Assembly (NCBI GenBank): GCA_000165345.1 | Contig: CM000432.1 | Location: 640,001 to 704,000, forward strand | Reading direction: 5' to 3' | Length of the DNA: 64,000 bases | Shown: positions 1 through 64,000 of the stretch, piece after piece | How positions within the stretch are numbered: the first letter of the stretch is position 1 | Layout of the letters: each line of letters starts with the position of its first letter | Program-made: the position numbers and the translations under genes | The notes under the pieces: model-generated | What the model was told of the DNA's origin: nothing | Databases searched by the model: none | The model's input: the letters and a program-made list of their open reading frames with translations, nothing else

Positions 1-16
1 TAATCAAGTATTTCTA

Positions 17-1183
17 ATGACACTTTGTGCAGCTGCTATGTTCCCATTCTCTCTCAGAAAAGAGCTTCAAACAACTAGACATATTAGCTGGTTATCATTG
101 ATCGCAGGTTTTCTATTTGCAATAACAGTCATTCAATATTACTTTTACTTTGGAGCATCCTTGGATCGCGGAAAGGTTGTTTGGTGGAATGCAGACATTA
201 AATTGTTGCCTTGTATAAAGATGCTAACTGTTTCTTGTTTTACGTTTTCTAATCATGAAAACTCACCCGCTTCTGCATATGAGCTTTTAAACCCCACAAC
301 AAGCAGGATACTTGCTCTTTCTAGTACTGTTTCGATATCAAGTTTTATATTATTTTCAGTTATTACAGTATTCTCCTATCTAACATTTGGGGAACTGACA
401 TTACAGAGCGTAGCATCAAACTATGGCAATGAAGGTAAATTGCTCATTTTATCGAAAGTTTTTTTGAGTATATCTAACTTAGTAGCTTGTACTCTTTCGC
501 TTCATGCTGCAATTTCATCATTATCAAATATTATAATAGCACTTAAAGGGAATTCACATGACATTTTTGACAATAAATTAACTGGTCAATCCACAACTGT
601 AACTGAGCCTGTAGGGTACAACCAGTTTTCAACAAAAGGATCTTCGTGCTCATCTACAAATACCTATAGCCGTTCCTCTCTCTTAAGTACACTCGATAAT
701 ATTGAAAGGCACGAATGCTTTCTAAGTCTTGATGAAAAAAACACGAACACAATTTCAGATACCTCAAATATATTTGATGCCTCCGTACTAGATTCTCTGG
801 AAAATGGCAAAAATAAATCAAATAATACTTGCAAGGCCAGAATCCCCATGAATACTCATAAACAGAGAAATGACTCAGAGGCACAAACATCTGTGGATAC
901 GAAAGTAAGAGCAATTATTGTATTCTTATTCCTAGTTTTTTCGATCTTTTTGGCAACTAATTTACAGGATTTGTTGTTGCTTGTAGAAGTTGCAACTGGT
1001 TTATTTGAAACTATAATCTGCCTTGTTTTTCCAGCTGTAGTATATTTGAAGTTATTCAAATATATATTCATTTGCGACAAGTACTTATCTAGGCCTGTCT
1101 TTATACTTCTTACATTTATTTGCTCACTTGGTTGTTTTACGGCTTCCATTTCAGCAATATTTAGTGTCCGTAGAACTCATTAA
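17..1183 (+). CDS. C-terminal portion (probably 5'-truncated by the window edge) of a multi-pass membrane protein, amino-acid transporter (AAAP/SLC38-like) family
   Basis: The reading frame is open back to nt 2, so the true start is probably upstream of the window. It has several hydrophobic helices, a roughly 140-aa hydrophilic Ser/Thr/Asn-rich loop, and a C-terminal helix 'VEVATGLFETIICLVFPAVVYLKL'. That helix resembles the conserved last TM segments of Aa_trans transporters (for example GATSSTALSFILPGLFYLKL). Confidence 0.4.
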   Translation: MTLCAAAMFPFSLRKELQTTRHISWLSLIAGFLFAITVIQYYFYFGASLDRGKVVWWNADIKLLPCIKMLTVSCFTFSNHENSPASAYELLNPTTSRILALSSTVSISSFILFSVITVFSYLTFGELTLQSVASNYGNEGKLLILSKVFLSISNLVACTLSLHAAISSLSNIIIALKGNSHDIFDNKLTGQSTTVTEPVGYNQFSTKGSSCSSTNTYSRSSLLSTLDNIERHECFLSLDEKNTNTISDTSNIFDASVLDSLENGKNKSNNTCKARIPMNTHKQRNDSEAQTSVDTKVRAIIVFLFLVFSIFLATNLQDLLLLVEVATGLFETIICLVFPAVVYLKLFKYIFICDKYLSRPVFILLTFICSLGCFTASISAIFSVRRTH

Positions 1184-1189
1184 TTATAT

Positions 1190-2272
1190 TTAGGTATCTA
1201 GAATTGCCTGTCTAATTAATTGCTTTTGTGCATCATTCAGTTCTGATGGCATTTTGAACTTTAATGTTACATATAAATCACCATATTCATTTGTGTTGCG
1301 AATTGGCATTCCCTTATTCTTGACCTTAAGTACATCTCCAAATGAAGTTATGCCATTCTTCTCAATATTTATATTTTTTCCATCAATATACTTCAATGGA
1401 AGATTAAACCCTAGCAAAGCATCAGCAAGGGTAATTTCCAAATTGGTATGAAGGTCATTCCCTACCCTTTTAAATTTGTTATTCTCAACCTCAAAAATTA
1501 CAATGATAAAGTCACCAGGCTCCTGATTAAGTTTTTGCTCTCCTGAGCCCTCAAACCTGATTTTGTCGCCAGAATACATTCCTGGATCAATATATGCAGT
1601 TAATTTTGCAGTCTCTAATTCTGTTGGCCCATTGGGGCACTGCTTACAATTTTTATCCCATCCCTTTTTCCTTGCAACACATGTTGGGTCATTAACTTGA
1701 TGTTGAACCATAAATCCAGGGCCCATCTGCTGAGTAAAGAGTTTTGTCCCTGCAGCTGCACAATCACTCCTATTCTTTAAACAATCATTTGCATTTATGC
1801 ACAAAACAGGCCTAATAAATGAAATAGTGATCATTTCTCCAAAATAAAGCTGCTCAAGAGTCATAAATATTTTGAATGTAGAGTCTGGAACCCTATACCT
1901 TTCACCATCTCCTCTCCCTGGCCCCATTCCAAATAGATTTCCGAATCCCATTGAGAAAAGATCAAATGGATCATTGGATTGAAAGCCTTCGAGATGTTGT
2001 TTTAGTCCATCTTCACCAAATTTATCATATATGCCTCTTTTCTCAGGATCAGCTAAAACCTCATAAGCCGTTGCAATCTCCTTAAATTTCTCTGATGCAT
2101 CCGGAGACGGATTTCTGTCTGGGTGATATTTCAAGCTTTTTTGTCTATATGCTTTCTTAATTTCTGTATCACTGGCACTTTTTTTTATCCCTAAAATATC
2201 ATAGTAAGACTTTCCAAAGGTACCATCAAAGAGTTTAAATAGAAATAGTAAAAATATTAATAAACCTCTCAT
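1190..2272 (-). CDS. DnaJ/Hsp40 co-chaperone with N-terminal signal peptide (ER-lumenal ERdj3/DNAJB11-like)
   Basis: A hydrophobic N-terminus ([15 protein letters not shown]) is followed by a canonical J domain '[33 protein letters not shown]...[27 protein letters not shown]'. A Gly/Phe-rich linker ([12 protein letters not shown]) and a Cys-rich segment (CINANDC...C...CKQC) follow, then a C-terminal substrate-binding region. The ATG is at 2272 on the minus strand. Confidence 0.85.
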
Positions 2273-2528
2273 TTCCTATCCTATAAGCTGAACTGATTTC
2301 TTATTATAATTATGCGCCTATTGTTCCATCTTCCCCCACCAATTTCCCCTCATTTACAGCATAATGAAAATTGAGTATTTTTGTATAGCAATTAAATATT
2401 CCCATTCCAATATGATGTTCTTTTTTTATATGGCATAGAAGAATAATTTGCTAAACTACAAATATATAAATCATTGAAAACTCCTGGAAAATAATTGAAA
2501 GTTTGAACTGTTGAAGCTAAATTTCATA

Positions 2529-3815
2529 ATGGCTAGTAGTTCAAAAGAGAAAATAACTCATGTGGGCGTATTCGGAAGTTTTATTAGTGAAGTAGGGCTG
2601 AAAAACATAAAAGAATACAGCTATAAGAGTGGGGGGGTTACATTTTTAGATTATGCAATGAATCCTTTTTGGGAGTTCTTTGCACACCAAATCCCAGAAT
2701 GTATCTCTCCTAACTTGTTGACTATATTCGGGTTTTTATGTTCTCTTATTGCAATGTTATTAACAATGATGACTTGTCCAATGCTAGATAACGCAATTCC
2801 TTTAAACCTCTCATTATTCATATCCCTTCTTTTATTTCTTTATCAGACTTTTGATGCAGCTGATGGAAAACATGCAAGAAGACTGAAAATTAGCTCACCC
2901 TTAGGGCAACTGCTTGATCATGGACTTGATTCATACACAACTATTTTTTTTTCAACAATATTTTGTGCATGTTGCAAGATGGGATGGAGTTATAAATTCT
3001 TTATTTTTTTGTCTATAGTTCAGTTTAAAATGTTCTCATTTATTTGGTTGGAGTGTCACTGTAAGATTTTTCGGTGTTCGTCCTCAGATTATTTAGGAGT
3101 AACAGAAAGCCAGTTGATTGTGATGTTTTTTACAGTTTATTCTTCAACAAATGGTTTTAATATTTTATTTAAGAATTTATTGTTCAATATTTCAACAATT
3201 GATTTAATAATATTATCTATTATTGCTACAGGCTTCATTACACTAATAAATGATATCCTGTCAGGCCTGGATGAGTGTAGAAGCACAACTTCAAAAAAAG
3301 TCGCATCTTTGGAAATTTGTGGTGTATTGTGCCATTTAACGTTCCAATTTCTATTCTTAAGTTCGGGCACATACAAAAAATTCCCGATTATGACTATGTT
3401 CATTTTGACTACAAGCAGTTCAATTGTTGCACTCAGAATGAACGTATCATCATTTACTCTCGAAGAATTACCTTATGTACATTGGCCAGCACTCCCTTTT
3501 TATACTTCTTCGGTATTTCTTTTATTTGGGAGAAATATATTCGGCAAGTTTTTTGACTCACAAATAATATTACTAATTGTAGCATTATGGAATGTAATAT
3601 ATACAATAGATTATGTATCCATTATTATCAATTCAATTTGTCATCATTTAAGCATTTCTCTAATCTCTACAAAAATCTCAAATGGCGATAGTGCGGAAAA
3701 AAATACTTCTGATAAAGCTACAGCTAATAATTTCTCAAATAATCGAGCAGAGGATATAAGTTCAAAACTTAAACTATCTATATCGCGTTCATTTAAGAAG
3801 AATCATCGTAATTAA
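2529..3815 (+). CDS. CDP-alcohol phosphatidyltransferase family enzyme, choline/ethanolamine phosphotransferase (CEPT/CPT/EPT-like)
   Basis: It carries the signature D-G-x2-A-R-x7-8-G-x3-D-x3-D as 'DAADGKHARRLKISSPLGQLLDHGLDS' and has multiple TM helices. The first in-frame ATG is at 2529; the track's 2511 start is a TTG. Confidence 0.85.
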   Translation: MASSSKEKITHVGVFGSFISEVGLKNIKEYSYKSGGVTFLDYAMNPFWEFFAHQIPECISPNLLTIFGFLCSLIAMLLTMMTCPMLDNAIPLNLSLFISLLLFLYQTFDAADGKHARRLKISSPLGQLLDHGLDSYTTIFFSTIFCACCKMGWSYKFFIFLSIVQFKMFSFIWLECHCKIFRCSSSDYLGVTESQLIVMFFTVYSSTNGFNILFKNLLFNISTIDLIILSIIATGFITLINDILSGLDECRSTTSKKVASLEICGVLCHLTFQFLFLSSGTYKKFPIMTMFILTTSSSIVALRMNVSSFTLEELPYVHWPALPFYTSSVFLLFGRNIFGKFFDSQIILLIVALWNVIYTIDYVSIIINSICHHLSISLISTKISNGDSAEKNTSDKATANNFSNNRAEDISSKLKLSISRSFKKNHRN

Positions 3816-4064
3816 ATAAAAATTAACTCAGAATTCGCTATCATTTCCGACTCTCGCCTTAACTAAATCCAAACTTTCTAACGATATACTATTAGACTGA
3901 TAATAAAACACTTAAGTGATTATTATAACCCTTGTGTTTTTGTCTAATATTATTTTCTTTATATTTAAAGGGTTTTATTAATAAAGGTTTTCTGGTCAAG
4001 CTTACGAAATAATTTTATTTTGAAGTTTGGCATTAAACCACAGATGAAGTTAAAAGTAGATAAA

Positions 4065-5201
4065 TTACTTGTCAATTTTTTCAGAGTCGTCTATTGAACT
4101 GGAACTTGACTCTGGTAGTCTGTAGGTTTCGTCATGAAGCCTTTTCGCTATATCAAACTCGCTAATATCTTGTATATTTGAATTTAAAATACCTTCATGT
4201 CCACTTGGATGTTTATCTTGGTCTTCTGAACCTATAGGCTTTGAAAGTTGTTCCGATAATTGATTCATCATTTCAATGAGTGGTATCATGAGAAGTAAGC
4301 TCTTCTGTCTCGGTAGAAGGATATCTATCATATTGAACTCATCATCCAACTTCGTAAAATTCCACATTTGACCAAAATGAGGGTGCCCACGTTTACCAAA
4401 TTCTACCAAAGTAGCATTAAAGTCTAAAAGATCCCCGGGTTTAATTTTAGAAATTTGGGGTAATAAATCCTCATTGAACGTAAGTCCAAGATCTGGTATT
4501 GGATTGCCAGAATTAGTTACAATCTGCGGTGGGTTCATACCTATATAAATAAAATGCTTTTTCCAAAACCCTTCTTGAACCTTTATTACTCTTCCTGTCC
4601 AAGAGACAGTCTTATACTTGTAGCTATCCTCGAATTCTCTAACTGCACGAATAGGATTTCCCAAATACGATTTAACACCGCATGATTCGATGAACATCAT
4701 CCATGAATTTTCTATAGGAGGCCCATGCTCAATATCAGGCAAACCATATATTTTTAACAATGTTCGAAGCGTGGTAAAAACAATTATTGTGAAAAATATC
4801 AAAAATATAGTAATTACATACCTTCTTGTTAAGACAACTGCACAACTCCCACACTTCAGCGTCATTATCTCAGATTTAATTGAAGGACATTTAATACGTC
4901 TGTTCCTGGATATTTTATTTAAGCATCTCGGACAGGTATGAACCGAATCTTGAATTAAAGTCCAGATTAAAGGCAAAATTGGACAACTAATCCAGCCAAT
5001 TATTAGAAATAAGGCAACCGAGGTGATGTAAGTGAACCATGAGCTTTCTAATTCCACTTGTGTAACGATATCTTCCTTACAAAATGGGCAGATGCACTCA
5101 ACCGGGATGTCCTCGAACTTAATGTTAGAATTCTCCTCAATCTCTTCACCATGTTTTACAGGTTCAACCTCAAAATGTATAAGTTTACCTTGAGCCACCA
5201 T
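4065..5201 (-). CDS. LITAF/SIMPLE-like zinc-ribbon membrane protein with C-terminal domain of unknown function
   Basis: The N-terminus has 'CPFCKEDIVTQVE', then a hydrophobic stretch (FTYITSVALFLIIGWISCPILPLIW), then 'HTCPRC'. This is the CxxC-hydrophobic-CxxC arrangement of LITAF domains. A second CxxC pair (CPSIKSEIMTLKCGSC) and a TM helix follow. The C-terminal 250 aa has no recognisable motif. Confidence 0.5.
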   Translation of the reverse strand: MVAQGKLIHFEVEPVKHGEEIEENSNIKFEDIPVECICPFCKEDIVTQVELESSWFTYITSVALFLIIGWISCPILPLIWTLIQDSVHTCPRCLNKISRNRRIKCPSIKSEIMTLKCGSCAVVLTRRYVITIFLIFFTIIVFTTLRTLLKIYGLPDIEHGPPIENSWMMFIESCGVKSYLGNPIRAVREFEDSYKYKTVSWTGRVIKVQEGFWKKHFIYIGMNPPQIVTNSGNPIPDLGLTFNEDLLPQISKIKPGDLLDFNATLVEFGKRGHPHFGQMWNFTKLDDEFNMIDILLPRQKSLLLMIPLIEMMNQLSEQLSKPIGSEDQDKHPSGHEGILNSNIQDISEFDIAKRLHDETYRLPESSSSSIDDSEKIDK

Positions 5202-6456
5202 TAATTTACATAAGTTTCCAAAAATTGTCTATGGCGCAATAAATTACAATAAATGGCGAATTAGATAATGCTCCAAGGATCAGTTCGGGTAAAATAAATC
5301 AAATTAACTGCAAGCCATTGGATAGCAATTAGTTTCACTCTTAGTATTAATAAAATATCTTTTCATTGGGCGTTATTATTTATCAAATGTTTTAACAATA
5401 GGGTGAAATTAATTCAATTAATGAAAATTTTTAGAAACAAAAATTATTATCTTGCAAAAATAGCAAAAAATGTTTAAATTTTCTCTTTTTTGAACATTAG
5501 ATTTGAAAATTCCGAAAAGTGTGATAAATAGCTTTATTTTCATCTTTAAAATGAATAACAAAGAAATTATATTCGCAAAAGTCAAAAATTCCTTAAGCCT
5601 AACCTCGATAAATTTAAGAATTAATCAATTAAGAAATTTAAGTAATTGTGAAGCTTCATGTGTACTGATAAACTAATTACACAAAAAGTAAGGCAAGGCA
5701 AATCAATTACCGACGTATCAAAGCGAACGGCTTCCTATTTAACATTAAATCTTCAAATTATTTTGTGCCTGACAAAGCTATATCAGATAAATAAACTACC
5801 ATTATAGTAAAAATGTAGGTTTAAAACCAGAAATCAGTATCCCTAGGTTCACTAATAGGCAATCTAAAATAAACGGAACGAAATATTTTCACAAATAAAT
5901 ATTGCCAATATACAGTGAAATTCGCTAATGAACAAAAAAAATGTAAAGCAAAAGTAACATCCAATTATCGAACTCTTAAAATAATGGTAGCAATTTTTCA
6001 AGTGAGTTCCATGTTTTTAAACTATAAAAAATAATAGGAATGCTCAAGAATGTAAAAGGGAGCTCTCCATTCTTAAACAAACTTGAGCATATTCTGTACA
6101 CAAAAAGTAGAGATACGCCATTTTATTCGTTTTTCCTTACATTTTGTATTTTGTGTTGCTGCTCACCCATTCTTTAGTTTTTCGGTTCGAAAGTTTTATC
6201 TTAGTTATTTAATTAATAATCGCTCAGTCATGTATGTAAGGATATAGTCGAAGAATTTTTAACTCCACTTTTTCTCAAAGTCTCTAAACTTAGTCGACAA
6301 TTTATCCTAGGAGGAGTTTAATATTCGAATGAAAAATAATAACTTACCTGGTTCGAAGTAATTTGTTTAATTATTAAGTTAGCTGAGTTTCTTATTTCCA
6401 AATTTTGTATGAATAAAGGCTTTAAAAAAAATGAATAGAGTTCGTACGGATAAAAA

Positions 6457-9400
6457 TTAACTTACCAAAATTAAATATAACTGTCCAAGAATTGAAGCTT
6501 GGACTATATTCAATTGTCTCATAAATTCATTCCATTCTTCTTTGACCTCTGTTGGAAAATGTTTTTCAAGGTTCCCAACCATTATTGTATTTTTTAATGT
6601 TGAATAAATGCAATGCGTGTATAAATAGAATAGTTTTCTTATTCTTTCTTGAGATTCTATCTTGATGAAGCGTAGCTTTTCAACGTTTAAGTTGAAGGAA
6701 ATATCGATATTTATTACATATGGCTCCAATGAAAACAGTATTTTGCTAAACTTTGTAACTTCTTTTGTAATAATGTGTTTTTCTCTGTTTTTTATTCTTT
6801 CACTTTTAGAGAATATTCCTTTTATTGCGCTTGCAATATTTTTAAAGAACGCTCTTGGCCCCTTTGAGTTTATGATGAATGGAAATTCTTTAACTGTACT
6901 CTCAAAACTACTAATACTACCTAATAAAAAGTCGTATAAGCATTCAGAGTTTTCCATATCATTTATATAAGGTACTAAGGAGTTTCTTGCAATACCACTA
7001 AAAATTAACATATTTTCTAATAAGCTCTTTAAAGTGTAAAGCTTTGAAGACAAATTTTTAAATACAACTTTATTTCCATTTAAGTTGTGGATGGTCCAAA
7101 TTTCATCAAACAGTGAGCTAATCTCGTAATATATTTTTCTCTCAGCATTATCAATATTGACGAACTGTTTCTGTAATAAACTAAAAAGCTCGTCAATTTG
7201 TATTATTTCAATCACCTTATTGAACAACTTACATCCAATAAATTCAGTTTCCTTCAAAGATAAGATGTTGTTCTTTAAATTGCATCTATCATCCTTCCCA
7301 AAATCAAAGCGGTAATTTTCGTCTATTAGTTCTTTTGTAATAGCAGTCTTTAGTGACGTTCTTCCAAGATTTTTCAGAGTCTTATACAGAAAAATAGTAA
7401 AAGTATTAATTACAATTAACTCATCTCTGTTATTGTAAATTCTAAGTGCAGTTGAAAATAAAATTTTGTTCTTAGTATGGTAATTTGAACCATCATTAAT
7501 GGTATATCTTCTTTTAATAAATATATTTCTTGAAAACGAAATCAATTTATTCAATAGCGATATTTTTGAACGCAGCTTATTTACTGTCATTTTTAAATTA
7601 CTACCAGCAATATCGAATAAATATGGGCCTAAAGAAACTGTAATAGGTATAATTGGGTAAGATGCATCATTTAACTCTCCAACTATTGACTTCTCCAAAA
7701 AAAAGTATCTATCATTGAAAATAAAACTTATAAGTTTTATTTTGAACTTTTCAAGATTTAAAATATAATAATCTGTTAGCTTTAATAATTCATTTAGTCT
7801 AGAATTTATTTCCTCCATCTTTATTCTAATTATCTTGACTATTCCCATTATTACTTGAAACTGTGATAAAAATTTAGTAAAAGAATTTTTAAAGTTAATT
7901 TTTTTATTCACTTTGGATGCACTAACTCTCTCTCTTATTCTTTCAAATAATGAATTTCTGGTAGAAATCAATATTTTTCTTAAAAAATTCTTTGTTAGTT
8001 CATATTTATACTGAAGCGAAACTTGCTTACTTATTTCCAAACCTAAATTATTTTTGCAGTAAATGTATTTTACAAAAATGCTTGTGAATGTGCTTTGATC
8101 AAAATACTCGTTAGTTATCACTTCTCTATGAAGTTTTTTACATTTTTCACTTAAAATATCAGTGTGTTTTTCTTTCAAACTTTGGATTGTTAAATTAATC
8201 AAATTTTTATCTCCATATGTTCCCAATATTATTGCTACTGACATTAACGAGTTACTTAGTTTTGTAATAGATCCTAACAAAATTTCATTTTGTGAAAAAT
8301 TCATTGAATCTATAATAATGTTATAAACTCGAATAGTTTCTTCGATTATATTCATTTCAGCAGGATTTAATTCTAATGAATTTGTAATGGATTCCATAAA
8401 CTTTAGTTCAATAGAGTTATTAATATCCGATTCTTTTTTAGAGTAACGATTAAAAAAAATATTATCGCTTAAATCCAATTCAGAATTGAGCTTTATTCTC
8501 TGTTGTAAATTAAGCCCAATTCTAAACTCTTCATAAAGTTTCAATTTAAAGGCCTTCCAAGAAATACTAGGTTTTGGAGGAGTGTAATGAGAACTGTTAG
8601 GGTGTTTTTCAATAACAAAATGATTCCATACTGACAATAAAAACTTATTTAATTGGTAAATGTGCGAATGAATTTCCTCCAACCACCTAACACCAAGTAT
8701 TGACTCACGCGAAATTCCAACTTCTACATATTGACATTGAATTCGAGAATATAGAGTCAAAAAAATAGAGAAACAGAAAATACACGAGCCATTAATATCC
8801 CTTTCTCCAAAAAAATCCATACACTCATAATTCTCTTTCTCTTCAAGCCGATTCTCATTTAATTTATTTAGAAGTTTATTCGGATGTTTGATTATCGAGT
8901 AAAAATTGATATCAGAAAAAATGGAAGGCTCATCTTTAGAATCAGGGGATATAGATGCTAATGAGACAGCTAAAGAAACTGTTTCAAGTACATATCGTGA
9001 ATAACCCCTTGCAAAGGAAGCCATCTGTAATGCTTCCCATTGTACATGCTTAATATCAGAACTATTTGAATAAAATTTTAACAGTTCGATATTATTACTT
9101 ATTGATGTGCAAATTAAAGCAAACTCGTACGATATTTTTCGAATTTCAGGAACCAAATTTAAAATAGTGTTATCAATAACTTTCCAAGGAATAACAGAAA
9201 TAGTTCTATTAATTTGATCTAAATCAGGAATTAGATTAGAAATTAAATGATTATTTGTTGATACATTAATATCTTCATTACTTGTTTCAAATATTATATC
9301 AGAATTACAATTTGTTGAGTGAATGGGAATTGAATGGATTGTCACACCATTTGTTGAAAATGGTGCAGAAATATTTGATTGTGCAGAGAATGAAGAAATA

Positions 9401-9708
9401 AACGACTCCATAAACAATACGTCATCATCAATTAAACTTTTGCTGAAATTTTTTGAGTTTGACAAATTTGCAGCTAAATCGTATGATTGGTCATTATAAT
9501 TTTCGAGGAGATTAATATGCTCTCTTATACTTTTTATTGTATTGAGTTCTGCATTTGAAGTAATGCCAACTTCAAAGTATTTAACATCGGCATTATATAA
9601 ATTCTTTTCAGATGGGTATTTTGTTTTTCTATTTCTTTTGCAATAACTAGCTGTTAGATTTAAATATATCACTAATATCGAAAGGATGAGCTCTTTTATT
9701 TTAAACAT
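6457..9708 (-). CDS. hypothetical large (1083 aa) Asn/Ile/Lys/Ser-rich protein with hydrophobic N-terminus (signal peptide or anchor)
   Basis: It is a long uninterrupted ORF with a proper ATG. The N-terminus is 'MFKIKELILSILVIYLNLTASYC'. I recognise no catalytic motif. The composition is typical of Cryptosporidium secreted/hypothetical proteins. Confidence 0.5.
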   Translation of the reverse strand: MFKIKELILSILVIYLNLTASYCKRNRKTKYPSEKNLYNADVKYFEVGITSNAELNTIKSIREHINLLENYNDQSYDLAANLSNSKNFSKSLIDDDVLFMESFISSFSAQSNISAPFSTNGVTIHSIPIHSTNCNSDIIFETSNEDINVSTNNHLISNLIPDLDQINRTISVIPWKVIDNTILNLVPEIRKISYEFALICTSISNNIELLKFYSNSSDIKHVQWEALQMASFARGYSRYVLETVSLAVSLASISPDSKDEPSIFSDINFYSIIKHPNKLLNKLNENRLEEKENYECMDFFGERDINGSCIFCFSIFLTLYSRIQCQYVEVGISRESILGVRWLEEIHSHIYQLNKFLLSVWNHFVIEKHPNSSHYTPPKPSISWKAFKLKLYEEFRIGLNLQQRIKLNSELDLSDNIFFNRYSKKESDINNSIELKFMESITNSLELNPAEMNIIEETIRVYNIIIDSMNFSQNEILLGSITKLSNSLMSVAIILGTYGDKNLINLTIQSLKEKHTDILSEKCKKLHREVITNEYFDQSTFTSIFVKYIYCKNNLGLEISKQVSLQYKYELTKNFLRKILISTRNSLFERIRERVSASKVNKKINFKNSFTKFLSQFQVIMGIVKIIRIKMEEINSRLNELLKLTDYYILNLEKFKIKLISFIFNDRYFFLEKSIVGELNDASYPIIPITVSLGPYLFDIAGSNLKMTVNKLRSKISLLNKLISFSRNIFIKRRYTINDGSNYHTKNKILFSTALRIYNNRDELIVINTFTIFLYKTLKNLGRTSLKTAITKELIDENYRFDFGKDDRCNLKNNILSLKETEFIGCKLFNKVIEIIQIDELFSLLQKQFVNIDNAERKIYYEISSLFDEIWTIHNLNGNKVVFKNLSSKLYTLKSLLENMLIFSGIARNSLVPYINDMENSECLYDFLLGSISSFESTVKEFPFIINSKGPRAFFKNIASAIKGIFSKSERIKNREKHIITKEVTKFSKILFSLEPYVINIDISFNLNVEKLRFIKIESQERIRKLFYLYTHCIYSTLKNTIMVGNLEKHFPTEVKEEWNEFMRQLNIVQASILGQLYLILVS

Positions 9709-10051
9709 AATAAAATTCTATTAATTGAAATAGAGAATTAATGGCGCATTCGGCAAAGATTAAAATCTTGACAATTTTTTAGTGGAATATAATCTAACGA
9801 GGGAATTAAAAGTGAAAGCTTATATTTCATACAACTCTTCTACTTACGATATTATTGATAAAGCTTATTTTTTAACTTTTAAACTTTTAATTTTTTTTCC
9901 TTTTCTTCAAGTTTTTCCAGTGTGAAACTTGTGTGAATTAACGCTTATCGTACCATTGCTTTAAAAAAAATAATAAAATATTCGAATCTAGTTATATTGA
10001 ACGTTAGGGACATGGTTTTTATTATCAACCCCCTATATTGGTATTATTACA

Positions 10052-11044
10052 ATGAATTCAAATGTAGGTAGTGAAAGAAAAAATGTAGAATTGAATTTTG
10101 CAAATATTAATCTATCAAACAATAGCTCTTCTATCAAAGATTCGATTAATCTTCAAGATCAAAATAATCTAGACAATTTTTTTACGGAAAATATTACTAT
10201 TTCAGATTCGGAAGATAACATTTCAATTGAATCAAATTTTTCAGAGAATCCTATTCATCAGCTTGATTCTACAGAAAAAACAAGAATTTATGTGCCACTT
10301 TCAATTGAAACTAAAGACGACAATGCATTCTTTTTAAATAGAAGTAAAAGCTTGAAAGATTCCAAAAATCAAACCAAAATTTTATCAAAGCAAAGTGCTG
10401 ATTATATACAAAGTTCTGAGAAAAGACTTAAGAAAAATAGAAAATACAGAATAAAAAAAGATGCAATAAACACGGAATTTGAAGAAAAAGAAAAGAAACA
10501 TAATAAAAAGTCATCATTTTGTTGTTGCCTACAGACTGAAGACAACAAAAAAAATACAAATTCCACCGAAGATCAGGCTCCCAAATTGAGTGATTTTATG
10601 GAGGCCAAATTACAAAATGCAAAAGTAGAAGAGCCTACCGAACAGAAGTCTCTAGAAGACAAACCTAAGAATACAAAAGATATTGGACACAAAATCAATA
10701 AAATTCAGTTAGAGAAGGAACTTGAAAAAAAGTCCCAGTTCATTGAAACTAAACTTAATATTGTTAATGAAAAAAGCCCAAAAAGCAAAAGCCTAGAAAA
10801 TATTTACAAAATATTTGAATATAAAATGAATATTGAAATCCCGAAATTCAATGACTCAATGGATTTGGGGTTCTTGTCAAAAAGATTTGGAGAGAAAGAA
10901 ACCAATCAAAATAAACCATCATCTGTAAAATTTCCAAATTTTTATGAAAAGACAATTACTGAAATTATATCCGATACTCTTAGCTGGTATGAAATGTATA
11001 AATTAAATAGAGTAAAAAGACTAGAGGGAATCTTAGATAGTTGA
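10052..11044 (+). CDS. hypothetical Lys/Asn/Glu/Ser-rich low-complexity protein (330 aa)
   Basis: The ORF has an ATG start and biased composition. Its highly charged central region (KKNRKYRIKKDAINTEFEEKEKKHNKK) lacks a recognisable domain. Confidence 0.45.
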   Translation: MNSNVGSERKNVELNFANINLSNNSSSIKDSINLQDQNNLDNFFTENITISDSEDNISIESNFSENPIHQLDSTEKTRIYVPLSIETKDDNAFFLNRSKSLKDSKNQTKILSKQSADYIQSSEKRLKKNRKYRIKKDAINTEFEEKEKKHNKKSSFCCCLQTEDNKKNTNSTEDQAPKLSDFMEAKLQNAKVEEPTEQKSLEDKPKNTKDIGHKINKIQLEKELEKKSQFIETKLNIVNEKSPKSKSLENIYKIFEYKMNIEIPKFNDSMDLGFLSKRFGEKETNQNKPSSVKFPNFYEKTITEIISDTLSWYEMYKLNRVKRLEGILDS

Positions 11045-11417
11045 GATCGACTGTAAATTTGGTCCCTAAGTCATATTTATCTGGAAGTTTGTTATTTACA
11101 ATCTAGTTATTTTAATGTACTTTTTTGCGATCCATTAATATCGTCCACTGCCGCAAAAAGACATTTCAAAAAATAACACTATGGAATCAATCGAGTTAAA
11201 ACTAACGAATAAATAAACTGTCTTTTACAATGATTAAGAAATATATTAATATTGTAGCCAAAAATGGAGTGAATATTGGCAAAGAAATCATTTGGATTGG
11301 TATTACAACTACTATTACTCTGTGTGTCCCCGTTCTCTATTACTATGAAAAAGAGTGCCAAATGTATGAAATTCACGCGAAAATGCTGCAGGGATAAAAT
11401 AGAATTTACTCTAAAAA

Positions 11418-12190
11418 TTAATATATACCTAGTAATTCTTCCATCTCACTGCAAATTTTTGTGCAGCAAATGTACGAAGGCATACTAACATCAGATAACG
11501 ATATATAATGAGTAAATTTCGAAGTAAATTGGCCACAGCTGTTATTAGTCGCTGAAGCTCCAATAACAAAATTAATGTTATCTGCTCCGTTGCGAATTTT
11601 AGTTGCAATCTCATTTCTACAAAACTCTTGAAGGCTTACCTTTTTTGCCATTCTGGAAAGTCCAACAACTACTTCGCTATTTGAAAGATATTCTTCTATA
11701 GAACTATTTAATAAAGAGATGAGAACTGTATTTTCTTCGTCTGGAAGCTTAAGCTCTCCATTTGGAGAGGATAAGAATTCAGAAAAAACTTTGCTGAATA
11801 CCTTAAAAGATCTTGGAACACGGAATTTCGGGCTTACCCTAATCAATTTACCATCTAAATTTAAAATCAAAATATCTGAAAGACAGCCCGACTTGCATAA
11901 TGGGCTGTCAAGTAGCATTAAAAGCGAGTTATGGATTATATCAGGACGAAATTCGTCGCTATCAATTAATTTCATGTCTCTCTCGAGTACTTTTTCTTCT
12001 GTTAGGAGCTCTTTTTTCCCATTATTTTTATTTACAAACAATGAACTATTTTTCCAGAAATTAAATAATTTTATAGAGTATGTCTAATAACTTACGCATC
12101 AATTAGAATAATATTTATCCTAATACTTGCCAACTTGGAACTCGTTGATAATTGTTTCCTAATTTTATTACGCTTAATAAGCGAATCCAT
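11418..12190 (-). CDS. EMG1/Nep1-like rRNA pseudouridine-N1 methyltransferase, divergent paralogue A (two exons: 12190..12096 and 12045..11418; intron 12095..12046)
   Basis: The minus strand has an ATG at 12190 preceded by an in-frame TAA. Exon 1 encodes 'MDSLIKRNKIRKQLSTSSKLASIRINIILIDA' and ends in a GTAAGT donor. A 50-nt intron follows, ending in ...AAAAATAG. Exon 2 then continues the frame as 'ASLFVNKNNGKK...FRPDIIHNSLLMLLDSPLCKSGCL...RVPRSFKVFS...'. The join recreates the conserved EMG1 N-terminal 'vv-L--A-SLE' motif. The downstream RPDI-H-LL-LLDSPL-K-G-L and VPR-FKRF motifs are EMG1 hallmarks. Confidence 0.6.
12046..12095 (-). other. spliceosomal intron (50 nt, phase 2) of EMG1-like paralogue A
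   Basis: It has a GTAAGT donor and a TAG acceptor on the minus strand. Splicing restores the frame and a conserved Ala-Ala-Ser-Leu junction. Confidence 0.55.
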
Positions 12191-12253
12191 TTAAATTGCG
12201 AAAAAAAAGAAAAATTATTTATCCGTTAAAAGCGCCCTCTACTTTGTTAGAAA

Positions 12254-13041
12254 ATGAATTCAAATATAATTAATGTTCCAAAAGACCTTTCTGAATGGAA
12301 GGATAAAGAGAGGGTGTTTATTTTGCTTGATCGGGCGTAAGTTATTTCAATATAATTTGTAATTAATGATTTAACTTTGTTAGATTTTTGGAACTATATG
12401 AGAAGAAAGATAAATCTCTCGAGTTGTTAAACGGAATTGACCATCCGAAAAAAAAAATAGAGGAATACTGTTCATTGTATTCATCCAAGATATTTTCAAA
12501 GGAAGAAATGATTTTGAATATTAGGCCAGATATATTGCATCAGTGTCTGCTTTCACTACTGGATTCTCCACTGAATAAGAGCGGAAGATTATTGGTATAT
12601 ATTCGCACTATGAGTAATGTATTAATCGAAGTGAACCCACAGCTTTCTGTCCCAAGAAGCTTTAAAGAGTTTTCTTCATTAATGGTCAACTTACTAGTCA
12701 AGCGTAAAATTACTGCAGTTAATGGAAATACTTCTTTGATGAGAATAGTTAAGAATGATATCGACAAAATCCTGCCTGTGGGAGGAAAAAAATACGGGCT
12801 TTCACTTAATGGTACTCAGAAGAACATTAGGGCTCTGATTAATGAATTATATTCAAGTGAAGACTACAAAATACGCAATAGTTCAGTAACATTTGTGGTC
12901 GGTGCGGTCGCTTATGGCGATCCAATACAGAGTTGTGATTTTATAGAAGAAATAATTAGTATTAGTTCATACCCACTATCTGCAGCGCTCTGTTGTTCAA
13001 AAATTTGCAATGAATTCGAATATTTGTGGAAGATTTGCTAG
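12254..13041 (+). CDS. EMG1: EMG1/Nep1 ribosome-biogenesis methyltransferase, paralogue B (two exons: 12254..12336 and 12384..13041; intron 12337..12383)
   Basis: The ATG at 12254 is preceded by an in-frame TAG. Exon 1 encodes 'MNSNIINVPKDLSEWKDKERVFILLDRA' and is followed by GTAAGT. A 47-nt intron ends in TTGTTAG. Exon 2 encodes 'FLELYEKK...IRPDILHQCLLSLLDSPLNKSGRLLVYIRTMSNVLIEVNPQLSVPRSFKEFSSLMVNLL...YPLSAALCCSKIC'. This is a near-consensus EMG1 fold sequence. Confidence 0.7.
12337..12383 (+). other. spliceosomal intron (47 nt, phase 2) of EMG1 paralogue B
   Basis: It has GTAAGT at 12337 and AG at 12382-12383. Its position in the protein alignment is identical to the intron of paralogue A. 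Confidence 0.6.
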
Positions 13042-13245
13042 CCGTAATTGATAACTTAAGGTTGATAAACAACTTCCATAATGAATATTTATTGCAGATT
13101 TATTAATTTGAGTTTTATTTTCAAATAAGTTAGTTGTTAGAATTATTTAACATTTTTTCGATTTAATTAAATGCGGTATGTTGTGGGCAATTGCAATTTT
13201 TTATTTACAAAACTTTAAATGATGATAAATGGTTGACTTAGGAAG

Positions 13246-15303
13246 ATGAACAGAGAATCGCACTTAAACTCGAATAAACATTTATCCAATATAAAAATCT
13301 TGAGCCCTCATTTCAAAAAACTTAAAACTTTTAATAGCCTCCAAAATCAAGAAAAAAAAGTATATCGCATTATTTCCAGATTTATAAGTAATAATGAAGT
13401 TACTTATCCGTTATCTCAACTGACTGAGTTTTTTGAAGATTATAACGCGGAAGAATTATCATGGAAGAAGTGTTTCACGATGCTCTGCCTTTTTCTTGAC
13501 CATCAAATAATTAGAGGTTTTTATCAACATACCGAGCATAAAAAGCGGAATGATGGCTGTTTTCTTGATTTTTTTTGTAAAAAAAGTGAACAGGAACTCC
13601 TAAAAACGGAAAACAATGAAAGAGAGAGCTCTCAATCAAATAAAAAAAGATTGCATAATAACATGGAGGATAAAGAAAACTTATATCCGAAAAAAAAGAT
13701 AAAAAGAAATGAGCAATTTGAGGAATTACCACTCGAAAATAATCATGAATTGTTCAACATATATCTACTAAATAAGCTGGAAAATGTCAAAAACCTATAT
13801 AACCAAACATTCAAAAACATTTCAAAAGAAACGGAAATATCTGATGATGCTATAATCATGGAAAAATCTTTTTATGACTTAATTGGACTTAAATATACAT
13901 ATTATACAACTTCATTTTTTAACAGCTCTTCAATGAATGTTAAAAAAATCATACTAGATAAAAATTTGAGTGATAATATTGAAGTTTTTGATAATATTAA
14001 TTTGTGGTGTGTTCAGAGAATTAACCAAAGGGAGTCTATTTCAAAAATGATTAATTTGAATATGGATAAAAATAATTTGAGATCAATTTTGAACTTATCT
14101 TCAGATGTCTCTGATGCAGAAATAATTAAAAGGTGCGAGATTTTGCTTAAATGGTTATTTCTTCCAAATGAAGATACTTCAGATTCTGGAAATGTTTTTA
14201 AGTCATATAATAGACTTAAAGAAGCAATCATAAATTGGAACTCTGAAAAATGTGTTCAGAATAATGAAAATGCTGATATTGATGTAAGGAACAAACACTT
14301 CTTTACAGCAAAATCAAACTTTCAGAAATTTGTAATTGAATTTGTGTTAGACAGACATAATGAACAGCAAACAAAATGTTACAATCCTTTTTGGACATTA
14401 GGAATAAATCCAAAAAAGTTTAAAATTGAACAGCTATCGTCTATTAAAAAAAAACTATTATTGTTTACCCATCCCGACAAAATTTTAGAAAAGAGGATGA
14501 AAGCAAAGGCCAATGAAGCTTATATTATTATTCGAGAATCGCTAGAACTCATAATTAAATTATGTAAAACAAACCAAAACATAATTGAGTCTTTCCCTAA
14601 GGGCCCAGAATTATCATATGACTTTAATTTATATCTTGAAAAATATGTACATGATCAAATTAAACCTCTGGAAATAGTTGAAATGAATGCATCGCTCATA
14701 GAAGCAAATGGTAAGGAAACGCTCAAGCTTCCTCCAGGGATTAGAGTGTATACAAAGCTAAGTAAAATGACTACAAATGTCAAATTAAAGGTTTATTTGA
14801 CATTACCATTTATGGGATCAAATACAATAATCGAAAAAAACCAACTCACGGAGTATATTTTCAATACATATTTTATAGAAACGAATATTGAATCTGAAAG
14901 AGAAGATATTTTAATTAAGCTATCTGGAGATTGTGTTTATTTCGAAATTTCAGATATACTATTTTCCGGTTTTCCCGGTGTTACAGAATTGTCGTATTAT
15001 ATTGGCGTCCAAGTAGCTTTTCACAGCTCATTTTCAAAAATAATATGGAAAAAAGTCAAGACTAAGCTACCAACTGAATCTGAGATAATTAAGGGATTCT
15101 CAAAGAATGGGATTAAAAGATACTTGGAACTATATTGCAGAACTTGGGGCCATGAAAGAAAATGTGTGCAAAACATATTTTCTGCAGCAAAATTGTGGAA
15201 CGTAATCGATAATACACCACGCAAAGCCGAACTAATCAAGGTGTTAATTGCGTTAATGGAAAATTCGTATAAAACATTGCTAATCCATTCACAAAATTTT
15301 TAG
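13246..15303 (+). CDS. hypothetical 685-aa protein containing a J-domain-like segment
   Basis: It has an ATG start. An internal segment 'YNPFWTLGINPKKFKIEQLSSIKKKLLLFTHPDKILEKRMKAKANEAYIIIRESLELI' aligns to the J-domain pattern (ILG...EIKKAYRKLA-KYHPDK...A...F..I..AYE.L), including the HPD tripeptide. The rest is low-complexity. Confidence 0.5.
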   Translation: MNRESHLNSNKHLSNIKILSPHFKKLKTFNSLQNQEKKVYRIISRFISNNEVTYPLSQLTEFFEDYNAEELSWKKCFTMLCLFLDHQIIRGFYQHTEHKKRNDGCFLDFFCKKSEQELLKTENNERESSQSNKKRLHNNMEDKENLYPKKKIKRNEQFEELPLENNHELFNIYLLNKLENVKNLYNQTFKNISKETEISDDAIIMEKSFYDLIGLKYTYYTTSFFNSSSMNVKKIILDKNLSDNIEVFDNINLWCVQRINQRESISKMINLNMDKNNLRSILNLSSDVSDAEIIKRCEILLKWLFLPNEDTSDSGNVFKSYNRLKEAIINWNSEKCVQNNENADIDVRNKHFFTAKSNFQKFVIEFVLDRHNEQQTKCYNPFWTLGINPKKFKIEQLSSIKKKLLLFTHPDKILEKRMKAKANEAYIIIRESLELIIKLCKTNQNIIESFPKGPELSYDFNLYLEKYVHDQIKPLEIVEMNASLIEANGKETLKLPPGIRVYTKLSKMTTNVKLKVYLTLPFMGSNTIIEKNQLTEYIFNTYFIETNIESEREDILIKLSGDCVYFEISDILFSGFPGVTELSYYIGVQVAFHSSFSKIIWKKVKTKLPTESEIIKGFSKNGIKRYLELYCRTWGHERKCVQNIFSAAKLWNVIDNTPRKAELIKVLIALMENSYKTLLIHSQNF

Positions 15304-15484
15304 GAATCATTTATTTTTACTATTCATTTACGTTATTTGCTTTACGCTTATTATTAGATCCGCAAATTAGTTATTGCTATACAAGTAAAAAAAAAAAAAA
15401 AATCTAACTAAATGAATAAAATATCTCTTAGATTTTTATCAATTATTTATATTTTTTTTTTCGTTTATATTTGAGAAAATTTTT

Positions 15485-16144
15485 GTGCTTAGTACCCACA
15501 TATCGAAAAATCTAAATGATGCAAACTTGAACATTCTGGAAAGAATTATAATTGGGCAAGCTCTTGAACTACCTGTTACATCATCTTGGCAACTACTTCT
15601 TATTTCACTATCAGATAATTGCTATGGCTTATCTGTTACTCAGGATATTAATGAATTTTTTGAAAGTAAAGGCAAAATTGAGAAGAACCTTGAAAAATCA
15701 TTCAAATTCTATTCTCACCCCGCAATTAACATATCATCAAGCGTATTAGTATATCCAAAGCCCGAATTCCTAGAATTTATATTTAAATTTATCGACACTA
15801 TTAACTTTGCGAGTAACTCCAAATATATAAATGTTTCCTCGCTCATAAATGACAAAAGGAACCTGGTTGCATGCAACTACATGGTTAAAAAAATGTTAAA
15901 ATATGGATTTGTCCTACAAAATTTTGATCGTAAAGCCACTCCACAAAACCAGTTTGAAATCAACCGAAATTTAGGGAAGGCTACGCAAAAGAATTTGAAA
16001 TATTCGATTGAACACTTTTGTCAATCTTACTTATTAAAGATGGTCAAACTGTTTGATAAACTTGCAGAGATAAAGAAAAATTCAATCAAGAACTTAAAGT
16101 CTAAGGCACTGTTATATAACAAAATCTGTCAATTACTAGATTAA
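15485..16144 (+). CDS. hypothetical ORF (219 aa), no recognisable domain; no in-frame ATG until residue ~133
   Basis: The ORF is open, but the track start is a GTG. The upstream in-frame region up to the stop at 15413 has no ATG. It is either a downstream exon of a spliced gene or not a real gene. Confidence 0.25.
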   Translation: MLSTHISKNLNDANLNILERIIIGQALELPVTSSWQLLLISLSDNCYGLSVTQDINEFFESKGKIEKNLEKSFKFYSHPAINISSSVLVYPKPEFLEFIFKFIDTINFASNSKYINVSSLINDKRNLVACNYMVKKMLKYGFVLQNFDRKATPQNQFEINRNLGKATQKNLKYSIEHFCQSYLLKMVKLFDKLAEIKKNSIKNLKSKALLYNKICQLLD

Positions 16145-16213
16145 ATAAAATTTAGCACACTAATTCAACTTTCCACTGAACGTTTTTTCATTCTTTTCGG
16201 TTACTTGAATTAA

Positions 16214-16221
16214 TTCCCGCC
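16214..16221. promoter_or_regulatory. E2F-like GC box TTCCCGCC about 190 bp upstream of alpha-tubulin ATG
   Basis: It is an isolated GC-rich octamer in AT-rich intergenic DNA. It matches the E2F core TTTSSCGC/TTCCCGCC. Confidence 0.25.
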
Positions 16222-16406
16222 TTATCCCACGTTTGGTTCGACCCGCAAATTAGAGTGGACAGCCCCCACAAATAAAACGTTAAGCATGCCTGTGAAAGAA
16301 CTGCCATCAAAATCGTCTTTGTTCTCTGAAGCTTGACCTCCTCATTGGTTTCTTCTCAGGATACTCTTAATTATATAATACTCTTTGTTAAAGTTATTCG
16401 TTAAAC

Positions 16407-17771
16407 ATGCGTGAAGTTATTTCGATACATGTAGGGCAGGCAGGAATACAAATTGGTAATGCTTGTTGGGAATTATTTTGCCTTGAACATGGAATAAATC
16501 CAGATGGAACAATGCCCATGTCCGAGCAAAACATGGGTATTTCAGATGATGCATTCAATACGTTCTTCAGCGAGACTGGAGCTGGAAAGCATGTGCCCAG
16601 AGCAGTTTTTGTAGATCTGGAGCCAACTGTTGTTGACGAAATTCGTAGTGGGACATATAGGCAACTGTTTCATCCAGAGCAGCTTATTAATGGTAAGGAA
16701 GATGCGGCTAACAACTTTGCAAGGGGCCATTATACAGTAGGGAAAGAGATATTGGAAGTATGTTTGGATCGAATTCGTAAACTTGCTGACAATTGTACAG
16801 GATTACAAGGTTTTCTTATGTTTAATGCAGTTGGAGGTGGAACAGGAGCTGGCCTCGGGACATTATTACTAGAAAGGCTTTCTGTTGACTATGGCAAAAA
16901 ATCTAAATTGAATTTCTGTACATGGCCATCTCCGCAGCTTAGCACTGCAGTGGTAGAGCCATACAACGCCGTCCTTTCCACTCACTCTCTCCTTGAACAT
17001 GCAGATGTTGCTGTTATGCTAGATAATGAAGCAATATATGATATCTGTAGACGAAATTTGAACATTGAGCAGCCTGCTTATACGAACCTAAATAGATTAA
17101 TTGCGCAAGTAATATCCTCCTTGACTGCATCTTTGCGTTTCGATGGTGCATTGAATGTCGATATCACCGAGTTTCAAACCAATTTGGTTCCTTACCCAAG
17201 GATCCACTTTATGCTTTCATCATATGCTCCAATTATTTCCGCTGAAAAAGCTTTTCACGAACAATTAAGTGTTGCCGAGATTACTAATGCAGTTTTTGAA
17301 CCTCAAAATCAAATGGCTAAGTGTGACCCTAGACACGGTAAATATATGGCATGCTGCTTGATGTACAGAGGTGATGTTGTTCCAAAAGATACAAATGCAG
17401 CAGTTGCAACAATTAAAACTAAAAGAACTATTCAGTTTGTTGATTGGTGCCCAACAGGCTTCAAATGTGGAATTAATTATCAACCGCCGACTGTTGTGCC
17501 TGGCGGGGATCTCGCTAAGGTTATGCGTGCATGTTGTATGATTTCAAACTCAACTGCAATAGCTGAGGTCTTCAATAGGATGGATCATAAATTTGATTTA
17601 ATGTATTCAAAAAGGGCATTCGTGCATTGGTATGTCGGCGAGGGCATGGAAGAAGGTGAATTTAGCGAGGCAAGAGAAGACTTAGCTGCATTAGAGAAAG
17701 ACTATGAAGAGGTTGGAATTGAAATTGCAGATGGAGAAGATGAAGAAGTTCATTACGAGGGCGATTTCTAG
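16407..17771 (+). CDS. alpha-tubulin (intronless, 454 aa)
   Basis: It begins '[30 protein letters not shown]' and has the GGGTGAG nucleotide-binding loop ([11 protein letters not shown]). Full-length conservation is typical of alpha-tubulin. The C-terminus is '...[14 protein letters not shown]'. Confidence 0.97.
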
Positions 17772-17811
17772 TTATCCTTGTTCATTGAATTCTCTAGATT
17801 TAGGAGGTTTG

Positions 17812-17829
17812 GTTTACCGCCCGGCGGGC
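17812..17829. promoter_or_regulatory. GC-rich element GTTTACCGCCCGGCGGGC (contains 5-1-5 inverted repeat GCCCG-G-CGGGC) 25-40 bp upstream of the MFS transporter ATG
   Basis: An 11-nt perfect inverted repeat lies at 17819..17829. The 10-mer GTTTACCGCC (17812..17821) recurs at 20765..20774. Confidence 0.25.
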
Positions 17830-17853
17830 TCGTGTAGATTAGTATCTTAATCT

Positions 17854-19386
17854 ATGGAATTTTCCCTATTTAGTTATAGTCAAAAGCGGATCCTTGCTGC
17901 AGGTGTGTTGTCTTTATTATCCGGATATGTGCTTGGTGTGACTAACATACCGAGGGCTGTTTTGCTCAATTTTTTGTCCTTTTCTTGGATGAAATGGTCT
18001 ATGCATGTCCGTGGCTATCAAATTACCAATAGTTGTATAAATTTTGAGAGTTTTATCATGGTTCTCATCAATTCCTCACTTTTACTTGGTGCTTCCATAG
18101 GCTCTATTGCTTCTGTGTTTGTGGAAAGATATTTTGGTAAGGTTAAAGGCATTCTCTCTGCATATTTTTTGTTTGGTATTGGTTCTGTATTTTGTTTGAA
18201 CAAGGATTTAGTAATTTTCTTAATTGGAAGGGTTCTATGTGGTGCCGGAGTTGGATTTTCATGTAACTTAGTGCCATCTTATATTTTTGAGCTCACTAAC
18301 AAACAAAATCAAACATTATTTTCGACTTTACACAATGTATTATTTTGCTGTGGAATATTACTTAGCTATCTACTTTCAATCGGGGCTATGTATATAGCTG
18401 TTTATATCGTTAAATTTAGAAGCTCTATTAACAGTATTAATGAAACAGAACAAACGATAACCAACATTATTTACCATGATCCTGTGAGTCCAATGATTCA
18501 GAGCAATTTGGGAATATCCAAAAAAACTGGTATAGAATTTTCCATTACTGACCATTCATACTCTATTTTGTCAATTAGAATCTTGTTCATAGTACCTATA
18601 ATATTTTCCTTGATTCTTTCTTTAATTTGGATTTTAAAGCTAAATGGTGATACCCCATCTCATTATATAAAATTAAATGATATCCGTGCAGCAGAAGAGA
18701 CTACAAGACAAATATATGGAATATTCGACACAACAAGGATTATTAGTCAACTTAGAGAAGAAAATGAAAGAGAAAGTATATCAATTCTTAAACTTTTCAA
18801 GGCTATTTCTAAGTCACCGATGCGGAATGTATTTATTTTCATTCCCATATTAATTTGTACTGAAGTTTTTACTGGATATATCCCATTGGTTATGAACAGC
18901 AAGTTGATAATATCGCACTTTGGTATCATTGACCAAGTATCGTCAAATTATGTAGTATTAACTGGCTGTTTTTTAGTGAACTTTACTTTATCTGGTGTTT
19001 TCTTTGAATTATATATTGGAAGTAAAAGGCTATATATATTGGGATTAATTTTAGTCATATTTTCATATATTCCAATTTGCTCATTATTATTCTTTTCAAA
19101 TAATTTAATTGCAATGAGTCAACCCTTTATAATTTCGTTTATTTGCGTATTTGCATCATTCGGACTCGGTATAGTTCCTACTGCATGGAAGCTCGTATCT
19201 ACTTACATGACAATACAGTTTTATTTTTCAGTTACGCCTTACATGTCTGCGCTATTTTGGATTACCGCAGTGCTCTCAACTATTTTATCCGAACTACTCC
19301 CAATACTTGTATTTACATTTATCAATTCATGCTTTTCCTTCTTCGTCTTAATTTCATTTTTTATAATTAACTATCAGAATCCTTAA
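17854..19386 (+). CDS. major-facilitator-superfamily transporter, sugar-porter-like (510 aa, about 12 TM)
   Basis: It contains 'VERYFGKVKG' (cf. the D-R-x-G-R-[KR] loop) and 'IGRVLCGAGVGFSCNLVPSYIFELTNKQNQ' (cf. GR-x3-G-x-G-x6-P-x-Y-x-E, the sugar transporter signature). It has many hydrophobic helices and an ATG start. Confidence 0.5.
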   Translation: MEFSLFSYSQKRILAAGVLSLLSGYVLGVTNIPRAVLLNFLSFSWMKWSMHVRGYQITNSCINFESFIMVLINSSLLLGASIGSIASVFVERYFGKVKGILSAYFLFGIGSVFCLNKDLVIFLIGRVLCGAGVGFSCNLVPSYIFELTNKQNQTLFSTLHNVLFCCGILLSYLLSIGAMYIAVYIVKFRSSINSINETEQTITNIIYHDPVSPMIQSNLGISKKTGIEFSITDHSYSILSIRILFIVPIIFSLILSLIWILKLNGDTPSHYIKLNDIRAAEETTRQIYGIFDTTRIISQLREENERESISILKLFKAISKSPMRNVFIFIPILICTEVFTGYIPLVMNSKLIISHFGIIDQVSSNYVVLTGCFLVNFTLSGVFFELYIGSKRLYILGLILVIFSYIPICSLLFFSNNLIAMSQPFIISFICVFASFGLGIVPTAWKLVSTYMTIQFYFSVTPYMSALFWITAVLSTILSELLPILVFTFINSCFSFFVLISFFIINYQNP

Positions 19387-20693
19387 GGACTTATATTTTT
19401 CTGGTTCTTAAGCATTGTAAATATTTTAGTCAAAATTTCTATTCTCTTCTGGTTAATTATTTTTGTAAACGATGCTAACTGTGCAAAGTTGTGTCCATTA
19501 ATCATGCTTAACAATGCATTAATTAAACTTCGCTCCTTTTCTTGTTCTTCAATACGTTTTTCAACATCTAGAAGACCAAATAAGTTGCTTTCATTTATCT
19601 TAATTCGCACTTGAGTATTAATATTGTATTTGTTTGAGTCTCTGTACGCCATTGCTGAATTTTCATTCATATTAGAATTGATAGAATTGAACTCAGAGTT
19701 GTATTTTAGAATATTGAATACTTCTTTACGCCTCGAAGAAATAATTTTCCCTAGAGTCTCGTGTAGAAATTCAATCCCAAGAAACAGATACTTGTTCTTC
19801 AATAAGCAATATTTACTTGAATAATTCATCGTGATTTCTTGTTTTTTATTTAACAGAATAGTAATTTCTTCTCTCAACTCTTTATTTTCATCTTTTAATT
19901 GATTTATCTGTGAACTTAAGAAGTTAATTTTTAAATCTTTTTCCCCAAATATCAAAACTGCTTCTTTAGCATTATTATCCATTGATTTGATTTCTTCACA
20001 TAATTTTTTCTCACGAATTTGTTTAGATTCTATATCGCGTTCTAAAAACATGATTCTCCTTCTCAAATCTCTAATAATTAACTCGTATTGTCTTTGTATA
20101 ATATTAAGTTGAGAGAGATAAATTGACTTTTCTTTTTCACCATTTTCCCTAATGAGTTCACAGACCTCTTGTGAAATCCTACTTTCCTTCTGATTTATAG
20201 TGTTGATCAATTCTTTTAATGAATTATTAATATTATCTTTTTGTTCAAGTAACAAGTTGGCCAATGACTCATTTAAACTATTCAAGTCGTTGCTTTTGAT
20301 GATATTTGAAAGTAATTTCTCAATTATTTCTGCTGAGCTTATTTTTATTGTTTCATTGCTAGCCTCTATGCTTCTTTCAATATTGACATTAATGCATTTC
20401 TTATTTTGTTCACTAAAATCCAATATTTTTGATTCAATTAAGTCAGCAACTTTACAAAATGATGCTTGATTTTCCCTTGCTATCTCTTTTTTAATATTAT
20501 TAATTAATGTTTGTTCATTAGATGATGAAATTAAATTGCAAATTTCCTCATTCCTTCGTTTTTTTTCCAATATTGTCCTGACCTTAGCTGCCTTCTCTGT
20601 AATCTCAAATAAAGCGCTACCTAATTGGGTATTGTGGGCATCGTAGTTAGCAACCCAGCCATTATTATTCTTATTTTCCTTCTGAAAAACCAT
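19383..20693 (-). CDS. hypothetical coiled-coil protein (436 aa), Glu/Lys/Asn/Ile-rich
   Basis: It has an ATG at 20693 and a heptad-like composition (for example INQLKDENKELREEITILLNKKQEI). No catalytic motifs are present. Its stop codon overlaps that of the convergent upstream gene. Confidence 0.5.
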   Translation of the reverse strand: MVFQKENKNNNGWVANYDAHNTQLGSALFEITEKAAKVRTILEKKRRNEEICNLISSSNEQTLINNIKKEIARENQASFCKVADLIESKILDFSEQNKKCINVNIERSIEASNETIKISSAEIIEKLLSNIIKSNDLNSLNESLANLLLEQKDNINNSLKELINTINQKESRISQEVCELIRENGEKEKSIYLSQLNIIQRQYELIIRDLRRRIMFLERDIESKQIREKKLCEEIKSMDNNAKEAVLIFGEKDLKINFLSSQINQLKDENKELREEITILLNKKQEITMNYSSKYCLLKNKYLFLGIEFLHETLGKIISSRRKEVFNILKYNSEFNSINSNMNENSAMAYRDSNKYNINTQVRIKINESNLFGLLDVEKRIEEQEKERSLINALLSMINGHNFAQLASFTKIINQKRIEILTKIFTMLKNQKNISP

Positions 20694-20760
20694 TTTATTT
20701 TAATAGCATTAGTCCACAAATGACATTAAAATTTTTGTATTATTATGTCATGTCGATTTG

Positions 20761-20775
20761 TGGCGTTTACCGCCA
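20761..20775. promoter_or_regulatory. TGGCG-TTTAC-CGCCA inverted repeat / E2F-like element about 70-80 bp upstream of the coiled-coil gene ATG (minus strand)
   Basis: 5-bp GC arms flank TTTAC. It shares GTTTACCGCC with the element at 17812. Confidence 0.25.
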
Positions 20776-20811
20776 TACTTGATCTTTAAAACAATCATAA
20801 TTAGCGCAAAT

Positions 20812-22845
20812 CTATAACAAAGATATTAATAATTCTAATGAATCTTCAATTCCTCTGTATAATCTAATAACCTCTTGTTCAAAAATTGGATGAATATATG
20901 TGGAGTTTAATAGGCCAATTTCATACGCAAAATATATACGGTTTTTTATTTCAATTGACAAGTTAATGTATTGGTTTAATGTTTGTGCGTTCCATTCGCC
21001 CTTTAACCCATTAATAATTAAATTCTTCGCAGCAAACCTATGATAGCAATAAATGTATAGATAACATAGATCAATAGTGTAAAGTGTCATTTCTTGCATC
21101 AAAAAAATTAACTGTTGTATCATTTCACTTTCATTGCAGCTTAGAAATTTATTGTCTCTGTGATTAGTCAGATTTCGTTCAAAGTGCTTGCAGTAATTCT
21201 TAAATTTGTCGATTAATATACAAAAAATTTCATTTCTATGGTGCATAATCGAATTCGGCATATCCCATCCTGAAACCTTTTTTTCCCTGCTTTTAATTTT
21301 GGGGTTATTTAAATTATCTGAGAACAAAATGTTGCTATACCACCATTGATTAATACTTTTTGGGATGTGATTATTCTTTTCTAACTGATAATATGGCGAA
21401 TTTATGTGTAAAAACCAATCATCAATATTTATCTGAGAAAAAGAAATCCGTCTATCTAAACCGATGGTTGATTGAACAACAAAGCGAAAATCCCCATTGT
21501 TTATCGTTGCTACTTTTGTATGAATAGACGAATCAAGCAAAAGTACTGTTGAAAATATATTATCTAACTGTTTTTGTAATTTATCTAGCACAAAAAATAA
21601 CCTATATTCATACGCAAGCCATTCTTCAAAAACAATGTCTGAATTAATTGGAATTTTTTTGATTAAAAGATTTATCAACGACTTAATCTTTCGTAAATTA
21701 AGAAAGAATAATACTGGGAGAATTGTGAATAAGGAAAATATTGAATAAAAGGAATAAATCACTTTTTTCCATATTTTTTGTGAAAGTTTTATGCTGTTCC
21801 CAAAAAAAATAAATTTTTTCTGGAGATTTGTTATAAATCTTATAAAATTATCACTAGGAACAATACCTTCATGTAAGTTGCTATCATTTATTATCCCGTC
21901 ATTATTAAAAAACACTCCATTGATGTCTATTGATGATAAGTTTCTGATATTAGTTGACTGTAGTTCAATGCAATACCAATAAAAAGAGACCGTAATGAAT
22001 GATGTGAAATAAATACAAAATACAATGATAAACGAGTTCAATTCATTCTTCAATTTAAAACCTATCCTTAAAGAATAGAACTTATTTATAAGATTAAAAA
22101 AATTTGAGATTCCAGGAATATTTATCCCAAAGTAATATATAGGTAATGTTATAAATAAAGTTAGTATCGTAAAAATAAATGAATTCTTGATATTCCCTGA
22201 GAAGCCATTAAAAATAAAATAATCAATTACTTCAAAGAATTGTAACAAAAAGTTATTGTGTTCTTTTAGATTAAATTTTACTAATATTGGTTTTATAGAT
22301 ATTTGAGATGATAACAAGAAGATATTTTGATTCTTTCCAAAAAAACGAATAAATGATAATCCGCCAGCAACGAAAAAAAATGTCGACAAAAAATTAGGAA
22401 GTTCTAATAAAAACATTGTGCAAATATTCCAAAGTGTAAAAATTGAATAAGTTGCAGAAAAGAAGTGTAATGATAGCCATATCCATCTTGATGTAAAAAT
22501 CAATTCCCAAAGAACATATCTTGGAAAAGTAATTATCAAATCGTTAAACAATGTCAAGGATGCTGTTAAGTAGTGTTCGATGGTAATGCTCATCACTCTG
22601 CTAAATAATAGCAAGAGAAAAACAAGCTGGCATACTAAATTTGAAAATATTGATACAGATATTGTAGTTATAATCCCATTCTGAAACTTAAAATATAAGA
22701 ATAAAGTGTTAAATAAAGATAATATCGAACTTGTTGTACACCATATAATAAGAGGCCTAATGGTTGAGAGTAATGCCAAATACTTTAGCTGGCTATTAAA
22801 TGTAGTATTTGTGTGTTTATTCTCAATAGCGTTTTTACAATTCAT
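20812..22845 (-). CDS. hypothetical polytopic membrane protein (677 aa)
   Basis: It has an ATG at 22845. There are more than 10 predicted hydrophobic helices in the N-terminal half, followed by a large Asn/Ile-rich soluble domain. No motif is recognised. Confidence 0.5.
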   Translation of the reverse strand: MNCKNAIENKHTNTTFNSQLKYLALLSTIRPLIIWCTTSSILSLFNTLFLYFKFQNGIITTISVSIFSNLVCQLVFLLLLFSRVMSITIEHYLTASLTLFNDLIITFPRYVLWELIFTSRWIWLSLHFFSATYSIFTLWNICTMFLLELPNFLSTFFFVAGGLSFIRFFGKNQNIFLLSSQISIKPILVKFNLKEHNNFLLQFFEVIDYFIFNGFSGNIKNSFIFTILTLFITLPIYYFGINIPGISNFFNLINKFYSLRIGFKLKNELNSFIIVFCIYFTSFITVSFYWYCIELQSTNIRNLSSIDINGVFFNNDGIINDSNLHEGIVPSDNFIRFITNLQKKFIFFGNSIKLSQKIWKKVIYSFYSIFSLFTILPVLFFLNLRKIKSLINLLIKKIPINSDIVFEEWLAYEYRLFFVLDKLQKQLDNIFSTVLLLDSSIHTKVATINNGDFRFVVQSTIGLDRRISFSQINIDDWFLHINSPYYQLEKNNHIPKSINQWWYSNILFSDNLNNPKIKSREKKVSGWDMPNSIMHHRNEIFCILIDKFKNYCKHFERNLTNHRDNKFLSCNESEMIQQLIFLMQEMTLYTIDLCYLYIYCYHRFAAKNLIINGLKGEWNAQTLNQYINLSIEIKNRIYFAYEIGLLNSTYIHPIFEQEVIRLYRGIEDSLELLISLL

Positions 22846-23260
22846 CTCACAAGTAAATAATTTTTTAATTAAAGAAATTAAATATATATTTTATTTCGCG
22901 GGGCATTTTTTTTATTATTTCCAGAATGAACAAAAATGTAAATACTTAACAATTAATTACCAAAACCTATAAGTGAATTATAAAGAACAATTGTTTATAT
23001 TGGAATAATTTGATTTATTCTTTAAAAGTATAGGGTAATATTTACTATATAGTAGCATTTTGAAAATCCAGAGTCAAATATTAGAATTTAGATCTCAAAA
23101 AATTATTGTTAAATTCATTTTAGCTTAGCTTCGAGTTATTAAGTTACCGCACAAAGTGTGTCATTCTTACAAGTAAAAGGCAGATTTGCAAAAGTAATTG
23201 CATTTTTATAGAATAATACTTAAACAAAAAAAAATAAGGATAAATTGTTTATATTACGTA

Positions 23261-25350
23261 ATGAATAGTAGTAAACCTGAGTATGATGCAATCATCAGCC
23301 AAATCGAGTTATTCTCAAACACAATACCTGATAGTAATGCATTTGTTTGGTTGAATGATAATGGGAATGAAGAGTCAACAATTACTTATAAAAATCTTTG
23401 GAAATCAATTAGAATAATCTCTCATTTTTTGTTAAATGAATTGTCATTAAAAAAAGGTGATAGGATTATTTTGTGTTACACACCAGGAATTGATTTCATA
23501 TATTCTTTTTATGGCTGTCTTGCAAGTGGAATTGTTGCAATTCCTGTTTACCCTGCAGATCCAAATAATTCATCTCAAGTGGATAGGCTTCGTAAGATTG
23601 TTGACATAAGCCAAGCTAATGCTTGTCTTACTAATTCATCCTACAATAGAATTATTTCACTATTCAAATTTAAATTTTTCAATGAACCTCTTTGGAATGC
23701 AATTAGTTGGTACTCGACAGATAAAATATTAAGAGACTATAGTGAATTTGAATTAGTAACAGATAATGGTTTTTACAAATCGAAAAATGACTCATTGAAT
23801 CCGTTTAAAACAGTTGTGAAGAATGAAATTATTCATTTTAAAAAGCCAAAATGTGAGCCTCATGATAGCGCATTCATACAATTTACATCCGGATCAACAG
23901 GTCATCCAAAAGGAGTAATTGTTACTCATGGATCATTATATTATAATTCACTATTGTGTATGAAATGTTTTAACTTCTCTCTAGAACCTAAATTTGAATC
24001 ACCCGAAACAAAAATAACTGAAAATGATATCGAAACGAGTGATGAAGCTAATAAAATACTAAAAGAAATTATTGAAATTAAAAATCAATTCATAAAGACT
24101 TTTGGGCATAACATTAGAGGATTTTCTTGGCTCCCAATGTATCATGATATGGGTTTAGTAGGATTTATTGTTAGCACAGTAATTATCGGATCTGAAACGT
24201 TTTTACTATCACCATTTTCATTTATTAAGAACCCCCACATATGGCTTAAAGTGATTTCAAAATACAGAATTGCTGCAACTGCTGCACCAAATTTTGCATT
24301 TGATTATATTTGTAGAAAAATAACAAACGATGAATTAGAAGAAATAAATAACTTGGGTGGATTAGGTTGTTTGAAACATGGTGGTATTTTAAGTGGTTCT
24401 GAACCAATTAGAGCTGCAACACTTGTTAGGTTTGTAAAAAAATTTTCTTCAGTGGGTTTTTGTTCATCTGCCTTCCTTCCTGCGTATGGGATGGCTGAAA
24501 ATACACTTATTATTTCCGGACTTAAAAAAAAAAGCAAACTATTTCCTAAGGTATTAACATTAAAAAGTGATAAAATAATCCCAGGAAAAAAGGTTGAAAT
24601 AGTCAATTATGGATATATTTCTTGTTATTGTAACTATTGTAAACACGAAAATAGCATTGAATTCAATGACAAAGATTGCATGAAAAGAAATTTAGTATGT
24701 TGTGGAGAAAAGAACTCAGTAAACGATAAAATCATCATTGTTTGCCCAGAAAAAAATACGATTCTTCCAGAAAATTATGTTGGTGAGATTTGGGTTTCTT
24801 CTAGAAGTAAAGGCGCAGGATATTGGCTCTTACATGATCTAACTGACAAAATTTTCTTTGCAAAAGTAAAGGAATGTGATTCTGACTTGTCTGATATAAA
24901 ATTTTTGAAAACTGGAGATTTGGGTTTCATAAATAACGATCAGTTATATATAGTAGGAAGGCAAAAAGATGTAATTATCATTAGAGGTAAAAACTATTAT
25001 CCGCAGGATATTGAAGAAGTAATCGATACTTGCCACGAAGTAATTCGTCCGGGTTGTTGTGTGGCATTTTCAATTGATATTGATGGTGAAGAAAAGCTTG
25101 CAATTGCAACAGAAGTAAGAAGTGAGCTTATTGAATCTTCGGATATTTTGGGAATTAAATCATATATTAAAGGTTTAATTAATAAAAAAGAAAGATTTCA
25201 AGCTAAAGATATTATTGATAAGCTATCAATTAGTATTCAGAAATACTTAGGAATTGAGGTTTATAGAATAATATTAATAAAAGAAAAAAAAATGCCAAAA
25301 ACCTCAAGTGGTAAAGTTCAAAGGTCAAAAGTTAAACAAATGATTATGAA
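23261..25350 (+). other. PKS loading unit: fatty-acyl-AMP ligase (adenylation, AL) domain
   Basis: The AMP-binding core 'FTSGSTGHPKGV' is at about 23882. 'YGMAENT' is at about 24490, 'TGDLGF' at about 24910, and the C-terminal 'KTSSGKVQRSKVK' at about 25300. Confidence 0.8.
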
Positions 25351-28300
25351 TGGAGATTTTGGTTCAAGCATTGTAATTGATTTTATTAACAATAATTTAG
25401 AAAATATAAAATTAGTTGAAGTGTTTGACAAAGATGAAAGAAATATTGACTCCGATTACTTTTCAGTTTACAGTGAAAATGAATTTCCTGATAAAATATA
25501 TGAGAGGGTAAAGCATATATTTGAGTCAGTAGTAGGAAATAAATATTTTCCAGAGTTAGATGATCCACTTCTTTCATGCGGAATTGAATCAATTAAAGCT
25601 GTGGAAATATGTAATGCGCTTTCAAAAGAATTTAATATTGATTTCCCTGCAACTTTAATATTTGATTTTCCAACTCTGAGACTTTTAATAGAGCATATTG
25701 ACCTTCTCAAAAATGGAAATAAGGAATACTTACCCAATGAAATCACCAGTGTACCTGGAAAAACTACTAGTGAGTTTGTTATTTCTGGAATAAATGCTCA
25801 CTTACCTGGTTTTAGCTCGAACAACCCGTTTGTGAAGCTTTGGGAAGTAATGATGAATAGTGCAAATGTATTTTCTCCTGTTCCACATGAAAGATGGAAT
25901 GCATATTGTTTTAATGAAAAGAAGTCTATTTCTGCTATTCAAAAAATTAAAAACTACTATACTGATACAGGTGCTTATATTATTGGATCAGAATTTTTCG
26001 ATTTAGAAAAATTCAAAATACTTCCAATAGAAGTTGAGCATATGGATCCACAACAGAGATTACTATTAAGGGGAACCGAAAAGATTTTAAAACATGTTGA
26101 ACTCCCAACAAATAATTCAACTGGTGTTTATATTGGATGTTGTTCTAATGATTGGAGTCAAATCATTTCTAATTCTACTCATCTTTCTGTTTACTCTGGA
26201 ACAGGCGCATCTCCTTCAATACTAGCAAATAGAATCTCATTTTATAATGGGTTCGCAGGACCATCTATTACAATTGATACTGCATGTTCTTCAAGTTTAG
26301 TTGCATTGGATATCGCCCTTCATCATCTTCAACAAAACATAACAAATACTGCTTTTGTAGCAGGAGTCAACTCAATACTAAACCCAAACATATTTGTTTC
26401 GTTGTGTAAAGCAAAAATGCTCTCTGATACAGGAAAATGCTCACCTTTTGATGAAAGTGCAAACGGTTTTGTTAGGGGTGAAGGATGTATAATTGTATGT
26501 ATTCAACATATATCAATAGCAAAGAAAAAAATTGCAACAATTCTCGGTACATATGTTAATCAGGATGGAAAAACAACAACTCTAACTGCTCCAAAAGGAC
26601 CATCACAAGTATCTGCAATAAGGAATTGTCTAGGAATTTCGGGAATGCATCCATCAGAGATTAATTATATCGAATGCCACGGTACAGGCACCCCGTTGGG
26701 TGATCCGATAGAGGCAGGAGCAATAATGTCTGTTTTTAAAACTCATAATGAATACCAATATAATGTAACTCACATGAATTCTAATATCGTAATAGGTGCA
26801 TTCAAATCAAACATTGGTCATTTAGAAGGTGCAGCAGGTTTAGCTGGTCTTTTAAAAGTATTACTTGTTATGTCAAGAAGATTTTTCCCAGGAATAGGGA
26901 ATTTAATAAACATCAATACTCATATTAAAAAATTGTTAAATGATAAAACAAATCATAATCGAATTATTTTTCCTAATATGAATGAAGGAAAATATTTTTC
27001 AGAAATAGGAATTGAAGAAACACAAGTTTTGCGATCCGGAATATCATCTTTTGGATTTGGTGGTACTAATTCTCACGTAATTATTGAAGAAGGGGCAAAT
27101 ATTAACTCAATTTGGGATATTGAAACTGAGGAGAACTCTGACTTACAAGAAGGCAATTACTTCCCATGGACTGCAAGATTTCATCCCTTCATTTCAACAA
27201 TTAACAACAAAGACGAAATTTATTCTTACGCTATTTCGAAATTGAAGTGTAAAAAATATGTTATTGAGCACATTATTAATGGATTAAGCATATTTCCTGC
27301 ATCAGGATATATTGAGCTTGCTATTATAACTTGCAGGCTCGCAGCATTAGATATTTCTAGTGGTGAACAAATTGTTTATATTCAAAAAAAAAATTCTAGA
27401 GATGAAATTATAAGCGAGTTCAAGAAGAGTAACTTTGATATACTAACTAGAGAATCAAATATATACTTATTGAAAACTTCCCCCGTAGTAATAAAGAACC
27501 TAGAAATTATTTCTGTTTTCAATTTAGATAATCTGGAAAATGAGGAATTAAATGCAAACATACATATTAATGAAGGAAAAGTTTCTATTTATTCAAAAAA
27601 TAGGGATTATTTCAGTTGTAATGCAAATTTAATTTTAGATATTGAATCAAACAACAGAATGGAAATTCTGGATAATTCCTTTACAGTTGATGAATTTAAA
27701 AAAGTATGCATACTTAGAACAATTGTTCATGATGAATTATATGATTTGTTAAATAATTCAGGATATAATTATATAGGTAGATATCGTTCATTGGAATATG
27801 TTTCAATTGGAGATTCAATTGGGTATGGAAAGATTAAAACGGATGAATATGACTCTAGTCCTTTTTGCATCGCACCCTGGATATTAGATTCAGCGTTTCA
27901 AGTTTTAGGAGGATTCTTAATTACTAATGGGAATATTAATGGACAATTCATTCCAGTTAGAATTGAAGAAATGTTAATCAATTCCGATATATCGTATTCA
28001 GAACTTTATTCTTTAGTAAAAATCACAAATATTGAAGAAAAACAAATAATTTGTAACATTTGTTTGATAAATGAAAAAGGTTCTAAATTGATTGAAATTG
28101 TAAAAATGAATTTCATAAAAAATGAAATTCCAAACCAAAAAACAGTAGTAAATTTGGATCATAAAAAAAAAATAGATCATCTAAATTCCAAAGTAGATTA
28201 CGAAAATAATTATTTTGGTATAAAATTAGATTGGAGACCAGTTGCAGCGTCGGAATTATTTGAAAATAACGATAATGTAAATAGTTATAGTATTATTACA

Positions 28301-31300
28301 TCTGATAAGCAATTTTCTAGGATAAATTCAAGCCTAGAAAAAACAGGAAATAAAATAATTAAATTTAATAAAAATCTTATTAATTTTGATGGGAATATTG
28401 TTTTCTTTAATTGCAAATTAGAGGAAATAAAAATTTCTATTAAACAAGCAAAAAGTGGAGCAAGGTTCTACATATTAACGAAAAACGCAATACCAATTGA
28501 AAAAATAATTAGAACTGATGGTTTTTCATTTGATAACTTATATTGGGACTCGATTAATCAATTTATTTTAGAAAACAATATTATTATTTCCGTTATTGAC
28601 ATAGAATCATTTGACGAATTGAATAGCCAAATTAAATTTGGAATTAACTATCTTGGGAAAAACAATATTAAAAATAAGATACCAAATATTTTGTTTGATC
28701 ACTTAGTAATTAGAAATGTTCAAATGGCAAGGGAGAGAAATCTAACCTTGATTGGCTATTCCGCTACTCCAATTCGAATTGGAAATTGCATCGGTATAGA
28801 TAATTTTAAATATGAACTAACCTCAAGAGGAGAACTTAAAAACTTCAAAATAAAATATTCTGAGAAATTTAAAATAGAAGAATTAGGGGATGATGAGGTT
28901 AAGGTTCAAGTTAAAGCAGTTGGGTTGAATTTTAGGGATATATTAAATATAATGAATTTATATCCTGGAGACCCTGGTGAACCTGGTAGCGACTTTTCTG
29001 GAATTATAATAGGTATTGGTAATAATGTTAAACCATTCAAAATAGGTGATCATGTTTGGGGATTTGCAAGAGGTTGCTTCAAATCTCAGTTGGTAACAAC
29101 ATCTACATTAATTTCTAAAAAGCCAAGAAATTTATCATTTGAAGAAGCTGCAGCTTTACCCGTAATCTTTTGCACAGTAGAAGCTTCATTCAATGATTTA
29201 TATAAAGTAAAAAAAGGAGATTTTGTACTGATCCATGCTGCAACTGGTGGAGTTGGTATTGCAAGTGTTCAGTATTGTATTAATAAGGGCGCAATAGTAT
29301 TTGCAACATGTTCTTCTAACTCAAAAAAAAAATGGCTTTGTGGATTGGGAGTTCATTATGTCTCAAGTTCGAGAGATCACAAAATATTTAACAAAGAAAT
29401 GAATGAATTCTTAAATATTGCATCAAAAAGATACAGAGGTGGAAAAAATGCAAAGTTTGATTTAGTACTCAATTGTCTTTCTGGTGAATTTATTCATGAA
29501 TCCTTTAAGAAAATACGTTCAGGAGGAACATTTATTGAATTGGGAAAAAGAGAAACTTTGGACTATTCTCAGGCAAAATCAAATTATCCAGAGATAAATT
29601 ATTTGAAACTAGCAATCGATGAATTGGTTGTGGGTAATGCCAAATATATTCAATCATTACTTTCAAGGTATGAGACTAATAATTTAATTAATACAAATCC
29701 TACTTTGCCTGTTAAGGTTTTTAAAATGGAATCTTGTACTCTAGAAGCATTAAGGTTTATGCAAAAGGCTTCTCACATCGGTAAAATAGTATTAACATTG
29801 CCACCTCCTCAAACACTAATGTTTGAGGCTTTTAATTACAAGACATTGAATATAGTTAATCTTGAAAAGTTTTCTATTGAATTATTCAAAAGATATGAAT
29901 GTAGTGAGTTAGTAGATTTACTGGACCAAGAATCAAGAAATTTTGAGTTATACAAAGATTGCGAATCAAAGTTTATTAATGAAATGATTACTAAAGGAAA
30001 TATTATCGGGCCATTCGAGATATTCTCCAAATACAAGAATATGTTGGAATCTTTGTTTTCAGCTAGTCAATCAATACCTTTAAAGGTAATTAACTATATT
30101 ATTGATAATGAAATTTTTGAAGAATTACGTATTCTTATTATTTCTCCAATATTTCCAGAAATATTATTGGATAAAATTTTATCATTTAAATCAGGCAAGG
30201 TGGTATTTTTAACAATTTATGATGAAAACAACAAGGAGAGATGTTATAAAGTAGGTAATAATATAGTAAATTATGTTAGCAGTATTATTAACCTTAATTC
30301 TGAACAATTCGACTTTGCAATTATCACCTCAACATTCTTTGGAAAACTTTCATTTATCTCATTAATGGAAAATATAAAATTGATGCTTAAAAAAGGAGGG
30401 CCACTTTTTATTATCAACCCATTTGGAGAAGGTTTAACATCAAGTATTATCAAACAGCAATATTGTAGTTATACATCAAAAATAATTGTTCCAATTAAAT
30501 TTAGAGTTGATTTTAATGTTGAAAACGTTATTGATGAATTTAAGTTGATAAATTGTGACAAAAATAAAACAGTTAAATTCTACTCTTTCGAAACAAATTA
30601 TTGGGATTCAGAATTTGTAAAGCAAAATAATACTGACGATAATGGATTCAAAAACAATTTTCATATAATTTTATCCCATAAAGAAGACGAAATATCTTTA
30701 TTTGCTGCTACTAAGTTGTTAAGCGAAGCAGGTGCAAACAATTTTGTGTATATATCAACGGAAAAAATTACAATTAATTACCCATTCAAGTACAAATTTG
30801 AAATTGAAAAAGAAAACTTTGTTCAAAATTTCAAAAGAATATTAAGTGGAAATGGAATTTACAAAATTTCGGGAATAATATGTTTGCCCTTAAATCATTT
30901 GGAATGCAAAGAAATTTCAAATATTCTTTGGGATATTCATTCAATTTCATTTATTTCAACTACATCTATTCAATATTTCTTACTTTGCTCTTGTAATGAC
31001 AAAAATAATTTAATATTAGAAACATTTTGTAGATACAGACGTAACATTGGTCTTCCTGGGCAAGTTGCTTTTTGGAATTATAATTCAGAACAAGTTTCCA
31101 ATCTTAATCATGGCTCATTTGTACAAGCTGCAATTAAACTTGCAATTGTAAGTAATTCTGCTTGTATTTACAAACCAATGAAAAATCAAGTTGAAAATAG
31201 CGAGGCTTGGGAAACTAACAGTAAAATTGTGTTTGATAAACAACATATAACGAACATAATAGTAAACACAATAAATGATATTGTAGGAATTGAAAAAATT

Positions 31301-34300
31301 GACTTTAACACTCCACTAATTGAATTAGGACTCGACTCTTTATCCGCAGTTGAAGTTAGAAATGCAATTTCTAACGAATTAAATATCGTTTTACCAATTA
31401 CCACATTATTTGATTATCCAACCATAAATTCGTTATCAGATTTTATACTAAACATTTCAAATACATCAACAAATATCTTATTACCAAAAACAAATAAAGA
31501 CAATATTGGATTAATTATTTCTCAAAATATCCCATCACTAAAAAATATTATTTTCTCTCAAGATAATAAATCTAAAAATCTAACTTCAAAACTATCAATT
31601 ACTGGAATTGGCTGTAGGCTACCTGGAAATACAAATTCCCCAATTGAATTTTGGGAAAGAACTTTGCTTTCTATGCAAACCTGGTCATCAGAAGTTCCAT
31701 TAAGTAGGTTTGATATTGATGAATTTTATTTAAATATAGATGATTATAAAAATATTAACTACTTATCAAAAAATCTAACTTATTCAAGGCATGGGACATT
31801 TATCGAAAGTATTGATTTATTTGATAATGATTATTTTAATATTACAACTTATGAATCTTCAACTATGGACCCACAGCAAAGAATATTATTGGAAACCACA
31901 AGCGATGCATTACATAGCTCAGGATATAACCCAAAGAATATTTCCAACTCAAATATTGGTGTATTTGTAGGATGTTGTGGGACTGACTGGAACTATCTTT
32001 CCACGAAATTAAATATGACAGCAACTTCATTTACAGCAACAGGCGCAGCTGCTTCAATTATCTCGAATAGACTTTCATTTATCTATGGCATTAAAGGACC
32101 CTCTGTAACAATTGATACTGCATGTTCGTCTTCATTAGTTGCATTAGATATTGCAAAAAAAGATATTAATTTTGGTAATATAGAAACAGCAATTGTAGCA
32201 GGCGTGCAGCTTTTATTATCTCCCTTGTATTATATAGTTTTTTCCAAAGCTAATATGCTTAGTCCTAGGGGAGAATGTAGAGCATTTGATGAATTATCTG
32301 ATGGATTCTTAAGAGGAGAGGGTTGTATATCATTGATAATAGAAAACCATTTAAAATCCTTTGGAAAAAAAATATATGGTCGAATTTGTGGTACAGCTGT
32401 AAATCAGGACGGAAAAAGTGCGAGCTTAACTGCCCCGAATGGACCTTCTCAAAAACGTGTAATTATTAATGCAATTGAAGATTCTTGCATTTCGAATAAT
32501 GATATATTTTATATAGAATCTCATGGAACTGGAACACCTTTAGGGGATCCAATAGAATTCGGTGCAATATCAGATGTTTTTAAAAATAGGGCAAATAAGC
32601 TTTACATTGGAACTCTAAAACCTAATATTGGTCACTTAGAAGGTGCTTCTGGAGTTGCTGGAATTTTGAAAGCTATATTAGTAGTTAATAATGGAGTAAT
32701 TCCTCCGAATATTTTAATAAATAAGTTAAATTCAGGTTTATGTTTTGATGATTCTAATATGAACATAGTATTTCCTACAAATAAAGTTGAAACCAATTCA
32801 AAAAGTTTAATTGCAGGAGTATCATCATTTGGATTTGGTGGAACAAATTCTCATATAATTGTAGAAACAGGTGACAGTGTGAATTCATGGGAATTACCTA
32901 GAATAGATTTCAAAAGAAAAAAATTTCCATGGATTACTCCAGCACATCCATATATTGGACCAAAAATCTCAGGATCTGATAATCTGTCTCACCCATCAGA
33001 ATTAGGTCTTATAATTGATGAAATGAGTAATATTACAAATATTAAAAAACCTGACTCAAATATAACCAGATTTGTAAGAAATGTTGGTGAAAATGTGTTC
33101 TCATCAATAGTTGGTCATGTGATACAAGGAAAGATTATTTTTCCTGGATCTGCATTTATTGAAATGTCAATAGGTGGACTCATTAATTACTCTATTCGGA
33201 GTGGAATTAAAGATGTAAGCTTACTTACTATTAGCAATATTCAATTCATTAAGCCTCTAATTTTCCCAAATGAATTAGGACGGAATCCTCAAGGAAAATT
33301 AATATGTGACATTTCTCCATATGAAAATAATAATAGGAAATTAAATATACGTATTTCAACATCAGGAATTGAATATGGTATTGACGAAATGATCTATCAT
33401 TCAACATTTACTGCAGAAATTAGTAATGATGACAATTTGAAGCTTTCTGATGAGACAATAAACTTTGATAAATGCTCAAATTTTAATTCTGATCAATTTT
33501 ATTCAGAATTAAATGAAATAGGGCTAAATTATTCTGAAAAATATAAATCTATTAGAAAAATATATAAAAACAAGACTGAGATATTTGGAATTATTGAAAT
33601 TGATTCTTTAAATCGAGAAATTGATACATTTTTCTTACATCCTTCATTATTAGATGGATGTTTTCAATTATTCGCTTTATTTATTGAAAATCATGAAAAT
33701 AAAGCCAATAAACCATTTATTCCTGTGAGTATTGAAGAAATGATATTTAAACCAATTTTCAATAATAATAAATATATTGTTCCTTATAACTCATTAACTA
33801 ACTTGAAATTTATTCATCCAATAAATAGATTATTTGCTTGCATTAAAAACAAAAAAATACTAAATAGCGAAGGAATAAAAGTAGACATAAATATATATAT
33901 TAGAGACGAAGGAACTGATGGGTTAATACAAATATGTGAAATTAGAAATCTGCACTTCAGAGAATTGATTCCGATGAAAACCATAAACTATCTCCCAATA
34001 AAAGATCATTACTCATGGATATCTACTTATAGAGAATTAGAACACAAATTTGATAATGATGAAGAATTAAATAAGCTAAAGTTTCTTTTTACATCTTTAG
34101 AAGTGAATAAATTATCACTCGAACAGTTTGATTACTTTGATAACAATAAAATTCTGAATTTGATTCAAGAAAATATTTTTTCCTTCAGTACTATACCTGT
34201 ATATATTACAAGCACAAACGAAAAAGATTCATATAAAGAGCTTATTTCTATACAAAGAACTCTTCAAAACATTTATAAAAATATTGATTCATATAATAAA

Positions 34301-37300
34301 TTAACAATTATTTTTGTCACTATCGGTGCGAACTTATTATGTGGCAAAAATACTTTATCATCTCACTTTCAATCATCTTTACTTTCATATTTAAGGTCTG
34401 CGAGCAACGAATTCAATCAATTAGGAAAAATAAGTTTGATTATTGTTGATTGGAATAGTATTTCAAACCTAAAAATTAACAAAAACTTTTGCCAAATATT
34501 GAAATTGATATATAACAATGTTATAAATAAAAAATGGTTTGAAAAAGAATATCAGTTACTAGAGTACAATAATGAAATTAAAATCAAAACTATTAAAATA
34601 AAAGAGTCAATTAGTCCATATAATAATTATATGGCTTTAAAACTTACAAATAGAGGAGCAATATCGAATATTATAACCAATTTACAGAAGTTTAGGGTTG
34701 TTCCTATGGAAGGGGAGGTGGAAATAAGAATAAGAGCAATTGGCCTGAATTTCAGAGATGTTTTAAATGTTATGGGATTATATCCTGGCGATCCTGGAAA
34801 ACCAGGGAGTGATTTTTCGGGTACAGTAGTATCTGTAGGGCCTGGAGTGAAAAATATTCAAGTTGGTGACGATGTATTTGGTCTTTCTCAGGGTTGTATT
34901 GAAACATATCATACTACAAATGCTTTGTTGGTTGCGAAAAAACCTAAATTATTAACATTTGAAGAGGCTGCATCAATCCCAACGATTTTTTCAACAGTAA
35001 AAGTTTCTTTAAACCAGTATTCAAAACTAAAAAAAGGTGATTGCGTTCTAATTCATGTTGCTTCCGGTGGAGTTGGATTAGCTGCAATACAAATTTGTTC
35101 TAGAATTGGTGCAAACATCATTGCTACAGTTGGAAGCATTAAAAAGGTTGAATATCTCAAATCTATTGGGATTAAATTTGTTTCAAGCAGCAGAGATTAT
35201 ACAAAATTCTCTCAAGATATGAAATATTTTATGAGTGAATTGAATATTGATGGTGTTGATATTGTTATAAATAGCTTAGTAGGAGAATTTATTCCGTTGT
35301 CAATGAAATTTTTAAAAAGAAATGGAACTTTTATTGAACTTGGAAAACGTGAAATATTAAGTGAAAATCAATTAAAAGAAATTAGGACAGACATCAATTA
35401 TCAAACTGTTGAATTTGACAAGTTGGTTGAAAATGACATTGTTTGGTTCCAAAATCTATTACAAGAGATAATGATAGATATAAATAAAGGAAAAATCCAA
35501 CCAATACCAACTAAAGTATTTAGTATTCAAGATAAATCAGGAATAATTGACGGATTTAGATATATACAACATGCTAGCCACATAGGGAAGGTTATACTGT
35601 CAAATCCAAGCACTTCAATTTGCTCATACAGTAAAGATGCATACATTATTACCGGTGGGATGGGCTCACTTGGTTTGGTTGTTGCAAATTGGTTAGTTGA
35701 AGAAGGAACGAAAAATATTATATTAATGGGTAGGAGTTCAATAGATTTTGAAAATAAATTTGCAATCAAGCTATTAGAGTTAAGTGAGAAGGGAAAAATA
35801 AACTTGGAAATGCTTAAATGCAATATTTGTGATTTAAATTCACTATTTAATATTATTAATAAAATTAAAGGAAAATATAATATTAGAGCAATCATTCATG
35901 CTGCAGGCGTGCTTAATGACGGGAGCATACTTTCGCAAACTGATTCAACTTTCCTGAGTACATTTCTTCCAAAATCTATCGGGGCTTGGAATATTCATTA
36001 CATTACAACTTCCTTACTAGAGCATATTCCACTTTTAATTATGTTTTCATCAATATCAGCACTGATAGGAAACAATGGTCAGACTAATTATTCTGCAGCT
36101 AATGGCAATATTGATTATTTATCAGAGATACGCTCTCAACTTGGAATGAAATCAATCAGTATTCAATGGGGTCCTTGGGGTGAACAAGGCATGGCAAAAG
36201 AAAACTTAAATTTAAAAATGTTAAAAGCAATTGGACTAGTTCCAATAAAAAATTCCTTAGGTCTTATCTCACTAGGAGGAATAATTTCTAATTGTATGAT
36301 AAACAAAGTTAATAAATATATTGTACAACCATTAGATCCTTTGGTCGTAAAAAATAATGCATTAACACACATTTTCAGTGAAATTGAATCAGAAGTACAA
36401 GAAACAAGAAATGGATATCTCTTTTCGACAATGAACTCGGAAGAATTACATTTATTCGTGCTTTCAAGTATTAAAGAAGCAATTTCAGATGCAATTGGAA
36501 TTGATGTTAATCTTATTGATTCAGAATTGCCATTTAAAGACCTGGGAATCGATTCTTTGTCTGCAGTAGAATTAAGAAATACTCTAACTTCAAAATTTGA
36601 AGTTAATCTTCCTCCAACTATAATAATTGACTATCCAACAATTTCAGAACTTTGCAAATATATAGAGATGATTATTGGAAAGAAAAATGTTAAGGAATTT
36701 GATAATAAAAATATAATACATTCTAATTTTAAGAAAAGTGATATTTTTATATCAGGAATTGGAATCAGAGTCCCCGGGGATGCAAGTTCAGTTTTTAAAT
36801 TCTGGAAAAACATGACTAGTCTGGTAACCTGTATATCTGAAATCCCTTATGAAAGATGGGATGTTGATAAGTTATTTGGAGATTACAATGACAAAAATGC
36901 AACATATTATACAAGAAAGGGAGGATTTATTTCTATCGTTGATATTTTCGACTACTCTAAATATCAAATATCGAAAGAGGAAGCAATTCAAATGGATCCT
37001 AATCAAAGGATAGCTTTAGATACTTGTTTTTCTGCATTATCGGATGCAGAGATTGAAATTAAAGATTTATTCAATACAAATGTGGGTGTATTTGCAGGGA
37101 TGTGTAATGATGAATGGGCAATACTTTCATCTAAAAGAAATTATTGTAATGCATTTTCAGGAACAGGAAATGCAAAATCAATCATTTCAAATAGAATCTC
37201 TTATGTGTTTGGACTAAAAGGTCCGTCAATAACTATTGATGCGGCATGCGCTTCTTCATTAATTGCAATTGATCAGGCCATAAAATCATTGAAAAATAAC

Positions 37301-40300
37301 GAATGTAATATGGCCATTGCATTTGGAGTACAATTGAATTTATCTCCGAACAATTTTATTGTATTTAGCAAAGCAAAAATGTTGTCCAAAAATTCTGAAT
37401 GTAGAAGTTTTGACAAAGATGCGGATGGATTTGTAAGAGGAGAAGGGTGCGGAGCTATTGTACTATCGAACAATAATATTAAAATTAAAAAAAAATGGGG
37501 AAGGATATTAGGATCATCTACAAACCACAGCGGAAGATCAATTTCCTTAACAGCCCCAAATGGAGTTGCACAGCAAAAAGTTCTTTCCACCGCACTAAAT
37601 ATTGCTCGGGAAGAAAATAAATCCGATATTAGGCCTGGATATATAGAATGCCATGGTACTGGAACATTACTTGGAGACGCAGTTGAATTTGGTGCAATTA
37701 AAGAAGTATATAAAGATATGTACAAAATTATCGATAGTAACATCGACTCTCCACTTATTTTAAGTACAGTAAAGCCACAAATTGGACATTTGGAGGGTGC
37801 TGCAGGAATTGTTGGATTTATCAGACTTCTAGTAGTTTTATCATTTGGAGCAGTTCCAGCACTGTTAAATTATAAAAACATCAATCCACATATTGAAGTT
37901 GAAGATTTCAATATCGTTTTCCCTAATAATTCAACGTGGAAATTAAATAAAAATGTGGGAGGAGTTTCTTCATTCGGATTTGGTGGTGCAAATTGTCATA
38001 TATTAGTAGAGGGAGTTAAACAAAAGAATCCACTAATCAAAGATAATGAAAAATTGATATTTATGTTTACAGGGCAAGGATCTCATTACGATAAGATGGG
38101 TATTGAATATTATAATTCTAATGAAATATTTAGGAAATCAATAGATGAATGTTCAGATTTTCTGGACAAATTCCTCGATATTCCATTGAAAGAAGCAATG
38201 TTTATAGAAGGAGCCAAAGAAAAAATTAATATTGATGTTGAAATTTATAATCAACTTTCAATAGTTTCAATTGAATATGCTGAAATGATGTTATTAAGAA
38301 GTATTGGAATTTTTCCAGACATTATTTTTGGTCATTCTTTGGGCGAATATTTAGTGGCTGTTGCGGCTGGAGTAATGACAATTGAAATTGCATTGGAAAT
38401 AATATATCGAAGAGGTATAGTTATCTCTAAATTTGGAAAAAAAGGGATTATGGTAGCAGTAAGACGTTCTGAAGAACAAATTAAAAAAGCTATAAAACAA
38501 TTTGAAAATAGTCTTTCTCAAGAGCAAAAACTGAAAATAAGTCTTGGATTAATAAATGCTCCAAAAAATTGCATTATTAGTGGAGAAGAAAATCAAGTAA
38601 TGGCAGTATTAGAATTATTGGATTCCAGTAAGTCATATAAAAAACTTCCAGTTTCATATGCATTTCATTCAGTAATGTTTTCTGAGATAAGCAACATTTT
38701 ACATGAAGAAATAAAAAATAAAAACCTTAATTATATAGATAAAAAAGTCATAGTTTTTTCATCAATTTTGGGTTTAATGGTTAAAGATGAAATGTCAAAT
38801 TTAAACTATTGGTCAAGCCAGTTATTTAAACCTGTCAATTTTTATTCGATGATTAAAAATTTAGAAGAATTCATTATAAAAAATGAAATTAAAGTGAAGA
38901 ACATAATAGAGATTGGTCCAACTTCGTTGTTAACTCCGCTTTTAAAAGCTTCTTCAAAAGGGATATTAAACAACGCAAAGTTTTATTCCTTGATGAAAAA
39001 AGACTCGAATGTTAATCCAACTGAAGTTCTAGAAAATATTTGTTCTAATGTTAATATAAAAATCGCTAATAGATCTTCAAATGAAAATAATTTACCAAAA
39101 ATTGATTATCACCTAAAATGGAATGAAATATCACATCCATTTTTATTAAAAAGAATGCTTTCACCAATAATTAATTTAAATAAAATAGTTAAAGATTTAA
39201 GCTTTGTTTATGCGACTCCTTTGACGGAAAAAATATCTAAATTTTTCCACGGATATAAAAGAAATGGTGCATTCGTTATGCCAGAGATAGCCTTAATCGA
39301 AGTAATTTCAGCTGCAATAAACGATATTAATTCTCAAATTAGTATGATCGATAATGGGTTTTTATCGGTTGAGTCGAATGTTCCGATTTTCCAGCTTGAA
39401 AAAATCCATTTTGGAATTCCATGGGAATTTAGAACTTACAAAACTCAAGATGATAGACCTACGCTGATTTTTACCTTAGATTCTCGTAGAAATATTTCAA
39501 TTAGTTCAAATAAAGGAGGCCACATTAATGCAGATTTAAAAAAGAACTCAATACATCACCTGGATGCAAAATTAAATGTTTATTTCCCTGAGAATAAAAG
39601 AGAGTCAATTAAATTCCCAATACATGCTTTAGAAAATTCTGAAGCTTTATTATTTGAAGAAATTTACGGGCCAATAATTAAAGGATCTTTCCCAGTTATA
39701 AATTCAAGTAAATGCATTCGAAAGATAGTATTAAAAGAAAATGAATCATTTTCAATTTTAAAATTAAATTTCGATATGGAAACAGACTTAGAACCATCTG
39801 GAATTAATATGGGGTTATTTTATTCTATTGACAGATTTATGAATGTTCATCCAATGATACTTGAGTCATCAATTCACACAATTATGTTGGCTGCAATAAA
39901 AAATAATAAACATTTTGATTTATATTTTCCTACTAAAATTGACCTACTTAATATATCTAGCATTGATTTTACAAGGAATGTCTATGTTCATTCTGTTATT
40001 AGAGAACAAAATGAAGAATATATATTGGGAGATATATTGATTTATCATGAAAATCAATTTGATTTTCCTATTGTTGAAATAAGAAAAATTAGACTCGAAA
40101 AACTTAATTTCGAAAATAAAATACCTTTACTTTTAAATCAAGAATATGCATTTTTAAAAGAAGAATGGGAATTGCAAAATAATAATGAGCAAAATCATTA
40201 TGATAAAATCATTATATTTGGTTGTTCAAAAACATTTGATTTGTTTAAAAAAAACCTGGCCCAGAATATTTATTTTGTTGAAAATGAGAAAGATCTTCTG

Positions 40301-43300
40301 ACATATCTAAATTCAATCTCATCCTCAAAAATTTTAATTATAAACACATTTTTCCGAAGCGGAACTAAGTTTGAAGTTATTAGCAATGAAATTGAACTAA
40401 TTAAAGAAATAATTATTTCAAATGATAATTTCCAAAAAAAACAGAATAATTTTATCACGTGGTGGATAGTAACTAAGGGAGTAGTACTATTTAGAAATAA
40501 TCAAAGTATTAATAACTCAATCTGGAAAAAAATCAAAGAAATAAAGGAAAAAATGAGAGATTATTGCAGGGTATTTATGACAGATACAGACGATATTTAC
40601 TCAATTAATAATATAATTAGTTATCAAAAAACAGATGAATGTTGCTACAGGAATGGAGCTATTTACTTTTTAACGTTAAATTGTAAACAGTTAATTAATC
40701 ATAGGGTTTTTGATTTACGGAAAAATAAGAATCTGTCCATAGAAATAATTATGGTTGAAAATATAATAAATGAAAGCTTCAAATTCTTAGGAAAAGTTGT
40801 TTATTCTTGTAATACAAATATTTTGGGTCAGTACGTAATTATCGAGAATAATAATGATATTCAACACGAGATAAAAATAGGTGATTTAGTTATCACTGAA
40901 GTTGATAATAAATATTTGATTGGAATCGATGATTATAATTATTTTGGTCTAAGAAGCAATGTTGCACTTCCAAAAATTCAATATATTTTTGATAAAATTC
41001 CATTTAATTTGTTTGAAAATATAGTTATTAAAATTTCTAATAAAAACAAATTAGTAAAAATATATGAAATATGTTTCAGTATAATAATTAATGTATTAAA
41101 GCTAAATTCAGTGAACAAATCAAGAAAAATAACAGTAATTGGTAATTATGATGAGAAATTTTCGAAAATAATTCTATCTTTGGGTTGCAAATTAAATATT
41201 GATAATTTATCTAAGCCAGATTGTTTAATACAAATAGGTGAAGAAACCAAATTATTTAATATTAATCAAGATCCAATTGCTAAATTTAGAATTGGAATTA
41301 ATCATGAAGTTATAAATGAATGCAATAATGAAACTATACTTAATCCTAATTATCAAGAATCTAATCAACTTAAATTAGAGTTATCAAATCCTTATTTAAA
41401 TAAAACAGAAAAAATTAACTTTGTTAATAAGTTTGGATTAATACTAATTACAGGAGAAATGAAAAACATTACTTTGATAATAAACTGTTTATTTGCTTTG
41501 GGTTACAAAAAAATTGCATTAGTTAAAATGGACAATAATGCTCTTTCTGAAAAAATTTCTGAATTCGGAGAAAGTATTAAACTATTTAACTGTTTACCTA
41601 ACAAGGTTTCGATAAACAATTGTTTTAATAAAATTATTTCCGAATATCAAAATTTGGAAATAACTGGTTATATCCACTTAAGCTCTATTGAAATACTTAA
41701 AACAGATCAAGAAAAAGTGAATAATTATTCGCTAATTCCCTGGAATATCCACAATTTAGTTACAAAAAAAGGATATAATCTAACATTTTTCGTGATAATT
41801 TCAGGTATTTTTGGGCAACTTGATCAATTAAAATTTGGAATTGCTGAAAATTTATTTGAAAACCTAACATACCATAGAAACGAATTATTAAAACTTCCTT
41901 CAACTTATATTCTGGATAACAAAATTGTAAATTATATTGGAGGCAATAAAAGTTCATTATTTTCTATTGAAAATTATATTAATAAAATACCATTATTTAC
42001 AAATCTATTCAGTGAAATAATTAATAGTAAATTAAATGGAACTATAGTCCCCATTGAAATTGATGAAGAAGTTATTAATCAATTATCTAAAAATAGTACT
42101 GAAAAATCTAAGAAACTTTATTTTAAATTTGTTGAAAAAATATCTAGGAAAAATTTCAATAATATCAAATATGTTAAATTTTCAAATAATTTGTCTAAAA
42201 GAAAAAAGTTGATCGAAGAAATGGTATTAAAATCAGTAAATTCATTAATTCCAGAAAATAAGAAGTATAGCATGGATGATTCATTATTATCGATTGGTAT
42301 TTCTTCATTAAGTGCTATAGAACTTGTAAATAAATTGTCTTCAGAATTTAACTATGAAATATCACCATCTTTACTTTACGAACACCCTTCTATTAATTCA
42401 ATTATTAATTACTTGTTAAGTTTAAGTCATCATTTTGACGAAAATATTGAATATTTTGATGACAAAATAAATAGTGAAATTATTGAGAAAAATACTCTGC
42501 TAAATATTAACAACTACTTCATAAATCCTGAAATATTGGTTTCTTCAGTCAATAATGATTTAGATTTAAACTCCAGAATGTGTATTGTTGGTATGGCAAA
42601 CAACATCCCTGTTGCAGGTGCCTCAGTAGGTTTATTTTGGCATCTATTGAAAGAAAATAAAGATTTTGTAATAGAGGCACCAATAAATAGAATTGATTGG
42701 GGAGATTCTTTAAATACTGATCAATCAATTATTGGAAAAAGCTATTGTAATCATGGAACATTTATAGAAAATGCACATCTATTTGATAATGAATTCTTTA
42801 AAATAAATGAATATGAAGTTTTACAGATGGACCCACAACAAAGATTAATATTGGAAGTTTGTTTTGATGCATTACATGTTTCAGGATATAAAAATTTAAA
42901 TGAAATGACCAATTTAAATTTTGGGGTTTTTATTGGTAGTTGTACAAATGATTGGTTGGAAAAATTGTCTGACTTAGATTCCATAAATGCATATTCAGGT
43001 ACTGGGTTTTCGTCATCACTAATATCTAATAGGGTTTCCTATTCTTTTGGTTTAACTGGACCATCATTAACTATTGATACTGCATGCTCATCTTCACTTG
43101 TTTCTCTAAATATTGCAGTCCAAAATATAGAAAAAAAACAATGTAATGGTGCAGTTGTAGCAGGAGTGCAAATGACATTAAACAAGACGACATTTATTGT
43201 TTTTTCTAAATCGATGATGTTATCTAAAGATGGAAGATGCAAATCATTCGACTATTCTGCAGATGGCTTTGGAATTGGAGAAGGGGTTGCTGCAATAGTA

Positions 43301-46300
43301 ATTTTGCCTAAAAAAGAATGTGAGAGGAAAAATAAAAAAGTACTTGCCTATATTTCAGGTTCATCTGTAAATCAAGACGGAAAATCTGCAACACTAACTG
43401 CTCCAAGCAAGAATTCCCAAGTTAAATGCATTAACTTGGCTCTTTCTAGTATGGAACATATTCATCCTTCAATGGTAACGATAGTAGAGGCTCATGGAAC
43501 TGGTACATTAATTGGAGATTCCATTGAAGTAAGTGCATTATACGAAGCGTACTGTTCTTCTGAAAGAAAATCGAAATTAATGATAGGAAGTGGCAAATCA
43601 AATTTTGCACACACTTTTGCAGCTTCTGGAATAATTGGATTAATTAAATTAGTTTTAAGTCTCCATAATTCTATGATTATTGGGAATATACATTTAAAAC
43701 AACTAAATCCATATATTGTTCATTACGAAAAACTAATAATTCCAAAAATAAACACATTAATTCCAATTGAAAGTGAAGTAGCTTTTGGGTCAGTTTCATC
43801 ATTTGGATTTGGTGGTACAAATTCTCACGTTATAGTTGGTGTGGAAAAAAGTGATTTTGATATAATTTCATATATTCAAAAGTCTAAATTTAATAATTTT
43901 AAGAGAAAATCATTTGAATGGAAAAATTTTCCAATTTACGATTCAAATAAACCAATTATTGTATATACAAAAAATAGTTCAGGAATTTTTGAAAAATGTG
44001 ATTCAATATTATTAAATAACTTTAACCCAAATATTGAAAACATATTTAGAGAGTTTTTTAATCTCGCCAACAAGTTACAGAATAACAATGAATTTGGTGT
44101 CAGAATAACCAGGTTTAGGCACTATGGTCGAGAAAAAAATGATTTATATTTATTAACTTATGAAAATTGCAAAGACAAGTATCATGTATCTCTATGGTCT
44201 ATTGAATATAAATTAATTAGAGAAAAAGAGATATTTTTGGATATTTTCTCTCGAGGAATTTCAATTATTTCGGAATGCATTGTAGAAAAAGACTATAGAT
44301 TTGAATATTATTTATTGGAACAAAATATTGATATCAAAAAAGATAATCTAGCTATTTCTTTGGATAATACAAATGTAAATGATATTATACAGGAGAAATT
44401 ATCGATAACATCATCGAATAATATAATCGACCAAATTCTTAATCGCATTTCAGAGTTTATTGATATAAATTATTATAGTATATCCGAAGTAATATCGTTT
44501 GTTAATATTCTGGATTTTTTAAATAGTAAGAATATTGAATTATTGTACCAAGTAAATACAAAATCTAAAAATAATAAAGTTCCCATTCGTTTATATTCTC
44601 AATACTTACAAGAACAACTAATTGAAGACGTTTATTCTGTTAAAAAATCATGGAGATGCATATTAGAAATAAATTTATTACAACAACCTCCAGTTATTAA
44701 CCCATTTTCCAACCTGCTAGAAACAGCTTCGAGAAAAATTCCGGGAAGCAAAGAAATTGAAATAATCATTAATGCATTTTCTATTACAGAATGTTTTGGA
44801 GAAAAAATATTTGGGATCTCTGGAACTATAGTATCAAAAGGAAACGAAGTTTCCGATTGGAAAATTGGAGATAATATTATTGGAATTGTTGAAAGTAAAA
44901 TAAATCAATTCATTACAACTTCAAACCTAGTTTTCAGAAAACCGTCATTTTTATCTCATGAAGAGTCAGCATTACTTTTGTTACATAGCCCTGTAACTGA
45001 AGAAATTATTAGAAGAATTTCTGAATTGAAAAGGCAAAACTGTATATTAATATTCTCAAAGTTAAATGGAGTTTTTCTAACAGTAATAAATTACTTATTA
45101 TACTCTGAGTTAAACTTTACTGTAGTAATTAGCGAAAAGAATGTATATAACTTTTTATTATCTATTGGGGTCAAAAAAATTGTTATGAAAGATAATATTG
45201 ATATTATCAAATCTTCAACAGACAACTCTTATCCAGATTTATTGATTACTGATGAAGTTTTAAATTTAGACCTAATAAATATAATGGATAATAATGGAAA
45301 AATTATATCAATTAATTCAAAAAACATAAATTATTGGAATGAAATTGAAAGGAAAAATATTACATACGAGAATATTTCCATCATTGACATACTTAGTAAA
45401 AAGAATATGGATCAAAATTTCGATATAAATCGATTAAAAAAAGAAAATATTTTCAATTTTCCGATTTTAATTCAAGAATATAATTTTGATAATTTAATGA
45501 TAAATAATTGTAAAAACTATAATTATTTGGGTGAAATCGTATATTCATTAAGATCTAATTTATCAGAAAATATATTTTCTTTCAGCAAGGAATTATTTAC
45601 TTCATTTAAAAACAATGAAATGAACGCGTCACGACATAATTTACGTAATTTTATTATCAACAAATTATTAAACAATTATTCTAATACTATAATAATTGAT
45701 GGAGATTATTTTTCAATAGAAGATGCTTGGGAAATTTATTATTTAATTACATTTATTCAACTAAGCTTCAGGGAAATCTTTATCATATTTTCCCAAAATA
45801 ATAAAAATATAGAATACAAATATTTAGCAAAGAAAATTATAGAAAATGGATTCAAAGCAATGATTGAATTAAAAAATTTCGATCAAATAGACAAATTTAA
45901 TTCAATAAATATTCCTATCTTTATAGACTTTAAATTGGGAGGTTTTAATAGGTTATTGAATAATGATCTAGTTTGTTCTAAAAAAGAAAATGGATCCATT
46001 AAATTTAACATAATTTCAGAAAGAATCAAAAATATAATATTAAATATCATTAAAATTGATAGTAAAAACCCTATTGAAGAAAAGAAACTATTTGACACTC
46101 CAATTCGTGAACTTGGTGTTGATTCGCTTGAGATTACTGAATTAAGAAGTATTCTATCCAAAGAGTTCGAAATTAAACTGCCAATTTCTGTATTATTTGA
46201 TTATCCTACGCTTAACGAATTAATTGGATATATAGAGAATAATTCATCAAAAGAAATTAAAATAAATAAAACTGATTTAAAAATAAACTTTGATGGAATG

Positions 46301-49300
46301 AAGAAATTTAATATAGGAATAATTGGTGCTAGTTGTACGCTTCCTACTGGAATTGATAACCTTTCTTCTTTCTGGGAGTCACTCATGCTAGGCAAATGCG
46401 GCGTCAATCTGATTCCTTATAGCAGATGGAACTGTGAATTAGAGAATGATAGCATTACAAAAAATATATCAACTATTTTAGGGTTAGAGCTCTTTGATAA
46501 TAATTTATTTGGAATATCTAACATAGAGGCTCGTACAATGGATCCACAGCAAAAACATCTTTTAAATTCAACATTTAATGCACTAGTTTCTTCAGGAAAT
46601 TCTATTGAATCAATAAAAAATACAGACACAGGAGTATTTGTTGGATTGTGCAATATTGATTGGTCTTTGTACCTATTAAACGAAAGATCATGTAATTCTG
46701 CGTACATCGGTACTGGGACTGCAAGTTCTATTGCTTCAAATAGACTTTCTTATTTTTATGGTATTAAAGGTCCTTCAATTACAATTGATACCGCATGTTC
46801 TTCATCTCTTGTTGCAATTGATGCTGCATTTAAAAACATTTCACTTGGAATATGTGAAATGGCAATAGTATCTGGTTCTCAATTAATAACAACTCCAAAT
46901 TTATTTTCTGTATTTTCTAGGGCAAATATGTTAAGTAAAGATGGCCTTTGTAAATCATTTGACGAATCTGCCGATGGTTTTGGCAGGGGTGAAGGTGTTG
47001 CAACAATTATTTTGAAAAAATTTAACTTTAAAAACGAATCTAACAGAGCAGTTTTAGGAATTTTGAAAGGTACAGCTGTTAATCAAGATGGTAGAACTGC
47101 ATCTCTTACTGCCCCAAGTAGTAAATCACAGTCTGACGTAATTTCTCATGCATTACTTAGATCAGAAGTTCAATTTAATGAAGTATCAATGATAGAGTCT
47201 CATGGTACCGGCACACAATTGGGTGATCCAATAGAAATAGATGCGATAAAAACGGTTTATCAACTATCATCAAAGAAATTAGTAATTGGAGCTCTAAAAA
47301 CAAATATTGGGCATTTAGAAGCTTCGGCAGGAATTGCAGGTTTAATTAAATTATTGTTATCATTAAGGAATGGAATTTCGCCACCTAATTTACACCTAAA
47401 AAATCTGAATAAATATATCAATGTTGATAACACTAATATTGTTTTTCCAAGTTCAAAAACTAGGCTTTCTATCTCAAGCGATGAATCTTTTATTGGAGGT
47501 GTTTCTTCATTTGGGTTCGGAGGAACGAACGCACATGCAATATTGGAAGTTAGTAGTGCAAATAAAATTCCAATGATAAATGATATGGCAATTGCAATAC
47601 TAAATGAAGAATTTGAAAATGAATACACAATGAATATTACTCATTTAACTCAACTCCGTGAGTTAATTGCTAATAACACAATTTTTGAATCTTATTTCAG
47701 ATATTGCACAATGATTATCCTACAGATTTTAAACATAAATTTTTACGAAATTATAATTGAAAATAATGAAAAGTTACTCAGAGCAGAAGAAATGTATATT
47801 TTATTATTTGCATTTTATTATTCGATATATCAAACTTTAAAATATTGCAAAATTGTTGTCGATACATTCATTTCTGATGAATTTGGTTCAATATTATTTG
47901 ATACTATTACAAACAAAATTAAATTACCAAATGCAATAGAACTTCTTAAAGAATATTGTAATAAGAAATTATATTCTATGAATTCAAATCTAAAAATTTA
48001 TTGTTTAAATGAAAAAGAGAATCATCCATTTAAACTAGAAGAGGTTAAATTTTTAAACGCTAGTGTTGTGATAATAAATCCATTCACATTTAATAATAAA
48101 CAAAAAAAACAATTGAGAAACATGTCAAAATTAATAATACATAATGAAAGCAATTATTTACAGTTCATTGAAAATGTGATAAATAACTTTGGAAAAATGA
48201 GTAAGGTTTCAAAAATCGAAAGATTTCCATTAAACAATTATATCCACCCACTTCTTGATTCAGATATTGATTCAAGTTATAATATAGAAATTTCAAAATT
48301 CTTCATAGAGAGATATTGTGATCCTTCTTATGAAAATGAAACTATTCATCAGGGATCTATTATTATCATTTCTTTATTATTTGAATCTTTAATATCCATT
48401 TTAAACAAAAAACATAACCTTTCTTTGGAATTTAAAATTGAATCTATTGAAGGAATATACGAGACTGCAAATAGAGTGAGAAAATTTGACAAATATTCAA
48501 AATTGAAACTAATGAAGAATAAAGATCATTTTATTTTATGTGCTTTCAATGGACTTCCACTCTCATCACTCTCAATAAAAGAGAGTCTTGAGAGAAAACC
48601 ACAAGTTTACATTCCAGAAATAGAATCTCCCAAATATAATGAATTTAAAAAAACAAAAATTCCCAAAAATATATTAAAGTTGATTAGTTCCATCGAAGTT
48701 CACGAATCTTCGATATACATTAAACTTAAACTTCCTTTCTTTAATTTATCGGTTGAGTCCATTTTTTGTATTCACCCAGCCATATTTACCTTGATGATAT
48801 ACTCATCTATGGAAATCTTAAGTAAAAAGATAGATCCATTAAAAATAACAATTGAGAAACTCTCAAACATTATTATCTCTGATGTTTTTGATATCGAGAA
48901 AATATGCTGTAATTCAAGATATACATTAGAATTAGTATGTAAGATTAATGAAGGAAAAAATATTAATATAAACTTATGGGTAGCAGACGATTATGGGATT
49001 CAACCAACAGAATTATTCTTACAATGTGATGTTATTTTTACCGAAAATAAAGTTAATATAATTAATTCATCAACTGGATTAGTTTGGAATACTATTTGGA
49101 AAGAAATCAAATATAATTTGATTTCTGAACAAAAACAAGGAAATAAATTAATAATTAACTTTAACAAAAATACTATTATTTCAAGGAAGGATTTAATGGT
49201 TAACGACATATTCATGAATTATTCACAATTTTTAGAAGATAATTTTGACTTAAAAGACATAAATAATATAATTGTTGATATGTGTATTCCAATTCCAAAT

Positions 49301-52300
49301 AATTGTCAAATGAAAGAAATAGACCAAAGTTATTTTGTAATATCAGAAAATTGGGAAATAGATTTTATTCAAACATTTAAAAAAATAATAAATAAAAACA
49401 ACAGAAATGAATCGATAAATATTTTCATTTTAGTCAATAATACTGTTAAAACTGTAGAAAATGATCAAATTAATATGAATATGACCTGGGTATGGGGGTT
49501 TATGAGATCTTTGAGAATGGAATTAAGTTCTAAAGTAAAAATTTTACTGATTGATATTGACATTAATCAACTTGAAGAGAAAAGTTGCCTAAATACTGAA
49601 CAATCGATCCAAGTAACTAATATTGTATCAAATGTTAAAAGTTTGGATGAAGATGGGGAATATGAATTTGTAATTAGAGAAAATAAAATATTTGTTCCTA
49701 GATTGAAACAGTATGAATTTGGAAATCATATTAGGGAGAAATCTCAGACTGATCTAGAAATTTGTAACATTATTACCGGTGGTCTAGGAGGAATTGGATT
49801 GGCTATTGCAGAGTGGTTAATAGAAGTTGTTGGAATGAAAAATATATTATTATTAAGTAGAAATCCACATATGTCAACAAAAAAATCTAAAAAATGGAAA
49901 CAATTAACAGAAAAAACCAAAGAAAATATATTGATTGAAAAGTGTGATATATCAAATAGTGCAGAAATTGTAACTATAATTGAAAAATACAGTAAAATAT
50001 ATAAAAAAATTGGCGTAATGCATATTGCTGGCTCTCTAATTGATTCGAATATTCATAATCTTACCGATAATATTGTTTCTGATGTTAACTTGCCTAAAAT
50101 TAGAGGAATTATTAATTTACATAATGCAACTTTAAACAAAAATTGCGAATATTTTATTGCATTTTCCTCCATAACTTCACTTATTGGAAATATTGGTCAA
50201 TCTGCATATGCTGCTGCAAACTCAGTATTAGATTCTATTATTGAATTTAGAAGGAAACTAGGTATGCCAGGAAATAGCTTACAATGGGGTGCTTGGGCTG
50301 AACAAGGAATGGCAGCAGAGAATGAATTACTGCAAAAAAATTTGGTTAATGTCGGTCTTTCATTAATAAATAATAATATAGCATTTGAAATTATTAAATA
50401 TATTATCTCTGATTCAAACAAATTCCCGTCAGTTTTAGCGATTCAACCTGCAAATTGGGATAAATTTATAGATAAAATTGGAATTAGGTATGGAATTCTC
50501 AAAGAAATAACATCAAACAAAATAAATCATGATAGAATTACTATTCTCAATTCAATATCTGCTGAGAACAGAATAGATTTTATTTCAAATAAAATTATTT
50601 CAATTTGTAGTGAAGTTCTTGGAATTGAAAATGATCTGAACTCTGAACAGTCTTTGATGGACTTTGGAATTGATTCTATTATGGCAGTTGAAATTAGAAA
50701 TTCTCTTTGCGATAATTTTGGAATTTCCCTTTCACACACTATATTATTTGATTATCCCACAATTTCAAGCCTTTCAACATATATTAATCAGAAATTCATG
50801 TCAAACTGTAAAATAGAAAAAAGTCAAGAGCAAATGAATTTAAAGGAAAATTTGTTTGATTACAATGTCGCCGTAATAGGTGCAGCTTGTCGTTTACCAA
50901 AAAATATTACTAATTTAAGTGGACTTTGGGAACTGTTAATGGAGTCTAATTGTAGTGTAGGAAAAATACCTTATAATAGGTGGGATAGTGGCTTATTTTT
51001 CTCTGAAAATATTAATTCTGGAAAAATGTATACTGAGTCTGCAAGTTTTATTGATGGAATCGAATTTTTCGATAATTCAGAATTTAAAATATCTTCAAGT
51101 GAAGTCTATTATATTGATCCTCAACAAAGAATAATTATGGAAACTGCATTATTGGCTATAAAAAGCTCCAATGTTAAATTAGAAACACTAGTAAATTCCT
51201 TAACAGGTGTTTTTATTGGTTGTTCTTCTAGTGATTGGACAATCTTGACCAATACAGCATCAGTTCCTCCTGGGCCTTACACAGGTACTGGAATTTCCTC
51301 ATCAATATTATCAAACAGAATTTCTTATATATTTGGATTCCAAGGACCTTCTTTTACAATTGATTCTGCTTGTTCGTCTTCTCTTGTGGCCTTAGATTCT
51401 GCATTTGAAAAATTTAAAAACAATAATATTCAATTTGCTATAGTAGGAGGAGTAAATCTTCTTCTTTCTCCTCAACCATTTTTGGCGTGTTGCGCTGCAA
51501 ATATGCTTTCTTTTGATGGTATTTGCAGAAGTTTTGATGAAAAAGCAAATGGATATGGAAGAGGAGAAGGATCTATTTCACTATTGTTAACATACCTATC
51601 TAAAGCAAAAGAAAATAATGAAAAAATACTTGGTATAATTAAATCCACATCTGTTAATCAAGATGGAAAAAGTGCTACTATTACTGCTCCTAATGGCCCC
51701 TCACAGCAATTTGTGATAAAACATGCAATCGAAAAAGCTAATTTATCTCCTTCAAATATAACTTATATTGAAACTCACGGAACTGGAACCAAACTAGGTG
51801 ATCCAATTGAGTATAATGCTATAAAATCTGTGTTTAATTTGGAAGATAATACATTCGATAATAATGTTTGTTTATTGAGATATTCTCCACTATATTTAGG
51901 TGCAATAAAAGCTAATATTGGACATTTGGAAGGTGCTGCTGGAATTGCAGGTTTAATCAAATTAATTTTAGTTCTGAATTACAAGGTTGCTGTTCCAATC
52001 CCAAATCTTAGAAAAGTTAATCCATTAATCGAGTTAAATAATTTTAATGCAATATTTCCCATGGATAAAAAACCAGTAAACATTAAGAATGACTCTAACA
52101 TTATTTATGGAGGGATTTCATCCTTTGGATTTGGAGGAACAAATGCTCATGTCATAATTGAGTGCAATTCAGATAATATAACGGAAAACAGTATTTTGTT
52201 CCGTTCAGAAAATTTCTCTTTAAGAAGAAAAAACTATGCTTGGTCAGATACTAAACATCCTTTAATCGACGAAAAAATATTGGAAAATATCGGTAATAAG

Positions 52301-55300
52301 AACTCAGAACTAAATGGAATTAAATTATTTAGAAATATTAATCATAAAATATTTAGTTCAGTAAAATTTGCACTTAAAGTCAATAATGATATAATAAACA
52401 TGCTTTCTGATCACGTAATTGATAACAAAATAATATGGCCTGCTGCTGCATTTATTGAAATGATTTTAGGAGTTGCAAGAAATATATATATTTGTAACAA
52501 TGAACAAATTTCATTTTCAAAAAGAATTTTAAAAACTAACATAAGAAATTTATTATTTGAACAACCATTAATATTAGAAAAAAATGAAGAAAATATATTA
52601 GTTTGTGATTTTGATTTGAGACTTAAAAGAATAAAAATATATTCTGAGTTAACATATGAAAGCAATAATGAGTTGATTTATGTATCATCTGAGATTGGAA
52701 ACACGGATAAAATAGAAATGATAAATGAAGGGTGTTTAATAAATGATCTAGAGATTTCAAAAGAAAAGGAACTAGATATTTCATTAATTTATAATAGATT
52801 AATGGAATTGGGAATTCAATACGGCAAAAAGTTCAAGACAATAAAGAAAGCATGGAAACTAAAATCAGAAAATGAAGCTTTAACAAAAATACAACTTAAT
52901 AGTGACGAATATATCATTAAATCAGATGATTTAAGTGCCCAAGAACCTTTTCTTTCTTTAACAGAGTTAGGGTTTGGAATTCATCCAGCTTTGCTAGATG
53001 GAGCATTACAATCATCCTTTATTTGCATTAGCGAAATAAAAAACGATTTGGAAAAAATTATTTGGGTTCCATTCTCGATATCTGAAATAGAATATTATAA
53101 TAATCAAGAACCAATATTAGAAGCATGGGTACATTGCAAAGTTTCACCCACAAATAACAAAAATGAAGTTATCTCAGATATAAAAATCTATTCAGTGAAT
53201 AAAGATCTGCTATTTAATATCAAAAATATTAGGTATAGAAGTACAATTGATATAAGTAATAAAATTATTAAAGATTCAAAAGAAAATAATCCAGAAAATA
53301 TCAAAAATTGTTGGGGATTAACTTGGAAAAAATCGAATAACATTTTAGATAAAATTGAAAAGAAAAGATGGATGATATATTTGGGTGATGAAATTGAAAA
53401 AAAGAGCAGCTTAAATAATTTATTTAAATATTATTGGAACAAAAATGACATTTTAGAAGAGTTATCTGATTTTTCTGGTGAAATCAACATTGCATTCGTA
53501 ATAAATTCTGGAATCAATAATAAATTACATAATCATGGCATTGAAATAGTAAATTGGCTTAAACATCTATTTGATATTAACTCTAAAGTTTCTCGCTCTT
53601 CTGTTATTTTATTTATAACAGAAAACACAATCCCTCATAATAATAATAATCATAAATTTATTGGATCAGATATTTGGGGTCTTGTGAGATCGGCTAGGTA
53701 TGAACTTGATAAATATTCTCTTAGATTGCTTGATTTAGACTGCTTTACAAAAGATTTAAGTGAAGATAATTTATCAAAAATATTTTCATGTATTTTAAGT
53801 TCCAACGAATCAGAATTCATTTTTAGAAACGGAGAGCTGCTATTTCCCCGTTTATCAAAAATTTCAATCCCAATAAACGGACCTTTAAATATTAGATTGG
53901 CTGAAAGAGGTGCATTAACAAATTTATTAACAGAGATGCAAACAAATATTCCATATATAAATTCAGATAAAAAATTGGATCTAATCGACTGCTTTGATAA
54001 ATTGGAGAATTATTCTGAAATGAAAAATGAGCCTATTTTAAAAGATAACGAGGTATTACTGAGAATATGTTCTGTAGGATTAAATTTCAGGGATGTATTG
54101 AATGTTATGGGCTTATATCCAGGTGACCCTGGCCCTCCTTGTTCTGACTGCTCAGGAATAGTAGTTTCTGTAGGTAAAGGCGTGAAGCATCTAAAATGTG
54201 GTGATGAGGTATACGCAATGGTCCCTGGGTGCTTAAATACATTCATAGTTGCAATTGGAGATACTTGTTGCTTGATGCCAAAAAATTGTGACTTTTCTTT
54301 ATCTTCATCAATACCAACAATTTATTCTACTGTTGATATTTGTTTGAGAAAAATTTATAATATTAAGAAAGGAGATCGCGTATTAATTCATGCAGCTTCA
54401 GGAGGAGTTGGATTGGTCGCAGTAAATTACTGTAATTCTATTGGTGCTAAGGTATTTGCAACCGTTGGGAATAGTAAAAAGGAGAAATATTTGAGACACC
54501 TGGGAGTAAAGAATATTTCGACCAGTAGAAATTCTGAATTGTTCAAATTAGAAATGGAATGCTTATTAAAAGGAGAAAAGCTAGATGTGGTGATAAATTG
54601 TCTATCTGGGAAATATATTGAATATAGCTTGGAGTTACTTTCAAACAATGGTATCTTTATTGAACTAGGGAAGATAAACATTTTATCAAAGAAAGATGTA
54701 TCCTTAATAAAACCTGGAATTAGGTACGAAATTGTAGCTCTTGACGACTTAATATTAAATGATCCCTCATGGTTTGGAACTGTCTTAGTTGATATTAAAA
54801 CAAGAATTGAAGAATGTAAAGAATCTGTTATACCCTTAATAGAATTCTCAATGGAGAACCATAAAGATTCAAATGATCTAATCGAAAAATCTGGATGTAT
54901 TTCTGGATTTAGATTTATGCAGAAGGCAAATCATATAGGTAAAGTAGTAATAAAAAACCCAACTCTTGATAATTCTTTATCTAGAAAAAATGGAGCCGTA
55001 ATAGTTATAGGAGGAAATGGATCTCTAGGGAAATTTACAACGAAATGGCTTTATTTTAATGGATTAAAAAATATAATTTTGTTATCTAGGAGTTCAAATA
55101 ATTATGCTTCAAATCTACCTGGTGTTAAACAAATTAGCTGTGATATTTCAAATATTAATTCTACTATTTCAGCGATAAATACTGTACTTGAAAATCCAGA
55201 AAGTAAACCAATTGTAGGTATAATTCATGCTGCAGGAGTATTAGACGATAGGAAATTATTTGAACATTCAAAAGAGTCATTTAAATGCGTATATAGTCCT

Positions 55301-58300
55301 AAAGTTCAAGGCTTATGGAATATTCATCAAATAACTCAATATCTCTATATTGAATTGGAATTTTTAATCGCCTACTCTTCAATTGCGAGTCTATTAGGTA
55401 ATATTGGACAAGCAAATTATTCTGCGGCAAACTCTTTCATAGACTCTTTTATGAGCTATAGATCAAGTCTTGGAATCAATAGTTTTAGCATTCAGTGGGG
55501 TCCTTGGCTAGGAGAAGGAATGGCATCAAACAATTTAAGTTTGAAATTTGAGTCTACAGGATTAATTGGAGTAGATAAATTAACTGCGATGCAAGCGTTA
55601 AATACGATTATAAAATCAAAAAAAAAATCAATTCCAAATGTGATTTGTGTAGTAGATGCTGATTGGGGAAAATTAGTTTCTAATATTCCTCCCAAAACTT
55701 CTAATATCTTTACAGATATAATTAATAAAAAAATCATAGAAAAAGATTACAATAAGTCGAAAATTATGGAATTATTGGAAAAAAAGAGTTCGGTCGAAAT
55801 GGAAGATTATATAATTAATTTACTAAGGGATATTATTAAAACAGTTGTCACTGACGATAAAATAGATATTAATGATTCCAAATTACTAGAAAAACCACTT
55901 CACGAGTTTGGGATAGATTCACTTTCTGCTGTTGAGTTCAGAAATATTTTATCTAAACATACTGGAATATTACTTCCGACTACATTGATGTTCGATTATC
56001 CAACGATAATAAACATAAAAGATTATATTCTGAGTGAAATGGAGGACATTAGACTTGGAGACAAATCATGCGATCCTTTAGTTACTGATATTAAGAAAGA
56101 TCGAATATTAGATATTGCTATTATTGGCTTGTCTTGCAAATTACCTGGATCAACTGAAGATATTGAATCATTTTGGGAGATATTAACTGGTGGTATTAAT
56201 TGTGTTTCTAATGTACCTGTAGTTAGATGGGATCATAAAAAATATTTTAGTTTAAATCTAGAAAATTTTGGTCCATATTATTATGCAAATTATGGCTCAT
56301 TCATTGACAATATTGATATATTTGATGCACATTATTTTGGAATTTCCCCTTCAGAAGCAACAATTATTGACCCTCAACAAAGACTTTCCCTTATGCTTGC
56401 AGTACAATCAATTGAGGATGCAAAATTAAACTTGTCAAAATTGAAAGGAACAAAAACTGGTGTCTATGTTGGATGTGGAAATAGTGATTGGGCATTAATG
56501 CAAGGAAATCAAATATCTGAATCAGAATATATTTCACCTTATACTGGTACTAGTGTTGCGCTTTCACTTATTTCTAATAGGATTTCTTATAATTTAGGCC
56601 TGAATGGACCTTCTATGACAGTTGATACTGCATGTTCATCATCTCTTGTTGCACTGGACATAGCTGTACAAAATCTTAGATGGAAAAAATCTGATATTTC
56701 CATTGTAATTGGAGTAAATTTATTAATTTCTCCCCAAGCATATATTGTATTTTCCAAGTCAAAGATGCTATCTATAACGGGAAGTTGTAAAACTTTTGAC
56801 AAAGATGCTGATGGATATGTAAGAGGGGAAGGATGTTGTTCAATGGTACTTTGTAGATTTGATGAAAGAGAAAATGTAGATTTTGATAAAAAAACTTTAA
56901 AAGCTGAACAGAATATTATTATCTATGGTTTTATTAAAGGTTCAGCAGTAAATCAAGATGGAAGAAGTGCTTCTTTAACAGCTCCAAATGGTCCTGCGCA
57001 ACAGAAAGTAATAAAATCTGCTATTGAAGATTCGTACATAAAGTTAGATGAAATTTCAATTATTGAAGCCCATGGAACAGGAACACAGTTAGGGGACCCT
57101 ATTGAGTTTGGAGCAATAAAAAATGTTTTCAATTCCAGAAATAGGGGTCCAATTTATATTACAGCGTTGAAAACAAATATTGGACATTTAGAGGGAGCAT
57201 CAGGAATCGCAGGAGTTATAAAGATGATATTGATGCTTAATCATTCAATCGTTCCAAAAAACCTTCATTTTAAAACATTAAACCCATTGATTGACAATTC
57301 TAATTTTAATGCAATAATCCCAGATAGAAAATTAAAAGTTTCAGCTAACATAGGGGGAGTTTCATCGTTTGGATTTGGTGGAACAAATGCTCACGTAATA
57401 ATTGAAAAAAATATCTCAAAAATTCCTCTTGAAAATCAAAACTATTCAATAATCGAAAATACTAATAAGGAAGTTTCAAATAAGATAGCATTTATATTTA
57501 CTGGCCAAGGAAGCCAGTTCGAGAATATGGGTCAAGAGCTTTTTGAAAATGAACCTATATTTAGAAAATCAATGTTAGAATGCGCAAAGCATGCCAATGA
57601 ATATTTACCAGAATCTTTAATTGAAATTTTATACCCAGAAATTTCAACACCAAGGACTAAAGCTGGATCGAAAGATGCTGGTTTTTATGATATTAATGAT
57701 ATTTTGTATTCTCAGGTTGCAATTTTTTCAGTAGAGTATTCTCTTACAAAGTTATTAGAGAGCAAAGGAATAATTCCAGATTTAGTAATTGGGCATTCCT
57801 TAGGCGAATACTGCGCTGCAGTTATTGTAGGTGCAATTGAACTAAACCAAGCATTAAAAATGATAATAAATAGATCAAAAATATTGGAGAAATCAAATAT
57901 TAGTGATGGAGGAATGCTTGCATTGAGAAAATCTGCGAGTAGTATTGCAGAAATCCTTAAAGAGTTTGATGAAAATAATGTATCATTGGCTGCAGTTAAT
58001 GGGCCAAATAGTGTTGTGATTTCCGGAAGAAAATATATATTAAAGTCAATATTAGAAAGATTAGGTGGTAGTGGAAAGTTTCTTAATATAGATAATGCAT
58101 TCCATTCATCCCTAATGCAAGATGCATCAAATAAATACAAAGATTTCATTGAAGAAGAAATAGTTTTTTGTAATGAAAATAAAAAGAAAATAAAGTTTAT
58201 TTCTACATTGAAAGGAAGACTTATAAATTATTCTGAATTGATGAGTTCTGATTATTGGTCTAACCACATAGTTTGTCCTGTATTGTTTTATGACGCAATA

Positions 58301-61300
58301 AATCATGCACTAAACAAGTTTGATTGTACAATATTGTTGGAGATCGGACCTCAACCAATTCTTACAAAATTATCAATACAATGTATTCCAAGGGAACTTA
58401 AAACAAAAATTAAGAGCTTTTGCGCAATGCTTGGAAAGCCTTCAACAGAAATTGAGCATTTTAAATTAGTTACACATCAAATTAATCAAATATTTTCCCC
58501 GTACATGAATACCATTAGAGGAAACTCAGAAGTAAGCAATAAAAATATTTTCAATAATTTAAGACGTTTTCCATGGATAAACATCAATTCACATCCTTTA
58601 GTTAAATTGGAGACTGATAGAAAAATTTTGTTAAAAAATTTAAACAAAATGTTTGATATCTCAAAAGAAGGGGCGATAATTGAGTTAGTTAATGGAGGAA
58701 TTAGGGAAATTTTTAAGAATGAAATATTTAACTCTATGAAAATGGGTAGATATTATCAATGCGAAATTGTTTTAGAGAACCTGTCTTTTAATATAATAGA
58801 AGGTAATCAAGAAGGTTGGTTAGAAGTCGAGAAGAAAGATATTAATGGTTTTACAATAAATATTTGTTCACAAAATAATTTGACTTATACTTTATATGCG
58901 AAAATAATATTTAGGGAAGATGCAGAAATAGAGCTCCAAGAAATAAACATTGAAAATTCGGTTATTTCCATTGAGAAGTTCATTTCTATTGGTTTGAAAG
59001 AAAATATATTATTTCAGAAAATCATGAATTCGATACAAGAGTTAACTATTAAATTAGAATCCAAAATATCTTTCGCAAAAAATACTCAAAAAAACTCTAT
59101 CTGTTTAATTCTCACTACGGACGACTATTTTAAGTCACTATCAAAATCATTTAGTGGTTTTAGCATACATCCATTCTTATTACAATTATTGTTTGATTTT
59201 ATTAAACTTTACAATATTGAGGAAATAATTAAAGGAAACAGCGAAATTAATTTTTATGAAACAATTATCAGAGAATTGTTAGATTCTTCTATTTCTCAGA
59301 AGTATCTAGTTTTTGAAGTTAACAATAATTCTGCAATAATTAAGGATAAATTTGGAAAAATATTGTTCAAAACTAGTTATTCTTTAGTTTATCTAAATTC
59401 CAAGAACACTGGAAGTGTTGAATACGAAATAGAACAGTTTTCAAATTTAAATAATTTAGATAATTTATTTTGGAATACAGAAAATCAAAAAATATTCGAG
59501 GTTGAAATGGGTATAGACGAAATTGAAGAGGACGAATATAAATGTAAAAGAATATTAATTATAGGATCTAACGATTTGGAAGATAATCTTGAAACCAAAG
59601 AAGAGACTTACTACAATGTTAGATCAGAATTTGAATTAATTAAAAATATTAAATTAAAAAATTGGGAAAAAATTATTTTTGTTATTGATAATTTCAATGT
59701 AAGCGAAATTGAGTTAATGCATTATGCAGTTATTACATGCAAAGAATGCGAATCTGATTCTAATGTGTGGTTTATTAAAATTAATCAATCGAACGACAAT
59801 TCCCTGGAGTCATATAATAAAGGAAGAGGTATTTTGGGTTTATGTAAAACTGCAAGGATTGAGTTAAGAAAGATGATTAATTACATTTCAATAGAGAAAT
59901 TTGAAGACTTGAATACTAATGCTAAATTAATTTGCAATTTAGTTAGTCTTTTATCAAAAAATAAATCAATTCCCGAGGATATTTTTGTAAATCTATATCG
60001 AAAAAAAATTCAAGTTTATACAAAAATCATAAAAGCCCAGTATTCAATTCAAATGAAAAACAATGAATTAAATAGGGATAACGAATTAATCAATGGTATT
60101 GTATTAATTAGTGGAGGTACTGGCGCGCTTGGACTTATCATTGCAGAATGGTTAATTAAATGCAAAAATATAAGAAATATTATATTACTTTCTAGGTCGG
60201 GGTTACCTTCCAAACGGTGTGAATCGATATGGGAGAGGATATTAATTTTAGATTCTAATATTCGAATTATAAAGTGCGACGTTGCAAATTATGATTCAGT
60301 GTTTTCAACATTAAAATATATCATCTCTCAAGCGATGGAATCGAACTCTAAAATTGTTGGATTAATCCATGCATCTGGGGTTTTGAATGATTCATTAATA
60401 AAAAATCATTCAATAGAGAATTTGGAGAATGTTTTTAGACCTAAAGTTTTTGGAGCAATTAATTTACATTATGCAATAAAGAACATGCTTCCATACAAGC
60501 TAAGGTTCTTTATTGGTTTTTCTTCTATTTCTTCATTATTTGGTAGTTTTGGGCAATATAGCTATTCTTCAGCAAATTCATACCTTGATTCATTGATTAA
60601 TTATCGAAGAAAGTTCAAGGAATCTAGTATTTTAGATCTAAGCATACAATGGGGACCATGGGCAGAACAAGGAATGGCAGCAGATTTATTTCAACATCAT
60701 TCATCATCAGGTATAAAACCAATTTATAATTCAGAAGGCTTAAAATGTTTGTCATCGATCTTTGATATAATTGAAGGTAGAATCGAAGATATCATCCTAC
60801 CCTCTGAAATCGCAATAGCAAATATTAATTGGAGCGAGTTCTTAACTATTTTTGAAGGCAACCCACCAATCATTTTTAGTGAAATTAGTAGCAAATTTTT
60901 AAACAATGGATCAAAACTTGAGAGCGGTTCAAAAATTAAGGATAAATTTGAAGGAATTACTGACATTCGAAGGCATATAGAGGAAGTTTTATTAATTATT
61001 GCATATGAAATATTTGGAATGGAGAAAAATAACTGTGATTTAACAGAAGTTGATTCTTTAATGGCAGTTGAGTTTAGAAATTCTATATCTAAAAATTTTG
61101 GAATAAAATTGCCAATATCTTTAATGCTTGATAATCCAACTTTAGATGAAGTCATTTCATATTTAGAAGGAGAGGTTAGGAAGGAGTTGTTTGGATCAAG
61201 TACAGAAGAATTGGTTTCTTCTAAGTCTAGGAGATGGGAAGAAATCAGACAAGATATTAATTTAGATGGAAAGATTTCTTTGTTATCAAATCCTTCCGAT

Positions 61301-63502: not shown

Positions 63503-63557
63503 GATAGAGTGATATTTAGATGAATATAGATTTTTAATATTTTATTTGTAAATGCGC

Positions 63558-63579
63558 AAAAAAAAAAAAAAAAAAAAAA
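63558..63579. repeat. poly(dA) tract, 22 nt, 56 bp downstream of the PKS stop codon
   Basis: It is an uninterrupted A22 run. A second A16 run lies at 15387..15402. Confidence 0.9.
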
Positions 63580-63659
63580 TACATTCCCGCAACGACTAAC
63601 GAAAAGAGGAACCTGGGAAATTATAAGCTCTACATTTAATAAAAATTACTTTACCAATT

Positions 63660-64000
63660 ATGTCAAATATTTCAAAATTGAAAAAACTAGAAGAACTTAG
63701 AAGTATTATGAGCCAACATGGGGTTGACGCATATATCATTAGTTCAAGCGACCCTCATATGTCGGAATATACTCCAGATAAATACAAACGAAGAGAATTT
63801 ATGACTGGTTTCTCTGGGTCACAGGGAATTTGTCTTGTTACACAGTCGAGCGCACATTTAATTGTTGATGGTAGATATATTGTCGAAGCAAAGAAGACTG
63901 CTACTCCTGAGTATCAGGTTCATTTGTTAAAAAAGGGCTTTTACGCTGATATTGTAGATATTTTAAAAGAAGAAAGTTTTGATGGCACATTAGGAATTGA
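63660..64000 (+). CDS. Xaa-Pro aminopeptidase (aminopeptidase P, M24B family), N-terminal part; CDS continues beyond window
   Basis: It begins with ATG at 63660. 'LEELRSIMSQHGVDAYIISSSDPHMSEYTPDKYKRREFMTGFSGSQGICLVTQSSAHLIVDGRYIVEAKK' matches the creatinase-N-like N-terminal domain of XPNPEP1-type enzymes (cf. [46 protein letters not shown]). Confidence 0.8.
   Translation, partial: MSNISKLKKLEELRSIMSQHGVDAYIISSSDPHMSEYTPDKYKRREFMTGFSGSQGICLVTQSSAHLIVDGRYIVEAKKTATPEYQVHLLKKGFYADIVDILKEESFDGTLGI

Follow-up and report, generated by a model that had tools for sequence, protein, structure and literature searches.

We wondered what a parasite might gain from two genes for Nep1/EMG1, a pseudouridine-N1 methyltransferase of small-subunit ribosome assembly, and whether the second copy serves the same enzyme or another purpose. 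The two genes lie head to head in the 64-kb window (the whole stretch of DNA that was analysed), with start codons at 12190 on the minus strand and 12254 on the plus strand and a 63-nt gap (12191-12253) between them, as the preliminary description had read them. The plus-strand gene encodes a product of 246 aa. Its first exon (12254-12336, 83 nt) supplies residues 1-27 plus 2 nt and reads MNSNIINVPKDL...VFILLDRA. A 47-nt intron (12337-12383) precedes the second exon (12384-13041, stop codon included), which carries a canonical catalytic loop (RPDILHQC), canonical SAM loops (VGAV and ISSYPLSAA) and the RNA arm PQLSVPRSFKEFSS, which lacks Arg129 and Arg136 (yeast numbering throughout). The minus-strand gene encodes 240 aa. 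Its first exon (12190-12096, 95 nt) supplies residues 1-31 plus 2 nt, including the basic stretch KRNKIRK and, as the first beta-strand, INIILIDA, and is followed by a 50-nt intron (12095-12046). The second exon (12045-11418, stop codon included) encodes residues 32-240 with the catalytic loop RPDIIHNS and the RNA arm PKFRVPRSFKVFSKVF; its SAM loops, IGAS and LSDVSMPSY, are altered.

Both introns are of the form GTAAGT...TAG and interrupt an alanine codon in phase 2. The match to the Pfam EMG1 model begins at residue 23 of the plus protein and at residue 27 of the minus protein, and the split alanines, residues 28 and 32 respectively, both align with model position 6, so the introns do share their position as had been proposed. 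That each gene needs its short 5' exon was borne out as well: unspliced read-through of either gene meets an immediate stop, the layout is kept across species (see below), and the spliced translations match deposited proteins exactly. With its intron removed, the minus gene yields a product identical in every letter to C. parvum Cgd4_2830 (QOY42156.1 and others). The spliced plus translation is likewise identical to C. parvum cpbgf_4002840 / CPATCC_0019810 (QOY42155.1 and others), which we read as cgd4_2840. We identify the locus with cgd4_2830 (minus) and cgd4_2840 (plus), a gene pair on chromosome 4 of C. parvum. Its annotation of 2004 already carries the wording "adjacent genes paralogs"; the pair and its intron-containing models are public, and the observation itself is not new. 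Literature searches on these gene identifiers, or on Nep1/EMG1 in Cryptosporidium and other apicomplexans, found nothing relevant and no interaction data for cgd4_2830 or cgd4_2840, and an Rfam scan of the entire window gave no matches.

Are both products genuine members of the family? Searches with the Pfam EMG1 model PF03587 (curated cut-off 28.2 bits) matched the spliced plus and minus translations with 198.9 and 137.6 bits, in both cases over the whole model (positions 1-197 of 197). The two proteins share 35% identity over 184 aa. The plus protein matched yeast Emg1 chains in phmmer (E = 3.7e-39). For the minus protein we used an AlphaFold2 model (pLDDT 75.8), whose best 23 Foldseek matches in the PDB were all Nep1/Emg1 structures (TM 0.58-0.83). 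Both genes encode EMG1-fold proteins, and the overall SPOUT alpha/beta-knot architecture with its Nep1-specific extensions is supported for the minus protein by predicted structure and for the plus protein by sequence. The R-P-D-I loop (Arg88-Pro89-Asp90-Ile91), Asp101 and Arg132 are present in both paralogues in six of six Cryptosporidium species, and in the alignment both proteins end level with yeast Leu252, which makes the C-terminal dimer contact.

The head-to-head layout and the phase-2 intron position were also recovered by script in four further species (C. andersoni, C. ubiquitum, C. canis, C. bovis), and also in C. felis, where the minus gene was read by eye. Conservation of layout and intron across species excludes chance. 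The dN/dS values were 0.05-0.07 for the plus copy and 0.11-0.12 for the minus copy, and both are maintained under purifying selection. A decaying minus-strand pseudogene is ruled out by the intact frame in six species together with a dN/dS of about 0.11. Recent gene conversion is an unlikely origin of the common intron, as GTAAGTTATT is all that the two introns have in common and the exon-1 peptides show no relation beyond the beta-strand. The spacer (12191-12253, 63 bp), presumed to act as a bidirectional promoter for both genes, measures 50-133 bp across the six species. It contains a conserved block, CCGTTAAAAGCGCCC (12223-12237, plus strand), that aligns in C. parvum, C. ubiquitum, C. canis and C. 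felis, and its core AGCGCCC is found in five of the six species. This core has one match in the window, the one in the spacer, against 0.53 expected.

We then considered what the residues of the active site say about function. Each active site of yeast Nep1 combines the RNA arm of one subunit with the SAM of the other, and Arg88, Gln94 and Ser233 are contributed by the monomer that provides SAM (PMC3064781). The same study terms Arg136, and likewise Arg129, 'invariant', and alanine mutants at these positions bind RNA more weakly (PMC3064781). Both arginines were invariant in 109 of 109 other EMG1 proteins that we sampled. The Cryptosporidium plus copy carries R129S/T and R136E, while the minus copy keeps Arg129 and has R136V/I/L; by this measure the sequences mark both as atypical members of the family. 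The plus copy had been described as near-consensus. It is closer to the consensus than the minus copy, but the missing arginines set a limit to that description. Its SAM pocket (Gly207, Leu232, Ser233 and the backbone contacts at 228, 230 and 232) is canonical. The minus copy, which had been described as strongly diverged, has changes in the SAM and substrate pocket (Q94N, L232M/I, S233P and Y230V/I). Gly207 is kept there and the substitutions in the SAM pocket are hydrophobic; in Cryptosporidium this pocket is altered, though not obviously destroyed. Since Arg88, Gln94 and Ser233 come from the SAM-side monomer, all of the Cryptosporidium-specific losses would fall on one composite site of a plus:minus dimer.

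The age of the duplication bears on how this pattern arose. The preliminary description had suggested an ancient inverted duplication that preserved the intron. An event inside the Cryptosporidium lineage, leaving one normal and one fast-evolving copy, would account for the adjacency of the genes and for their common intron position, and a neighbour-joining tree with only distant outgroups does join plus and minus, at 35% bootstrap. Once apicomplexan relatives entered the tree, however, plus and minus were joined in none of 200 replicates. The minus copy instead grouped with divergent apicomplexan EMG1-like proteins, including one from Porospora (82% bootstrap), and the plus copy with a second apicomplexan set (72.5%); all trees are neighbour-joining only, and their placement of long branches is not reliable. 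We call the divergent paralogue 'minus-type', a working name without a curated family behind it. Its members come from Cardiosporidium, gregarines, Rhytidocystis, Theileria, Babesia and Eimeria. The minus protein, together with those of Cardiosporidium, Polyplicarium, Rhytidocystis, Theileria, Babesia and Eimeria, has the arm signature K-[LV]-[IV]-x-[VI]-x-P-x-F-R-[VI]-P-R-[ST]-[FW]-K-[VL]-F-x-K-V-[FM]-x-x-F-L-x-S, with R136 replaced by V/L/I and L140 by V; in C. parvum it reads KLIRVSPKFRVPRSFKVFSKVFSEFLSS. Both types, with the same residue pattern, are present in Cardiosporidium cionae, which besides Cryptosporidium is the only case where the two are shown in one species; the minus-type is found in other apicomplexans, too. 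The long shared stretch FR[VI]PR[ST][FW]K[VL]FxKV[FM]xxFLxS, the co-occurrence in Cardiosporidium and the non-canonical plus copy all argue against a duplication within Cryptosporidium, which we reject as very improbable. The duplication is old, and both copies are still functional to judge from their dN/dS (0.05-0.12). The best explanation of these sequences is that the pair represents two members of an apicomplexan-wide Nep1/EMG1 duplication. The intron is not supported as a remnant of a widely shared eukaryotic one: in Nematostella the intron lies six codons downstream in phase 0, in Polarella about three codons downstream in phase 1, and Paramecium has none there.

Across apicomplexans, and with several of the compared sequences taken from metagenome or SRA assemblies, the plus-type retains Gly207 and Gln94 in eight of eight proteins, Arg129 in two and Arg136 in none. 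Minus-type proteins retain Arg129 and Arg132 in all 15 cases and Gly207 in five. Regional identities follow the same line. Within the minus-type no segment is better conserved than the arm core (identity 0.65, versus 0.49 within the plus-type), and identity in SAM loop 1 is 0.59 within the plus-type versus 0.25 within the minus-type. Residue counts and regional identities alike show complementary retention, with the cofactor site kept in one subunit and the substrate-binding element in the other. The losses are reciprocal: the plus-type keeps the SAM and catalytic residues and has lost RNA-arm arginines, and the minus-type keeps Arg129 and Arg132 and has eroded SAM loops.

We speculated that the plus and minus proteins pair as a heterodimer in which a single composite active site works, and that a shared promoter drives their co-expression, a proposal that in our judgement has an even chance of being correct. 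The heterodimer would replace the usual Nep1 homodimer. Its plus-type subunit would give the SAM pocket and the catalytic Arg88, Gln94 and Ser233, and its minus-type subunit Arg129 and Arg132 together with the rest of the RNA-recognition arm, so that the plus SAM pocket and the minus arm would make up a single working site on the helix-31 loop of 18S rRNA. This loop is expected to read GACUCAACACG, with the target U or pseudouridine. The opposite site, composed of the plus-type arm and the minus-type SAM pocket, would be degenerate and probably serve as a docking surface only, like the blocked site of yeast Emg1. Head-to-head transcription from the 63-bp spacer with its conserved element could match the expression of the subunits. 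From the residue pattern we infer both the heterodimerisation and the identity of the live site. An asymmetric use of the two sites has a precedent: in the yeast SSU processome the target nucleotide 1191 is found in only one Emg1 active site, and the other is blocked by peptides of Sas10 and Nop14 (bioRxiv 10.1101/175547). As Arg136 is lost from both types, even the proposed live site would itself be non-canonical. More tentatively, and with somewhat less assurance than an even call, apicomplexan Nep1 in general may be obligately heterodimeric, built from two ancient paralogues that share one live composite site.

The preliminary description had suggested that the second copy may have acquired a different RNA target or become a pseudoenzyme. 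This suggestion leaves aside that Nep1 active sites are built from two subunits, and the residue pattern fits a heterodimer better. Each half of it nevertheless deserves weighing. The two types could form independent homodimers, of which the plus-type would be the working 18S pseudouridine-N1 methyltransferase and the minus-type would have moved to another RNA or assembly step. The minus-type arm is remodelled yet strongly conserved across apicomplexans, as one would expect for a new specific ligand, and taken as a whole it could be equally compatible with a different RNA target. Moreover, the Cryptosporidium minus proteins retain Gly207, Arg88, Asp90 and Asp101, and in Porospora no EMG1 neighbour lies within 8 kb of the minus-like gene, which lacks an intron, so that at least over this distance the two types are not linked there. 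A plus-type homodimer, however, would have two arms devoid of Arg129 and Arg136, the positions whose alanine mutants bind less RNA in yeast. In piroplasms, Eimeria and others, minus-type proteins have lost Gly207 and acquired insertions in the SAM loop, which makes a free-standing methyltransferase an unlikely role for the minus-type in these groups. Two homodimers would also leave the reciprocal losses unexplained, and we consider this arrangement unlikely.

Still less probable, in our view, is that the minus-type acts as a lone pseudoenzyme, an RNA-binding or scaffold protein of the SSU processome, or that methylation was lost and both proteins are assembly factors only. Yeast SAM-binding mutants and R88D still grow, and the essential role of yeast Emg1 is independent of SAM binding (PMC2241868); the loss of a residue therefore need not map neatly to function. 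The minus-type changes S233P, Q94N and L232M/I and the degenerate SAM loops of many minus-type proteins would suit such a role. Against it, the plus-type is under strong purifying selection and keeps all the SAM and catalytic residues that were checked, an argument for retained catalysis. In addition, every Nep1 structure described is dimeric, with an active site formed where the subunits meet, and both proteins retain the exact C-terminal end of the dimer contact.

How does the proposed heterodimer compare with known systems? The homodimers of yeast and human Nep1 (Emg1; PDB 3OII/3OIJ/3OIN, 5FAI, 5WLC) share with the pair the Pfam family, the fold, R-P-D-I, Asp101, Arg132 and the C-terminal end. 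In place of their single gene, Cryptosporidium carries two that have diverged; neither product has Arg136, the plus-type lacks Arg129 and the minus-type has changed Gln94, Leu232 and Ser233. The yeast active site spans the dimer, with one site used in the processome. The proposed logic, in which a homo-oligomer duplicates into a catalytic and a substrate-binding paralogue, resembles that of Trm6/Trm61, Tad2/Tad3 (ADAT2/ADAT3) and METTL3/METTL14, RNA-modification enzymes that are all heteromers of an active and a paralogous RNA-binding subunit. These belong to other folds (Rossmann-like methyltransferases and a deaminase), unlike the SPOUT protein Nep1. Trm6/Trm61 and Tad2/Tad3 are cited as precedents in the SPOUT survey. 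That 2007 survey speculates on the yeast pair Ygr283c/Ymr310c only, and neither it nor the 2022 SPOUT review describes a SPOUT heterodimer. Trypanosomatid prozyme pairs (AdoMetDC/prozyme and PRMT1 ENZ/PRO) likewise arose by duplication in a parasite lineage and require the degenerate paralogue as partner. There one catalytically dead partner activates the other, whereas the losses of the two Cryptosporidium partners seem to complement each other across a common site, each lacking one half of it.

What may be new is the existence of two apicomplexan Nep1/EMG1 types with complementary losses in a site that in yeast is built across a homodimer. If the heterodimer is real, it would be the first heterodimeric SPOUT methyltransferase. 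A homodimeric knotted methyltransferase would have turned into a fixed asymmetric enzyme, and the asymmetry that peptides impose on the yeast homodimer would now be genetically fixed. The absence of the supposedly invariant Arg129 and Arg136 from these parasites would then be explained. It would also represent a parasite-specific feature of an essential step of ribosome assembly in Cryptosporidium, which Theileria, Babesia and Eimeria may share. Its restriction to the lineage and its probable essentiality in 40S assembly would make the system a parasite-specific target.

A minor observation concerns an N-terminal basic patch on the minus-type only, a pattern that Cryptosporidium suggests and other lineages do not follow consistently, and for this reason we give little weight to the idea that it acts as a piggy-back nuclear import signal.

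We inspected the region 11200-13300, listed its ORFs and joined the proposed exons. The two long ORFs, 11418-12041 on the minus strand and 12388-13041 on the plus strand, lack both a sensibly placed start codon and the first beta-strand of the EMG1 domain. In the plus gene (cgd4_2840), an 83 nt exon 1 (12254-12336) is joined to exon 2 (12384-13041) across a 47 nt intron (12337-12383), giving a product of 246 aa. In the minus gene (cgd4_2830), exon 1 (12190-12096) and exon 2 (12045-11418) flank a 50 nt intron (12095-12046) and encode 240 aa. Both introns read GTAAGT...TAG, lie in phase 2 and split an alanine codon (LLDRA/FLEL in plus, LIDA/SLFV in minus) that falls on position 6 of the Pfam EMG1 model in both proteins, and unspliced read-through of either frame runs immediately into a stop. 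Between the two start codons lie 63 nt, and the G+C content of the window is 29%. The preliminary description had claimed that the annotated ORFs miss an N-terminal segment supplied by a 5' exon through phase-2 introns of 47 and 50 nt, and that the ATGs lie 63 bp apart; exon joining and coordinates agree with it on both points.

HMM matches, fold and catalytic loop place both proteins in the EMG1/Nep1 family. Each matched positions 1-197 of Pfam EMG1 (PF03587; plus, 198.9 bits; minus, 137.6 bits), and they share 35% identity over 184 residues. Solved yeast, Chaetomium and human Emg1/Nep1 structures were matched at E about 4e-39 by the plus and about 1e-15 by the minus protein. When the minus protein was modelled with AlphaFold2 (pLDDT 75.8), the first 23 Foldseek matches were all Nep1/Emg1 chains, so that the diverged copy does possess the EMG1 fold, as had been supposed. 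Exact-sequence look-up revealed that the 240-aa translation is already deposited for C. parvum as Cgd4_2830 (QOY42156.1, WKS77458.1 and others) and the 246-aa translation as cpbgf_4002840/CPATCC_0019810 (QOY42155.1 and others), which we read as cgd4_2840; older records of the pair are EAK87931 and EAK87930. These matches place the window on C. parvum chromosome 4. Public records thus already contain the two genes, their paralogy and the models with introns, and the observation is confirmed but not new. We found no paper discussing the cgd4_2830/cgd4_2840 pair in the searchable literature.

We compared the C. parvum locus with those of C. andersoni, C. ubiquitum, C. felis, C. bovis and C. canis. 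The head-to-head pair was present in all fetched loci with start codons 50-133 bp apart. In four species, single GT...AG introns of 45-54 nt recovered by script reproduced the annotated protein lengths, with exons 1 of 83 nt (plus) and 95 or 113 nt (minus) and a phase 2 intron at the homologous codon. The deposited model of the C. felis minus gene (locus L003, about 2166-2950, minus strand) is a truncated 166 aa; it looks like an annotation error because exon 1, missing from the model, can be recognised by eye in the DNA, together with a GTAGGT...CAG intron at the conserved place. Both genes are clearly under purifying selection, with dN/dS (Nei-Gojobori) of 0.05-0.07 for plus and 0.11-0.12 for minus, values that are rough because synonymous sites are near saturation. 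The neighbor-joining tree of each paralogue agrees with the species tree. Within the spacer, AGCGCCC is found in five of six species (C. parvum, C. ubiquitum, C. canis, C. felis and C. bovis) and is absent from C. andersoni; the 64-kb window contains no second copy of the heptamer. It belongs to a longer conserved block, CCGTTAAnAGCGCCC, which is present in four species and lies at 12223-12237 (+) in C. parvum (CCGTTAAAAGCGCCC). The GCGCC core recalls E2F-like elements reported for Cryptosporidium promoters.

How old is the duplication? An exhaustive profile search against 1.84 billion representatives, using the minus-type alignment as query, scored above 250 bits only for Cryptosporidium proteins; the next match reached 111 bits. 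The best remaining matches scoring higher against minus than against plus were all apicomplexan where named: Cardiosporidium cionae KAF8822348, Porospora cf. gigantea, Polyplicarium translucidae, Rhytidocystis pertsovi, Theileria annulata TA18685, Babesia duncani KAK2196066 and Eimeria media KAL8445319. The minus protein and these minus-type relatives have the signature FR[VI]PR[ST][FW]K[VL]FxKV[FM]xxFLxS (yeast Nep1 positions 120-148) in common. In a second, plus-type set the named members are Gregarina niphandrodes XP_011132951 and Cardiosporidium cionae KAF8820310, and Cardiosporidium therefore carries both types. In a bootstrapped neighbor-joining tree, 82% of replicates recovered the minus-type set including Porospora as a clade, 72.5% the plus-type set, and 0% a clade of Cryptosporidium plus and minus together; as the method is simple and the minus-type branch long, the exact origin of the minus-type clade is uncertain. 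Signature, the two types in Cardiosporidium and tree point the same way, to a duplication probably older than the genus. The second copy, set in the preliminary description against the single EMG1 usual in eukaryotes, thus does not appear to be an event of the Cryptosporidium lineage, and a duplication confined to Cryptosporidium is very improbable.

The shared intron position is unused in EMG1 of Nematostella, Polarella and Paramecium. The simplest reading is that the intron is older than the duplication and has been retained by both copies in Cryptosporidium, though it could also have been gained in parallel. The minus-like EMG1 gene of Porospora cf. gigantea A (loci L006/L007, 8001-8777) is a single exon flanked by prefoldin and CCCH zinc-finger genes, with no second EMG1 gene within 8 kb; its protein has RPEL in place of RPDI (Asp90 to Glu) and Lys at 136.

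We aligned 109 non-Cryptosporidium EMG1 proteins, numbering positions as in the yeast protein. All of them share Arg88, Pro89, Asp90, His93, Asp101, Arg129, Arg132, Arg136 and Gly207, and 108 have Ser233. In Cryptosporidium plus, only Arg129 (replaced by Ser/Thr) and Arg136 (replaced by Glu) are missing from this set. Cryptosporidium minus retains Arg129 and Arg132 and shows the substitutions R136V/I/L, Q94N, L232M/I, S233P and W249L. Both are atypical members, since neither has Arg136 and plus also lacks Arg129. Across the wider apicomplexan sets the losses are reciprocal. Plus-type proteins retain Gly207 and Gln94 in 8/8 cases, minus-type proteins in 5/15 and 9/15; Arg129 and Arg132 are kept by 15/15 minus-type but by 2/8 and 5/8 plus-type proteins, and Arg136 by none (0/8 and 0/15). 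Mean pairwise identity of the arm core is 0.65 in minus-type and 0.49 in plus-type, that of SAM loop 1 0.25 and 0.59.

In yeast Nep1-RNA crystals the flipped target base lies between two monomers, one giving Arg129, Arg132, Arg136, Asp90 and Asp101, the other Arg88, Gln94, the Ser233 backbone and SAM; RNA binding is weakened when Arg88, Arg129, Arg132 or Arg136 is mutated to alanine (PMC3064781). In the yeast SSU processome, nucleotide 1191 occupies only one Emg1 active site and Sas10 and Nop14 peptides the other (bioRxiv 10.1101/175547). Our leading explanation of the reciprocal pattern is a single-site heterodimer of plus- and minus-type. One site would combine the minus-type arm (Arg129, Arg132) with the plus-type pocket (Arg88, Gln94, Ser233, canonical SAM loops) and be nearly canonical; the other, with the plus-type arm (Ser129, Glu136) and minus-type pocket (Asn94, Met232, Pro233), would be degenerate on both sides. 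An already asymmetric homodimer would have been duplicated, each copy losing its unused half, and divergent transcription from the 63-bp spacer with its conserved element may help to balance the subunits. The C-termini of both proteins coincide exactly with the alignment column of Leu252, a residue that in yeast touches the partner subunit through its carboxylate.

Arg136 is absent from both types, so the proposed live site would differ from that of yeast. The entire minus-type arm has been remodelled, and a changed RNA target would fit this equally well; the Cryptosporidium minus pocket is changed, not clearly dead; and yeast growth tolerates SAM-binding mutants and R88D (PMC2241868). For these reasons two other readings keep weight: two independent homodimers with separate jobs, which we consider possible though rather unlikely, and a lone non-catalytic minus-type, which is more doubtful still. 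The preliminary description had envisaged one near-consensus copy and a second that may have a new target or have turned pseudoenzyme. This was partly right: plus matches consensus at all residues checked but two and the minus pocket is altered (S233P, Q94N), but plus, having lost Arg129 and Arg136, is itself not canonical. The re-analysis adds three points: a system of two types spread across apicomplexans, arginines regarded as "invariant" that are missing from the copy assumed to be normal, and the reciprocity of the losses.

The gene pair is known and the case for the heterodimer is purely comparative; if true, it would be quite unexpected in SPOUT enzymology and ribosome biogenesis. The proposed mechanism resembles those of Trm6/Trm61, Tad2/Tad3 and METTL3/METTL14 and of trypanosomatid prozyme pairs. 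No heterodimeric SPOUT enzyme is described in the SPOUT reviews consulted (a 2007 survey and a 2022 review), the 2007 survey going no further than to speculate about one for the yeast pair Ygr283c/Ymr310c.

Further features were observed in the proteins. Piroplasm and Eimeria minus-type proteins (Theileria, Babesia, Eimeria and relatives; compared proteins P0199, P0200, P0231, P0285, P0215 and P0239) have Ser for the SAM-loop glycine Gly207, followed in the first SAM loop by insertions of about 10 to 30 residues, and those of Eimeria carry N-terminal extensions of about 270-300 residues; these proteins look non-catalytic. An N-terminal basic patch, KRNKIRK, is found in the minus protein only (exon 1, 12096-12190), with Arg7, Asn8, Lys9, Arg11 and Lys12 invariant in seven intestinal Cryptosporidium sequences. 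The plus-type N-terminus MNSNIIxVPKDL (exon 1, 12254-12336) is conserved and not basic. Nuclear import of the pair might depend on one subunit; the pattern is inconsistent in other apicomplexans.

No Rfam family reached gathering score anywhere in the window (1-64000). Beside the minus gene, a 55-aa ORF (11230-11397, +) weakly matches Tom22 (E = 0.006, below the Pfam cut-off), is syntenic with a C. andersoni gene with a weak Tom22 match (L001, 4641-4962) and could represent just the final exon of a spliced gene. Its stop and that of the minus gene are 20 nt apart, and the 3' ends therefore converge tightly. Downstream of the plus gene, a 685-aa ORF (13246-15303, +) has syntenic counterparts of 683 aa in C. 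ubiquitum, 667 aa in C. felis and 712 aa in C. andersoni; it has no Pfam match at E <= 0.01 and contains, by eye, a J-domain-like stretch (LGINPKKF...LLLFTHPDK...ANEAYIIIRESLELI).

Follow-up and report, generated by a model that had tools for sequence, protein, structure and literature searches.

Identification of a 40-kb open reading frame as the modular type I PKS CpPKS1 of Cryptosporidium parvum, with a residue-level map of its domains

A single reading frame of 40 kb raises the questions of whether it represents a real and intact gene, which enzyme is specified, and what such an enzyme could make. The frame was analysed within the window, i.e., the whole 64-kb stretch of DNA under study, together with its flanking genes and its counterparts in other species of the genus.

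Locus and identity of the reading frame

The ORF listing of the window shows one ORF at 23198..63502 of the + strand, in which the first ATG is located at 23261. This confirms an earlier sequence-only reading, which had proposed an uninterrupted ORF of 40,242 nt at 23261-63502 encoding about 13.4k aa.

23261..63502, + strand: whole CpPKS1 ORF, ATG to stop; 40,242 nt, 13,413 codons plus stop, no internal stop

From the base composition of the window, a stop-codon share of about 8.5% is expected, and 13,414 stop-free codons would be obtained by chance with a probability of about 10^-517. Scans of the 64-kb window with Rfam and for tRNAs detected no RNA genes, and a tandem-repeat scan yielded only one repeat, two copies of 27 bp inside the ORF.

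Of the flanking ORFs, eight were tested, and each is 100% identical to a named protein of C. parvum Iowa II on a contig of about 1.1 Mb; one of the identical proteins bears the chromosome-4 locus tag cpbgf_4002810. The single PKS of C. parvum is CpPKS1, cgd4_2900, described as a 40-kb intronless ORF for a protein of seven modules, 13,411 aa and 1,516 kDa with an N-terminal acyl ligase plus ACP and a C-terminal reductase (PMC6568194, PMC2995488, PMC7464705, PMC6877471). Because the chromosome-4 neighbours match exactly and the unique architecture equals the published one, the ORF at 23261..63502 is identified by sequence as CpPKS1 (cgd4_2900), the modular type I PKS of C. parvum; the gene is judged real, intact and already known since 2002. 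The suggestion of Cryptosporidium PKS1 in the earlier reading is thereby supported. The length found here, 13,413 aa, differs trivially from the published 13,411 aa, the comparison being one of length and architecture. CpPKS1 was reportedly described by Zhu et al. in 2002 (Gene 298:79).

Domain map of CpPKS1

Domains were called by Pfam, self-BLAST, internal HMMs, hhalign, NCBIfam and active-site alignments. As in modular (assembly-line) type I PKSs, seven KS and eight PP-binding domains alternate on one polypeptide, and the reductive sets (KR/DH/ER) vary from module to module, unlike in iterative FASs. The following features were assigned.

23327..25360, + strand: loading acyl ligase (AL; FAAL-type adenylation), aa 23-700; Pfam AMP-binding, E 4e-46, and AMP-dom_DIP2-like
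25553..25699, + strand: loading ACP (ACP0), aa 765-813; Pfam PP-binding, Ser of GIES kept in seven species
25778..26902, + strand: KS1, aa 840-1214; Pfam, triad alignment
27170..28168, + strand: DH1, aa 1304-1636; Pfam PS-DH, HxxxGxxxxP and DxxxQ present
28178..28852, + strand: putative KR structural subdomain of module 1, aa 1640-1864, by its DH-to-ER position
28853..29812, + strand: ER1, aa 1865-2184; Pfam ADH_N and ADH_zinc_N, GGVG invariant in seven species
29813..30643, + strand: insert of module 1, 277 aa, aa 2185-2461, between ER1 and the KR1 relic
30644..31210, + strand: KR1 relic, inactive, aa 2462-2650; colinear profile-profile match to four active KRs
31259..31447, + strand: ACP1, aa 2667-2729; Pfam, Ser alignment
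31595..36664, + strand: module 2, with KS2 (aa 2779-3151), DH2 (3240-3582), ER2 (3807-4119), KR2 (4121-4319) and ACP2 (4404-4468), no AT; Pfam, intact motifs
36740..37873, + strand: KS3, aa 4494-4871; Pfam, triad alignment
38057..39022, + strand: AT3, aa 4933-5254; Pfam Acyl_transf_1, E 1.9e-31; GHSLGE, Arg and YAFH present, GQGSH for GQGSQ
39113..40105, + strand: weak DH relic of module 3, aa ~5285-5615; Pfam PS-DH, E 0.0011; internal DH HMM, E 0.025
41435..41887, + strand: KR3 relic, inactive, aa 6059-6209; internal KR HMM, E 1.8e-6
42275..42415, + strand: ACP3, aa 6339-6385; Pfam, Ser alignment
42575..43696, + strand: KS4, aa 6439-6812; Cys-His-His kept, NFAH, not NIGH
44813..45430, + strand: inactive ER relic of module 4 (psiER4), aa 7185-7390; self-BLAST, E 7.6e-14; internal ER HMM, E 1.3e-17
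46025..46234, + strand: ACP4, aa 7589-7658; Pfam, Ser alignment
46313..50785, + strand: module 5, with KS5 (aa 7685-8046), post-KS linker plus possible AT relic (8075-8230), KR5 (8831-9024) and ACP5 (9111-9175); Pfam
50867..56029, + strand: module 6, with KS6 (aa 9203-9583), DH6 (9680-10010), ER6 (10250-10569), KR6 (10573-10762) and ACP6 (10867-10923), no AT; Pfam, motifs
56111..61165, + strand: module 7, with KS7 (aa 10951-11337), AT7 (11411-11714), KR7 (12272-12480) and ACP7 (12597-12635); Pfam, motifs, NCBIfam fabD-like
61352..62575, + strand: terminal thioester reductase (R), aa 12698-13105; Pfam NAD_binding_4, E 2e-61
62576..63499, + strand: C-terminal tail, 308 aa, after the R domain, without Pfam or PDB sequence match

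Self-BLAST and Pfam detected seven KS copies, all of which contain the Cys (DTACSSS-type), the His of HGTGT and the second His (NIGH; NFAH in KS4). The serine is kept in all eight PP-binding domains (Pfam, alignment). Intact DH and ER domains are present in modules 1, 2 and 6, where the KS abuts the DH. Intact KRs with a Gly-rich NADPH loop and Lys-Ser-Tyr-Asn are KR2, KR5, KR6 and KR7; these features are not preserved in the relics KR1 and KR3. Modules 3 and 7 alone carry an AT, as determined by Pfam, self-BLAST and a linker+AT HMM of 62 sequences run with --max. The seven KSs with Cys-His-His, eight ACPs and terminal NAD(P)H reductase counted in the sequence-only reading were reproduced by self-BLAST, Pfam and motif alignments, and domain HMMs placed KS, AT, DH, ER, KR, ACP and R domains so that Pfam and active-site alignments together gave almost exactly the same module map. 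The ER relic of module 4, the DH relic of module 3, the possible AT relic of module 5, the GQGSH of AT3, the insert of module 1 and the C-terminal tail were absent from that reading.

At the loading end, the NCBIfam ranking of the AL placed the FAAL models PRK05850 (2.5e-85) and PRK09192 (1.2e-82) and FadD32 (3e-77) before the acyl-CoA ligase PRK06187 (3.9e-35), all scores being below the whole-protein curated cut-offs. The core motifs SGSTGHPKG, YGMAENT, GDLG, GRQKD and SSGK are visible. The loading domain is classed on this ranking as FAAL-like rather than acyl-CoA-ligase-like, and is followed by its cognate ACP0. Recombinant AL domains can form acyl-CoA in vitro (PMC2995488); acyl-[ACP] ligase, the name in the literature, is therefore a safer choice than FAAL. 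At the release end, the R domain reached 230.1 bits against TIGR01746 (curated cut-off 213.35) and contains TGGTGFMG and YSQSK. The tail behind it gave no significant Pfam or PDB sequence matches, and its AF2 single-sequence model had a pLDDT of 40. By eye, ASWSIS, LLLIDP and GNHF in the tail could be taken for thioesterase motifs; this assignment received no support when the tail was compared by hhalign with 15 thioesterase domains of bacterial PKSs (Prob 0.3%).

Module 1 lacks an AT, since DH1 follows KS1 after a linker of 89 aa, the length of which is conserved across species. In DH1, seven species share the catalytic His, the Pro and DxxxQ without exception, while the motif Gly is replaced by Glu in C. 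ryanae. An HMM built from the equivalent DH-to-ER segments of modules 1, 2 and 6 scored all three, which share little pairwise similarity; only internal models were used for this comparison. The KR1 relic matched the four active KRs in hhalign over 138 columns (E 1.2e-3, Prob 20%), with no Pfam KR match. In every species examined, SHKEDEIS is found in place of the Gly-rich loop, and the segment with the catalytic Tyr is missing.

The insert between ER1 and this relic is without equivalent in modules 2 and 6, where the ER abuts the KR. Its length is 277-281 aa in five other species, and a 30%-identical counterpart is present in C. andersoni. A search of 1.84e9 representative proteins produced two matches at E<=1e-3, the C. 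andersoni PKS and one unnamed protein judged spurious; by these searches the insert is specific to the genus Cryptosporidium. Significant matches to Pfam or the PDB were not obtained, and the AF2 single-sequence model had a pLDDT of 40. Two assignments of the insert were considered and rejected. For a second ER, a weak BLAST match with the N-terminal part of psiER4 was seen (E 0.003 to 5e-5), but hhalign gave a Prob of 0.05-0.1%. For a (pseudo-)methyltransferase, suggested by motifs seen by eye, the Pfam models Methyltransf_11 and Methyltransf_31 were hit at E 0.1-0.2 in at most three of six orthologues, and a PDB profile search returned nothing relevant.

Further relics are distributed over modules 3 to 5. 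In the DH relic of module 3, Tyr is read at the position of the catalytic His. The KR3 relic has a degenerate Gly-rich loop (TGEMKNI), Phe for Tyr, and gaps at the Lys and Ser positions. A degenerate KR in module 1 and a KR-like region without Tyr in module 3 had been read before; HMMs and active-site alignments bear out both. Module 4 had been regarded as KS-ACP only, which holds functionally; structurally, it contains psiER4 at aa 7185-7390, a relic resembling an ER (hhalign Prob 97%, E 3e-11; CurK ER 5dp1, E 1.4e-8) but catalytically dead by motif, with LNGVF in place of GGVG plus deletions. The linker of module 5 matched the post-KS region of PDB 7zma (E 3.5e-5), which we take to be a trans-AT bimodule. 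The match for a possible AT relic behind it, from a search with one sequence, is weak (E 5e-4), and GHSxG is read as SDEFG; such a relic suggests that AT loss was secondary. In DH6, the motif Gly is replaced by Asn, and His and Pro are kept.

The AT7 motifs are GQGSQ, GHSLGE and NAFH. AT3 and AT7 are both malonyl-type as judged from the Phe in xAFH, and among the small NCBIfam models fabD scores best with either of them. The His replacing the second Gln of GQGSQ in AT3 is an on/off residue in ATs of Toxoplasma gondii TgPKS2, in which GQGSH abolished malonyl-CoA hydrolysis, although activity is retained in bacterial ATs that have His there (PMC9301873). From these residues, CpPKS1 would have two functional ATs at most, and possibly one.

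Predicted chain assembly, product and role

Loading of long-chain fatty acids, for which the CpPKS1 ligase has a preference, and reductive release have been reported (PMC6568194, PMC2995488). In the proposed mechanism, the FAAL-type ligase, identified as such by sequence, would adenylate a host-derived long-chain fatty acid and transfer it to ACP0, the chain preference being taken from the literature. Each of the seven KS modules, competent as far as their motifs indicate, would then add C2 from malonyl-ACP. Because only modules 3 and 7 carry an AT, the ACPs of the five AT-less modules are proposed to be malonylated in trans, by AT7 and perhaps AT3 within the megasynthase, or by the ATs of CpFAS1. 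Module 1, with its active-looking DH and ER and dead KR, is ambiguous and may leave a ketone, or a fully reduced unit if a KR acts in trans. Full reduction is predicted for modules 2 and 6, a ketone for modules 3 and 4, and a hydroxyl for module 7 and, through a B-type KR, for module 5. The thioester reductase would finally free an aldehyde, or an alcohol after a second reduction. Under strict colinearity, this chain would be a 3,7-dihydroxy-9,11-dioxo (plus or minus 15-oxo) fatty aldehyde or alcohol of starter plus 14 carbons.

In the literature, the size of the product is estimated at C28-C38. No metabolite has been identified for CpPKS1 (PMC7036892, 2020; PMC9301873, 2022) and the cluster was termed "not yet deorphanized" in 2023 (PMC10394414), in agreement with the sequence-only reading, in which the product was given as unknown. 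Since no product has ever been identified, every chemical detail above is a prediction. A simple colinear product is uncertain in view of three points left aside in the sequence-only reading: two ATs for seven modules, GQGSH in AT3, and a DH1/ER1 pair that is intact and under selection beside a dead KR1. The scheme also assigns no role to the insert of module 1 and the C-terminal tail, together about 585 residues. Taken as a whole, identity with CpPKS1 combined with loading, extension, processing and reductive release as proposed is highly probable.

The most likely role, as expression data and analogy indicate, would be to make, in female gametes, an acid-fast lipid destined for the oocyst wall. 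CpPKS1 and CpFAS1 are both female-specific in expression (PMC6877471), the CpPKS1 protein rises 24-72 h after infection (PMC6568194), and the oocyst wall contains acid-fast lipid (PMC3760245, PMC13657310). Cryptosporidium proteins were outside the analysis of Bushkin et al., who emphasized the FAS-like cgd3_2180, not cgd4_2900 (PMC3760245). The parasite, otherwise unable to make fatty acids, has two lipid megasynthases in all, of which CpPKS1 is one. Humans lack a counterpart of this enzyme, and its expression is specific to the female stages building the chlorine-resistant oocyst. Knowing what it makes would account for the acid-fast outer wall and might provide a transmission-blocking target, a question already well known in the field. 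To this, no new gene is added here; the increments are a verified map, residue by residue, of intact and dead domains, the limit of two functional ATs, possibly one, and purifying selection on dead parts of module 1.

As a refinement of this explanation, CpPKS1 may act in series with CpFAS1, comparable to mycobacterial FAS-Pks13. CpFAS1 would extend a host acid of the C16 type to at least C22, and its product or the acid form thereof would prime CpPKS1 for very long functionalised oocyst-wall chains. The female-specific expression of both genes is in line with series action, which has been proposed (PMC6877471, PMC7464705), as are the preference of the CpPKS1 ligase for long-chain acids (PMC6568194) and the best scores of the loading domain against FAAL models including FadD32. 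CpFAS1 is, however, thought to release an alcohol via its own R domain (PMC2995488), and ligases do not accept alcohols as substrates; the series is entertained only tentatively.

Rather unlikely is a hybrid version of the assembly line in which AT7 alone, as the single canonical AT, malonylates all seven extension ACPs, AT3 being switched off through GQGSH, and in which the relics KR1, KR3 and psiER4, the insert of module 1 and the C-terminal tail have real jobs. The latter two would then constitute new domain types, with recruitment of a KR in trans for DH1/ER1, or handing of the released chain to the oocyst-wall lipid machinery, as candidate roles.

The same enzyme might also not operate as a full seven-step line. 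Some AT-less or relic modules, e.g., module 4 with KS-psiER-ACP, could be skipped, transfer-only or stalled, resulting in an extension of less than 14 carbons. Skipping of modules is on record for PKSs whose ATs are inactive (PMC9301873), and it would fit two ATs serving seven modules, the GQGSH variant of AT3 being inactive in TgPKS2, and the atypical NFAH motif of KS4. Against skipping, the Cys-His-His triad is retained in seven of seven KSs and the Ser in all ACPs. In trans-AT PKSs, non-elongating KSs usually lose the His of HGTGT, and this residue is kept in all seven KSs of CpPKS1. An incomplete line is judged improbable.

Conservation within the genus and comparison with known systems

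The first 3,100-3,200 codons are syntenic, in one frame and stop-free in C. ubiquitum, C. canis, C. felis, C. ryanae and chipmunk genotype I, and the C. bovis orthologue is open to the contig limit at 2,244 codons. The gene call of C. ubiquitum comprises 13,436 aa. Catalytic motifs of KS1, KS2, DH1, ER1, ACP0 and ACP1 are conserved across species. In C. felis, no PKS is annotated upstream of the 9-TM gene, yet tblastn and translation show the ORF to be present and open; the annotation therefore missed a gene still carried.

In the first ~3,100 codons, covering module 1 and the KS2 region, dN/dS values by Nei-Gojobori are about 0.15 overall and 0.07-0.19 in named domains. The values for the dead KR1 relic (0.14-0.16) and for the insert (0.17-0.19) lie within this range, providing evidence for purifying selection across the genus on dead parts of module 1. 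A decaying relic without a defined product any more, which could be suspected from the relics of KR (modules 1 and 3), ER (module 4), DH (module 3) and possibly AT (module 5) and from comparative-genomics tables placing cgd4_2900 among high dN/dS-type scores, is effectively refuted by this constraint, by the 40-kb frame staying open in DNA of 70-74% A+T and, over its N-terminal part, in the six other species mentioned, and by detection of the protein with antibody and stage-regulated transcripts (PMC6568194, PMC6877471). A chimeric ORF by assembly artefact or bacterial contamination, to which the bacterial type I PKSs as best database relatives of KS7-AT7 (42-48% identity) might point, is refuted by synteny: in six further Cryptosporidium assemblies, the gene is again found beside 9-TM, hexose-transporter and alpha-tubulin genes. 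Also against it are a G+C content of the ORF (0.257-0.307 in the window composition scan) equal to that of the flanking eukaryotic genes, and independent cloning and antibody detection (PMC6568194, PMC2995488).

The closest systems to CpPKS1 are the orthologous PKSs of other Cryptosporidium species, including C. ubiquitum and C. andersoni (OII77756.1), in which the same order AL-ACP-KS-DH-ER-insert-relic KR-ACP-KS is found. They likewise lack an AT in module 1, have KR1 inactivated in the same way and adjoin the 9-TM gene; identity declines from 87% to 56% over the first ~3,100 aa, the part compared. Further orthologues are listed in PMC10394414. CpFAS1 (cgd3_2180), a type I FAS of this parasite with three modules and a size of 25 kb, shares AL-ACP loading, KS modules, a terminal R domain and female-specific expression. 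While every module of CpFAS1 is a complete KS-AT-DH-ER-KR-ACP (PMC2995488), CpPKS1 has seven modules with two ATs and mixed reductive sets, and the R domains of both enzymes fall into different phylogenetic clusters (PMC2995488).

Among bacterial enzymes, the cis-AT type I PKSs CurL of curacin, DEBS and mycocerosic acid synthase (MAS) are the best single-KS structural matches and have the same domain order and active-site motifs. Against solved structures, the AT-less KS2 scored 318 bits for CurL, 287 for DEBS and 282 for MAS, and KS7-AT7 scored 555 bits for CurL. In contrast to these systems, CpPKS1 is contained on one eukaryotic polypeptide of 1.5 MDa, several of its catalytic domains are relics, and five of seven modules are AT-less, an AT in every extension module being characteristic of cis-AT PKSs. 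AT-less KS-(DH-ER-KR)-ACP modules in need of trans malonylation are shared with trans-AT PKSs such as bacillaene PksJ/PksL, from which CpPKS1 is set apart by two integrated ATs and by KSs scoring higher against cis-AT than trans-AT KSs of solved structure. A free-standing AT gene was not found within the 64-kb window. The genus is without type II FAS (PMC2995488, PMC7464705), and thus presumably without FabD.

Like CpPKS1, TgPKS2 of T. gondii (D'Ambrosio et al. 2022, PMC9301873) is a modular PKS of an apicomplexan and an orphan as regards its product, and one of its ATs has His for the second Gln of GQGSQ, as seen in AT3. The two enzymes are encoded by distinct genes and differ in architecture, and the effect of the His was tested in TgPKS2 only among the ATs of these two enzymes (PMC9301873). 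Mycolic-acid-like lipids were not found in oocyst walls (PMC3760245). In the mycobacterial FAAL-PKS systems FadD32-Pks13 and FadD28-MAS, a PKS is likewise primed with a fatty acyl chain to make envelope lipids, and the oocyst wall is acid-fast; in CpPKS1, by contrast, the FAAL is fused to the synthase, and release would be reductive, not by thioesterase or transfer.

Identity and surroundings of the 40-kb reading frame

A single open reading frame is called at positions 23198..63502 on the forward strand of the window. From its first ATG at 23261 it extends over 40,242 nt, corresponding to 13,413 codons and a stop. At the base composition of the window about 8.5% of random codons are expected to be stops, so that 13,414 stop-free codons would arise by chance with a probability of about 10^-517. 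The G+C content is 0.26-0.31 in the frame vs 0.28-0.35 in the flanks. The coordinates, size and composition proposed in the sequence-only reading were all correct.

By exact-sequence look-up, all eight of the flanking ORFs examined are identical to named proteins of Cryptosporidium parvum Iowa II (contigs of about 1.1 Mb), among them alpha-tubulin, a hexose transporter, a 9-TM protein and a LITAF-domain protein; one matched neighbour bears the chromosome-4 locus tag cpbgf_4002810. Exactly one PKS is described for C. parvum, CpPKS1 (cgd4_2900), encoded by a 40-kb intronless ORF and consisting of seven modules, 13,411 aa and 1,516 kDa, with an N-terminal acyl-[ACP] ligase followed by an ACP and a C-terminal reductase (PMC6568194; PMC2995488; PMC7464705; PMC6877471; PMC7371110; PMC6532270). 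The frame analysed here specifies 13,413 aa. Judged by its exactly matching neighbours and the published description, it is CpPKS1. The gene is already known, and the field acknowledges as a gap that its product is an orphan: neither a knockout nor a metabolite was reported in the literature searched, and a 2023 survey lists the cluster as 'not yet deorphanized' (PMC10394414), in agreement with the earlier statement that the product is unknown.

Several features of the surroundings were also recorded. The coding strand of the PKS is purine-rich throughout 24001-64000 (GC skew +0.07 to +0.17, AT skew +0.06 to +0.09), a property not seen in the upstream region, where genes are in mixed orientation. 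Two divergent ORFs of about 210 aa each are located upstream (11418-12041, reverse strand; 12388-13041, forward strand). Their equivalents in syntenic loci of other species are both called EMG1/Nep1-like (PF03587), which suggests a local tandem-inverted duplication. The hexose transporter ORF (17854-19386, forward strand) and a convergent ORF for a hypothetical protein of 436 aa (19383-20693, reverse strand) share 4 nt where their 3' ends meet, illustrating the compactness of the genome. The sole tandem repeat of the window, two copies of a 27-nt unit at 42442-42494, lies within the ACP3-KS4 linker of the PKS.

Domain organization and predicted product

Pfam was run on three overlapping thirds of the protein and then module by module. 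Self-BLAST and HMMs made from the protein's own domain copies served as cross-checks, and the resulting picture agrees.

Domain map of CpPKS1. M1 to M7, extension modules; AL, loading acyl ligase; ACP0, loading ACP; KR*, inactive KR; R, terminal thioester reductase.
Loading unit: AL (aa 23-700), then ACP0
M1: KS-DH-ER-(277-aa insert)-KR*-ACP
M2: KS-DH-ER-KR-ACP
M3: KS-AT-(DH relic)-KR*-ACP
M4: KS-(ER relic)-ACP
M5: KS-(linker, possible AT relic)-KR-ACP
M6: KS-DH-ER-KR-ACP
M7: KS-AT-KR-ACP
Terminus: R, then a 308-aa tail

In total, 29 catalytic and carrier domains were assigned with confidence; the same number is reportedly stated in the Zhu et al. 2002 abstract. The earlier finding was real and its interpretation correct, and the map provides a verified inventory of live and dead CpPKS1 domains.

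The intact domains carry the expected motifs. All seven KSs retain the triad of Cys (DTACSSS-type motif), His (HGTGT) and His (NIGH; NFAH in KS4), and the phosphopantetheine Ser is kept in all eight ACPs. HxxxGxxxxP and DxxxQ are present in DH1, DH2 and DH6, the latter with Asn for the motif Gly, and GGVG was found in ER1, ER2 and ER6. Four KRs (KR2, KR5, KR6 and KR7) have an intact Gly-rich loop together with Lys, Ser, Tyr and Asn, and read L-x-D at the 'LDD' signature position. Under published rules for typing KRs, LDD-type signatures denote B-type KRs yielding D-configured alcohols, and B-type alcohols are predicted for all four. The R domain, with TGGTGFMG and YSQSK motifs, scores 230 bits on TIGR01746 (curated cut-off 213). 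FAAL models fit the loading domain best (E 1e-85 to 1e-77), and the acyl-CoA ligase model PRK06187 follows at a wide distance (E 4e-35). The recombinant ligase is also able to form acyl-CoA in vitro (PMC2995488), so that 'FAAL-type' is a description of the sequence and not settled biochemistry.

In the proposed scheme, a long-chain fatty acid, matching the substrate preference of the loading ligase (PMC6568194), would be adenylated by AL, loaded on ACP0, extended seven times with malonyl units and released reductively. Numbered from the released end, M7 would set a hydroxyl at C3, M6 a methylene at C5, M5 a hydroxyl at C7, M4 and M3 ketones at C9 and C11, and M2 a methylene at C13, while the outcome of M1 at C15, ketone or methylene, is ambiguous. 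The set of intact domains thus predicts a 3,7-dihydroxy-9,11-dioxo (+/- 15-oxo) fatty aldehyde or alcohol comprising the starter plus 14 carbons, the product class already predicted in the sequence-only reading and consistent with the published size estimate of C28-C38 (PMC6568194). It may be speculated that the 7-hydroxy-9,11-dione segment could cyclise. CpPKS1 and CpFAS1, the type I FAS of the same parasite, are transcribed specifically in female gametes (PMC6877471), CpPKS1 protein is up at 24-72 h post-infection (PMC6568194), and the outer oocyst wall consists of acid-fast lipid (PMC3760245; PMC13657310). These data make a structural lipid of the oocyst wall the leading hypothesis for the product.

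The C-terminal tail (62576-63499, forward strand, aa 13106-13413), which follows the R domain, had no Pfam or PDB match. Its likeness to an alpha/beta-hydrolase, seen by eye, lacked statistical support, and a single-sequence AF2 model was unusable.

Inactive KR domains and selection on M1

The degenerate KRs suspected in M1 and M3 were both recovered. KR3* (aa 6059-6209) matches a KR HMM with E 1.8e-6, but has lost the Gly-rich loop and carries Phe in place of the catalytic Tyr. KR1* (aa 2462-2650) is the weaker match: a profile of six orthologues is colinear with active KRs over 138 columns (hhalign E 1.2e-3, Prob 20%), GGxGxxG is replaced by SHKEDEIS, and the Tyr-bearing segment is deleted.

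Orthologous loci were reached via orthologues of the adjoining 9-TM protein. In C. ubiquitum, C. canis, C. felis, C. ryanae and chipmunk genotype I, the first 3,100-3,200 PKS codons adjoin the 9-TM gene and are open in a single frame without stops; in C. bovis the frame is open to the contig end (2,244 codons). Identity over these N-terminal codons ranges from 87% down to 56%, and the C. ubiquitum gene call comprises 13,436 aa. For C. felis (L004:1-9302, JABXOJ010000004.1) no gene is annotated at this position, but 3,100 codons are open in a single frame whose translation is 62% identical to CpPKS1, indicating that the PKS was missed by annotation and not lost from the species.

The segments of M1 considered here are as follows.
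27170-29812, forward strand: DH1 and ER1
29813-30643, forward strand: M1 insert, aa 2185-2461, 277 aa, between ER1 and KR1*
30644-31210, forward strand: KR1*

DH1 and ER1 retain their catalytic residues in all seven species, whereas KR1 is dead wherever the available sequence extends to it. Simple colinearity does not explain this retention of DH1 and ER1 beside a dead KR1, which implies a KR supplied in trans to ACP1 or a use of DH1 and ER1 at another step. Nei-Gojobori comparisons of the CpPKS1 N-terminal region with chipmunk genotype I and C. ubiquitum gave an overall dN/dS of about 0.15, with 0.07-0.16 for KS, ACP and AL; the dead KR1* gave 0.14-0.16 and the insert 0.17-0.19.

The insert is under purifying selection in Cryptosporidium species, C. 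andersoni included. Its length is kept across the species compared, nothing equivalent is present in M2 or M6, and among 1.84 billion representative proteins only two matches at E<=1e-3 were obtained. One is the PKS of C. andersoni, with a 30%-identical equivalent; the other, an unnamed protein aligned in eight short stretches, was judged spurious. By eye the insert resembles a degenerate class I methyltransferase, but matches stayed below threshold and this reading is not supported. The analysis thus adds selection evidence for an M1 relic domain and a genus-specific insert.

Acyltransferases and ancestry of the modules

Only two of the seven modules, M3 and M7, contain an AT. Both ATs carry GHSLGE and the Arg, and the Phe of their xAFH motif marks them as malonyl type; among small NCBIfam models, fabD fits each of them best. 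They differ at one position, AT3 reading GQGSH (38081-38095, forward strand, aa 4941-4945) vs GQGSQ in AT7. In TgPKS2, a modular PKS of Toxoplasma gondii, the corresponding residue Q72, three residues past the oxyanion Gln69, is an on/off switch for malonyl-CoA hydrolysis, and AT activity is lost when it is His (D'Ambrosio et al. 2022, PMC9301873). Q72 is exactly the position that varies in AT3; the mutagenic primer of that study translates to QGSQYVNM. The same authors placed one C. parvum AT with this His 'in the 3rd module or later' and pointed out that the residue is compatible with activity in bacterial ATs (PMC9301873). CpPKS1 may thus possess only one canonical AT for seven modules, and at most two, possibly one, working AT would serve seven ACPs. 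Cryptosporidium lacks a type II FAS in published accounts (PMC2995488; PMC7464705), from which we infer the absence of FabD. The most economical model would be that the ACPs receive malonyl groups in trans, from an AT of the same or another CpPKS1 subunit or from those of CpFAS1. This scarcity of functional ATs, with GQGSH in AT3, is a further contribution of the analysis.

Remnants of other domains are present as well. M4 had been read as KS-ACP only; KS and ACP are present, but so is a clear ER relic (aa 7185-7390; hhalign Prob 97%, CurK ER 5dp1 E 1.4e-8, internal HMM E 1.3e-17) with LNGVF in place of GGVG. The DH relic of M3 is weak (Pfam PS-DH E 0.0011). A possible AT relic in M5, with SDEFG at the GHSxG position, is a weak match (E 5e-4 when a single sequence was searched). 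Taken together with KR1* and KR3*, these relics suggest that CpPKS1 descended from fuller cis-AT-type modules by domain loss. The ranking of solved structures agrees: both KS2, which comes from an AT-less module, and KS7 have their best single-KS matches in the cis-AT enzymes CurL, DEBS and MAS, and trans-AT KSs rank lower.

Follow-up and report, generated by a model that had tools for sequence, protein, structure and literature searches.

The locus encodes the polyketide synthase CpPKS1

The window, the whole 64-kb stretch of DNA that was analysed, lies on C. parvum chromosome 4, where cgd4_28xx–29xx genes surround a single very long open frame on the forward strand (23198..63502). Nine flanking ORFs match C. 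parvum Iowa II proteins exactly (EAK87818–EAK87825 and others). The frame is uninterrupted across 40 kb and encodes 13,413 aa from its first ATG. It is CpPKS1 (cgd4_2900), a Cryptosporidium parvum polyketide synthase already in the literature and reportedly described by Zhu et al. in 2002 (Gene 298:79). Pfam detected AMP-binding and PP-binding domains, seven KS domains and NAD_binding_4, and Pfam and custom-HMM mapping gave the order as an AL-ACP loader, seven KS-containing modules (M1 to M7) and a C-terminal NAD-dependent reductase (Table 1). The location on chromosome 4 and the intronless architecture of ~13.4 k aa are those of the Cryptosporidium PKS orthologue group; published accounts of CpPKS1 describe an ORF that spans ~40 kb without introns, encodes about 13,411–13,414 aa and comprises seven modules between an AL-ACP loader and a terminal reductase (PMC6568194, PMC7464705, PMC10394414).

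The condensation triad Cys-His-His is retained in all seven KS domains, as is the phosphopantetheine Ser in all eight ACPs. Many reductive domains are degenerate, with pseudo-DH domains in M3, M5 and M7 and an ER relic in M4, and domain mapping detected no KR in M1 or M4. These degenerate domains show that constraint has been relaxed in parts of the protein. The ER-like domain of M4 was missed by Pfam and matches ER2 (9e-14, blastp), the CurK ER (5dp1, 2e-4) and, library-wide, the ER of Chromera Cvel_19857 (2.5e-18).

Table 1 Features of CpPKS1, with nucleotide positions in the window and residues of the ORF
Feature	Position (nt)	Residues (aa)	Strand	Characteristics	Evidence
CpPKS1 ORF (cgd4_2900)	23261..63502		+		ORF list, Pfam domain scans, custom-HMM domain map
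KS1	25772..27085	859-1296	+	Cys-His-His intact	
M1 KS-to-DH junction	27086..27187	1297-1330	+	~28-aa spacer, then FPW...HPFI; no AT	
KS2	31586..32863	2797-3222	+	Cys-His-His intact	
M2 KS-to-DH junction	32864..32944	3223-3249	+	KRKKFPW...HPYIG; no AT	
KS3	36737..38008	4514-4937	+	Active site DAACAS; Cys-His-His intact	
AT3	38033..39040	4946-5281	+	Complete; GHSLGE, Arg, YAFHS; GQGSH replaces GQGSQ	Pfam, HMM, motifs
KS4	42572..43837	6459-6880	+	Cys-His-His intact	
M4 region without AT or DH signal	43838..44812	6881-7205	+	325 aa; opens with degenerate post-AT-linker motif (KRKSFEW)	
M4 ER-like domain	44813..45598	7206-7467	+	Missed by Pfam	
KS5	46310..47545	7705-8116	+	Cys-His-His intact	
M5 AT relic	47570..48223	~8125-8342	+	Confidently aligned core nt 47657-47944, aa 8154-8249	HMM, hhalign, alignment
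M5 pseudo-DH	48224..49117	8343-8640	+	RFPL..HPLL start; catalytic His and Asp absent	
KS6	50864..52159	9223-9654	+	Cys-His-His intact	
M6 KS-to-DH junction	52160..52255	9655-9686	+	RRKNYAW...HPLID; no AT	
KS7	56111..57403	10972-11402	+	Cys-His-His intact	
AT7	57449..58459	11418-11754	+	GQGSQ nt 57503-57517; GHSLGE nt 57791-57808; Arg; NAFHS	

Complete acyltransferases occur only in modules 3 and 7

Functional malonyl-CoA:ACP acyltransferases (ATs) combine a GHSxG nucleophile Ser, a catalytic His (xAFHS), a GQGSQ oxyanion loop and a conserved Arg. By Pfam, by an HMM custom-built for PKS-type ATs and by six-frame scanning of the 64 kb, complete AT domains are confined to M3 and M7. Within CpPKS1, Pfam Acyl_transf_1 at E<=1 matched M3 (1.9e-31) and M7 (7e-47) and nothing else. 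The custom HMM, built from 36 PKS/FAS AT domains, was applied with its filters disabled to all six reading frames of the window; it scored AT3 at 300 bits and AT7 at 331 bits, and its one further match was partial and lay in M5.

The first-pass annotation had counted five of seven modules without a cis-acyltransferase, placing both GHSLGE and GQGSQ after KS3 and KS7. Its count stands, with five modules lacking a functional integrated AT by motifs, Pfam and custom HMM. Its motif claim holds for GHSLGE, with exactly two GHSLG occurrences (aa 5045, nt 38330; aa 11532, nt 57791), and fails for GQGSQ, which occurs once, in AT7 (aa 11436, nt 57503). AT3 has GQGSH in its place (aa 4959–4963, nt 38072–38086), and so lacks the second Gln (Q72 in TgPKS2 numbering). 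In AT3 of Toxoplasma TgPKS2, GQGSH abolished malonyl-CoA hydrolysis and H72Q restored it (PMC9301873). Given this loop, CpPKS1 AT3 may be inactive; because the variant is the one that is inactive in TgPKS2, the 'two resident ATs' may be one. By its motifs AT7 may be the only fully canonical AT of CpPKS1.

As the first-pass annotation had stated, no discrete trans-AT gene is visible in the window: across all six frames of the 64 kb, the custom HMM matched AT sequence nowhere but in the PKS ORF, and Pfam found no stand-alone AT among ten neighbour ORFs (transporter, DnaJ, tubulin and others). An AT7 query of 5.8 billion proteins, a collection that contains the ordinary-sized Cryptosporidium neighbour proteins of the window, gave no match with a source named as Cryptosporidium, many matches being nameless and the sensitivity limited. 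Among the C. parvum/C. bovis genes tabulated as under selection, 'acyl transferase domain' has two entries, cgd3_2180 (FAS) and cgd4_2900 (PKS) (PMC7371110). Cryptosporidium is without an apicoplast and type II FAS, hence no FabD is expected (PMC2995488, PMC7464705).

Four modules lack the AT cleanly and module 5 retains a relic

The AT cassette is wholly and cleanly missing from M1, M2, M4 and M6. After the KS come 20–30 aa and then a basic post-AT-linker motif (FPW...HPxI; 'RKxFPW...HPxI'), followed directly by the DH in M1, M2 and M6. The same motif stands after the AT in M3, M5 and M7, where it opens the DH, and is common to all seven modules. From the KS end (GFGGTNxH), the distance in M1, M2 and M6 is 37, 58 and 63 aa to the DH HMM start and 64, 87 and 87 aa to the DH catalytic His, in keeping with the earlier remark that these KS domains run into DH within about 70 aa. 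Gaps this short cannot accommodate an AT of ~330 aa.

In M4, the 325 aa past the KS gave hhalign values of 0.3% against AT and 0.2% against DH and an AF2 model with pLDDT 33; a search of 1.84 billion proteins found no homologue apart from one C. hominis fragment. Searches for the nucleophile motif GxSxG, and for its relaxed form [GSA]xSx[GSA], were negative in the M4 gap (aa 6878–7610), the M5 gap (aa 8114–8860) and the three KS–DH junctions. The long stretches past KS4 and KS5 had been noted as devoid of GxSxG, which is correct; the one past KS5 is not featureless.

There, M5 keeps a truncated, dead AT relic of ~210 residues. It scores 26–34 bits against AT HMMs, and 32.3 bits against an HMM built without window sequences, a score reached by none of 3000 shuffles (maximum 10.7). 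Its hhalign value against AT is 92%, its best PDB sequence match is the ZmaA AT (4qbu), and the AF2 model, with pLDDT of 62–84 in the relic stretch only, has low-rmsd Foldseek matches that all belong to the AT family. GHSLGE has become SDEFGS (nt 47873–47890) and TGQGSQ has become TMNITH (MNITH for GQGSQ); the conserved Arg is not aligned, and the C-terminal third is deleted (~130–150 aa, including the AFHS His). The M5 AT has decayed in place, with loss of the Ser, the His and the GQGSQ loop. The pseudo-DH that follows matches 7zmf weakly and has an hhalign value of 12%. M5 had earlier been listed as simply lacking an AT; a functional one is indeed missing, and a pseudo-domain is retained. 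A diverged but complete AT after KS1, 2, 4, 5 or 6 would have overturned the first-pass reading, and this truncated relic without Ser or His is all that turned up.

The AT-less layout is shared with Chromera and Gregarina

Similar modules occur in proteins called multimodular FAS-I-like/PKS from Chromera velia (Cvel_19857, Cvel_6212) and Gregarina sp. Poly1 (EP01054_P004682). Cvel_19857 reads ACP / KS-DH-ER-KR-ACP / KS-DH-ER-KR-ACP / KS-AT-DH-ER-KR-ACP and Gregarina P0148 reads .. / KS-DH-ER-KR-ACP / KS-AT-DH-KR-ACP; Cvel_6212 (P0169) consists of one AT-less module, on a polypeptide without any AT. As in CpPKS1, the AT-less modules of both organisms have a KS, a ~25-aa spacer, RKxFPW..HPLxG and a DH, the module order is [-AT][-AT][+AT], and KS and AT are fused without a linker domain. 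This AT-less junction (KS, short spacer, (R/K)KxFPW...HPLxG, DH) is found in M1, M2, M4 and M6 of CpPKS1, in modules 1 and 2 of Chromera and in Cvel_6212, and in a looser form in Gregarina module 2. Unlike those of CpPKS1, the Chromera and Gregarina ATs all have GQGSQ, and no AT relic was seen in these proteins. KS identity to CpPKS1 is just 37–47%, with no one-to-one orthology. That junction and module order are common to Chromera, Gregarina and CpPKS1 argues that the AT-less layout is ancestral, old and maintained rather than a product of recent decay. Chromerid and coccidian PKS-like multi-modular enzymes have been reported to contain at least one module without AT (PMC7464705), and protist KS domains, including apicomplexan ones, form their own clade (PMC5029157).

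CpPKS1 has the KS–AT arrangement of myzozoan modular type I PKS/FAS, without the ~70–120-aa linker domain. KS3 is fused to AT3, with ~9 aa separating the HMM boundaries, and position 1 of the AT HMM lies 1 and 13 aa past the KS end in CpPKS1. Chromera, Gregarina, Cardiosporidium and Rhytidocystis have comparably short junctions, whereas the spacing is 71–122 aa in a set of 16 PKS/FAS from bacteria, fungi and insects.

With bacterial (for example, bacillaene) and algal trans-AT PKSs, CpPKS1 shares modules that have KS and ACP and no integrated AT (five of its seven), the extender coming from outside the module (PMC4661987). Unlike the bacterial systems, it keeps two integrated ATs in the same polypeptide, has no discrete AT gene alongside it within the 64-kb window, and lacks the KS-flanking linker subdomain, the putative AT docking region. 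The first-pass annotation had suggested aligning its KS-downstream linkers to trans-AT docking regions; these linkers hold no docking subdomain, KS and DH lying 37–63 aa apart versus 182–190 aa in a small sample of two bacterial AT-less modules (P0005, P0026). The analogy with bacterial-style trans-AT docking therefore fails.

Source of malonyl units for the AT-less modules

Five modules without a functional AT, and no stand-alone AT in the 64 kb, indicate that malonyl units come from outside those modules. The first-pass annotation had allowed for supply in trans, from the two resident ATs or from FAS1; outside supply holds, with the caveat on AT3 and without the docking analogy. Our favoured reading, which we rate at about even, is that ATs embedded in megasynthases load the AT-less modules. 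The sequence shows that CpPKS1 descends from a KS-AT-DH-ER-KR-ACP module type and lost ATs by two routes, loss of the whole cassette (M1, M2, M4, M6) and decay in place (M5). On this reading ACP1, 2, 4, 5 and 6 would be malonylated by ATs working beyond their own module; the candidate donors are AT7, perhaps AT3, and/or the three CpFAS1 (cgd3_2180) ATs. CpFAS1, the sister megasynthase, shares the AL-ACP loader, the reductase terminator and the module type; unlike CpPKS1, it is made up of three modules that are all complete (KS-AT-DH-ER-KR-ACP) and each include an AT (PMC2995488). An embedded AT of this kind would act on the carrier domains with no help from a docking subdomain next to the KS, a feature kept by bacterial trans-AT systems, and a discrete FabD-like trans-AT would be unnecessary. 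Two points weigh against embedded-AT loading. If AT3 is inactive, the far-C-terminal AT7 alone must reach ACPs over 1.5 MDa; and Cvel_6212 is AT-less with no AT on the chain, so same-chain supply is not obligatory in this family.

The main rival, which the first-pass annotation did not list among its malonyl sources and which we consider unlikely, is that the carriers of AT-less modules charge their own phosphopantetheine arm with malonyl from malonyl-CoA, no AT being involved. Its direct experimental precedent, a further point against embedded-AT loading, is apicomplexan: TgPKS2 ACPs self-acylate, according to the discussion of a preprint, which cites its ref. 41 (bioRxiv 10.1101/2023.05.23.541938). 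TgPKS2 of Toxoplasma gondii is itself a modular PKS with short KS–AT linkers and the hydrolytically inactive GQGSH in one AT (PMC9301873); unlike CpPKS1, with five modules lacking a functional AT, it has an AT in all three defined modules, so the replacement of an AT in vivo does not follow from its example. Self-malonylation would account for the lone Chromera module and for a tolerated dead AT5 and His-variant AT3. However, AT7 (and AT3) is intact in CpPKS1 and one AT is kept in each of the two multi-module relatives, from Chromera and Gregarina, an argument that AT activity has not become dispensable.

It is improbable that some AT-less modules are non-extending, whether skipped, serving as processing or transfer stations, or degenerating, with fewer than seven malonyl units incorporated. 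The pseudo-DH domains, the missing KRs and the ER and AT relics would fit such a loss of function. The intact KS triads and ACP serines, by contrast, make the AT-less modules look built for chain extension; the ORF is uninterrupted over 40 kb, and the AT-less KS-DH-ER-KR-ACP module is conserved in Chromera and Gregarina.

We give still less credence to a classical discrete trans-AT elsewhere in the genome, as in bacterial and algal trans-AT PKSs. Most multimodular algal PKSs reportedly depend on free-standing ATs (PMC4661987), and the window is 64 kb of a ~9.1-Mb genome; against this stand the negative searches in the window and, at limited sensitivity, with AT7, the lack of FAS-II and the missing docking subdomain. 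A cryptic complete and active AT fold is scarcely credible, since the approximately AT-sized, poorly modelled stretch past KS4 is silent to the filters-off AT HMM, lacks a nucleophile elbow and opens with the motif that starts DH or pseudo-DH in other modules, while M1, M2 and M6 have no space and M5 is short of Ser, His and one third of the domain.

Embedded-AT loading could also be a family trait. We raise tentatively, and at well below even odds, a myzozoan 'AT-sharing' in which a single embedded AT supplies the run of AT-less modules ahead of it, in a [-AT][-AT][+AT] supermodule conserved from chromerids to Cryptosporidium and without a KS-flanking docking domain. This would be distinct from both cis-AT and bacterial trans-AT systems; AT5 decay and the GQGSH of AT3 would leave AT7 charging up to seven ACPs in the 1.5-MDa CpPKS1.

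Implications

That CpPKS1 has AT-less modules is already known, being visible in published domain maps and noted for chromerid and coccidian PKS-like enzymes (PMC7464705). In the texts consulted on CpPKS1 we found no mention of the M5 AT relic, the M4 ER relic or the common post-AT-linker junction. The present analysis adds four points: M5 holds a dead AT relic, AT3 carries the GQGSH variant that is inactive in TgPKS2, the KS–AT linker domain is missing, and Chromera and Gregarina conserve both the junction and the module order. The presumed products of CpPKS1 and CpFAS1 are oocyst wall lipids, both enzymes are proposed drug targets, and knowing which domain charges the five AT-less carriers is needed for product prediction and enzyme reconstitution. 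The malonyl source would tell whether, in an organism that lacks FabD, one or two embedded ATs keep a modular synthase supplied or its ACPs load themselves.

The CpPKS1 locus

The window contains a single giant open reading frame (ORF), in which the first ATG lies at nt 23261 and gives a protein of 13,413 aa; residues are numbered here from nt 23198 as aa 1, such that nt = 23198 + 3(aa − 1). Nine ORFs flanking it are identical to Cryptosporidium parvum Iowa II proteins (EAK87818–EAK87825 and others), and the giant ORF is therefore the polyketide synthase (PKS) CpPKS1, named cgd4_2900 in PMC7371110. Published accounts of CpPKS1 give it a length of 40 kb and ~13,411 aa, with seven modules, a loader made up of acyl ligase and ACP, and a reductase at the C terminus (PMC6568194, PMC7464705, PMC10394414). 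The window has ~29% G+C and the PKS coding strand is purine-rich: each 4-kb bin between 24000 and 64000 has a GC skew of +0.07 to +0.17 and an AT skew of +0.06 to +0.09; skews are mixed in the flanking genes. A Pfam scan found no domain in four sizeable neighbour ORFs, whose annotation in Cryptosporidium species goes no further than hypothetical or uncharacterised.

Coordinates of features in the window and in CpPKS1 (M, module; AT scores in bits are from the custom AT HMM on the six-frame translation)
Feature	Window (nt)	Strand	Residues (aa)	Remark
Neighbour ORF	6457-9708	-		
Neighbour ORF	10052-11044	+		
Neighbour ORF	13246-15303	+		
Neighbour ORF	19383-20693	-		
Giant ORF (CpPKS1)	23198..63502	+		From the ORF listing
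M1, between ER1 and ACP1	29813-31237		2206-2680	475 aa
KS3 active site	37205-37225		about 4670-4676	DAACAS
KS3-AT3 boundary	38009-38032			
AT3			4946-5281	300 bits
M3 pseudo-DH	39203-40114			
M4, region after KS4	43838-44812		6881-7205	325 aa, no assigned fold
M4 ER-like domain	44813-45598		7206-7467	Missed by Pfam
M5 partial AT match			8154-8249	26 bits, i-E 4e-8
M5 pseudo-DH	48224-49117			
KS7-AT7 boundary	57404-57448			
AT7			11418-11754	331 bits
M7 pseudo-DH	58571-59497			

Five of seven modules lack a functional integrated acyltransferase

We cut CpPKS1 into its loader and seven KS-containing modules (M1–M7, with domains numbered by module) and scanned each with Pfam at E ≤ 1. The acyltransferase (AT) family Acyl_transf_1 matched only M3 (1.9e-31) and M7 (7e-47), and the only two GHSLG motifs, at aa 5045 and aa 11532, are the active sites recognized in the first-pass annotation. 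The upstream GQGSQ motif had been assigned to both ATs; this holds for AT7, which carries the only copy in CpPKS1, but AT3 reads GQGSH (aa 4959).

We then used a custom HMM of 36 PKS/FAS AT domains, comprising AT3, AT7 and 34 external sequences drawn from matches to an M4–M5 query (aa 6885–8861); all sequences returned for this query were PKSs from bacteria and fungi, ≤3.4 k aa long, the collection apparently lacking giant Cryptosporidium proteins. Run with filters off on all six frames of the 64 kb, the HMM scored AT3, AT7 and a partial match in M5, and nothing else above 6 bits. Single-sequence phmmer searches of the modules with AT3 and AT7 gave marginal signals in M5 only. Neither the six-frame search nor Pfam scans of neighbour ORFs detected an AT gene in the window outside the PKS ORF, in agreement with the earlier statement that no discrete trans-AT gene lies there.

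In M1, M2 and M6, whose KS domains had been described as running directly into DH, the end of the KS (GFGGTNxH) is indeed only 64, 87 and 87 aa from the DH catalytic His. DH HMM position 1 follows after 37, 58 and 63 aa, and an AT therefore cannot fit. A motif search found neither GxSxG nor the relaxed [GSA]xSx[GSA] in the M4 and M5 gaps or at the KS–DH junctions; the first-pass annotation was right about the absence of GxSxG after KS4 and KS5, but the KS5 stretch is not featureless, as it contains an AT-related segment. With complete ATs in M3 and M7 only, these data show that five of the seven modules lack a functional integrated AT, as originally claimed.

Architecture of the KS junctions

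A basic motif, (R/K)(R/K)x-(F/Y)-x-W...HP(L/F/Y)(I/L), recurs in each of the seven modules. It follows the AT in M3 and M7 and the AT relic in M5, and lies 20–30 aa past the KS end in M1, M2, M4 and M6. The post-AT linker has thus been kept in these four modules and joined almost directly to the KS; from each of them the entire AT cassette is cleanly absent. Two bacterial AT-less KS–DH modules, a small sample, have 182–190 aa between KS and DH, in contrast to 37–63 aa in CpPKS1, and the comparison with trans-AT docking regions envisaged by the first-pass annotation revealed no such region at the CpPKS1 junctions. Bacterial trans-AT ancestry is ruled out, as the junction is the post-AT linker of the enzyme's own family and M5 contains a decaying cis-AT.

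CpPKS1 also has no KS–AT linker domain: AT HMM position 1 lies 1 and 13 aa past the KS end, compared with 71–122 aa in a set of 16 PKS/FAS proteins from bacteria, fungi and insects. This absence implies a KS–AT geometry that would be unlike that of DEBS or mammalian FAS. The linker domain is likewise missing from the Chromera, Gregarina, Cardiosporidium and Rhytidocystis proteins.

Module 5 contains an AT relic

The sequence that follows KS5 shares homology with an AT over the latter's N-terminal two-thirds. It scored 32–34 bits against the custom AT HMM and 32.3 bits against an HMM of the 34 external ATs, built without window sequence; the maximum in 3000 shuffles was 10.7 bits. The hhalign probability was 92%, and the top PDB sequence match was the ZmaA AT, in the correct register. 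The segment is invisible to Pfam's broad Acyl_transf_1 but seen by the PKS-type AT HMM, and Pfam at E ≤ 10 gave noise only on the isolated relic, the M4 gap and the M7 post-AT region.

An AF2 model of aa 8114–8650, computed from a three-row paralogue alignment, had a mean pLDDT of 34.5, with values of 62–84 across aa ~8154–8253 only. Its low-rmsd Foldseek matches all belong to the AT family (PksD, Lsd14, Pks13 AT, FabD and MAS AT); these matches have weak E-values and are biased by the AT3 and AT7 rows, and are supportive only. In the AT alignment, SDEFGS replaces GHSLGE, TMNITH replaces TGQGSQ and the conserved Arg is unmatched. The small subdomain continues directly into 'RFPL..HPLL', so the third bearing the AFHS His is missing, and 237 aa separate the HPxx motif from the KS end, where M3 has 379 aa and M7 400 aa. 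The HMM, hhalign and PDB matches, the lost motifs and the shortened distance, with the AF2/Foldseek result in support, show that M5 carries a truncated, catalytically dead AT relic. A functional divergent AT is ruled out, given that ~150 aa and the GQGSQ loop have been lost along with the catalytic Ser and His.

Irregularities in other domains

M4 has an ER-like domain, matching ER2 (9e-14), the CurK ER (2e-4) and, in a library-wide search, the ER of Chromera velia Cvel_19857 (2.5e-18), and has no detectable KR or DH. The 325-aa region preceding the ER-like domain has at its start a degenerate version, 'KRKSFEW', of the motif with which DH begins in the other modules. Its sole homologue in a representative library of 1.84 billion proteins is a 219-aa C. 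hominis fragment; all other matches to the M4 gap covered the ER-like part. AF2 with DH paralogue rows gave an uninformative model with a mean pLDDT of 32.9. The region may represent either an insert specific to Cryptosporidium or a DH in an extreme state of decay.

The DH-like regions of M3, M5 and M7 have lost the catalytic His and/or Asp, the M3 and M7 copies following ATs; both residues remain only in DH1, DH2 and DH6. Pseudo-DHs thus occur in each of the three modules that have an AT or the relic of one, and DH motifs are intact in the AT-less M1, M2 and M6. In M1, DH and ER look intact and KR is undetected; the stretch between ER1 and ACP1 gave a weak KR-like blast match (E 0.001) and no match to the KR HMM. 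The KS3 active site differs from the D(T/S)ACSS of the other six KS domains, with its Cys kept.

AT-less modules in related enzymes

We identified relatives by a library-wide HMMER search and mapped their domains with HMMs from the window's own domains. With modules separated by slashes, Chromera velia Cvel_19857 (6729 aa) reads ACP / KS-DH-ER-KR-ACP / KS-DH-ER-KR-ACP / KS-AT-DH-ER-KR-ACP, and a protein of Gregarina sp. Poly1 (5971 aa) reads ..DH-ER-KR-ACP / KS-DH-ER-KR-ACP / KS-AT-DH-KR-ACP. Chromera Cvel_6212 has one AT-less KS-DH-ER-KR-ACP module and no AT in the polypeptide; Cardiosporidium and Rhytidocystis fragments read KS-AT-DH. At the junctions their sequences agree with CpPKS1, 'WERKFFPWQEPFHPLLG' being one example. 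The order of M1–M3 (two AT-less modules, then one with AT) recurs in the free-living chromerid and the gregarine; AT-less modules are an old, maintained trait of this enzyme family. KS identities are 37–47% throughout, both among CpPKS1 modules and against Chromera and Gregarina, with neither module sub-families nor one-to-one orthology with these relatives, a flat pattern that gives no order of AT deletions and module duplications.

The AT-less state is already known for this family, in accounts including Tomcala et al., and the headline observation is not new; Shelest et al. 2015 found AT-less multimodular PKSs to be widespread in algae (PMC4661987). The domain organisation of CpPKS1 is in print at least in Figure 8 of PMC10394414, which credits the seven-module description to Zhu 2002. 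In the texts consulted we found no earlier description of the M5 relic or the junction analysis. According to D'Ambrosio et al. 2022 (PMC9301873), C. parvum and C. hominis have one AT apiece, 'located in the 3rd module or later', with His replacing the conserved Gln. Since Q69 and Q72 in that study correspond to the Gln pair of GQGSQ, AT3 of CpPKS1, with GQGSH, is this variant. In the Toxoplasma gondii PKS TgPKS2, malonyl-CoA hydrolysis was lost with Q72H and regained with H72Q (PMC9301873). All ATs of the relatives carry GQGSQ, in contrast to AT3 of CpPKS1.

Malonyl supply to the AT-less modules

The first-pass annotation proposed supply in trans, from the two resident ATs acting iteratively, or from FAS1, a reasonable but incomplete interpretation. 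We propose that ACP1, 2, 4, 5 and 6 would receive malonyl from megasynthase-embedded ATs working beyond their own module. Candidate donors are AT7, perhaps AT3, and/or the ATs of the sister megasynthase CpFAS1 (cgd3_2180), which has three (PMC2995488). The structural and evolutionary part of this proposal is highly probable and the choice of donors tentative; for the explanation as a whole, we consider the chances about even.

ACP self-malonylation, shown for TgPKS2 ACP2–4 (bioRxiv 10.1101/2023.05.23.541938), is a possible but rather unlikely alternative here. It is quite improbable that some of the modules without AT take no part in chain extension; Cys-His-His is kept in all seven KS domains and Ser in all eight ACPs. 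Still less probable is a discrete trans-AT encoded elsewhere in the genome. Cryptosporidium has neither apicoplast nor FAS-II (PMC2995488, PMC7464705), hence FabD is not expected, and an AT7 query of 5.8 billion proteins, a collection that includes ordinary-sized Cryptosporidium proteins neighbouring CpPKS1, returned no match named Cryptosporidium by a source, a weak negative. A cryptic AT in M4, where the 325-aa region gave hhalign probabilities of 0.3% against AT and 0.2% against DH, is scarcely credible. The charging of five AT-less modules in a FabD-less organism is an experimentally tractable question.

Follow-up and report, generated by a model that had tools for sequence, protein, structure and literature searches.

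In type I FAS and PKS enzymes, the modifying region is organised around the KR, and several dead copies of this domain have been described. The KR of DEBS module 3 is redox-inactive (KR0 or C-type), and mammalian FAS has a pseudo-KR together with a pseudo-methyltransferase. Reductive domains may also work across module borders: the DH of epothilone module 5 acts for module 4, and the azalomycin F synthase uses cross-module enoylreduction. In tetromadurin, the KR of module 12 lacks the Tyr and has a deletion in the NADPH site, beside a seemingly active DH, and the authors appeal to a KR in an adjacent module (PMC7489565). Echinoderm PKSs have an inactive KR as well (PMC11414698). The retention of dead KRs in modular PKSs is well known, and the case that we describe here, in CpPKS1, is informative and not surprising.

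The stretch of DNA that we analysed (the window; 64,000 nt) holds an intronless, 40-kb ORF, translation of which probably begins with the ATG at nt 23261. The resulting protein of 13,413 aa has a computed mass of 1516.3 kDa, which matches the 1,516 kDa published for Cryptosporidium parvum CpPKS1 (PMC6568194). An AL-ACP is followed by seven KS-containing modules and a C-terminal reductase; the features of module 1, the first extension module, are listed in Table 1. At 1.5 MDa, CpPKS1 is an orphan synthase, and the parasite that makes it is a major diarrhoeal pathogen. The cluster has been described as not deorphanized (PMC10394414), a C28-C38 chain released by the reductase domain has been predicted as the product (PMC6568194), and the enzyme is a proposed drug target (PMC2995488). 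A link to oocyst-wall lipids is possible, since an origin from coccidian PKSs has been proposed for the polyhydroxy or long acyl chains of these lipids (PMC3760245). Predicting the product requires knowledge of the reductive domains that work. With DH1 and ER1 live but KR1 dead, the product would either carry a ketone at the module-1 position or arise by non-colinear processing, and naive domain counting would give a wrong structure in either event.

Table 1. Position of the CpPKS1 ORF, the domains of module 1 and the diagnostic peptides of the KR1 remnant within the window.
Feature	Position (nt)	Strand	Residues and remarks
Giant PKS ORF	23198..63502	+	13,434 codons counted from the called TTG
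KS1	25772..27088	+	aa 859-1297; Cys (DTACSSS), His (HGTGT) and His (NIGH) all present
DH1	27245..28087	+	aa ~1350-1630; HIINGLSIFP aa 1358-1367, LDSAFQ aa 1563-1568
DH1-ER1 spacer	28088..28891	+	aa 1631-1898
ER1	28892..29794	+	aa 1899-2199; intact LIHAATGGVGIA motif
Extra 280-aa segment	29795..30631	+	aa 2200-2478
KR1 remnant	30632..31093	+	aa 2479-2632; homologue of the KR catalytic subdomain without catalytic motifs
LSHKEDEIS	30671..30697	+	aa 2492-2500; position of the TGGxGxxG NADPH loop
YKISGIICLPLNH	30860..30898	+	aa 2555-2567; aligned to KR strand β4
CNDKNN	30992..31009	+	aa 2599-2604; Asn2600 at the catalytic Tyr position
YRRNIGLPGQVAFWNY	31034..31081	+	aa 2613-2628; helix αF to strand βF tail common to KR2/5/6/7
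ACP1	31268..31447	+	aa 2691-2750; phosphopantetheine Ser motif LGLDSL

The KR1 remnant occupies the interval between ER1 and ACP1, the same place that KR2 and KR6 hold in their own modules. The original prediction ascribed to this region the C-terminal tail signature of a KR, no Gly-rich loop and no Y-x3-N pair, and both peptides that it quoted lie in the +2 frame of the interval, within one ORF. In the alignment with KR2, KR5, KR6 and KR7, which had been proposed as a check, there is support both for a KR origin of the region and for the loss of its NADPH-binding and catalytic motifs. The tail signature is present and resembles the KR tails of modules 2, 5, 6 and 7. It is the best-conserved block across the orthologues, with CRYRRNIGL invariant, and the YRRNIGLPG....W pattern is common to the KR1 remnant and KR5 (YRRNIGLPGQVAFW vs FRRKLGMPGNSLQW, respectively). 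The alignment also bears out the absence of a GGxGxxG loop. The peptide named as its replacement, YKISGIICLPLNH, was misassigned, as it aligns with KR strand β4 (ivGiiHaAGvL). The NADPH-loop position is taken by LSHKEDEIS, directly after strand β1 (FHIIL), and by ICPDLDEVS in the orthologues. Conserved acidic residues (EDE or DLDE) sit at this position, where they would repel the cofactor pyrophosphate.

Two further losses had been missed. The catalytic Lys (PK) falls in a gap, and the Arg after strand β2 (LlsRs in the paralogous KRs) is replaced by ISTEK, with MLSNN or VLSNN in the orthologues; a basic residue at this point is taken to bind the 2′-phosphate. The catalytic Ser position is S2590 in the window protein and likewise a Ser in C. 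andersoni, but C. serpentis has Asn there. The Y-x3-N pair is missing as predicted, the catalytic position having no Tyr but Asn2600, and Gly in both C. andersoni and C. serpentis. The remnant has neither the Lys-Ser-Tyr set with the YxxxN Asn nor the Gly-rich NADPH loop with its basic residue that mark the KR family, and the orthologues of C. andersoni and C. serpentis carry the same losses.

In hhalign comparisons, the KR1 remnant was colinear with KR2/5/6/7 over the whole catalytic subdomain (152-163 columns). The posterior alignment (163 columns) gave a sum_probs of 88, against a mean of 13.6 and a maximum of 70.1 in column shuffles, so that the observed value was reached in 0 of 200. The raw score was weak (21.5 vs a null of 14 ± 2.5, about z = 3), with P-values of 0.007-0.03 and a reported probability below 6%. 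The similarity to KRs is more than chance would produce; the statistics drawn from sequence alone are weak. Neither Pfam KR nor adh_short matched the window segment or either orthologue (three species) at E ≤ 10, the PF08659 KR profile gave no significant family match, and a profile HMM of KR2/5/6/7 recovered the tail alone, with a non-significant E of 0.19 in a six-sequence database.

Wider searches brought in few relatives. A protein homologue search with aa 2200-2700 returned none at E ≤ 1e-3, in a collection apparently without full-length Cryptosporidium PKS1, and a metagenome scan with the orthologue alignment found no relatives. An exhaustive search of representatives yielded one true relative cluster, that of C. 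andersoni/C. serpentis; a tandem-repeat protein was discarded as spurious, since it matched solely via GLPGEVSIWDY. In the PDB, a sequence search with the orthologue profile gave chance matches to a flagellar protein (E about 0.5).

Structure prediction of the region had also been proposed. We built the AF2 model from the three orthologues only and left the KR paralogues out of the alignment, because an imposed KR fold would have made the test circular. The model (pTM 0.60; mean pLDDT 56.5) has pLDDT of 67-83 over residues 12-120 and below 50 past residue ~140, a part that covers the would-be Tyr helix and the tail. It shows the alternating β/α order expected for an SDR, and an SDR/KR-type fold is predicted with moderate model confidence. 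Foldseek returned nothing at E ≤ 0.001 with this model; the best TM-scores were those of FabI, an SDR (TM 0.50), and generic three-layer α/β folds (lumazine synthase, flavodoxin) appeared with weak E-values. The remnant combines an SDR-type Rossmann fold with the ER-to-ACP location and colinearity with bona fide KRs. It does not correspond to a structural (pseudo-)KR subdomain, since it lies downstream of ER1 and has the catalytic-subdomain tail YRR..GLPG....W. Within the DH1-ER1 spacer, on the other side of ER1, there is a stretch similar to the structural KR subdomain (pre-ER/pre-KR) regions of modules 2, 5, 6 and 7; its hhalign score was 22.3, whereas shuffles gave 13.2 ± 2.0 and never exceeded 20.2.

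The missing Pfam matches, the tail-only hit of the paralogue HMM and the generic folds from Foldseek would also fit an unrelated α/β linker domain, in which the YRR..GLPG tail arose by chance or convergence. We consider this origin extremely unlikely, given that the full-length colinear alignment beats all 200 shuffles, that the segment sits where a KR is expected, that an SDR gave the best TM-scores, and that the KR3 remnant of the same protein represents an intermediate stage of decay.

The original prediction had left room for a KR1 that is diverged yet active, which would use non-canonical NAD(P)H-binding and proton-donor residues and make module 1 a normal, fully reducing one. An SDR-like predicted fold and purifying selection on the segment agree with such an enzyme, and a working KR in the same module would be the simplest account of an intact, constrained DH1 and ER1. 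There is also a conserved Tyr, Y2593 (in LQYFLLCS), 7 residues upstream of the canonical position. However, in the AF2 model Y2593 lies within predicted strand βE and not on helix αF. Every element on which SDRs and KRs rely (the Gly-rich loop, the Arg after strand β2, Lys, Ser and Tyr) is either absent or not conserved across the three species, acidic residues are conserved at the loop, and no Pfam SDR or KR model scores. Activity of KR1 is therefore disfavoured, and we regard it as very unlikely. As read from its residues, the remnant is a redox-inactive KR (KR0-type): KR-derived, without the Tyr or an intact NADPH site, yet retained.

The retention is visible in the orthologues, a set of two species about 95% identical to each other. 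The KR1 remnant is 42% identical to its C. andersoni counterpart, with a single gap, as compared with 41% for DH1, 34% for DH2, 28% for the linkers and 28-33% for poorly conserved syntenic neighbour genes. The C. andersoni/C. serpentis comparison gives the remnant a dN/dS of 0.26, drawn from about 22 substitutions (Fisher dN < dS, p = 0.005), and the segment is under purifying selection. DH1 has a dN/dS of 0.165. ER1 has the lowest value of the catalytic domains compared (0.105, p = 9e-12), the carrier ACP0 alone being lower, and its identity to C. andersoni (60.5%) ranks second among them, behind KS2. A pseudogene or an assembly artefact was ruled out by the open 40-kb frame and by the recurrence of these features in two further species. 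A non-elongating module 1, with an inactive KS or ACP, was likewise ruled out by the intact Cys/His/His of KS1 and Ser of ACP1. No AT domain was found between KS1 and DH1.

DH1 and ER1 were correctly predicted to be intact, as DH1 keeps both of its motifs and ER1 its LIHAATGGVGIA motif, and the motifs of both domains are also intact in the orthologues. It has to be considered whether they are silent nonetheless, idle on the module 1 intermediate and of architectural use only, so that the β-keto group is passed on and the product contains a ketone. Colinearity logic, by which a dead KR leaves a β-keto product, speaks for this, as does the tolerance of CpPKS1 for dead domains (the KR3 and ER4 remnants); inactive reductive domains are also retained in animal FAS-like PKSs (PMC11414698). 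Nevertheless, ER1 has a full NADPH motif and the strongest constraint among the catalytic domains, and the His and Asp residues of DH1 are kept in the orthologues. This conservation persists though poorly conserved neighbour genes are only about 30% identical. We also argue that the truly unused domains of CpPKS1 have visibly decayed, unlike DH1 and ER1. Silence of the two domains is thus disfavoured, and we judge it rather unlikely. Since they are intact and strongly constrained, DH1 and ER1 are probably still in use, although the constraint on ER1 could instead reflect a structural or dimerisation role. What remains of the alternatives offered originally is a putative supply of β-hydroxy substrate by another KR.

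In our preferred interpretation, residues 2479-2632 are probably a KR catalytic subdomain that lost NADPH binding and catalysis and was retained as a folded, non-catalytic scaffold. The loss would have preceded the split of the gastric and intestinal Cryptosporidium lineages, and the remnant would then have been kept as a KR0-type scaffold that connects ER1 with ACP1 in the reducing region of module 1. We infer this architectural role from the central place of the KR in the modifying region. DH1 and ER1 would act on a β-hydroxy intermediate from the KR of another module, KR2 being the nearest; alternatively, they may serve intermediates of modules without their own DH and ER. A more specific version, in which module 1 relies on inter-module ketoreduction and the dead KR and the adjacent methyltransferase-like insert form a dedicated, non-catalytic scaffold that enables ACP traffic, is possible, and we put it forward tentatively. 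In this version, DH1 and ER1 would have been conserved from before the gastric/intestinal split beside a dead KR of their own module. If it were true, departure from colinearity would be part of the design of CpPKS1, a eukaryotic assembly line, and a different structure would have to be predicted for its orphan lipid.

Compared with the known redox-inactive KRs (tetromadurin KR12/KR14, DEBS module 3), the KR1 remnant is likewise KR-derived, retained at the normal KR position, without the catalytic Tyr and damaged in the NADPH site. Tetromadurin module 12 shares with CpPKS1 module 1 the pairing of a dead KR with a seemingly active DH. The decay of KR1 is, however, far deeper: the remnant goes undetected by KR/SDR profiles and lacks the Gly loop, the Arg after strand β2, Lys, Ser and Tyr. 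In contrast to those KRs, it is paired with an intact ER in addition to the intact DH, it is preceded by an extra 280-aa insert, and it belongs to a eukaryotic (apicomplexan) megasynthase with an orphan product. An epimerase role, which some C2-type KRs have, would not be expected should the extender unit be malonyl.

The pseudo-domains of animal FAS and FAS-like PKSs resemble KR1 in being non-catalytic, Rossmann-type remnants that serve as structural parts of the modifying region, and a degenerate methyltransferase-like segment, as in animal FAS, is possible in module 1 too. The arrangement differs. In animal FAS, the pseudo-methyltransferase and pseudo-KR are upstream of the ER and the catalytic KR downstream of the ER is active, whereas in module 1 it is the catalytic subdomain after the ER that has become the remnant, with the possible methyltransferase-like insert on that side of the ER as well. 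The putative need of DH1 and ER1 for outside ketoreduction resembles the situation in epothilone and azalomycin F, in that a reductive domain works on the ACP-tethered intermediate of a neighbouring module; unlike in those systems, cross-module ketoreduction in CpPKS1 is hypothetical.

The spacer between ER1 and ACP1 is 490 aa long, whereas modules 2 and 6 have one of about 290 aa. The excess, which the original prediction had missed, is the extra segment (aa 2200-2478) upstream of the KR1 remnant, without a counterpart in modules 2 and 6. Its dN/dS is 0.32 (p 5e-5). The segment may be a degenerate class I methyltransferase-like α/β domain (FDFAIITSTFFG, LMLKKGGPLFIINP). Foldseek, run on a model whose pLDDT was around 40-50, gave SAM-methyltransferase structures (prob 0.97, E ≥ 4e-3), and the sole sequence match was DUF268 (E 0.085). 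SAM-binding motif I (GxGxG) is absent (RILIISPIFPE), and AF2 on the whole 501-aa ER1-ACP1 spacer (mean pLDDT 41) gave a weak hint of a methyltransferase-like insert. Profile comparison showed that the segment is neither a KR duplicate nor another structural KR subdomain. An internal phmmer search with the segment returned one marginal match, the ER4 remnant.

CpPKS1 shows stages of reductive-domain decay side by side, in the KR1, KR3 and ER4 remnants, a series useful for studying the conversion of FAS-like into PKS modules. In modules 3 and 4, unlike in module 1 with its DH1 and ER1, reductive domains have degenerated jointly, leaving a KR3 remnant, a weak DH3 and an ER4 remnant, and the KR3 remnant is an intermediate stage of the KR1 type of decay.

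Module 1 of CpPKS1, the giant polyketide synthase of Cryptosporidium parvum, had been predicted to carry a degenerate ketoreductase (KR) beside intact DH1 and ER1 domains. Both peptides quoted in the original prediction, YKISGIICLPLNH and YRRNIGLPGQVAFWNY, exist in the protein, and module 1 does have a KR-like tail, similar to those of the KRs of modules 2, 5, 6 and 7 (KR2/5/6/7), with KR5 (FRRKLGMPGNSLQW) the nearest. Pfam gave no KR or SDR match at E ≤ 10 in the window segment or in either orthologue, and a KR2/5/6/7 profile matched the tail alone on the module 1 segment, not significantly. In hhalign, the segment between ER1 and ACP1 that we term the KR1 remnant was colinear with essentially the entire KR catalytic subdomain. 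The raw score was weak (21.5 vs. 14 ± 2.5 in column shuffles); the alignment spanned 163 columns with sum_probs of 88, a value reached by 0 of 200 shuffles (mean 13.6, maximum 70.1). This mapping put LSHKEDEIS at the glycine loop, where YKISGIICLPLNH had been wrongly placed; the proposed lack of an NADPH loop and a catalytic Tyr holds, the latter being replaced by N2600.

Coordinates of the features (nucleotides in the window unless a locus is named; residues of CpPKS1)
Feature	Nucleotides	Residues	Sequence or content
Upstream genes	16407-22845		tubulin, sugar-transporter-like gene, two minus-strand genes
PKS open frame	23198-63502		+ strand
Insert	29795-30631	2200-2478
KR1 remnant	30632-31093	2479-2632
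KR1 strand β1			FHIIL
KR1 GGxGxxG loop position		2492-2500	LSHKEDEIS
KR1 Arg after strand β2			absent
KR1 strand β4 (ivGiiHaAGvL)			YKISGIICLPL
KR1 aWNiH landmark			LWDIH
KR1 catalytic Lys (PK)			gapped
KR1 catalytic Ser position		2590	S
KR1 catalytic Tyr position		2600	N
First quoted peptide		2555-2567	YKISGIICLPLNH
Second quoted peptide		2613-2628	YRRNIGLPGQVAFWNY
AT, module 3	~38057-39022	4954-5275
Decayed KR3, module 3	~41429-41920	~6078-6240
Decayed ER4, module 4	~44765-45520	~7190-7440
AT, module 7	~57491-58372	11432-11725
C. andersoni PKS locus	L001 10001-21733
C. serpentis PKS locus	L002 10001-21761

AF2 modeled the entire ER1-ACP1 spacer poorly (pLDDT 41). For aa 2470-2690, a second model built on an alignment of three orthologues, with KR paralogues left out against circularity, reached a pTM of 0.60 and pLDDT of 67-83 across residues 12-120, and showed SDR-type β/α alternation. 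Foldseek returned no match for this model at E ≤ 0.001, and its top TM-scores were to FabI, an SDR. Based on the β/α order and these TM-scores, a Rossmann/SDR fold is predicted for the remnant, of which the C-terminal third, including the would-be Tyr helix, is modeled at low confidence.

The losses recur in the orthologues. In C. andersoni and C. serpentis the glycine loop is replaced by ICPDLDEVS, the Tyr position reads CSHGDSN or CSSGNSN, Lys is not conserved, and C. serpentis has Asn at the Ser position. Between the window and C. andersoni the remnant is 42% identical, with a single gapped position over its 154 residues and invariant blocks that include SG.ICLP, QYFLLCS and CRYRRNIGL; the corresponding values are 41% for DH1, 34% for DH2 and 28% for linkers. 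The pair of gastric species (C. andersoni and C. serpentis) gave dN/dS values of 0.26 for the remnant (Fisher p for dN < dS, 0.005), 0.105 for ER1 (p = 9e-12), 0.165 for DH1 (p = 3e-8) and 0.35 for DH2. The shared losses, together with conservation and purifying selection, indicate at the sequence level that KR1 catalysis was lost anciently and that the fold has been kept ever since. A diverged yet active KR1 is unlikely, because all of its cofactor-binding and catalytic elements are absent or not conserved across three species and acidic residues occupy the loop. KR1 is best read as a scaffold of the KR0 type, derived from a KR and catalytically dead.

The rest of module 1 keeps its motifs: KS1 has Cys/His/His, ACP1 has Ser, and DH1 and ER1 are intact as predicted, DH1 keeping HxxxGxxxxP and DxxxQ (catalytic His and Asp conserved in orthologues) and ER1 keeping LIHAATGGVGIA. 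That DH1 and ER1 are silent is disfavoured, since ER1 is the most constrained of the catalytic domains compared (only the carrier domain ACP0 is lower) and unused reductive domains elsewhere in the synthase are visibly decayed. The KR3 remnant has ITGEMKNITL at its glycine loop, a deleted PK lysine and Phe in place of Tyr (KFGIAEN); its decay is less advanced than that of KR1, and it sits with a weak DH signal only. The ER4 remnant aligns with ER1/2/6 (E = 1e-14 to ER2), its NADPH motif HAATGGVG having become FSKLNGVF; neither DH nor KR was detectable in module 4. With an active KR1 unlikely and silent DH1/ER1 disfavoured, ketoreduction for module 1 would fall to a KR belonging to a different module, or else DH1 and ER1 might serve other modules.

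A bacterial precedent is tetromadurin module 12, where a dead KR lies next to a seemingly active DH and the authors proposed use of a neighbouring module's KR (PMC7489565). Retained inactive KRs are already known from modular PKSs and animal FAS-like PKSs (PMC11414698); the KR1 remnant differs from them in how deeply it has decayed, in being paired with a DH and an ER that are both intact, in the extra insert and in its host, an orphan apicomplexan megasynthase. The finding is chiefly useful for predicting the orphan product of CpPKS1, for which a link to oocyst-wall lipids is possible (PMC3760245).

The ER1-ACP1 spacer is 490 aa long, whereas its counterparts in modules 2 and 6 measure about 290 aa and have no equivalent of the 280-aa insert ahead of the remnant. 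The insert resembles neither a structural KR subdomain nor a KR, and both identities were ruled out; a stretch similar to the structural subdomain is detectable upstream of ER1. Motifs FDFAIITSTFFG and LMLKKGGPLFIINP, a DUF268 match (E = 0.085) and weak Foldseek matches of a low-confidence model to SAM methyltransferases are hints that the insert may be methyltransferase-like. It is kept in both gastric species under purifying selection (dN/dS 0.32). If it is a methyltransferase-like domain, its place after ER would be an unusual arrangement.

Pfam and internal phmmer searches gave the order AL-ACP (loading), KS-DH-ER-[490 aa]-ACP (module 1), KS-DH-ER-KR-ACP (2), KS-AT-(weak DH)-(decayed KR)-ACP (3), KS-(decayed ER)-ACP (4), KS-KR-ACP (5), KS-DH-ER-KR-ACP (6), KS-AT-KR-ACP (7) and R (release). 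Acyltransferases were detectable in only two of the seven modules, with no AT remnant detected in modules 4 or 5. In modules 1, 2 and 6, DH follows KS within about 50-65 aa, a layout resembling trans-AT synthases.

Translated from the first ATG (nt 23261), the single open frame encodes 13,413 aa with a mass of 1516.3 kDa, equal to that published for CpPKS1 (40 kb, seven modules, 1,516 kDa; PMC6568194). Among 1.8 billion representative proteins, the only relatives came from two species, C. andersoni (OII77756.1) and C. serpentis; their database entries carry the labels "polyketide synthase" (3834 aa) and "hypothetical protein" (3902 aa). Both assemblies stop partway through the PKS gene, near codon 3900, and these proteins are therefore contig-end fragments and not full genes. 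The upstream gene order is common to the window and the gastric species; tubulin is 98% identical and the other three genes just 28-33%, which shows how deep a divergence the KR1 remnant has persisted through. Along the PKS coding strand (24001-63502), GC content is ~23-32% and cumulative GC skew climbs steadily, the skew being positive in all 2-kb bins except 30001-32000, which contains the remnant.

Follow-up and report, generated by a model that had tools for sequence, protein, structure and literature searches.

The window analyzed here, a 64,000-nucleotide stretch of DNA, contains one 40 kb open reading frame (23198..63502, + strand, 13,434 codons), and the question it raises is what occupies the long intervals behind the fourth and fifth KS domains of the encoded polyketide synthase (PKS). 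Read from the first Met, the PKS comprises 13,413 amino acids (1516.3 kDa) and is organized as an AL-ACP loading unit, seven KS modules, and a C-terminal terminal reductase (R). We numbered residues along the ORF, with aa 1 at nt 23198, and placed domains by per-module Pfam scans. CpPKS1 from Cryptosporidium parvum is a seven-module PKS of 1,516 kDa encoded by 40 kb (PMC6568194; Zhu et al. 2002, Gene 298:79, cited in PMC6568194, PMC2995488, and PMC10394414), and its distinguishing features are a length of ∼13.4 kaa, an intronless 40-kb ORF, AL-ACP loading, seven modules, and a C-terminal reductase (PMC6568194, PMC2995488). The window ORF has the same size, mass, 40-kb extent, loading unit, modules, and reductase, and two C. 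hominis TU502 fragments are 96.8 to 96.9% identical to its product. Judged by its sequence, the window PKS is CpPKS1 or a near-identical allele.

Modules 1, 2, and 6 are fully reducing and modules 3 and 7 have the layout KS-AT-DH-psiKR-KR-ACP. Modules 1, 2, 4, and 6 have no AT between the KS and the domain that follows it, module 5 keeps an AT remnant only, AT3 carries GQGSH (His for the conserved Gln), and AT7 alone has the full set of canonical AT motifs. The module 4 spacer reaches from KS4 to ACP4 (aa 6885-7612, nt 43850-46033, + strand, 728 aa) and the module 5 spacer from KS5 to KR5 (aa 8122-8855, nt 47561-49762, + strand, 734 aa). The original prediction held that these ∼2.2-kb stretches lack any catalytic motif. 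Consistent with this, Pfam returned zero matches in either spacer, even at E<=10, and none of the KS, AT, DH, ER, and KR catalytic motifs that we sought was present. The five peptides quoted in its support were all located at the predicted sites, namely GDNIIGIV (nt 44867), KPSFLSHEESALLL (nt 44939), and ILIFSKLNG (nt 45044) in module 4 and HPAIFTLMIYSSMEIL (nt 48773) and VWGFMRSLRMELSSKVKILLIDID (nt 49490) in module 5. We also searched for unrelated domains such as a methyltransferase, the contrary content named in the prediction, and found none: there was no methyltransferase match in Pfam at E<=10, a cMT profile derived from 7 homologous PKSs, too shallow for a strong negative, had zero matches in the whole protein at E<=100, and no other unrelated domain family was found in either spacer.

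The spacers have a GC content of 0.22 to 0.26, and Asn, Lys, Ile, and Ser make up 40 to 48% of their residues. This composition, together with the empty Pfam scan, is what disordered low-complexity insertions typical of AT-rich apicomplexan genes would give, with any resemblance to PKS domains arising by chance. We regard this explanation as extremely unlikely. The similarities to ER, AT, and psiKR described below are strong and colinear, over whole domains for ER and psiKR and over part of the domain for AT, no tandem repeats were found in the spacers, module 5 aligns to its C. canis counterpart nearly without gaps, AF2 predicts regular secondary structure throughout, and ∼60% of the sequence already contradicts the idea. 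Given the homology to ER, AT, and psiKR and the loss of catalytic motifs, both spacers are instead likely to be mostly chains of catalytically dead PKS-domain homologs, with large pieces lost in places. Gly, Ala, and Pro together account for 3 to 7% of residues in the relics versus 15 to 19% in live domains. The remote homology to PKS domains that had been anticipated was thus significant for ER and psiKR, limited to part of the domain for AT, weak for DH, and missing from ∼450 aa of module 4.

Module 4 comprises the following features:

42575..43696, + strand: KS4 (aa 6460-6833); Pfam ketoacyl-synt E=1.4e-66, with DTACSS, HGTGT, and NFAH in the alignment
43850..44752, + strand: segment S4a (aa 6885-7185, 300 aa), at the DH-start position of the AT-less modules 1, 2, and 6
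44753..45577, + strand: predicted pseudo-ER (aa 7186-7460), from phmmer, blastp, HMM, hhalign, and alignment
45578..46024, + strand: segment S4c (aa 7461-7609), 150 aa before ACP4, with a KR-structural-type patch at aa 7493-7519
46025..46234, + strand: ACP4 (aa 7610-7679); Pfam PP-binding E=6e-13, with an LGVDSL motif

Among the seven KS domains, KS4 has diverged furthest; it keeps Cys-His-His, and ACP4 keeps the DSL serine. An ER/MDR-like pattern that has lost GGVG had been proposed for this module, and the similarity proved to be far above chance. Aa 7186-7460 matched the CurK ER structure 5dp1 with E=1.5e-8 (phmmer) and, within the same protein, ER2, ER1, and ER6 with E=8e-14, 2e-11, and 7e-8, respectively (blastp). 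A PKS-specific ER HMM scored 45 to 49 bits, hhalign gave E=1e-12, and the alignment was colinear with a whole ER, beginning at its N-terminal strand and reaching the C-terminal IGKVV region. The AF2/Foldseek result agrees with an ER, but it was driven by the supplied ER alignment. In the glycine turn, LIFSKLNGV stands in place of LIHAASGGVG (GGVG to KLNGV), the SSR phosphate site has become MKD, IGKVV reads LGEIV, and the LNFRD...YPGDPG loop is ITECFGEKIFGI with 12 residues deleted. Module 4 therefore holds a full-length MDR-type ER homolog that, with its cofactor motifs destroyed, is predicted to be dead. The presence of this colinear homolog indicates that module 4 descends from an ER-containing module.

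The segments on either side of the pseudo-ER (aa 6885-7185 and 7461-7609, ∼450 aa) showed convincing similarity to nothing in the Pfam, PDB, PKS-specific HMM, and hhalign comparisons. S4a had no Pfam or PDB match and did not exceed z=1.1 when compared by hhalign with DH, psiKR, AT, and the other unmatched regions. It does carry an FEWKNFPIYDS motif at the DH-start position, and its low-confidence AF2 model (pLDDT 23-51) has a strand-strand-long-helix-three-strand order, so S4a may possibly be a DH relic. Within S4c (pLDDT 39-66), 27 columns (aa 7493-7519, nt 45674-45754) resemble the KR structural subdomain of module 5, with reciprocal blastp E=0.23 to 0.45 and an hhalign score of 21.9 against psiKR5 of C. 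parvum plus C. canis (z=4.4, reached by 0/40 shuffles); KR and psiKR6 profiles found no match in S4c. The same two segments, and perhaps the DH-like region of module 5, could alternatively be functional domains of a new or unrecognizable kind. Their lack of homology by Pfam, PDB sequence search, PKS-specific HMMs, and hhalign would fit this, as would an ORF that stays open and the 45 to 56% conservation without indels of the equivalent module 5 pieces. We nevertheless consider it very unlikely that they are anything but relics, since the compositional shift of the proven relics recurs in them (GC of 0.22-0.25 and 5-7% Gly+Ala+Pro), their positions match those of DH and KR in the sister modules, and AF2 gave no confident fold. 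Such a functional domain might, for example, be a platform on which the live AT docks, bind a lipid or substrate, or be a divergent enzyme.

In module 5, we placed the following features:

46310..47398, + strand: KS5 (aa 7705-8067), from Pfam; Cys-His-His kept in the alignment
47603..48217, + strand: predicted pseudo-AT (aa 8136-8340), from an AT HMM, hhalign, and alignment
48218..49072, + strand: post-AT-linker motif ERFPLNN followed by a probable pseudo-DH (aa 8341-8625), from hhalign and alignment
49115..49762, + strand: psiKR5, the KR structural subdomain (aa 8640-8855), from a psiKR HMM, hhalign, and blastp
49769..50521, + strand: KR5 catalytic subdomain (aa 8858-9108); Pfam KR E=1.4e-46, with GGLGGIG and YAAAN
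50591..50785, + strand: ACP5 (aa 9132-9196); Pfam PP-binding E=1.5e-15

The Pfam match of KR5 spans aa 8858-9035, and ACP5 keeps its DSL serine. The spacer of this module opens with a feature that the original prediction had not mentioned, which by alignment appears to be a truncated, dead AT relic. An AT HMM scored 20.6 bits, with aa 8154-8250 covering profile positions 19-117 of 289, hhalign gave E=1e-5, and the ZmaA AT was found at the same site with E=0.27; Pfam's own AT model (Acyl_transf_1) did not match. About 200 aa are left of the usual ∼300. MNITH stands in place of GQGSQ, and SDEFG in place of GHSxG, where C. canis has ANKLG; a deletion has removed the HAFH region.

For the DH-like pattern proposed downstream of it, our analysis yielded a weak signal. 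Profiles of DH domains aligned to the region by hhalign with E=1.4e-3 to 1.1e-2, above composition-matched chance (z=4.8-6.0, with 0/40 column shuffles reaching the observed score). The region is colinear in the alignment with DH1, DH2, DH3, DH6, and the module 7 relic, and the paralogous region of module 7 gave the same weak DH signal (z=5.1). The HPLL start motif is present, and the 7zmf DH was matched at this motif with E=1.8. PDB-wide profile searches with the region recovered no DH, and the AF2 model has a mean pLDDT of 37 and gave meaningless Foldseek matches. The column of the catalytic His (HxxxGxxxxP) holds Glu in C. parvum, a nearby His is Tyr in C. canis, and HPALLD reads HPAIFT, so that the catalytic Asp is gone. 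Taken together, aa 8348-8625 is probably a dead DH.

The KR structural-subdomain-like ghost claimed for this module has significant homology to that subdomain: psiKR5 scored 45 bits with the psiKR HMM and E=3.5e-10 by hhalign (E=5.7e-11 once the C. canis ortholog was added), and blastp matched it to the DH6-ER6 interval with E=0.002. It is, however, no ghost. The subdomain lies directly upstream of the catalytic KR5, forming a regular psiKR plus KR pair, and KR5 looks active, with a GGLGGIG NADPH motif and a YAAAN motif containing the catalytic Tyr. We rejected decay as an explanation for the segment VWGFMRSLRMEL..., which is the normal structural half of this active-looking KR.

These assignments bear on the claim that both modules were once fully reducing DH-ER-KR modules that decayed in place into scaffolds. 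The dead full-length ER and the KR-structural-type patch of module 4 favor such an origin, as does the probable dead DH of module 5, and the claim holds for module 4 at most. No ER trace was found in module 5, where the interval between the DH relic and KR5 is only 233 aa long and is taken up by the KR structural subdomain. Its KR is live, and its layout (KS-AT-DH-psiKR-KR-ACP), including the AT relic, matches modules 3 and 7 and is unlike that of modules 1, 2, and 6, which are fully reducing. Module 4 is also ∼480 to 500 aa shorter than modules 2 and 6, which implies that large deletions occurred there and not decay in place alone. A tree of the KS domains, suggested as a check on the duplication order, contained no supported pairing (at best, KS1+KS6 at 59% and KS4+KS5 at 34%); hence the sequence records no readable duplication order. 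An origin of both modules by decay in place is thus unlikely, and chains of dead homologs shortened by deletion remain our preferred reading.

To compare constraint, we aligned the C. parvum PKS with the partial C. canis PKS KAJ1610357.1, which covers module 5 but not module 4. The module 5 relics are 45 to 56% identical between the two, with 0 to 3 gap columns per piece, whereas catalytic domains are 62 to 87% identical (KR5, 70.5%). The accepted psiKR6 and psiKR7 are 52 to 55% identical. The module 5 relics thus evolve at the rate of accepted noncatalytic structural subdomains, which suggests that they probably retain a fold and act as spacers or packing elements. The tail of the pseudo-AT, with windows of 30 to 37% identity, is conserved less than any other stretch of the C-terminal 5.2 kaa, and this looks more like drift than function. 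A scaffold role, as originally claimed for the decayed domains, is plausible from conservation but not obligatory in general, because homologous PKSs have KS-ACP modules with only ∼75 to 80 aa from KS to ACP.

In the model that we propose, module 4 would consist of KS, 300 aa at the DH position, a dead ER, 150 aa with a KR-type patch, and ACP, and would act as a bare KS+ACP condensing module that leaves the beta-keto group. Module 5 would consist of KS, a truncated dead AT, a probable dead DH, the KR structural subdomain, a live KR, and ACP, and would condense and reduce to the beta-hydroxyl. Neither module would load its own ACP; malonyl would be supplied by another AT of the same chain, AT7 and perhaps AT3. 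The relics would be retained in frame because downstream modules depend on read-through. A bolder version, which we hold to be very doubtful, is that the module 5 AT relic and the pseudo-ER block of module 4 are docking or spacing platforms through which AT7, perhaps AT3, reaches the five AT-less modules of this 1.5-MDa chain and loads their ACPs, the 300-aa segment of module 4 being a dedicated new fold.

Prediction of the CpPKS1 product needs an inventory of live domains per module. The predicted keto group from module 4 and hydroxyl from module 5 are testable constraints on this polyketide or lipid, and domain content predicts that, of the seven modules, five are unable to load an extender unit for themselves. 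The map of live and dead domains also bears on the choice of sensible drug targets. The locus is a clear case of a eukaryotic megasynthase losing domains piece by piece, through inactivation and deletion, and offers no new principle.

The gene itself is already known, and pseudo-domain decay is of a familiar kind in PKSs. The window PKS shares its size, AL/ACP loading unit, seven modules, and C-terminal reductase with CpPKS1, published accounts of which cover modules and recognized domains. The pseudo-ER, pseudo-AT, and pseudo-DH are not described in the accounts consulted, though the original 2002 paper might mention them. In Toxoplasma gondii TgPKS2, AT3 is full length and inactive, disabled by a single residue, and one C. 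parvum AT has His replacing the conserved Gln (PMC9301873). Like TgPKS2, the window PKS is an apicomplexan modular PKS with a nonworking AT, here the module 5 relic, and the Gln-to-His change is that of its AT3. The module 5 AT relic differs in having lost every AT motif and about one third of the domain. Fungal highly reducing PKSs such as LovB retain an inactive enoylreductase domain, ER0; in LovB a separate trans-ER, LovC, makes up for its inactivity. The module 4 relic is likewise an MDR-fold ER homolog kept in a megasynthase after loss of the NADPH-binding glycine motif. It differs in that the module lacks KR and DH too, so no reduction would be expected, and in that the synthase is modular, not iterative. 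Pseudo-domains that are universal and plainly structural are the psiKR and psiME in animal fatty acid synthase and, in modular PKSs, the KR structural subdomain. Here too, noncatalytic homologs are retained as structural parts, and psiKR5 is a straightforward member, whereas the ER, AT, and DH relics are each confined to single modules, that of the AT being truncated as well. Lastly, modules that lack an AT (trans-AT-like) are known, as are vestigial AT-docking remnants behind the KS. Modules 1, 2, 4, and 6, with no AT, and module 5, with a remnant only, resemble these in that their ACPs would be loaded from elsewhere, but the presumed donors, AT7 and AT3, sit on the same polypeptide.

The polyketide synthase (PKS) is encoded by a single open reading frame on the plus strand (nt 23198-63502; residues are counted from nt 23198), and the DNA is 23-33% GC. 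Counted from the first Met, the protein comprises 13,413 aa (1516.3 kDa), in which Pfam recognized an AMP-binding/ACP loading unit, seven ketosynthases, and a terminal NAD_binding_4 reductase. It agrees with CpPKS1 of Cryptosporidium parvum, a 40-kb, seven-module, 1,516-kDa PKS (PMC6568194, PMC2995488). Parts of our PKS share 96.8-96.9% identity with two protein fragments from C. hominis TU502, and we regarded the gene as CpPKS1 or an almost identical allele of it. Upstream (window 1-22845) lie fourteen further ORFs of at least 150 aa, on both strands.

Domain organization of modules M1-M7 (plus strand)
M1: KS-DH-ER-(485 aa, KR signal absent)-ACP
M2: KS-DH-ER-KR-ACP
M3: KS-AT-DH-(720 aa, mostly dark, faint KR-like signal)-ACP
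M4: KS-(728 aa)-ACP
M5: KS-(734 aa)-KR-ACP
M6: KS-DH-ER-KR-ACP
M7: KS-AT-(about 350 aa, dark)-psiKR-KR-ACP-R

An AT is recognizable in only two of the seven modules, M3 and M7, and the KS-to-DH gap in M1, M2, and M6 is about 70-110 aa.

The original prediction held that modules 4 and 5 contain long spacers without catalytic motifs, left behind when the DH, ER, and KR of fully reducing modules decayed into scaffolds. Its observation was confirmed and its interpretation was partly supported. The spacers occupy aa 6885-7612 (nt 43850-46033) and aa 8122-8855 (nt 47561-49762), all of the quoted peptides were found in place, none of the catalytic motifs searched for was present, and Pfam gave no match at E≤10. 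No long ORF competes with the PKS on either strand at the spacers, and the spacer region holds no tandem repeats. A shallow profile for a methyltransferase, named as an alternative occupant, found no match. Neither spacer was matched in a word-indexed homolog search of a collection that seemingly lacks proteins longer than about 3,070 aa and hence full-length orthologs, nor did metagenome scans with S4 and with the S5b alignment give a match. Queried with the module 5 spacer, a full HMMER scan returned one match, a partial C. canis PKS that begins inside the spacer, and no sequence covering module 4.

Segments of the two spacers (plus strand)
aa 6885-7185: module 4, S4a
aa 7186-7460: module 4, pseudo-ER
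aa 7461-7609: module 4, S4c
aa 8136-8340: module 5, predicted AT relic
aa 8348-8625: module 5, DH-like region
aa 8640-8855: module 5, psiKR5 (KR structural subdomain, the non-catalytic partner of a catalytic KR)

Judged by sequence comparison, the center of the module 4 spacer is beyond reasonable doubt an ER homolog, a pseudo-ER, as the ER-like pattern first seen there had hinted. The mid-spacer matched the CurK ER crystal structure by phmmer (E=1.5e-8), ER2, ER1, and ER6 of the same protein by blastp (8e-14, 2e-11, and 7e-8, respectively), an ER HMM built from 41 PKS homologs (45-49 bits), and ER by hhalign (E=1e-12). In a multiple alignment, aa 7186-7460 align colinearly with ERs, starting at the first strand and reaching the C-terminal IGKVV region. 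The cofactor-binding turn HAAxGGVG has become FSKLNGV, SSR has become MKD, IGKVV has become LGEIV, and twelve residues are deleted from the LNFRD...YPGDPG loop. We also modeled the whole spacer with AF2, supplying alignment rows for the ER only and deliberately leaving S4a and S4c without rows to keep the flanks unbiased. The pseudo-ER reached pLDDT 70-94 and Foldseek returned ERs only (CurK ER, mycocerosic acid synthase, and 5bp4), although this fold adds little because the supplied alignment drives the result. The flanks, modeled without rows, reached 23-51 (S4a) and 39-66 (S4c).

Both flanks were compared by hhalign with profiles for DH, psiKR, KR, and AT, with the relics in modules 5 and 7, and with the dark stretches of M1 and M3. 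Among all pairings, only that of S4c with psiKR5 exceeded shuffles (z=4.4; 0 of 40 shuffles equaled the score); the resemblance lies in a patch at aa 7493-7519 (reciprocal blastp E=0.2-0.45). S4a resembled none of DH, psiKR, AT, these relics, or these dark stretches (z≤1.1). Three weak leads point from S4a to a DH: it begins at the exact DH start position of AT-less modules, its FEWKNFPIYDS falls where DHs start with FPW...HPLL, and its low-confidence AF2 model has a strand-strand-long-helix-three-strand pattern. A forced MAFFT alignment of S4a with DHs was unconvincing. Decay of module 4 went together with deletions, its KS-to-ACP distance being about 480-500 aa below that of M2 or M6. The dead ER thus bears out a decayed reducing module, while decay alone does not describe its history.

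Module 5 is organized differently. Its spacer opens with a region (aa 8136-8340) overlooked in the original prediction, which we assign as a putative truncated, dead AT. Positions 19-117 of a 289-position PKS AT HMM matched aa 8154-8250 (20.6 bits), hhalign matched the relic to AT (E=1e-5), and phmmer found the ZmaA AT at the same site. GQGSQ is replaced by MNITH. In place of GHSxG, C. parvum has SDEFG and C. canis has ANKLG. The relic has also lost the HAFH region and retains about 200 residues of about 300. The post-AT-linker motif ERFPLNN precedes aa 8348-8625, which are colinear in alignment with DH1, 2, 3, and 6 and external DHs. This region starts with an HPLL motif, carries Glu in the catalytic His column of its hotdog-helix segment (C. 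canis has Tyr in place of a neighboring His), has HPAIFT for HPALLD, and then ends in the conserved Trp. The DH-like segment is thus likely a dead DH that has lost both catalytic residues, on modest statistics (hhalign E 1.4e-3 to 1.1e-2; z 4.8-6.0 vs column shuffles); PDB-wide profile searches did not recover DH. Deep alignments of DHs or ATs were deliberately kept out of AF2, as they would themselves determine the fold and so carry no weight as evidence. A five-sequence alignment of the DH-like region gave a mean pLDDT of 37 and Foldseek matches without value.

The remaining segment had been read as a decayed KR-like ghost. Instead, psiKR5 is the standard partner of KR5 (psiKR HMM 45 bits; hhalign E=5.7e-11), and KR5 itself has both GGLGGIG and YAAAN, with 70.5% identity to C. 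canis. Module 5 shows no trace of an ER and has no room for one. With its KS-AT-DH-psiKR-KR-ACP order it belongs to the M3/M7 type, which speaks against a fully reducing ancestor.

Dark regions were also seen in other modules. In module 1 (window 29804-31258, aa 2203-2687), 485 aa separate ER1 from ACP1 at the expected place of a KR, and neither Pfam KR, four PKS KR HMMs, nor a PDB sequence search detected one. The DH and ER motifs of this module are intact (HIINGLSIFP and IHAATGGVG); with the KR missing, these domains would have no substrate to act on. In module 3 (window 39212-42274, aa 5339-6360), DH3 scores 34 bits, with Tyr at the catalytic His and HPMILE for HPALLD, and the 720 or so residues after it are dark apart from a weak signal of KR/SDR type at aa 6073-6236 (7 bits; sorbitol dehydrogenase E=0.035). 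Reduction may be largely missing from module 3 as well. Lastly, the stretch between AT7 and psiKR7 (window 58385-59422, aa 11730-12075) holds the motifs RRFPWININSHPL and FSIHPFLLQ without catalytic His or Asp. It matches DH as weakly as the module 5 region does (hhalign z=5.1), shares RFPW...HPL and FCIHP motifs with that region, and is 51.5% identical to C. canis and 96.2% to C. hominis. This stretch is a probable second dead DH.

Constraint was compared using one partial ortholog, C. canis PKS KAJ1610357.1, which aligns from aa 8218 at 64.5% overall identity.

Identity to C. canis by class
M5 relics, each piece: 45-56%, with 0-3 gap columns each
psiKR6, psiKR7, and M7 dark region: 52-55%
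Catalytic domains: 62-87%

The AT relic tail (aa 8218-8300) is 30-37% identical, the lowest of the entire 5.2-kaa comparison. Constraint on the module 5 relics therefore appears relaxed, not absent: the DH relic and psiKR seem to behave as structural elements, and the AT relic tail looks close to drifting. An obligatory scaffold role is counted against because KS-ACP modules in several homologous PKSs manage with only about 75-80 aa between domains. The relics have a GC content of 0.22-0.26, and Gly+Ala+Pro make up 3-7% of residues vs 15-19% in live domains. Along the ORF, GC troughs (0.23-0.26) at 40001-42000, 44001-46000, 48001-50000, 52001-54000, and 58001-60000 correspond to pseudo-domain or dark regions, and live catalytic domains have a GC of 0.29-0.33. 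Which domains are dead is roughly predictable from the GC profile alone. Within ER6 (window 54000-54970, about aa 10435-10460), C. parvum and C. canis, elsewhere 80% identical, differ by an indel of ~24-25 residues near ENHKDSNDLIEKSG, an insertion in ER6 relative to other ERs.

Because Cys-His-His is intact in KS4 and KS5, as is the serine in ACP4 and ACP5, modules 4 and 5 should still condense. Module 4 would leave the beta-keto group unchanged, and module 5 would convert it to a hydroxyl. A working AT appears to be absent from M4, M5, M1, M2, and M6, and malonyl loading of the AT-less modules would come from AT7, possibly AT3. AT3 (window 38051-38947) carries GQGSH and AT7 (window 57482-58384) GQGSQ. 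The His-for-Gln variant is linked to inactive AT in Toxoplasma TgPKS2 and is present in one C. parvum AT (PMC9301873). AT7 may be the sole fully canonical AT for seven modules.

The prediction had also seen a record of module duplication here. A neighbor-joining tree (200 bootstraps) combining the seven KS domains with 23 outgroup KSs grouped the seven with a protist KS and a C. hominis KS, the latter presumably from FAS (64% bootstrap). No pairing among the seven was supported (KS1+KS6 59%, KS4+KS5 34%), and they are pairwise 38-48% identical. The duplications are old, and their order is not readable from the PKS sequence. The nearest non-Cryptosporidium relatives of module 6 (P0002-P0004, P0012, P0027, P0030, P0057) are AT-less KS-DH-(ER)-KR-ACP modules from other alveolates (Chromera, dinoflagellates, and a coccidian-like entry) and metagenome proteins; because they are AT-less, this architecture seems typical of this protist PKS lineage.

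The CpPKS1 gene has been known since 2002. In the CpPKS1 literature searched, the original 2002 paper excepted, we found no description of pseudo-ER, pseudo-AT, or pseudo-DH relics. Dead domains inside megasynthases are well known: animal FAS has psiKR and psiME, LovB-type fungal PKSs have ER0, and bacterial modular PKSs have silent KR and DH domains. In TgPKS2, AT3 is inactive (PMC9301873).
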